Assembly: GCA_016196885.1 (NCBI GenBank)
Contig: JACPWU010000019.1
Span: 1 to 32,000, forward strand
DNA: 32,000 bases
Source of the DNA: Chlamydiota bacterium
Lineage (GTDB): Bacteria > Auribacterota > JACPWU01
Direction: 5' to 3'
The position numbers and the translations under genes are program-made. Each line of letters begins with the position of its first letter. Position 1 is the stretch's first letter. Under the pieces are notes generated by a model. That model did not search any database and had not been told where the DNA came from. It saw only the letters and a program-made list of their open reading frames with translations. Below are positions 1 through 32,000 of the stretch, in pieces.

Positions 1-432
1 AGAGAGTTTACATTTCTCAAGAATGTTTCGCGTATCCGCAATATTTCTAAAGGTATAGACGCCTTCCTTATCCACCCCTTCAATCAAGGGAATAAAGGGA
101 TTGCTTCCCGTGGCAAGAAGGAGGAGGTCATAAGAAATGAGAGATCCGTCAGATCCTGTAATCACCTTGCTTGCCGGATCGATGTCGATGGCTTTGACCC
201 CGAGTAGGAGTTTAATTTTATTTTTTTCATACCATTCTTTGGTATTGATATAAATCTCTTCTTCCTTTTTTTCTCCGGATAAAACGGCTGAAAGAAGAAT
301 TCGGTTATAGTTGTAATAAGGCTCTTCACTCAAAACAGTGATTTTAAAGTCAGGCTCACGCTTCAATATTTCATCCACACAGGCCATTCCAGCCATTCCA
401 TTTCCGACGACGACCAGATGTTTTGGATTCAT
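1..432 (-). CDS. FAD/NAD(P)-dependent oxidoreductase, nitrite reductase large subunit (NirB/NasD)-like N-terminal part; the gene continues beyond the window start
   Basis: Not in the ORF track because it runs off the edge. Hand translation from ATG (rc of 430-432): MNPKHLVVVGNGMAGMACVDEILKREPDFKITVLSEEPYYNYNRILLSAVLSGE...LLLATGSNPFIPLIEGVDKEGVYTFRNIADT. It has a GxGxxG fold plus YNRILLS and ATGS motifs, and the frame is open to position 1. Confidence 0.7.
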   Translation of the reverse strand, partial: MNPKHLVVVGNGMAGMACVDEILKREPDFKITVLSEEPYYNYNRILLSAVLSGEKKEEEIYINTKEWYEKNKIKLLLGVKAIDIDPASKVITGSDGSLISYDLLLLATGSNPFIPLIEGVDKEGVYTFRNIADTRNILEKCKLS

Positions 433-494
433 ATTTCACCCCTTTCACCTAAAAATAGTCTTTAGTCATTCTTATACAATGACTCATGATAGCT

Positions 495-568
495 TGTAGT
501 CGCCCGATTTATCGGGCAATGCCCAATGCCACAATGTCATAGACCGCCCCATAAATGGGGCGACTACA
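495..568. repeat. REPIN-like inverted doublet of a 23-nt unit (5' GTAG + small hairpin)
   Basis: 495-517 is TGTAGTCGCCCGATTTATCGGGC. The rc of 546-568 is TGTAGTCGCCCCATTTATGGGGC. The two units differ only by a flipped base pair in the 5-bp stem (G:C vs C:G) and are separated by 28 nt. Confidence 0.7.
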
Positions 569-781
569 GAATGAGCTTCACTTTCATAACAAAGTGAAAA
601 GAGGTTTTTCTTTTTTGATAGGGTCAAGCTTATTCATCACTTTCATCAAATCATCTTCATCCTCCTGAAAATTGGAAAGTGACTTACACTGCTCTTGCAC
701 AAGATTGTGGTGTGAATCATAAGACTCTTCATGAGGGTTTCGTGCTGCTTGAGAGTTATTGGAATAAAGTATTCAAATAAA

Positions 782-854
782 TGGAGCTGAGGGGAGTCGA
801 ACCCCTGACCCCGTCGTTGCGAACGACGTGCTCTACCAACTGAGCTACAGCCCC
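782..854 (-). tRNA. tRNA-Ala (anticodon CGC)
   Basis: rc reads GGGGCTGTAGCTCAGTTGGTAGAGCACGTCGTTCGCAACGACGGGGTCAGGGGTTCGACTCCCCTCAGCTCCA. It is a 73-nt cloverleaf with G3:U70, anticodon loop TTCGCAA and T-loop GGTTCGA. CCA is not encoded. Confidence 0.95.
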
Positions 855-919
855 TTTTTAAATTTTGGATTGAAAGAGAGAGCGTCGCGATTCTTCTAAC
901 ACTGTGAGCGTAGATTGAA

Positions 920-1096
920 TTATTCCGCTTTATGCTCGCAATCACAAGTTCTGGAGGCTAGGACACAATGCATGCAGGAGCACGTGGAAATGCAGCCGCA
1001 GGGGACATGTTCTTTGATGATGTCTTGAGATCCGCAGCCTGAAATAGAAATGAAGAGACCGATTCCAAAAATAAGGCCTAAAATGATTCTTCTCAA
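920..1096 (-). CDS. small Cys-rich lipoprotein (58 aa, TTG start)
   Basis: Below the ORF-track size cutoff. An AAGGAGA RBS lies 7 nt upstream of TTG (rc of 1094-1096). Translation: LRRIILGLIFGIGLFISISGCGSQDIIKEHVPCGCISTCSCMHCVLASRTCDCEHKAE. It has a signal peptide with an ISGC lipobox and 8 Cys in the 38-aa mature part. Confidence 0.5.
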   Translation of the reverse strand: MRRIILGLIFGIGLFISISGCGSQDIIKEHVPCGCISTCSCMHCVLASRTCDCEHKAE

Positions 1097-1136
1097 AGAT
1101 AATTCTCCTTAAAATACTATTCCGACCTCCATTATT

Positions 1137-2423
1137 TCATGAGCGCGTGCGATTTTCAATATTTGTTTCGATTTGGTTTTCCTCGACTCTGAATAGGAAG
1201 ACAAGGCCCAGGATGAAGAAGGCGAGAATGCTTAAGACGGCGGGTTTTTGGCTTCCAAAGAATTGAGAGATGAAGCCAAAGAGAAGGGGGCCCAAGAAAG
1301 ATGAAAATTTGGTGAAAATGGAAAAGAATCCGAAAAATTCTCCCGCTTTTTCAGATGGAGTTGCCAGGGCAACAAAGCTTCTTGAGGCAGCTTGGCAAGA
1401 GCCCAGTCCCAGGCCTGCAACCATGGACAGAATCCAGAAACAGAGTTTGCTCTGGGTGAAATAAATCCCGAGCAAGGTGCCAATCCATAAAATCAGCGTT
1501 CTTAGAATGGTTTTGCGTGCCCCGATTTGATCTACCCAGAATCCTGAAATAAATGCCCCCAGAAAACAAGTGATTTGAAGAAAGATAAATAGAAGAGAAA
1601 TTTCTTTCAGACTCATGTGCAAGGTTTGCCGGGCGTAGAGGCTAGAAAAAGTGATGAGGGTGCTCAGACCATCGTTATAAAAGAAAAAGGAGAGCAGAAA
1701 TTTAAAGAGGTTGCGATGCTTGAAAAACTCCCGACGTGTTTGACGGAGGGCTTGAAGACTTTTTTGAAAGTTTTGAAGGAAGGTGTTGTGGGTCGTAACA
1801 TCTTCCGTTTTTAAGAAGAGGAAAGTGGGGAGAGAAAAGATGAGAAAGAAAAGGGCTGTGAAAAGGAAGATTTTTGAAAACTGGTTTTGAGAAAGCCAAG
1901 GGTAGGAGAAAATCAGACTTGCGATTCCGCCCAGGTATCCAAATGCCCAACCGAATCCAGAGATTTTCCCTAAATTTTTCGAATTCGAGATTTTGAGAAG
2001 CAGGGCGTTGTAGAAAACCAGGCTGGTACCAAAGCCAAAAAAGCTCACAACAAAAAGGCTGATGCCTTTGAAAATCATTCCTGCCTTGGCAAGCGAGAGA
2101 CAGGCGGTTGCGGCGATTGAGAGAAGAGTCAGGAAAATGAGTCCCTTTTTTCGAGATCCCACTTGATCCGAAAAGGCTCCGAGAATCGGAGAGAAGAGCG
2201 CGACCAACAGGTAGCCCAGGGCCAGGGACAATCCCCAAAGAAAATCTCCATGACTTTTGCCGCCACAGATGATTTCTTTAAAATAAATGCTGTAGGTGAA
2301 GGTGAGAATTAAAGTCGAATAAGCAGAATTTGCAAAGTCATAAAAGCTCCAGGCCAAAATTTGAAGAAGATGAGATTTTTTTTGGGAGAAATGAGTGATC
2401 AAAGGATTAGACGGTTTCTTCAT
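1137..2423 (-). CDS. MFS transporter, UMF1/Atg22-like
   Basis: 428-aa ORF that is polytopic throughout. The N-terminal WSFYDFANSAYSTLILTF motif is typical of the UMF1 family. It overlaps the tatC stop. Confidence 0.8.
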   Translation of the reverse strand: MKKPSNPLITHFSQKKSHLLQILAWSFYDFANSAYSTLILTFTYSIYFKEIICGGKSHGDFLWGLSLALGYLLVALFSPILGAFSDQVGSRKKGLIFLTLLSIAATACLSLAKAGMIFKGISLFVVSFFGFGTSLVFYNALLLKISNSKNLGKISGFGWAFGYLGGIASLIFSYPWLSQNQFSKIFLFTALFFLIFSLPTFLFLKTEDVTTHNTFLQNFQKSLQALRQTRREFFKHRNLFKFLLSFFFYNDGLSTLITFSSLYARQTLHMSLKEISLLFIFLQITCFLGAFISGFWVDQIGARKTILRTLILWIGTLLGIYFTQSKLCFWILSMVAGLGLGSCQAASRSFVALATPSEKAGEFFGFFSIFTKFSSFLGPLLFGFISQFFGSQKPAVLSILAFFILGLVFLFRVEENQIETNIENRTRS

Positions 2424-3192
2424 TTTTAGGCTTTTCGATTCGCCCGCCTAGCCGAATACAAATTTCATAAAGAATGATCATGGGAAGTGCTAAGAGAATT
2501 TGGCTGAACGCATCGGTCGAGGGGGTGAGAACGGCGGCCACAATGACGATGATGACAATGGCGTGTCTCCTTTTCTCACGTAAGAGACGGACTTCGAGAA
2601 CGTCAAATTTAATCAAGGTTAAAATGACCAGAGGGAGTTCGAAGGCAATCCCAAAAGAGAGCATGAGAAAAACAGAAAAGGAAATATAATTTTCAATGGT
2701 CCAGGAAGGGATGATGCCCATCATTTGATGGTATTTCCAAAAGAAGTGCAGGCTTTGAGGAAGGGCAACCCCGTAGCAGAGCAAGACACCCAGAATGAAA
2801 AGCATGTTTCCCCAAAGAAAAATGGGGAGGAGGTATTTTTTTTCTTTGGAGGTGAGGCCCGGAAGAATAAATTGGCTGAGAAAATAGGAACAAAACGGAA
2901 AAGCCAAAAGAAGCCCTGAGAAAAATGAGATTTTAAGACTGAGGATAAAGGCCCCGGCAGGTGAAAGACTCCGGAGCATTTCTCTTTCGAGATTTGCTTG
3001 GCCAATCTTGGTCAGCATGTGTGAGAGAGGGAACTTAAGAAGATGAAGAATTCTGGCTGAAAAGGCGAAGGAGAGAAAGGTTGCCCCTACGATGACGAGA
3101 AGAACTTTTAGAAGGGTACCTCGTAAGTCTTCTAAGTGATCCGGGAAGGATTTTTGCTCGAGGGGAAGGTCGGTCTTATTCCTTAGGCGCAT
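2407..3192 (-). CDS. tatC: twin-arginine translocase subunit TatC
   Basis: 261 aa with six-TM TatC architecture and the N-terminal [11 protein letters not shown] motif. It lies directly downstream of tatA, with overlap. Confidence 0.9.
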
Positions 3193-3352
3193 TCGGATCT
3201 TTAGGTTCTTCGTCGTCCTCTCCTTTTATGGCCTTCTTAAATTCTTTGATCCCTTTCCCAAGGGATTTGGCAATTTCAGGAAGCCGTTTGGCTCCGAAGA
3301 GAAGGAGAATAATGAGCAATATAACAATCCATTCCGACCCGCCGGGCATCAT
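3176..3352 (-). CDS. tatA: twin-arginine translocase subunit TatA/E
   Basis: [45 protein letters not shown] carries the FGxxRLPE TatA signature. I chose the ATG at 3352 (AAAGGA RBS 7 nt upstream) over the TTG at 3382 in the track. Confidence 0.88.
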
Positions 3353-3436
3353 AGGAATTCCTTTCAGGATTGACTCTATCAAAGAGGATGAGAGAAAACA
3401 ATTAGATATTGACTTGTGTTCTTTGAGGGATCTATA

Positions 3437-3653
3437 ATCCTCAATACCGAAGTTGAATCATGGAATTCGACGCATCCCACAGGGACTATAAAAGCTTGAG
3501 ATCTTGAGCCATCTTGACCTTCAGAAATGCTCGACGGGCATTTTTTTATGCATGCCTGCGCTTTCTTCAGGCCAATCCCACAGGGACTGCAAAGGCCTGT
3601 CTGGCTCAAGCTTTTGTGTCTCGGTTCTCATGCTCAACTTCGGTATTGAGGAT
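3437..3653. repeat. 217-bp element bounded by 20-bp perfect inverted repeats (MITE-like or structured RNA)
   Basis: ATCCTCAATACCGAAGTTGA at 3437-3456 is the exact rc of 3634-3653. Inside are an 11-bp inverted pair (AAAAGCTTGAG 3490-3500 / 3605-3615) and a direct repeat ATCCCACAGGGACT at 3474-3487 and 3575-3588. Confidence 0.65.
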
Positions 3654-3685
3654 AATTTTTCAAAAGGATAGGGGAAGGGGGGGGC

Positions 3686-4207
3686 ATGATCCAGAAAAGG
3701 ATTTTTGCTTGGTCTGTTTTCGCGGGTCTTGTGCTTTTGTGGGGGTGCAGCACGGGTGACAATGGTCTGAATTACAGCGGGAATGTTAAATCCACTTTGA
3801 ATGTCACAGGTAATTACGAAGTTAAAAGAACGCCTCTTCCTTCCTTAAATAATTTTACCATCACACAAACCAACAATCTGATCCAAGCGGTTAGCAACGA
3901 CGGTGTTGTTTATAAAGGGACGACGCCCGGAGATCTGGAGACTGTTTTTTCAACCGAGGATGGAACAGGGATTAGCACCACGGGTTCATCCACGATCACA
4001 ACTTCGATGACCCTCCAAGGGACAGATGGGGGCGGGACGGTCCGAACTTTACTTCTGACGAGCATTACCTTTTATGTGGAGGATCCTTTTAGTACGACGG
4101 GTTCTTCAAGTATCACGACGGCTGTGAAAGTGACGGGACTGGCTGGCACTTACACAGACAGTGGTGGAGTCAATGGTGCCATTGAGATGGTGTCAAACAC
4201 CTTGTAG
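3686..4207 (+). CDS. secreted lipoprotein, Thr/Gly/Ser-rich with internal repeat, unknown function
   Basis: MIQKRIFAWSVFAGLVLLWGCSTG has a signal peptide plus LWGC lipobox. The block STTGSS(T/S)ITT occurs twice. Confidence 0.7.
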   Translation: MIQKRIFAWSVFAGLVLLWGCSTGDNGLNYSGNVKSTLNVTGNYEVKRTPLPSLNNFTITQTNNLIQAVSNDGVVYKGTTPGDLETVFSTEDGTGISTTGSSTITTSMTLQGTDGGGTVRTLLLTSITFYVEDPFSTTGSSSITTAVKVTGLAGTYTDSGGVNGAIEMVSNTL

Positions 4208-4238
4208 CCGGATCAGACGTTTTAAAAATTAAAAGCTC

Positions 4239-4304
4239 AGAAATCAAAATGCAAAATAAAGGAGTTTATTAAATTATTCCTTAATTTTGATTTTTGGATT
4301 TTTT
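4239..4304. repeat. heptad-arm hairpin H1, between convergent genes
   Basis: Left arm AAATCAA AATGCAA AATAAAG; right arm CCTTAAT TTTGATT TTTGGAT. The loop is A/T-rich and T-runs follow on both strands, so it may act as a bidirectional terminator. Confidence 0.55.
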
Positions 4305-4319
4305 GCCACGCACCAATCA

Positions 4320-4493
4320 CTAGTTTTGATAGACCTCAACATCCTCCCATCCTTTTTCTTCCAAGCGTCCTTGGCCCGTGATGCCTTTCTGAATGTCCTG
4401 GGAAGCTTCATTGAGAGTCGCATCTGGGGTTTCACATCCAAAAAAAGAAATGAGATTCAGTAAAAGGGCGAGGAGTAAAAATATTTTTTTCAC
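4320..4493 (-). CDS. small lipoprotein (57 aa, GTG start), possibly entericidin-like
   Basis: Below the track cutoff. A GGGAG RBS precedes GTG (rc of 4491-4493). Translation: VKKIFLLLALLLNLISFFGCETPDATLNEASQDIQKGITGQGRLEEKGWEDVEVYQN. It has a signal peptide plus FFGC lipobox and lies 54 nt downstream of the 4548-6470 gene on the same strand. Confidence 0.5.
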   Translation of the reverse strand: MKKIFLLLALLLNLISFFGCETPDATLNEASQDIQKGITGQGRLEEKGWEDVEVYQN

Positions 4494-4547
4494 GGAGACT
4501 CCCTTCTCTATAAACAGAATTCATTTTAGTCTACTCCTTTTCTTTTT

Positions 4548-6470
4548 TCAATCTGATTGCGTGTTTGAGAAAAGACGCTCTTGCACGATAGCCAAGTTGT
4601 GCTGAGCCTCGGGTGTAGGTTTGATCCGAATCGCCTTTTGAAAGGCCTGAAGTGATTTTTCGAGGGAGTTCGTTTCCAAATAAAGCGTTCCGAGATTAAA
4701 ATAGGCCTGATAGGATTTCGGATTGTATTCTGAGCCTCCCTCAAGAAGCGTTATTGCCTTTTTAATATCTCCTTTTTCTTCTTCGAGATAGGCCAAATTA
4801 ATCCAAGCCTCTGTCCATTCAGGTGTTGAAATGATCACCTTTGAATAAATCTCTTCGACCCTAGCATTTTCCCCGAGCGCTAGATAAAGTCTGGCCCTAT
4901 AAATTTCTGAGAGGGGCGGCAGATGTTCAGGGGGAAGAAAGGGAAGCCATTTTTTTAAGGATGAGTAGATGGAGTTTTCGGATACGATTTCTTTTCTCTG
5001 AACCCCTTTTTGTTCGGGCTCTCTCTTTTTTTCAAATAGGACAGCCATGTCATCAAAATAAGATAGTTGCCAGTCTGGATTTTGGGCCAATTTCGAAATC
5101 AGCCTCAGGGAATCTTTTTGAATGTGATCGAGCAAAATGCATGAAAAATCCTGCCACGCCCCTTCATTTTTTATCATCTGATGATATTCATTGAGGCGTT
5201 TTTCACCAGCGACTTCTAACCGTGTGTCTATGAAAGGAGTGAGTTGAGGCCACGCTTCATAAATAAGGGCGGGTCCCCATTCAAGCGTATTGAAAATTTT
5301 TTCATGAGAATGATACTCGGCCAAATATTGAATCGCCTTTTGAGGAAAAATTTCAGGGGCAATGCCAAGCCCAAAGCGTTCAATTCTTTGGTCTCTGACA
5401 AAAAATTGATTGGAAAAAATGAGCCACGAAAGATAAAGACTGCCAGTTAAATAAAATATTTTCATGAGGATCAGGGATTTGTACTTGTCCGCTGGACGCT
5501 GTCCGCTATCCGCTGTTTTTATATTTTTAAGAATGACCACAAAGGCGATCAATGAAAAAAGGGCGATGTTTCTTTGGGAAAGTGTGGCAAGGCCTGAGAA
5601 AAGAATGAAGAGAAGAACATGGGCCTTGGGGACGCGCTTGATTTTAAAAAAAAGAAGAATGATTCCCAGTCCTAACAAAATATAAAAGCAATAGATTGAA
5701 AGAGTCGGGTTCTCAATGGAAAAAGGAGATTTCAATTCTCCAATCATCAAAGAGGGTGCTTCTTGTTTAAACGAAATTTCTTTCAAAAGGGTGAAGGGGA
5801 AGAGAAATCCCTGAAGGCCATAAGGGTTGATGAAACAAGCGCCTACCGTAAGAATGAAGATCAGGGCATGATTGAGAGCAGGTTTCTTTTCCAAAATATT
5901 TTCGAGAAGATAGACGCTGATCAGGGCAGGGCCCATCATGAAAAGACCTTCTGTATTCGTCCATAAAATTTGAAGAAAAGGTAAAATCCACAATGCCTTT
6001 TCATTTTTTTCTCGAGCCCTTTCGAGAACAAAGAGGTCAATGCCCAGAAAAAGAAAGCTCATAAGTTCAGGTCTCAATTGAAAACGTTCTTGGCAGGCCA
6101 GAGCCGTCAAAATAAAAAGGGGCCAGGTTAAAAGAGAATCATTTTTGGAAAAATCGATGGTCTTGAGTAGAAAGATGAAGATTAAAAATAGAAAAATAAT
6201 TCTAAGTAAATTAATTCCGAGAAGTCCAAAAAAATGGCCTGTGAAAAAGGTTAGAATTTGAAAAAGCCAGTGAAGATCGATCCAGAGGACATTGGGATTC
6301 AAACCATAAATATCAGTTCTTGGAATTTGGAGGTGTTCAAAAATCCATTCCCCTGTTTTGAAATGCCAGCCCAAATCATGTGCTGTGATCGTGGTGAAAT
6401 TCATGAGGGCCAGGAGCAGAAAAGAGAGAACGCACAAGCATTTTTGTGCTCGAGAGAGGGTTACCGCCAT
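4548..6470 (-). CDS. polytopic membrane protein with C-terminal TPR repeats (GT-C-type glycosyltransferase-like architecture; function unassigned)
   Basis: 640 aa. About 450 aa are multi-TM, with the N-terminal motif HDLGWHFKTGEWI. The C-terminal ~170 aa are TPR-like (LALGENARVEEIY..., AYFNLGTLYLETNSLEKSLQAFQKAIRI). Confidence 0.75.
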   Translation of the reverse strand: MAVTLSRAQKCLCVLSFLLLALMNFTTITAHDLGWHFKTGEWIFEHLQIPRTDIYGLNPNVLWIDLHWLFQILTFFTGHFFGLLGINLLRIIFLFLIFIFLLKTIDFSKNDSLLTWPLFILTALACQERFQLRPELMSFLFLGIDLFVLERAREKNEKALWILPFLQILWTNTEGLFMMGPALISVYLLENILEKKPALNHALIFILTVGACFINPYGLQGFLFPFTLLKEISFKQEAPSLMIGELKSPFSIENPTLSIYCFYILLGLGIILLFFKIKRVPKAHVLLFILFSGLATLSQRNIALFSLIAFVVILKNIKTADSGQRPADKYKSLILMKIFYLTGSLYLSWLIFSNQFFVRDQRIERFGLGIAPEIFPQKAIQYLAEYHSHEKIFNTLEWGPALIYEAWPQLTPFIDTRLEVAGEKRLNEYHQMIKNEGAWQDFSCILLDHIQKDSLRLISKLAQNPDWQLSYFDDMAVLFEKKREPEQKGVQRKEIVSENSIYSSLKKWLPFLPPEHLPPLSEIYRARLYLALGENARVEEIYSKVIISTPEWTEAWINLAYLEEEKGDIKKAITLLEGGSEYNPKSYQAYFNLGTLYLETNSLEKSLQAFQKAIRIKPTPEAQHNLAIVQERLFSNTQSD

Positions 6471-7993
6471 AAGGTTCTATCGAGGGAGCGGTATTGAATG
6501 GCTTCTGAGATGTGAGCCGATTCTACGAATTCACTTTCGCCAAGATCCGCAATCGTTCGCGCGACTTTGAGAATGCGGTCATAGGCCCGGGCGCTCATGC
6601 CCCATTCAGTGATGGCCATTTTCAAAAGTTCTTTCCCTTCGGCCTGAAGCGGGCAATGTTTTCGAATCTCTTTCAAATTCATCTGGGCGTTGGTGAAAGC
6701 GCCCTTTTTCTTAAAGCGTTCCTTTTGGATGTCTCGGGCTTTTTGAACCCGATCACGAACTTGAGCAGAACTTTCTGCAGAGGTCTCGCTTGAAAGCTCA
6801 TGGTATTTCACCTCAGGGACTTCAATGTGAATGTCCATGCGGTCGAGCAAAGGTCCTGAAATTTTGGAGCGATAGCGCTGGACTTGAATAGGCGTACATC
6901 TGCATTCTCGGCGGGGATCTGTGAAATAACCACAAGGGCAGGGATTCATGGCACTCACCAACATGAAGCGGGCGGGATAAGTCAAGGAGCCCGCGGCACG
7001 TGTGATGGTCACATGTCCTTCTTCAAGGGGCTGGCGCATGACTTCTAAAACATTTCTTCTGAATTCGGGAAGCTCGTCTAGAAAAAGAACGCCATGATGG
7101 GAAAGGCTGATTTCTCCAGGCTTTGGGAAAGTGCCTCCTCCCACAAGCCCAATGTCGCTGATGGTATGATGGGGCGAACGAAAAGGACGTTTTGTCAGCA
7201 GGGCTTTTTGCCTCGACAGAGTTCCTGCGACACTGTGAATTTTAGTGGTTTCTAAGGCTTCCTCTAAACTCATTGAAGGAAGAATGCTGGGAAGCGATTT
7301 TGCCAATAGAGTTTTACCTGAGCCTGGCGGCCCGATCATGAGGAGATGATGAGCCCCTGCCGCAGCGACTTCCAAGGCCCTTTTGGCCATGCCCTGGCCC
7401 TTAATCTCTGAGAGGTCCAATTCAGCAGGGCCATTTTCTTGAAAAAGATTTTCAGGATAAAGGACATGATTTTCCAAGGTTATTTCCTTTGAAAGAAAGC
7501 GGGCCGCATCTCCCAAGGTTGAGACGCCATACACATTTAAACCTTTTACCACGGCTGCTTCTTGAATGTTTTCGGGGGAGACGAGCATTCCCTTTTTACC
7601 TTCTTTTAAGGCTTGTAAGGCCATGGGCAGAATTCCACGAATCGGACGCACCTTGCCGTCCAGGGCCAACTCTCCAACAATGGTGTATTCATCAATGGAG
7701 GGAACGTTGAATTGACCGGAGGCGATGAGAATGCCAAGCGCAATGGGTAAATCAAAATTGGGACCTTCCTTTTTCGTATTGGCTGGGGCGAGGTTGACCG
7801 TGATTCTTTTGGGGGGATGATGATACCCCGAATTTTCAAGAGCTGATTTGACACGGTCACGAGCTTCTTTAACCGAAGTGTCCGGAAGACCCACCACAAT
7901 GGTCGTTGGCAACCCCTGTGCAATATCCACCTCAATTTCAACGGTATAGGCCTCGACGCCTAACACGGCACTGGAATAAACTTTGGAAAGCAT
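6461..7993 (-). CDS. yifB: YifB/ComM-family Mg-chelatase-like AAA+ ATPase
   Basis: 510 aa with a Lon-protease-like N-domain, Walker A GPPGSGKT, Walker B VLFLDELPEF and a Cys cluster CPCGY...C.C. Confidence 0.9.
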   Translation of the reverse strand: MLSKVYSSAVLGVEAYTVEIEVDIAQGLPTTIVVGLPDTSVKEARDRVKSALENSGYHHPPKRITVNLAPANTKKEGPNFDLPIALGILIASGQFNVPSIDEYTIVGELALDGKVRPIRGILPMALQALKEGKKGMLVSPENIQEAAVVKGLNVYGVSTLGDAARFLSKEITLENHVLYPENLFQENGPAELDLSEIKGQGMAKRALEVAAAGAHHLLMIGPPGSGKTLLAKSLPSILPSMSLEEALETTKIHSVAGTLSRQKALLTKRPFRSPHHTISDIGLVGGGTFPKPGEISLSHHGVLFLDELPEFRRNVLEVMRQPLEEGHVTITRAAGSLTYPARFMLVSAMNPCPCGYFTDPRRECRCTPIQVQRYRSKISGPLLDRMDIHIEVPEVKYHELSSETSAESSAQVRDRVQKARDIQKERFKKKGAFTNAQMNLKEIRKHCPLQAEGKELLKMAITEWGMSARAYDRILKVARTIADLGESEFVESAHISEAIQYRSLDRTLWR

Positions 7994-7998
7994 GATAA

Positions 7999-8397
7999 TT
8001 AACTCCTTCTAAGACTCCTCTCTGACCTATTATTCCCTCCCCCTTTGTGGGGAGGGTTAGGGAGGGGGATTTTCAGCTGTTCAACAATTCTTTCTAATGT
8101 TCCATTCCGATTTTTCAACACCTCGTGATTCCAAAATCTTAATATCTCAAATCCTTCTTTTCTAAGCCCCTCATCACGTTCCTTATCATCTTGATTTTGC
8201 GCATGCTGTCCTCCATCAACTTCAATAATTAGCTTTCTCTCAAAACAGGCAAAATCGACGATGTATCGGCCTATCACAGCTTGCCTTCGGAATTTAACAC
8301 CCAGTTGACAAGCTTGCAATGAATACCAAAGGTATTTTTCGGCCTCCGTAAGATGATGTCTCAGTTTTCTAGCTCTATCTCTTAACTCCTGGGTCAA
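7999..8397 (-). CDS. DUF559 (Vsr-like fold) endonuclease-domain protein
   Basis: 132 aa, TTG start. ARKLRHHLTEAEKYLWYSLQ...FRRQAVIGRYIVDFACFERKLIIEVDGGQH...LRFWNHEVL is the typical DUF559 pattern. The C-terminal tail PLPNPPHKGGGNNRS is translated from the flanking repeat. Confidence 0.85.
   Translation of the reverse strand: MTQELRDRARKLRHHLTEAEKYLWYSLQACQLGVKFRRQAVIGRYIVDFACFERKLIIEVDGGQHAQNQDDKERDEGLRKEGFEILRFWNHEVLKNRNGTLERIVEQLKIPLPNPPHKGGGNNRSERSLRRS
8033..8069. repeat. left inverted repeat of the DUF559 unit (C-tract/G-tract palindrome)
   Basis: TTCCCTCCCCCTTTGTGGGGAGGGTTAGGGAGGGGGA aligns with the rc of 8398-8436 with a few 1-nt indels. It has an internal hairpin CCCTCCCC/GGGGAGGG. 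Confidence 0.7.
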
Positions 8398-8436
8398 TCA
8401 CCCCTCCCCTGACCCCTCCCACAAGGGGAGGGGAAG
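8398..8436. repeat. right inverted repeat of the DUF559 unit
   Basis: rc reads CTTCCCCTCCCCTTGTGGGAGGGGTCAGGGGAGGGGTGA. It has an internal hairpin CCCCTCCC-ACAAG-GGGAGGGG and abuts the DUF559 start codon. Confidence 0.7.
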
Positions 8437-8493
8437 TGAGTTGCATGAGCCGCCAAAAGAAGATAGGAAATAGTTTTCCTAAATTTATCAAGT

Positions 8494-8862
8494 TTAAGAT
8501 CCGTTTGCCTCAAACGCGTTTTCAATATGTTCTATCTTGGGATGCTGATTTATCCATTGAATCGCAATGACATCAAATCGGAAATCCATTTTTGAAATCC
8601 CTTTTTCTTTGATAAAAGAAAGGGCCGCTTTCACAATTTGTTTTTGTTTTCTCGCATGTACGCGTTCCTGAGGAAGTCCGAAACCATCTTCGTGGCGATT
8701 GGTTTTAACCTCGACAAAAACAATCGTTCCTCGATGAAGAATAACCAAATCAATTTCTCCGACCGGACTTCGATAATTTTTTTCAAGAATGCGATAGCCT
8801 TTTTTTTTGAGATAATTTTCTGCGAGGGTTTCACCTTCTTTTCCGACCGTGAGATTTGTCAT
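8494..8862 (-). CDS. yraN: YraN-family (UPF0102) endonuclease-like protein
   Basis: 122 aa. GETLAENYLKKKGYRILEKNYRSPVGEIDLV...VFVEVKT is the UPF0102 signature. It overlaps the rnhB stop. Confidence 0.85.
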   Translation of the reverse strand: MTNLTVGKEGETLAENYLKKKGYRILEKNYRSPVGEIDLVILHRGTIVFVEVKTNRHEDGFGLPQERVHARKQKQIVKAALSFIKEKGISKMDFRFDVIAIQWINQHPKIEHIENAFEANGS

Positions 8863-9497
8863 AGAATTGAGAGTTGCCTAACGGGTTCAAAGCTTTTGCG
8901 ATGTATAAGACAAGGTCCTTTTTCCTTCAGTCTCTCTAAATGCATTTGAGTTCCATACCCTTTATGCTGCTTAAAGCCATAACCAGGGTAACGTTCCTCA
9001 TATTCCAGCATGAGGTGGTCTCGTGTTACCTTGGCCAAGATAGACGCCGCTCCAATGGAGTAACTCAAATCATCTCCCTTGGGAATTCCTCTTTGAGGAA
9101 GGGAAAGACCAGGAATATTAAATCCGTCGACCAAGACAAAATCGGGTTCTAGGGTCAGTTGAGATAGAGCCATTTTCATGGCCTGGAATGAGGCTTCACG
9201 GATATTGATTCGATCAATGGTGTTTTCGTCAACGAGGGCAATCCCTTTTAAAATGGAAGGGTCTTCCATGAGTAGATGGTAGAGTTTTTCGCGTTTAGAG
9301 AGAGAGAGTTTTTTGGAATCGCGGATGCCCTCAAAAGGATTAAAATTTTGGAAAATGACGGCCGCGGCTACGACAGGTCCAGCCAAGGGACCCCGGCCCG
9401 CTTCATCAACACCGGCAATGAGTCTATAGCCTTGTCGATGAAGGGATTTTTCAAATGAATCTCTGGAAGGTGTGGAAGAAGAGATCACAAACACCAT
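8859..9497 (-). CDS. rnhB: ribonuclease HII
   Basis: 212 aa with the VDEAGRGPLAGPVV catalytic motif and DSKKLS. Confidence 0.9.
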   Translation of the reverse strand: MVFVISSSTPSRDSFEKSLHRQGYRLIAGVDEAGRGPLAGPVVAAAVIFQNFNPFEGIRDSKKLSLSKREKLYHLLMEDPSILKGIALVDENTIDRINIREASFQAMKMALSQLTLEPDFVLVDGFNIPGLSLPQRGIPKGDDLSYSIGAASILAKVTRDHLMLEYEERYPGYGFKQHKGYGTQMHLERLKEKGPCLIHRKSFEPVRQLSIL

Positions 9498-9523
9498 TCC
9501 TTGTATCCGGCTAAAAAATTCAG

Positions 9524-9602
9524 CCGTAAACTGTAAGTGATAAGCGGTAAGTTTGAAAGGAATTTATTTTTTACTTACAACTTATAACTTACAGCTTATC
9601 GC
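9524..9602. repeat. heptad-arm hairpin H2 (rplS | rnhB spacer)
   Basis: Left arm CCGTAAA CTGTAAG TGATAAG CGGTAAG; right arm CTTACAA CTTATAA CTTACAG CTTATCG. About 22 bp pair with 3 mismatches and the loop is 20 nt, A/T-rich. Confidence 0.75.
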
Positions 9603-9611
9603 TATTTGTTA

Positions 9612-10031
9612 TTAAGCTTTTTCGCCTACTTCAACAGACTCTGTCGCCAAGGCCGCAGGTGTCTGAGAAGACTTGCCTAAAAGGGTTTTCTTCTCTTTGA
9701 CCTTTGCCTTTTTACCCACTTTATCTCTTAAATAATAGAGCTTGGCTTTGCGAACATTTCCGTGGCGAGTGACTTCCACTTTTTCGACTTTTGGGGAGAG
9801 AAGCGGAAAAGTTCTTTCAACTCCTTCACCAAAGGAAATTTTTCTCAAGGTAATGGTTCGGGAAACCCCACGTCCCTTTCGGGCGATTAAAGTTCCTTCA
9901 AAAGGCTGCACTCTTTCTTTTTCACCTTCAATGATTTTATAGTAAACCTTAAGATCATCCCCAATTCGAAAATCAGGTACATTCTTTCGAAGGTTTTCAG
10001 ATTCCAATTTTTCTAAATAGTTAATTTTCAT
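9612..10031 (-). CDS. rplS: 50S ribosomal protein L19
   Basis: Start moved to the ATG at 10031 (GGAGATAT RBS): MKINYLEKLESENLRKNVPDFRIGDDLKVYYKI.EG.KERVQ.FEG. The upstream 33 codons in the track overlap the trmD end. There is a C-terminal ~25-aa extension. Confidence 0.9.
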   Translation of the reverse strand: MKINYLEKLESENLRKNVPDFRIGDDLKVYYKIIEGEKERVQPFEGTLIARKGRGVSRTITLRKISFGEGVERTFPLLSPKVEKVEVTRHGNVRKAKLYYLRDKVGKKAKVKEKKTLLGKSSQTPAALATESVEVGEKA

Positions 10032-10047
10032 ATATCTCCTCAATATA

Positions 10048-10734
10048 TCAGGTATTTTTATAAGATAAAAGTAAATCTGGTCTTCTTTTTTTAGTCTTTT
10101 CAAGGGACTGCTGGTGTCTCCATTTCTCAATTTTTTGATGGTCTCCCGTGAGCAAGATCTCGGGAACGCCCTCTTCTCTAAAAACGCGGGGCCGGGTGTA
10201 TTGAGGGTATTCTAGCAAGCCATTAGAGAAGGAGTCCTTCAGTGCCGAGTCAGGATTTCCAAGGACATCCGGGACAAGTCGGACCACAGCATCTACCACC
10301 ACAGCTGCGGCAAGGGCTCCATTGGTGAGCACATAATCTCCAATCGAAATTTCTTCATCGGCCAGATGAGAAATGCGTTCGTCTATTCCCTCGTAATGTC
10401 CACAAATGAAAATCAAATGTGTTTTTTGAGCTAAGTGACGTGCCTTTTTCTGGACAAATTTTTCCCCTTGAGGGCTCATGAGAATCACATGGGCCTCGGG
10501 AGTCTCAACTTTTTCCAGGGCTCTGAAAACAGGTTCAGGTTTCATCACCATTCCAGAACCTCCCCCAAAAGGTTTGTCATCACAGGTTTTGTGTTTATCC
10601 TTCGCAAAATCTCTCGGACTCACCAGGCGGATTTCTACCTTGCCCTTTTCTTGAGCCTTTTTCAAAATGCTCTCACAAAGAAAACCCGTGAGCATTTCGG
10701 GAAACAAAGTAATAATGTCTATCTTTAAAGCCAT
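10048..10734 (-). CDS. trmD: tRNA (guanine37-N1)-methyltransferase
   Basis: MALKIDIITLFPEM... and GGGSGMVMKPEP, CGHYEGIDERI are TrmD motifs. The ATG at 10734 is preferred over the TTG at 10761, which overlaps rpsP. Confidence 0.9.
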   Translation of the reverse strand: MALKIDIITLFPEMLTGFLCESILKKAQEKGKVEIRLVSPRDFAKDKHKTCDDKPFGGGSGMVMKPEPVFRALEKVETPEAHVILMSPQGEKFVQKKARHLAQKTHLIFICGHYEGIDERISHLADEEISIGDYVLTNGALAAAVVVDAVVRLVPDVLGNPDSALKDSFSNGLLEYPQYTRPRVFREEGVPEILLTGDHQKIEKWRHQQSLEKTKKRRPDLLLSYKNT

Positions 10735-10753
10735 GATTTTGTCTGCCTTAAAA

Positions 10754-10999
10754 TTAGGCAATCCCCGCTCTCTTCAAAAGAGTTTTCACGGTGTCAGAAG
10801 GTTGAGCCCCTTGCTTTAACCAATGCAGCACTCGATCCTTCTCTACGGTGTAATTTTCAGTTGAAGTTTTTTTAGGTTCATACGTCCCTAAATTTTCTAA
10901 AAATTTTCCGTCTCTGGGACTTCTGGAATCCGTTGCAACAATTCTGAAGAAAGGTTTTTTTAGAGTTCCCATTCTTCTTAAGCGAATTTTAACAGACAT
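10754..10999 (-). CDS. rpsP: 30S ribosomal protein S16
   Basis: 81 aa, MSVKIRLRRMGTLKKPFFRIVATDSRSPRDGKF.E.LGTY.P. Confidence 0.95.
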   Translation of the reverse strand: MSVKIRLRRMGTLKKPFFRIVATDSRSPRDGKFLENLGTYEPKKTSTENYTVEKDRVLHWLKQGAQPSDTVKTLLKRAGIA

Positions 11000-11018
11000 G
11001 TTTTTCTCCTCTTTTTTT

Positions 11019-11088
11019 ACAGCGTTCAGCGTTTAGCGTTCAGCGTTCAGAAAAACTGAACGCTGAGTTCTGACTGCTGAACGCTAAA
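11019..11088. repeat. heptad-arm hairpin H3 (murA | rpsP spacer)
   Basis: Left arm CAGCGTT CAGCGTT TAGCGTT CAGCGTT CAG; loop AAAAA; right arm CTGAACG CTGAGTT CTGACTG CTGAACG CTAAA. It forms 11-bp and 10-bp helices and ends 1 nt from the murA stop. Confidence 0.8.
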
Positions 11089-11089
11089 T

Positions 11090-12391
11090 TTACAGCTCTT
11101 CTCCTACAGTCACTTTCTCTTCCTGCGTCTCAGGAACTCTCTCAATATCGGCGCCTAATTTCCTTAATTTTTCCTCGATTCTCTCATATCCTCGGTCCAA
11201 ATGATAGACCCGGTGAACTTGAGTTTCTCCTTCTGCCACCAGGCCTGCCAAGATTAAAGCTGCGCTGGCCCTGAGGTCTGAGGCCATGACTTGAGCCCCG
11301 CTCAATTTTTTGCGTCCAACAATCACAGCACTGGAACCCTCTAAAGAAATTTTTGCGCCCAAACGATTCAATTCGCTGATGTGCATGAATCTTTCGGGAT
11401 AAATTTTTTCTGTGATGACGCTAATGCCATCGGTGATCGACATCAAGGCCATCATTTGAGCCTGCATATCGGTTGGGAACCCAGGGTAGGGGAGTGTGAT
11501 AACGTCTACCACTTTCAAGGGATCTTCTTGCCGCAGAGTGATGGTGTCTTGCCTAGATTCTATATAGGCTCCAGCCTCGCGCAATTTATCAATCACTGCA
11601 AAAAGATGTCGGTAATGAACATTCTGAATTTCGACTCGGCCTCCTGTCATGGCTCCTGCAATCAAATAAGTTCCAGCCTCGATACGATCAGGGATCACGG
11701 TGTGTTCAGCCCCTTTGAGAGAAGTCTGTCCCTCGATCCGAATGACATGCGTTCCTTCTCCTTCAATTTGGGCACCCATCTTTTTGAGGAATTGGGCCAA
11801 ATCTACGATTTCAGGTTCGCAGGCTGCACTTTCAAGGGTGGTCACTCCAGGCGTGAGGCAAGCGGCCATCATGACATTGGCGGTAGCCAAGACACTAGAA
11901 CCGAAGCGACCACCCAAAAACACATCGCTGCCTCTCATTGAAGTCCCATCTGCGACCACATAACCGTGCTCTACCTGAATCTTTGCGTTGAGTGCGCTGA
12001 GCCCCTTGATGTGAAGATCAATGGGGCGAGGTCCGATGACACAACCTCCGGGCATACTTACCACTGCTCTCTTAAATTTTCCAAGCAGGGGACCGAGCAA
12101 ACTGACGGAGGCCCTCATTCTACGAACCAAATTGTAAGGGGCCTTGAACTGATGAAGTCCGTTGGGGTCTACCCTCACGGAGTTTGGTTCCATCTTTTCA
12201 CATTGAACACCTAAAAATCCAAGCACTTCCATCATGGTTTGGATGTCTTTTAGGGCTGGAACATTGTGAAGTATCGAAGGACTGTCCGCCATCATGGCAG
12301 CTGCTAAAATCGGCAAGGCCGAATTTTTCGCGCCGCTGATGCGAACACTCCCCGACAATTTTTGTCCACCGCGAATGACTATTTTATCCAT
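11090..12391 (-). CDS. murA: UDP-N-acetylglucosamine 1-carboxyvinyltransferase
   Basis: MDKIVIRGGQKLSGSVRISGAKNSALPIL, with the active-site loop PGGCVIGPRPIDLH. The ATG at 12391 is preferred over the TTG at 12421. Confidence 0.93.
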   Translation of the reverse strand: MDKIVIRGGQKLSGSVRISGAKNSALPILAAAMMADSPSILHNVPALKDIQTMMEVLGFLGVQCEKMEPNSVRVDPNGLHQFKAPYNLVRRMRASVSLLGPLLGKFKRAVVSMPGGCVIGPRPIDLHIKGLSALNAKIQVEHGYVVADGTSMRGSDVFLGGRFGSSVLATANVMMAACLTPGVTTLESAACEPEIVDLAQFLKKMGAQIEGEGTHVIRIEGQTSLKGAEHTVIPDRIEAGTYLIAGAMTGGRVEIQNVHYRHLFAVIDKLREAGAYIESRQDTITLRQEDPLKVVDVITLPYPGFPTDMQAQMMALMSITDGISVITEKIYPERFMHISELNRLGAKISLEGSSAVIVGRKKLSGAQVMASDLRASAALILAGLVAEGETQVHRVYHLDRGYERIEEKLRKLGADIERVPETQEEKVTVGEEL

Positions 12392-12585
12392 AAAAGACCT
12401 ACAATGAATTAACTCCCCCAACCCCTCTTATGGCTTTCGCCTCTCGGCTTCAACCACTTCCTCGTCCACCCGCTGCGGCGGGTACCCGGACTCAGTCGAA
12501 TAAGAGGGGAGTAAATACTTTCCCTTAATAATAAATAAAGGGGTAGTTTTTCCCTCCCCTTTATTTCAAAGGGGAGTTGGAGGGG

Positions 12586-13452
12586 TTACCAGATAGCCTC
12601 TACCACTCTATCTTTTCCCGCCAAATCTTTCGAAAAATTAATGTTGCGAAACCCTTTTTCGCTCAGCTTTTTTAAAAGGGCTGAGGTTTGATGCTCCCCT
12701 CCAAACTCCATGAGTAAAACCCCGTTTGATTTTAAAAAAAGAGGGGTGCGTTCAATGATTTGATTCAAAATTTTTAAGCCTTTTTCGCCTCCTAAGAGAG
12801 CGGTTCTTGGCTCTAGAAGAACCTCTGCCTGTAAATTTTCCCATTCCTCCTCTGGAATATAAGGAGGATTGGCAATGACCATGTCAAAGGGCTCTGAGGG
12901 TATAAACTTTTCAAAGTTGCAAGTCTCAAGTTTAATTTGAGATTGAACACCGTGAATACGGGTATTTTCTTCAGCCACTTTCAGTGCATTTTCAGAAATA
13001 TCGATTGCCAAAATATCGGCTTGAGGTATATTTTTCGCAAGGGCAATGGCGATATTTCCAGAGCCTGTTCCAATATCTAAAATGCGACTTCTTCCAGGAT
13101 TTTTTTGAAACCAGTAAAGTGCCTTTTCCACAAGCATTTCCGTTTCAAATCTCGGAATCAGGCAATAACGGTTGACGAGCATTTTAAGGCCAAAAAATTC
13201 GGTGTGTCCCAAAAGATATTGAAGGGGTGAACCCGTGGTTCTTTGATGAACAAGGGCCAAAGCCTGTTCTGCGCTGCTTTCAGAAACGGGCTGTTGACGG
13301 TTAAGATAAATTTCAGAGCGATTTTTCAAACCCAAAATTTCTTGTAAAATCAGTTCGGCATTTTGAGTGGCTTCTTCGATCCTCGCTTTCTTGAGAATCT
13401 CGATCATGTCTTGAAGCAAATCGTGTATAAAAAGTGTTTCGAGTGTCATCAT
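12586..13452 (-). CDS. prmC: peptide chain release factor N5-glutamine methyltransferase
   Basis: 288 aa with SAM motif ILDIGTGSGNIA and NPPY motif IANPPYIP, directly downstream of prfA. Confidence 0.88.
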   Translation of the reverse strand: MMTLETLFIHDLLQDMIEILKKARIEEATQNAELILQEILGLKNRSEIYLNRQQPVSESSAEQALALVHQRTTGSPLQYLLGHTEFFGLKMLVNRYCLIPRFETEMLVEKALYWFQKNPGRSRILDIGTGSGNIAIALAKNIPQADILAIDISENALKVAEENTRIHGVQSQIKLETCNFEKFIPSEPFDMVIANPPYIPEEEWENLQAEVLLEPRTALLGGEKGLKILNQIIERTPLFLKSNGVLLMEFGGEHQTSALLKKLSEKGFRNINFSKDLAGKDRVVEAIW

Positions 13453-13455
13453 GGC

Positions 13456-14520
13456 TTAAGCCGTTTTTAATTGTGTTTGGACGTAATCATTTAAGAGACC
13501 TTGTACCAAGGGTTCGAGATTTCCCTCCATCACTTCTTGGAGATTGTAAAGCGAAAGTCCAATGCGATGATCGGTAACGCGGTTTTGAGGAAAATTATAA
13601 GTCCTGATTTTTTCACTTCTTTCACCTGTCCCAATTTGGGATTTTCTTTCTTGAGAAAGTTTGTTTCGCTCTTCCTCATCTTGTTTTTCCTTGAGCCGGG
13701 CCCTCAAGACGCGAAGAGCCTTGGCCTTGTTTTTAAGCTGAGACTTTTCGTCCTGGCAAGAAACGGTGATGCCTGTCGGGATGTGAAAGACACGCACAGC
13801 TGAGTCTGTCGTGTTCACACTTTGTCCCCCAGGTCCTGAAGAACGAAAAACATCAATGCGCAGTTCCTCGGGTTTAATTTGTACTTCCACTTCTTCTGCT
13901 TCTGGGAGGACCGCAACCGTAACAGTGGAGGTGTGAATTCTTCCCCCCGCTTCTGTGACGGGAATTCTTTGCACGCGGTGAACGCCACTTTCAAAACGCA
14001 AGTTTCGATAGGCATCAGGTCCTTCGACAGAAAAAATAATTTCTTTGAAACCCTTCAGTCCAGTTGGATTGCTCGACAAAACATCTATTTTCCAGAGGTT
14101 GGTTTCCGCATAGCGGTGATAGAGGCGAAAAAGATCAGAGGCAAAAAGCGAAGCCTCATCTCCTCCAGCGCCCGCTCGGATTTCAACAATGACGTTGCGG
14201 CCTTCATTTTTATCATGGGGTAAAAGATCCGAACGAATTTTGATTTCAAGTGCATCTTTTTTTTTCTGAAGTTGTTCGAGTTCTTCTTTCAGGAGGGGGA
14301 GAAGGTCCGCATCTTTTGAGTTGTTGAGGAGCTCAGAGGTTTCTTCTATTTCGCGGAGTACTTTTTGATAGTGTCCAAATTTTTCAACGGTAATTTTGAG
14401 CGAGGCATATTCCCTGGCCAATTCCTGATAACGTGTGCGATCCCCTAAAATTTTGGGATCCATCAGGAAATTTTCCAATTCCTTTAGGCGTGAAGAAAGC
14501 TCTTCGTATTTCTCTAACAT
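13456..14520 (-). CDS. prfA: peptide chain release factor 1
   Basis: 354 aa with the GGQ motif SGPGGQSVNTTDSAVR and the RF1-type PVT tripeptide (RIPVTE). Confidence 0.95.
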   Translation of the reverse strand: MLEKYEELSSRLKELENFLMDPKILGDRTRYQELAREYASLKITVEKFGHYQKVLREIEETSELLNNSKDADLLPLLKEELEQLQKKKDALEIKIRSDLLPHDKNEGRNVIVEIRAGAGGDEASLFASDLFRLYHRYAETNLWKIDVLSSNPTGLKGFKEIIFSVEGPDAYRNLRFESGVHRVQRIPVTEAGGRIHTSTVTVAVLPEAEEVEVQIKPEELRIDVFRSSGPGGQSVNTTDSAVRVFHIPTGITVSCQDEKSQLKNKAKALRVLRARLKEKQDEEERNKLSQERKSQIGTGERSEKIRTYNFPQNRVTDHRIGLSLYNLQEVMEGNLEPLVQGLLNDYVQTQLKTA

Positions 14521-14596
14521 CTCGGTTCTCTATTCTGCAAAGCCATTTTCGATTCCATAGGTCATTCATTTGACATTTGAAATTGGACATTTGTCA

Positions 14597-14797
14597 TTAG
14601 CTTTTTTTGTATCTTTTCTGAAATCTCTCAACACGACCGGCCGTGTCTATGAATTTCTGTTTTCCCGTAAAGAAGGGATGACATTTCGAACAAATTCCGA
14701 CTCTTAGATTTTCCTGGGTAGATTTGGTGTGAATTACCTCTCCACAGGCACAGGTGATGGTTGTTTCAATGTAAGTTGGGTGAATTCCTTCCTTCAT
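14597..14797 (-). CDS. rpmE: 50S ribosomal protein L31
   Basis: 66 aa, MKEGIHPTY...C.CG...........C..CHPF(F)TGKQK, with all four Zn-binding Cys present. Confidence 0.95.
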
Positions 14798-14911
14798 AAT
14801 ATCCTCTCTAAGAAAAAGTTACAAAAAATATGATTTCCTGAAAAACGACACAGGGTAGCATAAAGTCTTTTTTTACGCAAGAGCTGACTTTTTAGGGTCC
14901 AAGATTGTAAT

Positions 14912-14984
14912 AGTCGTGAGTCGTCTGTCGTGAGTTTTAAAGGTATTATTTTTTCTCACGACTCACCCCTCACAACTCACGACT
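14912..14984. repeat. heptad-arm hairpin H4 (rho | rpmE spacer)
   Basis: Left arm GTCGTGA GTCGTCT GTCGTGA G; right arm CTCACGA CTCACCC CTCACAA CTCACGA CT. It forms 8-bp and 10-bp helices around an asymmetric internal loop. The loop is 20 nt, A/T-rich. Confidence 0.8.
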
Positions 14985-14990
14985 GTTCTC

Positions 14991-16349
14991 TTACTGTTGA
15001 TGTAACGTCAGCAAGAACTCCGCATTCGATTTCGTCTTCTTCAATTTCTCGATCAAGAGCTCCATGGCTTCCACCGGCGTCATGGTGTTGAGGGCCCGGC
15101 GCAGAATCCAAATCCTCTGGAGTTCTTCCGGATGGAATAAGAGTTCTTCCTTGCGCGTTCCAGACTTTTCGATGTCCATGGCTGGAAAAATTCTCTTGTC
15201 CACGAGCCGCCGGTCCAGATTGATTTCCATATTGCCGGTGCCTTTAAATTCTTCAAAGATGACCTCATCCATGCGGCTTCCCGTGTCCACGAGTGCGGTG
15301 GCGAGAATCGTCAGGCTTCCGCCCTCCTCGATGTTTCGGGCAGCGGCAAAAAACCGACGGGGCTTATGAAGTGCATTGGCATCAATACCTCCGGAGAGAA
15401 TTTTCCCGCTGTGAGGTTCTAGCGTGTTGTAGGCCCTTGCGAGTCTCGTGATGCTGTCCAAGAGAATCACCACATGTATCCCGTGTTCTACCAAACGCCT
15501 TGCCTTTTCAATCACAATTTCAGCGACTTGCACATGCCTTTCCGGCGGCTCATCAAAGGTAGAACTGACCACTTCTCCTCGCACCGTCCGTTTCATGTCG
15601 GTGACTTCCTCTGGGCGCTCGTCAATCAAGAGTACAATCAGTTTGGTCTCAGGAGAATTCGTCGCGATGCTTTTGGCGATTTTCTGTAAGAGAATGGTTT
15701 TCCCGGTTCTGGGAGGAGCTACAATCAAGCCTCTTTGCCCACGGCCGATGGGGGTCAAAAGATCCATCACGCGCATGGACATGTCCTCGGCGTTTGTTTC
15801 CAAAATGAAACGCGACTGAGGATAGAGCGGCGTTAGATTGTCGAAGAGAATTTTGTCTCGAGCTTTAGAAGGACTCTCAAAATTAATGGCCTCCACTTTC
15901 AAAAGGGCAAAATATCTTTCTTTGTCCTTGGGGGGACGGATTTGTCCTGAAACGGTGTCTCCGGTTTTGAGATCAAACTTTTTAATCTGAGAGGGAGAGA
16001 CGTAAATGTCTTCTGGACAGGGCAAATAATTGTAATTGGGGGATCTCAAAAAGCCAAAGCCGTCGGGCAATACCTCCAAAACTCCTTCGCCAAACATGAG
16101 GCCGCTCTTCAAGGCCTTCGCTTTTAAAATCTCAAAAATCAATTCATGCTTTTTGAGATTGCCAAGGCCTGTGATGTCAAGTCCCTTCGCAATTCGGTTG
16201 AGATCCGTGACTGTCATTTCCTGAAGTTTGGCGATGTCGGTCGCCTCAGCGCTCTCTCGAGACGGATCTGTCCGTGAGATGGTATCTTCGTCTAGGGTTT
16301 CATTTTCGTGATTTGTGTGCCCTGGATGGGGTCTGGTAACTCTAACCAT
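14991..16349 (-). CDS. rho: transcription termination factor Rho
   Basis: 452 aa with a Rho_N helix ([16 protein letters not shown]), a cold-shock-like RNA-binding domain (GFGFLR), Walker A PPRTGKT, and an acidic ~35-aa N-terminal extension. An AGGAGA RBS is present. Confidence 0.95.
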
Positions 16350-16944
16350 GTGTTGATTCTCCTTTTATATGTTTGAAAATTTTTTCAACTTCCTTTTTTA
16401 AATCCTGTTTAGATCCTTTGTTATCAATTGCAAAATCAGCTTTTTCTTTTTGGAATTTTGCCTTGAGCTGAAAATGCATTCGCTTGCGAATTCCATCAAA
16501 CTCCACTTTTAAATGTCGAGCGGCTCTTTGGATTCTTAAATTTTTGGGAGCCAGAACAACGATTGTCTTTTCGAAATGGTGTGCCCAATGTTTCTCAAAA
16601 AGCAAAGGAACTATGACAACACACAACTTGTTTTGATTTTGAATCTTTGCAGAAAGAGTTTTGACTTTCTGAAAAATGCGTGGGTGCAAAATATTTTCCA
16701 AATTCACAAGCTTCTTTTTATTGCTAAACACCACCTCTGCCAATCTTTTGCGATGGATGTGACCCGCTCGATTCAAAATAAGAGGACCCAAGGCTTTTAC
16801 AACCTCTTCCTCAGTGTCTTTTTCCTTTAGACACTCTTTCGCCAGCTTGTCGGTATCAATGACCTTGGCTCCCAGAGCCCTAAAATACTGACCCACCGTG
16901 CTTTTCCCAGCGCCAATTCCACCTGTAAGACCGATCATCAGCAT
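16342..16944 (-). CDS. coaE: dephospho-CoA kinase
   Basis: 200 aa with P-loop [12 protein letters not shown]. It overlaps the rho start by 8 nt. Confidence 0.9.
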
Positions 16945-16955
16945 TTTAAATCCTC

Positions 16956-17012
16956 TAACCCCTCCATCTCCCCTTTCCCACAGGGACTATAAGGGCTTGA
17001 AATAAGGGGAGA
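16956..17012. repeat. solo copy resembling the DUF559-unit inverted repeat, plus a 9-bp stem
   Basis: TAACCCCTCCATCTCCCCTTTCCCACAGGGA aligns by eye with 8398-8428 (TCACCCCTCCCCTGACCCCTCCCACAAGGGGA). TCTCCCCTT (16967-16975) pairs with AAGGGGAGA (17004-17012). It also carries the third copy of TCCCACAGGGACTATAA, seen at 3475. Confidence 0.55.
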
Positions 17013-17150
17013 GTAAAAAGCGCCCCTTGCACAGGGCAGGAGAGTTCCCCTCTTATTTTTTAAGGGTAGAAACGTAAAAAAACATCTACTACCGCGGTCG
17101 GTTTTGCATTGCCACTGGCAATGCAACCTCCCTTGCTGGGGTTGGGGGAG

Positions 17151-19169
17151 TTAATGGGTTTCAGAAGCTGGACTTGCTCTCTTCAACCCCTCTTTTGTTG
17201 CTTGAATGGCTAAGTTTGCCTGTCCTTTTTCCTGATAAAGCTTGGCCATTCGAAAATAAATCATGAAATCGTTGGGGTTAAATTTTAGAGCTAAAAAGTA
17301 TTTTTCTTCTGCTTCTTCGATATGGCCTTGTTCGGTTAGTTTTTCAGCTTCCTTTTTTAGCTCTTGTGAGCGTCTGGCATCTTGCGGCCCAATGATGCGA
17401 TAAATCAAATATTTTCCGTTTCGATGGACCAGAGAAAATCTTTTGAGGAATTTTCCATATTCAAAACGTTCTGCTAGGAGAGTCCCCGCTCTTCCTTTTG
17501 TCCCTCGGCGCCGATTGGCCATATAGCCCCAGGAAAAGGCAGAAGAATCCTGGAAAGTCCCCAAGGCATGAACATAGAAATGGACCCCATTCTTGAGGCA
17601 ATATTGGTAAAAAGGGTCTTCCTCACTCTCAAAGAGCCTGATGGCAAAGGCCTGAATCTTCTCCCGCATGTCTTCGGATTCATATTTAGGATGAAGAACA
17701 ATCGCGCGTTCTCCATAAGTCAGAAGTGACGGAGAAAGTCCAAAAGGTGCCAAGAAACAAGCGTTCTTTGGGGTGTTTTCCCTCGTCCAGCGAGTCACAT
17801 CCTCTAAGTAAGAATAGGGGACAGCTCTTTCGAACTGTGAAAAATCCTTTGCAATACATTCTGCTTCAGCGAGTAACGTCAGGAGAATACATGTATTCCA
17901 GAAGAGCCTTAATCTGTTCCTTTGGAGAATGCCACCGGGTATCGAACCAATAAGACATGCCAAGAAAAAGACAAGATAAACTTCCAATCTTACAAAAGCC
18001 AAGGACAGTATAAGGAAGGCTGTAAAAAAATACAAGAGAAAAAATAATTTTATACCCCCCCTTATTTTAAGGGGGGGCTGGGGGGATACTTCCTTGATAG
18101 AAGTATAAATCCCAGGGAGGGCCAGAATGAGAAGAGGAAGAAGCATTTTGAAATGTCGCAGTGGGAAGGACTGCAGGGCTGGTGTCCAGAGAAGCCGGAC
18201 GTCAAAAGGAAGAAGGGCAGGGTCTTGAGGCTTCACATTCAGAAATTTAATTTTGTACCCAATGAGTTGAATCATGTGAGAATAAATGGAAAGGTAGGGA
18301 GAGAAGAGCCAGAGAGAAAAGAGGCAGAAAAAAAGAATGGAGAAGAATAATTTTTTATTTTTCCCATGCCAAAGATCAATGAGACAGAGGGAGTAAAGTC
18401 CCATCATTCCTGGCGAGTATAAGAATTGATGGTCCCGAAAATAGGGATGTAAGAGTGCACAAGGGATGAGGACTGAAAGATAAGTGGACGATGGAGGATG
18501 GACGGTGGAGGATGGACGGAAAAGAAATCTGCATATTTCATAAAGCACCCATAGAATAAAATAAATCTGGGCTCCATCCCAGATCATCAAGGAGAGGGCC
18601 AGACTTAATGCGGCCAAAGGGGTTTTGATTTTTTGAGAAGGACGTATCATCAAAGCAAAATGAAAAAAGAGAAAGGGTAGGGCAAAATTTTCTCGAGAAT
18701 ATTCAATGCCCGTCGAGCGCACCACCGAAAAGGTGCTGAGGCCGTAAATGAGGCTTGCGCCTAGGGCCAAAAGGGCATTGTTCGAAGAGGAGTAACAAAT
18801 CCAAAAAATGAGAAAAATTGCGAGACTCAAAAAAAAAGGCTGGGCGGTTCTCACAAATTCTGTGTAAGGGATTTTTTTGAAACAGCTTCGATAGACAGTG
18901 CTCAAGATATGATCCACCGTCAGGGAAAGTTTTGCCTCGGCATCTAAGCCTTCGGGATATTGAGCCTTGAAATCAAGGAAGGGAATTTTTTGCCCCTCTG
19001 CTAAAAGATTCGAAAAATAAAAAAGGAAGGCACTTTCCAGGGTAAAGGGAAGAACACCTGCCTGTCGTAACTCCGCTGTTTTACGAATTTCAATGCGGGT
19101 GTAAACACATAAGAGATAGATGGTAGTAAGGATTAATGAAATGATTAGGGTTTGAAAATGTTTTTTCAT
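17151..19169 (-). CDS. polytopic membrane protein with C-terminal TPR repeats (same architecture as 4548-6470; function unassigned)
   Basis: 672 aa. About 430 aa are multi-TM, followed by a soluble domain and a C-terminal TPR (EEKYFLALKFNPNDFMIYFRMAKLYQEKGQANLAI). Confidence 0.75.
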   Translation of the reverse strand: MKKHFQTLIISLILTTIYLLCVYTRIEIRKTAELRQAGVLPFTLESAFLFYFSNLLAEGQKIPFLDFKAQYPEGLDAEAKLSLTVDHILSTVYRSCFKKIPYTEFVRTAQPFFLSLAIFLIFWICYSSSNNALLALGASLIYGLSTFSVVRSTGIEYSRENFALPFLFFHFALMIRPSQKIKTPLAALSLALSLMIWDGAQIYFILWVLYEICRFLFRPSSTVHPPSSTYLSVLIPCALLHPYFRDHQFLYSPGMMGLYSLCLIDLWHGKNKKLFFSILFFCLFSLWLFSPYLSIYSHMIQLIGYKIKFLNVKPQDPALLPFDVRLLWTPALQSFPLRHFKMLLPLLILALPGIYTSIKEVSPQPPLKIRGGIKLFFLLYFFTAFLILSLAFVRLEVYLVFFLACLIGSIPGGILQRNRLRLFWNTCILLTLLAEAECIAKDFSQFERAVPYSYLEDVTRWTRENTPKNACFLAPFGLSPSLLTYGERAIVLHPKYESEDMREKIQAFAIRLFESEEDPFYQYCLKNGVHFYVHALGTFQDSSAFSWGYMANRRRGTKGRAGTLLAERFEYGKFLKRFSLVHRNGKYLIYRIIGPQDARRSQELKKEAEKLTEQGHIEEAEEKYFLALKFNPNDFMIYFRMAKLYQEKGQANLAIQATKEGLKRASPASETH

Positions 19170-19184
19170 GGGTCAAGCGAGAAG

Positions 19185-19266
19185 GTTCAAAAGTTTAAAA
19201 GTTTAAAGGTTCTAAAGTTTGAAGAATTCGTCATCTTTGAACCCTTGAACCTTTAAACTTTTGAAC
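19185..19266. repeat. octad-arm hairpin H5 (polA | membrane-TPR gene spacer)
   Basis: Left arm GTTCAAAA GTTTAAAA GTTTAAAG GTTCTAAA GTTTGAAG; right arm CTTTGAAC CCTTGAAC CTTTAAAC TTTTGAAC. The period is 8 nt in both arms. Confidence 0.8.
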
Positions 19267-19272
19267 AAGTCG

Positions 19273-21855
19273 TTAAATCTCCATCCAATTCTTCCCGGTG
19301 TGGATGTCCACTTTTAATTTTACCTTGAGGGGAAAGACGTTTTCCATGTTTTCCTGAATCAAGGGTTTTATTTTTTTTAATTCATTTTGGGGAACGATGA
19401 AAATCAGTTCGTCATGGATTTGAAGTACCATTTTGGATTTAAGATGCGATGCGGTGAGTGCCTGATGAACCTTTAGCATGGCCATTTTCATCAAATCGGC
19501 TGCGGTCCCCTGGATGGGTGTATTGATCGCCATCCTTTCCGCCATTTGTCGAATTTGCATTTGAGGATTTGTGAGATCGGGGAGGTATCTCTTTCTCCCC
19601 ATCAGAGTGGTGACAAAACCCTCCCGTCTGGCCTTTTCCAAAATGCCCTTCAAGAAATCTTGGACCTGAGGAAAGCGCTGAAAATATTGGTTCATAAAAT
19701 GCCCTGCTTCTTCAGAAGAGACCCCAAGCTCTTTCGAAAGTCCATAAACACTCATCCCGTAGAGAATGCCAAAATTGATGGTCTTGGCTTTGGATCTCAT
19801 GGTGTCATCCACCTCGCTCTCCTGGACATGAAAAATCGCTTGGGCTGTCCACCGGTGAATGTCTTCATCTTGCTCGAAGGCTGTCATCAGACCCGGATCT
19901 CCTGAGAGGTGGGCCAGGACTCTCAGTTCAATTTGGGAATAATCTGCTGAGACAAGGAGAGTCTCAGGCGGGGCCACAAAGGCGGAGCGGATTTTTTTTC
20001 CGAGGGTACTTCGAATCGGAATATTTTGCAAATTGGGCTCACTGCTCGAGAGCCGCCCGGTCTCGGCGATCGTTTGGTGAAAGGTGGTGTGCAGGCGCCC
20101 TGTCTCAGGGTGAACCAAAAGAGGCAGGCTCTCCACGTAAGTAGATTTAAGTTTGGAAATCTGCCTAAATTCTAAAAGCAGAGGAATGATGAGATGATGA
20201 TCTATCAATTGGGTGAGAACTTCTGCATTGGTAGAATAACCCGTTTTCGTCTTTTTAAGGACAGGGAGCTTCAATTTTTCAAAAAGGATTTTCGAGAGTT
20301 CTTTCGTAGATTGAATGTTAAAGGATTCTCCAGCCCCTGCATGAATTTTTTTCTCGAGTTCTTGAAGAGAATGCTCGAAATCGTGGCTCATTTTCTGAAG
20401 CTGGGCTCTGTCAATGGGAATCCCCGTTTTTTCCATATCAGCGAGAACTTCGATCAAGGGCAATTCGATTTTTTGAAAGAGATTTTCCTGTCCAGAATCT
20501 TTAAGCTGAGCCTCTAAAATGGGCATGAGCTCTAATGTGATGAGGGAATCTTGAACGGTAACTTGGGAGGGATCTTTTAAGATAGGAGGAGGGGATTTGA
20601 GAAAATAATTCGCCAAGTCCGTGAGGTTTTGATGATGAAGGGAGGGATTGATAAGAAAGGAAGCGATCATCACATCAAAGAAAAGGCCTTCTAGAGGCAG
20701 GTTATGATTTTCTAAAATCAGTTTTATTCTTTTTAAATCGTATCCGACTTTTAAAACTTGAGGGTCTTTTAAAATTTTTCGCAAGGAGTCCAGTGTGTTC
20801 TGATCTCCAAGACTAAGGGAATAAGTTTCTTGAGGAGAGAGGGCAATGGCGACTTCGATCAAACGCATTTTTAGGGGATGATCTCCCTCGGCTCTTAAAG
20901 CAAGGCCAATGGGCTTGCCTGCATCTATTCTGAAATTCGAGGCAATTTTATTTTTAGCGGTTGGAAAGGGAGTGGATGTAGAAGCTTCTGGATGAGGGGC
21001 GATTTCTTTTAGAAAATCTCTGAATTCTAAGGTCTTAAAAATTTCTGTGAGGCGGGGGATGTCTTTTTCTTTTAAGGCAGTATCCTCGGGGGAAATCTCA
21101 AGAGGCACCTCGAGGTTTAAGGTAGCCAATTGTTTGCTTAAACGCGCCTCTTTTTCATGAGGGATGAGTGCAACTTTTCGAATTTTTCCCTTTTGAGACC
21201 AGGGAGTTTCGAAAATTTGTTCGAGGTTTTCAAATTCTTGAAGGAGGAGGACAGCCGTTTTGGGTCCTACGCCTGTGACGCCGGGAATATTGTCGGAGCT
21301 GTCTCCAATGAGGGCCAAAAGATCAGGGATTTGTGAGGCGCGAACGCCGTGACGTTCTTCCACGCCCTTTTCATTCAGGATCAAGTTTTCAGCAGGATTG
21401 GGGATGACGCGAACGTGGGGGCCGACCATTTGCAGAATGTCCTTATCGGGACTGATCACAAGAACTTCAAAATTTTCTTGAGCCTTTTTTGCCAGGCTTC
21501 CAATGACGTCATCGGCCTCTACGCCTGAAATTTCAAAAACGCTAAGGCCATAAGCCTTAGAGAGATCTTTGATCCAAGGAAGTTGCATCACCAGTTCATC
21601 GGGCATGGGCTTTCGATGGGCCTTGTAATCCTCAAAGGCCTCATGGCGAAAGGTGGGCCCCTTGGCGTCGAATACCATGGCCAGATGGGTGGGGGCATGT
21701 TCCGTGATAAATTTTTGAAGCATTTTAGCAAAGCCAAAAACGGCGTTGGTCGGCTCACCCTTGGAATTTCTTAAAAGACGAATGGCATAAAAAGCCCGAT
21801 AAATCAGGCTTGTGCCGTCGAAAATGTATAGAGTTTGTCTTGAAGAAGTTTTCAT
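19273..21855 (-). CDS. polA: DNA polymerase I
   Basis: 860 aa with an N-terminal 5'-3' exonuclease domain (GEPTNAVFGF), a central 3'-5' exo-like domain, and pol motifs ADYSQIELRVLAH and LQIHDELIF. Confidence 0.95.
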   Translation of the reverse strand: MKTSSRQTLYIFDGTSLIYRAFYAIRLLRNSKGEPTNAVFGFAKMLQKFITEHAPTHLAMVFDAKGPTFRHEAFEDYKAHRKPMPDELVMQLPWIKDLSKAYGLSVFEISGVEADDVIGSLAKKAQENFEVLVISPDKDILQMVGPHVRVIPNPAENLILNEKGVEERHGVRASQIPDLLALIGDSSDNIPGVTGVGPKTAVLLLQEFENLEQIFETPWSQKGKIRKVALIPHEKEARLSKQLATLNLEVPLEISPEDTALKEKDIPRLTEIFKTLEFRDFLKEIAPHPEASTSTPFPTAKNKIASNFRIDAGKPIGLALRAEGDHPLKMRLIEVAIALSPQETYSLSLGDQNTLDSLRKILKDPQVLKVGYDLKRIKLILENHNLPLEGLFFDVMIASFLINPSLHHQNLTDLANYFLKSPPPILKDPSQVTVQDSLITLELMPILEAQLKDSGQENLFQKIELPLIEVLADMEKTGIPIDRAQLQKMSHDFEHSLQELEKKIHAGAGESFNIQSTKELSKILFEKLKLPVLKKTKTGYSTNAEVLTQLIDHHLIIPLLLEFRQISKLKSTYVESLPLLVHPETGRLHTTFHQTIAETGRLSSSEPNLQNIPIRSTLGKKIRSAFVAPPETLLVSADYSQIELRVLAHLSGDPGLMTAFEQDEDIHRWTAQAIFHVQESEVDDTMRSKAKTINFGILYGMSVYGLSKELGVSSEEAGHFMNQYFQRFPQVQDFLKGILEKARREGFVTTLMGRKRYLPDLTNPQMQIRQMAERMAINTPIQGTAADLMKMAMLKVHQALTASHLKSKMVLQIHDELIFIVPQNELKKIKPLIQENMENVFPLKVKLKVDIHTGKNWMEI

Positions 21856-21862
21856 ATATTAA

Positions 21863-21949
21863 GTCAATAGTCCTATCTTAGTCCACAGTCCATAGTCCAC
21901 AGTCGATAGCTTATAATGTTTTTTATCTATGGACCATGGACTGTGGACT
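21863..21949. repeat. heptad-arm hairpin H6 (secretin | polA spacer)
   Basis: Left arm (GTCAATA GTCCTAT ctta) GTCCACA GTCCATA GTCCACA GTCGATA; right arm CTATGGA CCATGGA CTGTGGA CTG. About 23 bp pair with 2 mismatches. Confidence 0.8.
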
Positions 21950-21960
21950 GAATTTGAAAA

Positions 21961-24504
21961 TCAATCTCTTCTCGAAAGCAGGGTTGTGGAAGGCACTCCT
22001 GCGGGAACTGCAGGCATGGCGGCTGGGGTTTCGGGTTTAGCCTGCGGAACCAAGGTTTCACCGGGCTCCATTTGCGTGGGGCCATAGGGATCACCCGAAG
22101 GGGTCAAAAGTTCGGCCGTGACGAAGATGATCAAGTTCTTTTTAACACTGATTTCCCCCTTTTTTCGGAAGAGAAGCCCCAAAAAGGGAACGTCTCCCAG
22201 AATGGGAATTTTATCATGGTAAGCACTGATTTGGTCGCGGATCATGCCTCCGAGGACAACCGTGTCTCCATCATCCACAATCACACTCGTGGTCACATTG
22301 CGGGTCGAAAAAAGAGGTTGCAAAATGGGATATCCGGGCAGTGTTCTTAAGACGCCATCGGTTCCCGTGAAGGTCTGGGTTGGAACACCGTAGTCCAGCC
22401 ACGTCACAAATTCACTCACCTCCGGGATGATCGTAAGATTGACGGTTTTTCGGTCAGCGCCTACATTCGGGGTCACATCCAGGACAATGCCGATGTCTCG
22501 TGTTTCAAAATTTCCGGGAGAAACCACCGGAGGCGTTGTGACAGTGCCTTGGCTGTTGGTCGTAGCGGGCGTGACATCATATTCTGTTGGATAAATAAAT
22601 TCTTGAACCACTTTGATCTGTGCCCTTTGGCCGTTCACCGTGGTCACGCGGGGGCTGGACAAGAGATTGCTTTTGGTTTTTTGGCTGATGGCATGGAGTA
22701 CAATTGAAAATTCAGGCTTGGTCAAAATACCAGAGAAAGAAACGATGGGGTTGGCTGCCCCCGTCAGGCTCGTGGAGATTTGGCCTGTCAGAGGATCTGA
22801 GGTGAAATATCTCAAATTTCCAGATAGGGCTTGATCGTAAGGTGTCGCTCCTACGGTTTTGGTCAGACGGTCAAATTGGAATCTTTGGAGGGCACCGGCA
22901 GGGGTCAATCCTCCCGTGGATCCTTCATGGAGAAAAAACTTTAAGTCATCTCTCAAAAGCCATTCGAGTCCCATTTCTTCAGCATCTGCGTTCTCCAGTT
23001 CAATGAAACGGGCGGTGATGGCCACCTGATAGGGGGCTACATCCAATGTTCTTAAAATGTCTTCAACAATCTTGAGATTGGTTGGGGTGTTTCGAACGAT
23101 CAAGGTCCCCGTCCTTTGATCCAGAAAAATTTTACTTCCCTCAGGCCAAGGAACGCCGCTTTGTTCCAGTACATCCTTGATGGTGATGGTTTCAGAGACT
23201 TCACCTCCCTGACTGCCCGGTTCTACCCTTTTGGCCTTTTTTTCTTCAGGTTGACTCATTTCAAAAGAGGTGAAGGCGGCCACCCCGCTTGACAAATGGT
23301 AATACCGGGTTTCGTAATCTTCAGGCGGGACATAGTCTGCTGCGACAATGATGATGGCATAATCTTCAATCATGTAGCGTAGACCCTTGGCCCTCAAAAT
23401 ATATTTCAAGGCCTCGATGAGGGGCACGTCCTTGAGGCTGATGGTCACGCGGTCTGATTTTTGAGCCGATGGGGGAGGAGGGGCTGATGCTTCCCCCCCA
23501 GGAGCGTTCTTGGGAGTTGAATGGGATGGAGGAGCCTGCGCTTGCCCTACGGGCTCGGAGGCTCTCAGAGCGGCCTCTTCGGAACTCAGGGCTTGAAAGA
23601 CGGATTCATCCATGATGATGTTAATCCCAGAAATTCTAGAAAGATATTTTACCACATCGGCCAAATGGGCATTGTTGAAGTTGATGGCGGGTATGATTTG
23701 CTCACTTTGGGTTTCCAAATCTTTGCGGGCCTGTGATTCTTCAAGAGGCATTTTCCAGGGCGGAACAATTTCTAAGGCTGGCTTTTCCTTTTTTGGAGGA
23801 AGCCATTCCTTTTGAACGTCCATCATTCGCGATGCCTCCTCGATCGTTTGGCGCTCGGCGTTGAAAGAATTCTGACGGTTTTGGAGAAGCAGGATGTATT
23901 TTCTTGCAATCACGTGGTAGGGATTGTACTCCAGAACTTCCTCAAATTTTTCTTGGGCCTCGTCCAATTTTCCTTCATTTAAGAGGGCTCGTCCTTTTTC
24001 AAAAAGGGTTCGGGCCTTCGCGAGATTAGGACTGTGCTTCCACTTCAATGACTCTTCAGAACCGGTCTCTTCGGGAGGAGGGAGGGGGGCTTCTTCGGGT
24101 GTGGCCGCAGACAAATGATGGAGAGAGGCCTCTTTGTATTTCTGGGAACGGCCGTAACTTGGATCTGCCGAAAGGGATTTTTCAAAAAAGGGGATGGCCT
24201 CTTCATATTCACCTTTTTGATAAAGGGCCAGACCCTGTTTGAAATATTTTTTTGCTTCTTGTTTCTTGATTTGACCGAGGGCCTTGGAAAGTTCTAGATT
24301 GTTGGGATCCTGAGAAAGGGCTTGGTTCAGTAAGCGAACAGCCTCTTGGAAATGACCTTCTTTTTGAAGTGACTTGGCTTGCTCGATTGCTCGATCGGAG
24401 GCGTTCTCTTCCTGAGCCCAAACGCCCAGAGAGACGCTTGAAAGAATCAACGCAATCACCAGAGCCAAAGAAGTGATGGCTCGAAACGCCCCCCCGTTCC
24501 TCAT
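21961..24504 (-). CDS. secretin (PilQ/GspD family) with N-terminal TPR block
   Basis: 847 aa with a signal peptide, TPR repeats (aa ~40-210), an STN-like segment INFNNAHLADVVKYLSRISGINIIMDE, a Pro-rich linker, and the C-terminal secretin motif VVLGGMI...KIPILGDVPFLGLLFRKK. Confidence 0.9.
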   Translation of the reverse strand: MRNGGAFRAITSLALVIALILSSVSLGVWAQEENASDRAIEQAKSLQKEGHFQEAVRLLNQALSQDPNNLELSKALGQIKKQEAKKYFKQGLALYQKGEYEEAIPFFEKSLSADPSYGRSQKYKEASLHHLSAATPEEAPLPPPEETGSEESLKWKHSPNLAKARTLFEKGRALLNEGKLDEAQEKFEEVLEYNPYHVIARKYILLLQNRQNSFNAERQTIEEASRMMDVQKEWLPPKKEKPALEIVPPWKMPLEESQARKDLETQSEQIIPAINFNNAHLADVVKYLSRISGINIIMDESVFQALSSEEAALRASEPVGQAQAPPSHSTPKNAPGGEASAPPPPSAQKSDRVTISLKDVPLIEALKYILRAKGLRYMIEDYAIIIVAADYVPPEDYETRYYHLSSGVAAFTSFEMSQPEEKKAKRVEPGSQGGEVSETITIKDVLEQSGVPWPEGSKIFLDQRTGTLIVRNTPTNLKIVEDILRTLDVAPYQVAITARFIELENADAEEMGLEWLLRDDLKFFLHEGSTGGLTPAGALQRFQFDRLTKTVGATPYDQALSGNLRYFTSDPLTGQISTSLTGAANPIVSFSGILTKPEFSIVLHAISQKTKSNLLSSPRVTTVNGQRAQIKVVQEFIYPTEYDVTPATTNSQGTVTTPPVVSPGNFETRDIGIVLDVTPNVGADRKTVNLTIIPEVSEFVTWLDYGVPTQTFTGTDGVLRTLPGYPILQPLFSTRNVTTSVIVDDGDTVVLGGMIRDQISAYHDKIPILGDVPFLGLLFRKKGEISVKKNLIIFVTAELLTPSGDPYGPTQMEPGETLVPQAKPETPAAMPAVPAGVPSTTLLSRRD

Positions 24505-24518
24505 CGTTCACCTTTTAC

Positions 24519-24591
24519 CAGCGTTCAGTGCACAGCGTATAGCGTTCAGAAAAAAATGATGGTTGGCTTTTCCTGACCGCTGACCGCTGAA
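24519..24591. repeat. heptad-arm hairpin H7, inside the pilus-like operon
   Basis: Left arm CAGCGTT CAGTGCA CAGCGTA TAGCGTT CAG; right arm CTGACCG CTGACCG CTGAA. The 23-nt loop starts with A7. It shares the CAGCGTT unit with H3 and ends 1 nt from the upstream stop. Confidence 0.65.
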
Positions 24592-24592
24592 T

Positions 24593-25540
24593 TTAGAATT
24601 CGCTTCGCTCTAGGGTGTAGACTTTTTTACCCCGCGAAATTACAACTTTTAAAGGGGTGATGTCAAGGACTTTGTAGGCGTGAATTTTGCTCCCGGAGTG
24701 GACCACGTATTGTTTACCTGAGATGTTATCTTGAATCACGGCGTAAAGCTCTTTTTCAAAAGAGGGATGTCCTAAAATCAGTGTCATGGGCGGATTTTTT
24801 CTTTTTTGAATTTTGATCTGGGATGTGTCAATCTCCTCCTCGGCATTGATTTGGGTGTTGAATTTTTTCTCAGAGGCCTGAGTAAATTCCAAGATTTTAT
24901 AACCTCGGATTTTTTCTCCCACTTTTGAAAAGGCCGTTTGTTGTCCCCAATTGATTTGGAATTGAAATGAGCTGTCGGGCAATTGAATGTATCCGAAGAA
25001 ATTGATTTTGGTCCCCTGGCGGTAGATTTTGGAGACACGCATCTTGATGATACCAGGAAAACTGTTGGGATCTTTGGGATCGGATCCCCCTCGGTACTCA
25101 TCGAGATTCGTATAGTTATCCTGATCCAAATCTCCCGAGGCGTCTTGTGTGTCCAGAGGATCCAGGCCGAAACGGCTCTCCCAATTGTCAGGCATTCCAT
25201 CATGATCCGAATCCAATGTTTCTTTCTCCCGACCTTGGCGGGGTGCCTCTTCGGATTTGGGTGAGAAAAGATCACGATAAGCTGTTTTTTCTTCAGGGCC
25301 AGACTCCTGAATCGTTTTGACCAGGGTGCTGTATTCTTCTTCCGAGAAAATGGGAGGGGTGTTTTTAGAGACTGAAGGTTCATCGGAGGGAAGGCCGGCT
25401 TCAGTTTGCCCCAACTCATGAATGAAAGAGGTGGTGAGCCGGATCAAATTGCCTGCAAAGAGGGCAATCATACAGAAGAGCAGGATTTTTTCAAGATGCT
25501 GAAGAAGAAATTTTTTAAAAATAAAAAGGTAATAGTTCAT
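24593..25540 (-). CDS. membrane-anchored pilus-system protein with acidic Ca-binding-type repeats (PilP position; Amuc_1099-like from memory)
   Basis: 315 aa with an N-terminal TM (ILLFCMIALFAGNLI) and DSDHDGMPDNWESRFGLDPLDTQDASGDLDQDNYTNLDEYRGGSDPKDP (thrombospondin-type-3-like DxDxDG). Its start overlaps the upstream stop (ATGA). Confidence 0.65.
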   Translation of the reverse strand: MNYYLFIFKKFLLQHLEKILLFCMIALFAGNLIRLTTSFIHELGQTEAGLPSDEPSVSKNTPPIFSEEEYSTLVKTIQESGPEEKTAYRDLFSPKSEEAPRQGREKETLDSDHDGMPDNWESRFGLDPLDTQDASGDLDQDNYTNLDEYRGGSDPKDPNSFPGIIKMRVSKIYRQGTKINFFGYIQLPDSSFQFQINWGQQTAFSKVGEKIRGYKILEFTQASEKKFNTQINAEEEIDTSQIKIQKRKNPPMTLILGHPSFEKELYAVIQDNISGKQYVVHSGSKIHAYKVLDITPLKVVISRGKKVYTLERSEF

Positions 25541-26337
25541 TCCTCTTTCCTCTTAAATTTAATCGCATCAATTTGAAGGCTGCAAGTCAGGGGTTCGTTC
25601 TTGTTGGATTCAATGTCCAATTTCCGGATGATGAATAAATGGTTAGAGGCATGGGCCTTGTGCAGAAAGTTCCTCAAGTTTTCCTGAGAGCATCGAATGA
25701 CCATTTCAAAAGACAAAAGTTCGTACATCACGTGAGAAGGGGGTAAGGGAATTTCCTTCACCTCTTTTTTGGTGATGGTGTCTACCGATTGGATGTGAGA
25801 TTCAATGAGGAAATTGGCAAGTGTGCTCAAGGCGTCCAATTCCAAGCACAAGTGGGGAACCTCTGTTGCAGGCGGGATGTTCCCACTTTCAAATTCCGAA
25901 AACCCAATGGTCTGGGGAAGGGTGATGTTCCAAAGGCCCGCCCTTTCTATCAGAAGCCGCTCGGTTTTCAAAAGCGCTTCTTTGAATTCCAAGGGAGAGA
26001 GATTTGTTTGAACGGGTTTTGCCCCATCCAGAAGAAGCAGGAGATCATTGTAACGCTTTTTCATCGCTTCATATTGAGTTGTAAATTCTGTGACGTGGGC
26101 AGGGGTGAGAGGGATTTGACTGGTAGAAATAATTTGTTGAACAGCTTTGAAATGATTCTCTAAATCTTGTGTCACCTTGGTTTTTGAGACCCAGGTGTTT
26201 CTCAGGAGGAAAAGGCCTGAGGCGATCAGAAAGAGGAGTACAAGTCCCCCTGTGACCAGGGCAGGGTTGAAGCGGATGGGGATAAGATTCCTCATCGCAA
26301 AAGCTCCTCGGGATGACGGCTGCGCAGCCATTTTCAT
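25537..26337 (-). CDS. TM + coiled-coil pilus-system protein (PilO position; possibly Amuc_1100-like)
   Basis: 266 aa with a single N-terminal TM (LVTGGLVLLFLIASGLFLL) and a helical periplasmic part. ATGA overlaps occur at both ends. The call rests on position and architecture only. Confidence 0.55.
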   Translation of the reverse strand: MKMAAQPSSRGAFAMRNLIPIRFNPALVTGGLVLLFLIASGLFLLRNTWVSKTKVTQDLENHFKAVQQIISTSQIPLTPAHVTEFTTQYEAMKKRYNDLLLLLDGAKPVQTNLSPLEFKEALLKTERLLIERAGLWNITLPQTIGFSEFESGNIPPATEVPHLCLELDALSTLANFLIESHIQSVDTITKKEVKEIPLPPSHVMYELLSFEMVIRCSQENLRNFLHKAHASNHLFIIRKLDIESNKNEPLTCSLQIDAIKFKRKEE

Positions 26338-28031
26338 TCCTCTACCTCCATTTGGATGACGAAATCCTGGACGCCTTCGATGGGCGGATTGGCAGAGCGG
26401 ATTTGCACGTTCTGGAAAAGAGGAGATTCGTCCAGCGTCTCTCGAAAATGGGCGACATCTGTGTAAGTGCCAGAGGTTTTACAATAAAGTGTTAAGAGAA
26501 GAGTTCCAGCAGGAGCTGCTTGAGAATGATGGGGGGGAGAGGGGGGTGGAGCAGGGGGGGGTGTTTTGGGAGGGGGGCCCTTTTTCTGGGGATTGGATTT
26601 CTGAGGAACAGTTTTTTGAATGTAAGATGAGGTGAGCTTGTCTAACCAGATATCTGGAGGGATTCCCTTTTGAAACTCCCGAAAAATTTTTCCCCAAAGA
26701 GCTTTTTCAGAAACCAATTTCTTGATCTCTTCAATTTGAACGAGATAAATCTGATTTTCCTGGTTGAGTGTTTTGACTTTGTCGGCGTAGCCTTCAAGCG
26801 TTTGCTGGATCACAATCGTTTTTGCAAGACGGATTTGCCTCACCTTTTTGATTTCGTGATGGTAAAAAATCTGAGAGCCCAAAATAGCCAGTCCCAGCAG
26901 GCTCAAGATCAAAACATTTTCCTGCTGCTTACGAATCTCTCGCTGAGCAATGTAGGATTTTGGAAGGAGATTCAGGGTCCCATTCTCGAGTGTTTGCAAA
27001 ATCAAGCCGATCGGGGTGGCGAAAAGGGATGCCTCGTCTTGGAGCCTAGAATCAGAGACGGGGGTTAATTGAGGATGTTCAAAGGGATTTAAGAGATGGA
27101 CAGGTAAAGAGAGTTTCTCGGCCAGCGCTTCTTCCAGTCCGGGGAGTTTCGCACATCCCCCCGTGAGATAAATTTGAGAAATAGGGTGGCCCTCGAATTG
27201 CGTTTCATAAAACCCAATAGATCTGGAAAGCTCTGCGGTTAGTTTTGAAAGGCTTGTAGCCAATGCCTCCCATAGCTTTTCATCCACCGAGGTTCTCTCT
27301 TGAGGGGTCTTGGGCCGAAGCGTTGCCTTTTTTTCTTTCAGGTTTTGCGCCTCTTTAAATTCTAGTTTCGTCTCCTTTTGAATTTCCTGAGTGAAATGAT
27401 CTCCCCCAAAGGAAAGGGTTCTGATCCAAAGGGTATGTTGCGAAGACACGATGAATTGACTGGAATGTTTCCCGATGTCCAGAAGGGCCCATGTTCTATC
27501 ATCTCTCTGTGAGAGATGGCGTAGGCAGTGCATGGAAGCAAGAGGCGAAATTCCCAAAAATTCCAGAGGTATTTTTTTTTCTTCAAAACGCTGGAGAAGT
27601 TCCTGAATCCATCCCCGCCGCGCCGCCGTGAGCAAGATATGAAGATGCTCGGGGTCGGGATTCCCTAGATTTTCATAATCCCAAATCACTTCACTCAATG
27701 AAAAAGGGACTTGCTGCTGGGCCTCATATTCTACAATCTGCCGGATTTTGGTCCGATCAATAATGGGCAGTTTCAAGAGCCGACAAAAACTCAAAGGGCC
27801 GGGGGCTGAAACATAAATAGAAGTGCTGCGGGTTTTGATTTTTAATTGGGCGAGCATTTGAACAATTTTTTGAACGAGGGCCGTGGCCGACTGGGTCATG
27901 AGATCTATGGGGCCTTCGACCTCTTCTACCAGATGAGCTGTCAACGTCAGTTTTTTCCCTTTGACAGAAAAAACAGCCATTTTAATCTGATGGCTTCCAA
28001 TGTCAACCGCAACACGATTTTTCTGAGCCAT
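26334..28031 (-). CDS. PilM-like actin-fold ATPase fused to a PilN-like TM/periplasmic module
   Basis: 565 aa. N-terminus VAVDIGSHQIKMAV (phosphate-1), then LTGGCAKLPGLEEALAEKL. A TM follows at ~aa 375 (VLILSLLGLAILGSQIFY), then a coiled coil, the Pro-rich GPPPKTPPPAPPPSPP, and a ~70-aa C-terminal domain. Confidence 0.85.
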   Translation of the reverse strand: MAQKNRVAVDIGSHQIKMAVFSVKGKKLTLTAHLVEEVEGPIDLMTQSATALVQKIVQMLAQLKIKTRSTSIYVSAPGPLSFCRLLKLPIIDRTKIRQIVEYEAQQQVPFSLSEVIWDYENLGNPDPEHLHILLTAARRGWIQELLQRFEEKKIPLEFLGISPLASMHCLRHLSQRDDRTWALLDIGKHSSQFIVSSQHTLWIRTLSFGGDHFTQEIQKETKLEFKEAQNLKEKKATLRPKTPQERTSVDEKLWEALATSLSKLTAELSRSIGFYETQFEGHPISQIYLTGGCAKLPGLEEALAEKLSLPVHLLNPFEHPQLTPVSDSRLQDEASLFATPIGLILQTLENGTLNLLPKSYIAQREIRKQQENVLILSLLGLAILGSQIFYHHEIKKVRQIRLAKTIVIQQTLEGYADKVKTLNQENQIYLVQIEEIKKLVSEKALWGKIFREFQKGIPPDIWLDKLTSSYIQKTVPQKSNPQKKGPPPKTPPPAPPPSPPHHSQAAPAGTLLLTLYCKTSGTYTDVAHFRETLDESPLFQNVQIRSANPPIEGVQDFVIQMEVEE

Positions 28032-28034
28032 GGG

Positions 28035-28610
28035 CTATTTCATGTCCTCATGGGGGTCCGCTTCACTCAGTGCAAAAGGGGTCTCTGTCACTTTTTTGAG
28101 CAATCCTTCCTTCACGGGATATTGATTCCACCATTCTTTTCTAGAAGTCTGGGGCCATTGATCAGTGTCTTGATTCTCTCCCGCCACTGAGATTTCCACC
28201 GCAACTTTTTGGATTTCTCCGAATCTCTGAAGGGTGGTGGGATGAAGATAAAATGCAGCGTAATGGGACGGGCCGCCAGCAACATTCACTTGTGTCATGC
28301 GCTCTTTAAAAACAGTTCCCCCTTGAGCGAGCACATAAAAGGTCAGTTGAACTTCGTCGAGCCAATCTATTGAGCTTGAGTATTCCACTTCCACTTTACC
28401 CCATTTGCCTCGCAGCGCCGTTTGGCTTAAACCGGCCAACCCCTGAGGTTCAAACCCTTCAAACCCCGAATGGCCATGGGCAAGAGTGTCCACACGAATT
28501 TTTTTAATGTGTAACCCTCCAGCGCTCTTTGTCCCGTATTGGGCAAAGGAAGCAACAGAGGCAGATAGGAATGCGATAAGCACAAACACGAAAAGTTTGT
28601 AATGTCTCAT
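28035..28610 (-). CDS. secreted protein, first gene of the pilus-like operon (Amuc_1102 position)
   Basis: I start at the ATG at 28610: MRHYKLFVFVLIAFLSASVASFAQ is a signal peptide. The 40 upstream codons in the track are not signal-like. The stop lies 3 nt before the pilM-like start. Confidence 0.65.
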   Translation of the reverse strand: MRHYKLFVFVLIAFLSASVASFAQYGTKSAGGLHIKKIRVDTLAHGHSGFEGFEPQGLAGLSQTALRGKWGKVEVEYSSSIDWLDEVQLTFYVLAQGGTVFKERMTQVNVAGGPSHYAAFYLHPTTLQRFGEIQKVAVEISVAGENQDTDQWPQTSRKEWWNQYPVKEGLLKKVTETPFALSEADPHEDMK

Positions 28611-28724
28611 GAGACCATGAAAGAACTGTATCCAATCATATAATACCATTTTAAGGAGTGTCAATGCGGAATGGTTGGGGGGTATAAACACTGTTAAGCG
28701 TAAGATTATGATACAATCGAACCT

Positions 28725-29003
28725 ATGCAATTTGAATGGGATAGGGAATCATTTCATGATGCCATGAAATCTAAAGAAAAGAAAATGAACGACGAATTAC
28801 GCCATGAATATAATTTTGATTATTCTAAGGCTGTTCGTGGCAAGTATTACAAGCGCATTTTAGAAGAAGGTGCCAATGTTATCATGCTTGAGCCAGATGT
28901 GGCCAAGGCATTTTCTGATTCAGCCTCAGTCAATGATGCATTGAGGTCATTACTCGATTTAACAAGAACAACTCAACGCCTGACAAAGCACTCCGGCGGA
29001 TAA
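28725..29003 (+). CDS. BrnA-like (CopG-type) antitoxin preceded in frame by a BrnT/DUF497 N-terminal stub
   Basis: MQFEWD matches the FEWD opening of DUF497 toxins. From M21, MNDELRHEYNFDYSKAVRGKYYKR...LEPDVAKAFSDSASVNDALRSLL matches the EYDFSKAxRGK...V...F.....VN.ALR.L antitoxin pattern. Confidence 0.55.
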   Translation: MQFEWDRESFHDAMKSKEKKMNDELRHEYNFDYSKAVRGKYYKRILEEGANVIMLEPDVAKAFSDSASVNDALRSLLDLTRTTQRLTKHSGG

Positions 29004-29129
29004 GCTGTTGCCCACCGGTGAGTTCTGGAGTTGGACGAACACAGCCGCGGCGTGTTGTCTGGAAGGAAAGACTGATCCTGGGTTTATCTGGAAACCATAA
29101 TAAGCAGAAGTTAGGAAGGAGTGATCTAT

Positions 29130-29633
29130 ATGGGAATTTTAGACTTATTCAGGAGTCATAAAACGAAATCTACAAATGTTCCGAAAAGAACAGGCTGTAA
29201 CGCTCCACTTATTGAGGCTATTGTTGAGCTGTATGACGGAAAAGAAGGTAGTTATCAACGGGTTTTTGACTTGCTTGAAGAATCAGAGCTTATGGTCCCG
29301 CTCACGGAACCCTATTCTCCCGGAAAATCAACGGGAGGCGCTTTTACAATAAGGACAATAAGTGGCGGGACAGCCATTCTTTGCTTTACCCATGCTCAAG
29401 CACTCCACCTATGGAAACCAGGACAAGGATCAGCTGTAGCCTTGAGCTTTCTTGATGTTTCTCGACAAGTTGCAGGGAGTAACGGAAATCTGGACTCAAT
29501 TGTCATTGACCATGCAGGCCCTATTTGGTTAGAAATTAAACGGGCAACGTTTAATGGGGAAATCCGTTGGGAAATGCACTGGCCAAAATCACCTCAAGAT
29601 AAGGGACCGGATTTCAAAGGACATATTTCCTAA
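29130..29633 (+). CDS. hypothetical protein, SseB-like (tentative)
   Basis: 168 aa from the ATG at 29130 (AGGAG RBS 8 nt upstream). The pattern LIEAIVELYDGKEGSYQRVFDLLEESELMVPL...TAILCFTHAQAL resembles the SseB N-terminal domain. By eye it is more GC-rich than its neighbours. Confidence 0.4.
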   Translation: MGILDLFRSHKTKSTNVPKRTGCNAPLIEAIVELYDGKEGSYQRVFDLLEESELMVPLTEPYSPGKSTGGAFTIRTISGGTAILCFTHAQALHLWKPGQGSAVALSFLDVSRQVAGSNGNLDSIVIDHAGPIWLEIKRATFNGEIRWEMHWPKSPQDKGPDFKGHIS

Positions 29634-29705
29634 CAAAACGTTGGAGCCAACGCCCACACGCTGCTTCGCGTTGTGCGGGCGTTGCCCACAGCTTTTTCGT
29701 TATCC
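29627..29705 (+). other. attC-like imperfect palindrome (candidate integron-cassette recombination site)
   Basis: TCCTAAC (overlapping the stop) -AAAAC- GTTGGAG, then the long bulged stem CAACGCCCACACGC-TGCTTC-GCGTTGTGCGGGCGTTG, then ...TTTTTC-GTTATCC. TTCCTAAC (29627-34) is the rc of GTTAGGAA (29110-17) upstream of the ORF. Confidence 0.35.
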
Positions 29706-29755
29706 TTCAAAATCTCGGTAATGATTGCTTTCCAGTAAAATGATAGATTTGAAAC

Positions 29756-29935
29756 ATGAAAACTCTTTCAGCGATTGTTCGTCAAGAAGGAAAGTGGTTT
29801 GTTGCGGAATGTCCTGAAATCGGCACTGTCAGTCAGGGTAAAACTCTGGATGAGTCAGTTGCTAATCTTCGAGAGACGACCGAAATTTATCTGGAAGAAT
29901 TTCCTCTGGATCTGAAGTGTGCACGCCTGTTTTAA
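29756..29935 (+). CDS. HicB-family (UPF0150) antitoxin-like protein, 59 aa, no adjacent hicA
   Basis: Below the track cutoff. MKTLSAIVRQEGKWFVAECPEIGTVSQGKTLDESVANLRETTEIYLEEFPLDLKCARLF matches the HicB N-domain pattern (..G.(W/Y).A..PE..G..SQG.T.EEA..NL.EA...YLE). Confidence 0.65.
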   Translation: MKTLSAIVRQEGKWFVAECPEIGTVSQGKTLDESVANLRETTEIYLEEFPLDLKCARLF

Positions 29936-29995
29936 CAGCTTTTGAGGTGTTGGGCGGGGTTTTTAGCCTTCTAAAATAATATTTCCATCCTGTTT

Positions 29996-30028
29996 TATAA
30001 TGTGTATAATTATATATGTTTATACACA
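29996..30028 (+). promoter_or_regulatory. vapBC promoter/operator: two TATAAT boxes and a 9-bp perfect inverted repeat
   Basis: TATAAT occurs at 29996-30001 and 30005-30010. TGTGTATAA (30001-30009) is the rc of TTATACACA (30020-30028). The GGAGG RBS is at 30031-35. An operator overlapping the promoter is typical of autoregulated TA loci. Confidence 0.5.
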
Positions 30029-30040
30029 CTGGAGGTAAAA

Positions 30041-30235
30041 GTGAGAACGAATGTCGTGATTAACGATGATTTAATGAAATCAGCCCTTAAGTTTTCTGGG
30101 TTAAAAACAAAAAAGGATGCCATAGAATCTGGGCTGCAATTATTGGTCAAGCTCAACCGTCAAGCAAGGGTTAAAGATTTTCGAGGCAAGCTAAAGTGGG
30201 TTGGTAATCTGGATGAGGCACGGACAGACAAATGA
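30041..30235 (+). CDS. vapB: type II antitoxin VapB
   Basis: GTG start at 30041, 5 nt after GGAGG. VRTNVVINDDLMKSALKFSGLKTKKDAIESGLQLLVKLNRQ...FRGKLKWVGNLDEAR fits the VapB pattern. It overlaps vapC by 4 nt. Confidence 0.85.
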   Translation: MRTNVVINDDLMKSALKFSGLKTKKDAIESGLQLLVKLNRQARVKDFRGKLKWVGNLDEARTDK

Positions 30236-30627
30236 TCGTCGTTGATTCATCCGTTTGGATTGACTATTTTAACGGTAAAAAGAGCGATAAAACCGATTGG
30301 TTGGATTCTGCTATAGGAAATAAACATATTATTGTGGGCGATCTTATTTTGGCTGAGATCCTGCAAGGATTCCAAAGTGACCCCGATTTCAAAACAGCTA
30401 AGAACTTGCTCTTGGATTTTCCATTCATGGAGATGGTTGGACAGGAATTGGCTATAAAAAGCGCGTTGAATTATCGATTCTTAAGAAAGAATGGAATCAC
30501 GGTACGTAAGACGATCGATGTTATGATTGGGACTTTTTGCATTTATTACCAGTGTTCATTATTGCATGATGATAGGGATTTTAAACCTATGGAGAAGTAT
30601 TTAAAATTAAAAACAATTGCAATCTAA
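30232..30627 (+). CDS. vapC: type II toxin VapC (PIN-domain ribonuclease)
   Basis: 131 aa with MIVVDSSVWIDYF (the first PIN Asp) and the later acidic residues ..AEIL.G.., ..DVMIGT.. and LLHDDRDF. Confidence 0.9.
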   Translation: MIVVDSSVWIDYFNGKKSDKTDWLDSAIGNKHIIVGDLILAEILQGFQSDPDFKTAKNLLLDFPFMEMVGQELAIKSALNYRFLRKNGITVRKTIDVMIGTFCIYYQCSLLHDDRDFKPMEKYLKLKTIAI

Positions 30628-30638
30628 CGACAAGAATC

Positions 30639-31808
30639 ATGCCCTCTTCTGAAAAAAGTCTACTTCAGCAAATTCAAAAGCTTTATGGAGTCATTGAGGC
30701 CAGCACTTTGGTGATTTCAGAGTTGGACATCAATGAAGTGTTGCGGCTCGTGATGGAAATTGCCAAGAAGGTGGTGAATGCGGAGGCCTCGAGCCTGCTT
30801 GTGCTGGATGCGAAGACGGGTCTTTTGGGTTATGAAGTGGCCTTGGGAGAGAAGGGTGAGGAGGTCAAACAGAAATTTTCTTTGAAATTGGGACAGGGAA
30901 TCGCCGGATGGGTGGCCGAGCATGGTAAACCCTTGCTTGTGGAGGATGCTCAGAAGGACGAGCGATTTTTTAAGGGAGCGGATCAATCGACGGGTTTTAA
31001 AACCCGCTCTATTCTTTGCGTTCCCATGAAGGTGCATGACAAAATTACAGGGGTCATCGAGGTCATTAATCCCTTAAAGGGTAAAAAGGCCTTTGATGAG
31101 GGAGATTTAAAACTTTTGAATGCCTTCTCCAGTTTGGCTGCCATTGCCATTGAAAATGCAAAGCTCACCCAGGAAAAATTAGAACAGCAGGCCATGGAAC
31201 AGAGCCTTGTTATCTCGCATCAGATTCAAGAAAACTTTTTAAAAAAAGATTTTCCCAACCTTAAAAGTTTTCAAGCCTTTGCCCAACTCAAATCGGCTTA
31301 TGAAATTGGAGGAGATTTTTACGATTTTCTCGCGTTGGGCAAAAATCGTTGGGGGATTGTGATTGGCGATGTTTCAGGTCGAGGGATTCCCGCCTTGTCC
31401 TATTTTGTGCTGGATTGTAAAACAGGTAAACTGGAGTGGGCGAACGCGGGACATTTGCCTTTTTTTATTTGTCGGGCTCGCAGTGGCAAGGTGGAAAAAA
31501 TCTTAGGAGAGCATGGCCTGCCTTTGGGGATTCTTTATCATTCAAAAATTCCGCTTCAAGAAGTGATGCTTGAAAAAGGGGACCTTTTAATTTTGTTAAC
31601 GGACGGGGTCATTGAAGCGCGCAATGCCAAGGGAGAAGAATTTGGCTGGGAGCGGCTTGAAAAATATTTGGAATCTTTGTCACCAGAGGCTTCTCTTGAG
31701 CAAACGGTGAATGATCTTTTTGAAAAGTTGGACCGCTTTGGAGGTTCTTTCGCCATTCCGGATGATGTCACCCTTTTGGCCTTGAAATATCACGGGCCTC
31801 AGAAGTGA
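30639..31808 (+). CDS. GAF-domain SpoIIE/PP2C-type protein phosphatase (RsbU-like), with an apparently shortened catalytic domain
   Basis: GAF: ASSLLVLDAKTGLL...GIAGWVAEHGKPLLVEDAQKDERF. PP2C: GGDFYDF, GDVSGRGIPA, ANAGH, LLTDGVIEA, DDVTLLAL. Confidence 0.85.
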   Translation: MPSSEKSLLQQIQKLYGVIEASTLVISELDINEVLRLVMEIAKKVVNAEASSLLVLDAKTGLLGYEVALGEKGEEVKQKFSLKLGQGIAGWVAEHGKPLLVEDAQKDERFFKGADQSTGFKTRSILCVPMKVHDKITGVIEVINPLKGKKAFDEGDLKLLNAFSSLAAIAIENAKLTQEKLEQQAMEQSLVISHQIQENFLKKDFPNLKSFQAFAQLKSAYEIGGDFYDFLALGKNRWGIVIGDVSGRGIPALSYFVLDCKTGKLEWANAGHLPFFICRARSGKVEKILGEHGLPLGILYHSKIPLQEVMLEKGDLLILLTDGVIEARNAKGEEFGWERLEKYLESLSPEASLEQTVNDLFEKLDRFGGSFAIPDDVTLLALKYHGPQK

Positions 31809-31900
31809 CTCTCGCAAGAGTCATCCTGAGGAGTTTTTGCGACGAAGGATCTAAATTTTTTTTTTGACCTCTCCTATCCCATACATAATTCCGAATATAA

Positions 31901-31928
31901 TTGACGCATGTAATAAATATCCTATAAT
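31901..31928 (+). promoter_or_regulatory. sigma70-type promoter candidate
   Basis: TTGACG (31901-06), a 16-nt spacer, then TATAAT (31923-28). A possible ORF start ATG at 31966 (MFQRRILKYLD...) runs off the window end. Confidence 0.45.
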
Positions 31929-32000
31929 TTGTTACATACATAGTTATAAATAAGGCCTAACTTTAATGTTTCAGCGTCGAATATTAAAATATCTTGATCA

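Follow-up and report, generated by a model that had tools for sequence, protein, structure and literature searches.

The window analysed here, a stretch of 32,000 nucleotides from a Chlamydiota bacterium, carries housekeeping genes (polA, rho, aroA, prfA and the rpsP operon) in an order conserved in the clade, and several of the spacers between them contain long imperfect hairpins. Each of these elements consists of two inverted arrays of three to six tandem 7-nt (sometimes 8-nt) units placed around a short A/T-rich loop (Table 1), and the name hairpin minisatellites is proposed for them. The intact elements all lie within the non-coding 13% of the window, and they flank recognisable transcription units such as rpsP-trmD-rplS, polA, and coaE-rho. 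An earlier note on this DNA had listed seven such hairpins; five of them are significant, while the RNA folds at 4239 and 24519 are not.

Table 1. Inverted arrays of tandem units in the window (positions are those of the window; z refers to the RNA fold).
Site	Location	State and family	Arms	Loop	z
4239-4304	between convergent genes	degenerate, A/T-rich; 16/19 pairs, period 7	ATCAAAAT / ATTTTGAT-type	motif AAAGGAGTTTATT, 4258-4270	-1.3
9524-9602	rplS/rnhB spacer	intact	9527-9552 (GTAAG-type heptamers), 9573-9598 (ACTTAYA x3.7)	9553-9572, contains motif AAAGGAATTTATT	-7.6
11019-11088	aroA/rpsP spacer, 1 nt past aroA stop	intact, CAGCGTT family	11021-11050, 11056-11085; array of 4.4 copies, 91% matches	AAAAA	-6.9
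14912-14984	rho/rpmE spacer	intact, AGTCGTG family	14912-14934, 14955-14984	contains AAAGGTATTATTT	-6.2
19185-19266	polA/Dpy19-like spacer	intact, 8-nt units GTTYAAAR	19185-19215, 19236-19266		-6.9
21862-21949	secretin/polA spacer	intact, AGTCCAY family	paired 21880-21902, 21927-21949; extra outer units 21862-21879	core TTATAATGTTT	-8.3
24519-24591	orf315/secretin spacer	degenerate copy, CAGCGTT family			-1.6

Architecture of the seven sites

The longest inverted repeats in the window are those at 9522-9603, 11021-11085, 14909-14987, 19185-19266, and 21880-21949, with arms of 23-31 nt. The energies of these five intact sites, folded as RNA, range from -31 to -41 kcal/mol, with z values between -6.2 and -8.3, and 0 of 200 shuffled sequences were equally stable. 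Tandem Repeats Finder independently located period-7 arrays in the arms of the intact sites, and period-8 arrays at 19185/19235, with 3.4-4.5 copies per arm for both periods. The autocorrelation of the arms is 0.63-0.91 in the intact window elements, and their periodicity exceeds that of composition-matched shuffles in every arm (p <= 0.004; most < 5e-5). The inverted, in-register arrays of 7- or 8-nt units described before are real and lie far beyond chance. The same unit pairs from opposite strands, with an arm-to-arm complementarity of 78-91% across loops of 5-24 nt. The 5' arm is consistently G/T-rich; this broader handedness replaces a rule of "AG every 7 nt", which fits many units, but not all. 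At least six unit types are found side by side within 38 kb of this one genome (the window plus 6 kb).

As already noticed, the elements sit just past stop codons of minus-strand genes: the five intact ones are 1-11 nt from the stop codon of the upstream gene, and all seven sites lie at most 15 nt after a stop codon. An unannotated minus-strand ORF for a lipoprotein-like protein of 57 aa occupies positions 4320-4493, which would place the 4239 site 15 nt past its stop codon. At 24519 the arms have diverged (GCGGTCA versus GCGTTCA) and the loop is enlarged, and the TTTTGAT-type arm of the 4239 site is also found in a sister MAG (L068 18230). The 4239 and 24519 sites are decayed members of the same families. 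Half-elements, that is, single arrays with no partner, occur as well (window 14567-14598, L022 11331-11385, and L068 1397-1431).

Dispersed copies and empty junctions

The statement of the earlier note that only the sites at 11019 and 24519 share a unit is true of the window itself; with a further 6 kb of the genome and the related genomes taken into account, it misleads. Three families have copies at non-orthologous loci which are homologous in their arms, their loops, and the order of their unit variants. The AGTCCAY element at 21862-21949 has a second copy in the same genome, 11.6 kb away (L073 4436-4511) and in opposite orientation to the local genes. The alignment of the two spans both arms and the loop, the homology ends exactly at the arm ends, and the copies differ by one 11-nt and two 7-nt indels, the exact 7-nt indels falling in each arm. 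A third copy with the same arms is found at a different gene junction of the sister MAG (L068 22090-22175). In the CAGCGTT family, the 24519 site matches that at 11019 with 80% column identity, both junctions included (TAAATT junction). In addition, one loop motif is common to the elements at 4239 (where it reads AAAGGNNTTWWTT), 9524, 14912, and L068 22127. In the 38 kb read, two families are each represented twice, while most unit types were met only once. Copies are found in both orientations relative to genes, and the loops too occur both ways round; divergent genes flank the elements at L070 3132 and L072 3187, and that at L073 4436 is 6 nt from a start codon.

The orthologous junctions of related lineages differ in occupancy. 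The rplS/rnhB junction measures 114-116 nt with an element and 1-3 nt in L070 and L072, while a different element occupies it in L068. The aroA/rpsP spacer is 90 nt here versus 28 nt in L068, and the rho/rpmE spacer holds an element of a different unit in L072 and none in L068. The polA/Dpy19-like spacer contains elements of other units in L068, L070, and L072 and is empty in L077, L078, L074, and L075; it is 75 nt long in L070 versus 31 nt in L077, two lineages with 89% polA identity. This spacer is occupied in four of ten clade lineages, always 3-12 nt after the stop codon. The density of elements is patchy (6 per 38 kb here versus 0 in about 53 kb of six related lineages; the clade sample is small, with 11 elements), and near-identical units recur in genomes merely 57-60% identical in PolA. 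As for further relatives, a PolA scan of genome contigs returned only other phyla (identity <= 43%), a protein search gave nothing between 60% and 100% identity, and a metagenome scan with the Dpy19-like alignment gave one match of 29%.

These alignments show that copies have been duplicated to new intergenic sites in either orientation, both inside one genome and between related ones. Whole blocks are gained or lost, by which junctions of 1-30 nt become spacers of 90-120 nt, and the copies themselves grow and shrink by entire units. The earlier note had argued against a copy-paste repeat; that argument fails on the homologous copies at non-orthologous loci of the same and the sister genome, in both orientations, and on the presence/absence polymorphism at orthologous junctions. 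The two AGTCCAY copies of this PVC-clade genome have no flanking direct repeats, so the target-site duplication of a MITE is missing there, and neither the 54-kb contig nor the loci of the relatives showed a transposase, RAYT, other mobilising gene, or parent IS.

Known systems and alternative readings

The earlier note recognised no described class with this build; two exist. The first are the "predicted global regulator binding sites" of classes 1-3 in Geobacter metallireducens (Aklujkar et al., 2009; PMC2700814), which are likewise intergenic, 71-115 nt long, and formed by two inverted arrays of 3-5 tandem 7-, 8-, or 9-nt units, with more than one class of unit in a genome and each class present in tens of copies; the sister species lacks them. 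When seven class-3 elements were reconstructed from the supplement, all were accepted by the same detector (7/7; 17-25 pairs, period 7 in both arms), and their 5'-arm unit TCAGAAT/TCAGGAG resembles the TCAGCGT of the 11019 element. They differ in phylum and units, and their copies can be found by BLAST, whereas most unit types here were met once in the 38 kb read; their report describes neither a loop motif nor proximity to stop codons, both of which are found here. The second are the GGGAATC heptamer repeats of Xanthomonas, compared by description, which form intergenic tandem arrays with 70-75 close, opposite-strand (convergent) pairs per genome capable of stem-loops (Rehm et al., 2015; PMC4692102). 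Related species differ in the length of these arrays but agree in whether an array is single or an inverted pair, and the repeats are transcribed (PMC4692102). In contrast to the locus-specific window units, which are not prone to G-quadruplexes, a single G-rich unit is used genome-wide in Xanthomonas and has been read as a G-quadruplex former.

REP, REPIN, and BIME sequences share with the elements that they are short imperfect palindromes of spacers, often just past stop codons, multi-copy, of lineage-specific abundance, and in either orientation. Known effects of such sequences concern the stability of mRNA, read-through, and the stalling of ribosomes at termination codons (PMC3733652, PMC12306157). 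REP arms, however, are non-repetitive sequences of 20-40 nt with a GTAG/CGTC tag and near-identical copies per genome, unlike the tandem-heptamer arms found here, which carry no consistent tag and vary from copy to copy (element ends are AGTCC.., CAGCG.., GTTCA.., and GTAAG..). The same genome also has a genuine GTAG-tagged REP doublet, with a non-periodic hairpin at 495-568 of the window and L073 2794-2866. Heptameric simple sequence repeats (SSRs), such as those surveyed by Mrazek (2007), the cyanobacterial STRR, and TAACTGA of Beggiatoaceae (PMC4679880), have in common with the elements the 7-nt unit, the intergenic position, a copy number that changes through slippage, and lineage-specific expansion; they are mostly single direct arrays, TAACTGA being upstream of start codons, whereas here inverted pairs form one hairpin.

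Among the alternatives, the one that survives best would regard the elements as selected RNA structures at operon boundaries (U-tract-independent terminators or attenuators, barriers to 3' exonucleases, or RNase III sites), the periodic arms being a by-product of how long stems get built. The very stable stems (z -6 to -8), the position of 7/7 sites 1-15 nt past a stop codon, the bracketing of conserved units such as rpsP-trmD-rplS and polA, the occupancy of the polA/Dpy19 position in four lineages, and a genome that encodes Rho are all in line with it. There is also a precedent in E. coli, where ribosomes stall at REPs that lie at most 15 nt from a stop codon and where the mRNA upstream of REPs is stabilised (PMC12306157). 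Yet no element has a U-tract directly after the stem on the coding strand, where the tails are A-rich or mixed (the nearest approach, a soft exception, is a U6 run starting 3-5 nt after the stem of the 9524 element), and a consensus terminator scan found none at the elements, the window total being at background (25 versus 23.7 expected). Neither strand is consistently better folded, since the difference between the coding and antisense MFEs ranges from -6 to +9 kcal/mol, each strand being the better one at some elements, and no consistent sense-strand G.U bias is seen. The lack of U-tracts and of G.U bias, together with the two elements between divergent genes, indicates that these are not ordinary terminators, as the earlier note had said of the textbook kind; the reading as intrinsic terminators was rejected for these counts and tails and for the lack of a fixed orientation downstream of a gene. 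The organism does use the usual kind of terminator, as a conventional one with a T-run lies at 29635-29697. The selected-RNA reading is further opposed by the occurrence in both orientations and next to a start codon, by the absence of the element in an 89%-identical relative, and by the fact that junctions filled here measure 1-3 nt in relatives, so that essential genes further down would be silenced by a strong terminator. It is considered unlikely.

A second possibility is that a nucleoid-associated or global regulatory protein reads the 7-nt units of both arms, the elements being its binding arrays at the level of DNA. The unit variants common to all copies in a genome (CGTNAGG versus CGTNAAA), the same units in genomes 57-60% identical in PolA, and the consistent handedness of the arms would suit such a protein, and a role of this type, of IHF/HU kind, has been guessed for the Geobacter elements (PMC2700814). 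However, that role is itself putative, and the elements here have no link to any candidate protein; the at least six unit types in 38 kb would require many proteins or one that reads shape, seven base pairs are not a helical repeat, and the positions are not conserved among close relatives, which makes this reading very unlikely.

Just as improbable is the origin of each hairpin on the spot by local slippage and template switching with no dispersal, the view implied by the earlier note. The unit types met once only in 38 kb, the partnerless half-elements, and the missing target-site duplications agree with it, but the three families with homologous copies at non-orthologous loci (AGTCCAY and CAGCGTT already contradict it), the loop motif common to elements with different arms, and the clean blocks of about 90 nt versus empty sites do not.

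Other candidates were rejected more simply. Integron attC sites carry the cores RYYYAAC...GTTRRRY and belong to variable arrays, each site coming after a cassette ORF that has no promoter; the elements are flanked by the housekeeping genes named above and have no core sites, and the CRISPR and iteron readings were ruled out by the same gene context and missing core sites. At the gathering threshold no family of Rfam 15 matches any of the hairpins, a tRNA at 782-854 being the sole match of the window, and a sigma-70 scan for promoters in the loops was at background, with one weak match inside the 14912 element.

A probable origin as dispersed hairpin minisatellites

The probable explanation, at moderate confidence, is that the seven sites, of which five are intact and two decayed, are copies of dispersed, REP/MITE-like intergenic palindromic mini-repeats shaped by unit slippage and template switching. 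Array length would change by replication slippage, and the arms would be kept alike by intrastrand template switching, that is, quasipalindrome correction, which might also homogenise unit variants, lengthen the arms, or invert the loop. Template switching between the arms of inverted repeats is known to homogenise and expand them and to invert spacers (PMC8604942, PMC13100816, PMC7202029). Under both processes each copy would drift to its own unit while period and pairing are retained. The suggestion of slippage plus hairpin-templated correction had been made in the earlier note, and it gains direct support from the exact 7-nt indels between copies and from the homogenisation of units within an element and between its arms. 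The elements would survive in spacers only, and their proximity to stop codons may arise because the following gene cannot lose its RBS. When operons that contain them are transcribed, they would form RNA hairpins of 20-30 bp which, by analogy with REPs, probably hinder exonucleases from the 3' end, reduce read-through, or hold up ribosomes at termination; such effects on mRNA are regarded as side effects, and presumably not as the reason for the existence of the elements. RNase III processing and the insulator or stabiliser roles listed in the earlier note may likewise be consequences of the hairpins, though no strand-specific signature points to them.

Some observations pull against dispersal as the whole explanation. 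The occupancy of the polA/Dpy19 spacer in four of ten lineages could mean a selected role there and not repeated insertion, and a functional boundary element would give the same proximity to stop codons and the same flanked transcription units. Moreover, the recurrence of units at 57-60% PolA identity and the G/T-rich 5' arm hint at a sequence constraint that drift and homogenisation do not predict.

The build had been noted in single-genome papers (Geobacter in 2009, Xanthomonas in 2015), and it was never unified, named, or explained. What is added here is that the elements are dispersed and insertion-like, direct evidence of whole-unit slippage, the homogenisation of units within an element and even genome-wide, and the frequency of the same build in Acidobacteriota. 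Heptamers are the commonest class of long SSRs in prokaryotes, and slippage of the polymerase has been put forward as the cause (Mrazek 2007, as cited in PMC4679880 and PMC4692102); in a cultivable carrier the elements would offer a handle on why 7-nt repeats dominate. They also bear on operon expression, as long RNA hairpins 1-15 nt past stop codons, and they matter for annotation, since they lengthen spacers, look like terminators, and can cause breaks in assemblies.

The loci of Acidobacteriota contained 18 periodic hairpins in 175 kb, compared with 3 in 931 kb of other phyla. Units are genome-specific there (CGTNAGG in all three such copies of L041; CGTNAAA in L022 and L047). It is conceivable, if quite unlikely, that the hairpins of inverted tandem 7- to 9-mers in the PVC clade, Acidobacteriota, Geobacter, and Xanthomonas form one cross-phylum class with its own mechanism of propagation or recognition, which could explain why heptamers are the commonest long SSRs of prokaryotes. 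Such a mechanism might be hairpin-templated self-copying with no transposase or a putative protein that reads the 7-nt period, and the G/T-rich 5' arm would be its footprint. In three comparisons within Acidobacteriota the empty sites are clean and the elements are blocks of about 90 nt, and one filled site is flanked by an 8-bp direct repeat, CCCATGAG.

Architecture and gene setting of the hairpins

The window belongs to a 54-kb contig of a metagenome-assembled genome. Its genes are almost all carried by the minus strand, in an order retained in every relative fetched: an Amuc_1100/1101/1102-type pilus cluster, a secretin, polA, a Dpy19-like membrane protein, coaE-rho, rpmE, prfA-prmC, aroA, rpsP-trmD-rplS, rnhB and further genes. 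The lineage is isolated, its nearest PolA sequences being 57-60% identical. ORF 646-945, a mechanical call, is probably spurious, since a tRNA gene (Rfam, 69.9 bits) falls within it.

The longest inverted-repeat families of the window (n = 5) have arms which Tandem Repeats Finder, independently of the inverted-repeat search, resolves into period-7 arrays (period 8 at 19185). Their RNA folds have energies between -31 and -41 kcal/mol, with z from -6.2 to -8.3; no equally stable fold arose in 200 dinucleotide shuffles. Our seed-and-extend detector, set to a minimum of 18 pairs and calling a hairpin periodic when both arms share a period, recovered seven long hairpins in the window, five of them periodic in both arms with the same period; the other two are a non-periodic GTAG-tagged REP-like doublet (495-568) and a non-periodic terminator with a T-run (29635-29697). 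Every arm was more periodic than composition-matched shuffles (p <= 0.004, mostly below 5e-5), and all elements fall within the non-coding 13% of the window. The hairpins with tandem-unit arms described in the earlier note are thus borne out at five sites by inverted repeats, array periods, folding and arm periodicity. At the two others, 4239 and 24519, folding is not significant (z -1.3 and -1.6). In alignment, 24519 matches 11019 in 80% of columns, both junctions included, and 4239 has a loop motif common to 9524 and 14912 and an arm type found again in a sister genome; both are decayed relatives of the intact elements. An array without an inverted partner in the rpmE|prfA spacer may be a half-element, and two further period-7 arrays lie in coding regions.

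Positions of hairpins, arrays and neighboring features (sites named by first coordinate in the earlier note)
Feature	Locus	Position	Detail
Site 4239	window	4239-4304	
Site 9524	window	9522-9603	inverted repeat
Site 11019	window	11021-11085	inverted repeat
Site 14912	window	14909-14987	inverted repeat
Site 19185	window	19185-19266	inverted repeat
Site 21863	window	21880-21949	inverted repeat
Site 24519	window	24519-24591	
Unpaired array	window	14567-14598	period 7, CATTTGA x4.6
Coding array	window	5486-5516	period 7, TGTCCGC x4.4
Coding array	window	18485-18518	period 7, TGGACGA x4.9
AGTCCAY-type element	more of the window's genome (L073)	4436-4511	
AGTCCAY-type element	sister MAG GCA_016178055.1 (L068)	22090-22175	rplS|rnhB junction
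tRNA gene	window	782-854 (-)	
Unannotated ORF	window	4320-4493 (-)	57 aa, GTG start

Copies at new sites and filled and empty junctions

Since the units differ between loci, the earlier note had argued against a simple copy-paste repeat, but homologous copies show that the elements are not independent inventions. A second element of the AGTCCAY family (named after the unit at 21863) is present in a further 6 kb of the same genome (L073); its arms and loop core (AAACATTATAA) match 21862-21949, and in the pairwise alignment homology stops exactly at the outer arm ends. What separates the two copies is one exact 7-nt indel per arm, one 11-nt indel and a few substitutions, and they have opposite orientations relative to the adjoining genes. 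A third member, in the sister MAG, occupies a junction different from those of both copies in the window's genome; the alignment of 24519 with 11019 also speaks for copying. The window contains three occurrences of the loop motif AAAGGNNTTWWTT (0.68 expected), each of them inside an element loop; the motif is present again in the L068 element loop, the sole independent match because it was defined post hoc. No target-site duplication was found around the two AGTCCAY copies checked, and no transposase was seen in the DNA examined.

Comparison of orthologous junctions gives a picture of filled and empty sites. This includes the polA|Dpy19 spacer of L070 and L077 (75 and 31 nt, respectively), despite the 89% PolA identity between these two relatives.

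Orthologous junctions with and without an element (L068, L070, L072, L074, L075, L077 and L078, related-lineage loci)
Junction	With element	Without element
rplS/rnhB	114-116 nt (window, L068)	1-3 nt (L070, L072)
aroA/rpsP	90 nt (window)	28 nt (L068)
secretin/polA	105 nt (window)	51-90 nt, hairpin-free (L068, L070, L072)
polA/Dpy19-like	window, L068, L070, L072, units differ in each	L074, L075, L077, L078

The density of periodic hairpins is patchy: 38 kb of the window's genome yields six, L068 and L072 yield two apiece at the strict threshold, and about 53 kb drawn from a further six lineages yields none. A parallel comes from 65 loci of unrelated phyla, retrieved by PolA search and intended as background. 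Outside Acidobacteriota they contain 3 periodic hairpins in 931 kb, while 11 acidobacterial loci contain 18 in 175 kb, with a period of mostly 7-8; in six of the acidobacterial MAG loci (L013, L014, L022, L041, L047 and L052; Acidobacteriota / Thermoanaerobaculia) the density is about 100 periodic-arm hairpins per Mb, their periods being 7, 8 or 9. Three acidobacterial loci share 77-79% DNA identity, which permits direct comparison, and in three such comparisons an element stands out as a clean block of about 90-100 nt where the other genome has an empty site. In one case, L041 carries the filled allele with the 8-bp direct repeat CCCATGAG on either side, whereas the empty allele of L047 has one CCCGTGAG, stop codon included; L022 carries an element there. 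Units are genome-specific (CGTNAGG in all three such copies of L041, CGTNAAA in all three of L022 and L047), L022 has a half-element at another site, one array lacking a partner, and the TGATTGG/ATCACAA family shows a systematic one-mismatch-per-unit pattern common to two acidobacterial genomes. Duplication to new sites, block-wise presence or absence and whole-unit indels are therefore shown, as is the homogenisation of units within elements and between their arms.

Mechanism, handedness and the RNA-element reading

The earlier note was right in part: its suggestion of slippage plus hairpin-templated correction is backed by the exact 7-nt indels and the homogenised units. From established mechanisms, replication slippage would alter unit number, and intrastrand template switching between imperfect arms would transfer changes from arm to arm and could also extend arms and invert the loop (PMC8604942; PMC13100816; PMC7202029). 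Such arm-to-arm switching would account for the persistence of period and pairing under sequence drift and for loops being found in either orientation. Nonetheless, two features are not predicted by drift and homogenisation alone. Across 31 elements (from the window, L068, L072 and L073 and from the acidobacterial loci), G and T are enriched in the 5′ arm and A and C in the 3′ arm, irrespective of the strand considered (GT 23 vs AC 7, GG 18 vs CC 7, AG 16 vs CT 7), and near-identical units are found again in genomes with PolA identity of only 57-60%. A directional recognition or copying step may thus be involved.

No sign of selection as sense-strand RNA elements was found. Folding each interval from either strand gives energy differences that range from -6 to +9 kcal/mol and favour neither strand consistently, with no G.U asymmetry; Rfam gives no match at the elements, and consensus promoter and terminator counts in the window are at background level. 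These counts, and the absence of a U-tract directly 3′ of the stem, which holds at all elements (at 9524 a U6 run begins 3-5 nt downstream), uphold the earlier view that they are not textbook terminators. Elements lie between divergent genes in two relatives, and just 6 nt separate the L073 copy from a start codon. Within the window, each of the seven sites follows a stop codon by 1-15 nt if the small lipoprotein-like ORF 4320-4493 is included; this proximity is expected if blocks of about 80 nt enter very short spacers and the survivors spare the next ribosome-binding site. Where a REP lies at most 15 nt from a stop codon, ribosomes stall and the upstream gene is expressed less (PMC12306157), and by analogy any RNA-level consequences here would probably be REP-like. 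The ORF 4320-4493, located in a 340-nt "spacer" between convergent genes, encodes a textbook lipoprotein signal peptide (MKKIFLLLALLLNLISFFGC...). The organism also uses ordinary terminators, since 29635-29697, after the plus-strand gene 29121-29633, is a conventional one (G+C-rich 19/25-pair stem, then TTTTT).

Precedents and other repeats

The build is not new, although the earlier note recognised no described class. In G. metallireducens, paired opposite-strand sites have been annotated, of which 24 pairs are made of four tandem octamers, 21 of three 8-9-mers and eight of five tandem heptamers. G. sulfurreducens lacks them, and the authors read them as binding sites of an unknown global regulator (Aklujkar et al., 2009, PMC2700814). 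Seven of the class-3 elements were reconstructed from that supplement, and all seven were accepted by our detector, with 17-25 pairs, an overall length of 76-115 nt and a period of 7 in each arm. Xanthomonas genomes contain 70-75 intergenic convergent GGGAATC array pairs each, with stem-loop potential noted (Rehm et al., 2015, PMC4692102). The inverted tandem-unit build is thus already on record, though without name or explanation. Heptamers, as quoted from Mrazek (2007) in PMC4679880 and PMC4692102, are the most frequent long simple-sequence repeats in prokaryotes, polymerase slippage being the proposed cause. The CAGCGTT unit (11019, 24519), NNNCTGA on the other strand, is like Geobacter class-3 MTYCTGA and the TAACTGA direct repeats of Beggiatoaceae/cyanobacteria, and the acidobacterial unit GGGTTGCT is like Geobacter class-1 GTTGCTYN; the likenesses to Geobacter and Beggiatoaceae/cyanobacteria may reflect coincidence or shared constraint.

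Other repeats are present in this genome. The hairpin at 495-568 comprises two small inverted palindromes (TGTAGTCGCCCGATTTATCGGGC ... GCCCCATAAATGGGGCGACTACA) with GTAG at its start, and has a second copy at L073 2794-2866, both within 54 kb. Its appearance is that of a GTAG-tagged, REPIN-like REP doublet, a type of repeat known from the PVC superphylum (PMC3733652). Finally, the spacers 8398-8493, 12422-12585 and 16945-17190 contain stable non-periodic hairpins (z -1.3 to -4.3) with GGGGAGGGG / CCCCTCCCC motifs at their core, which may be another repeat family of this genome.
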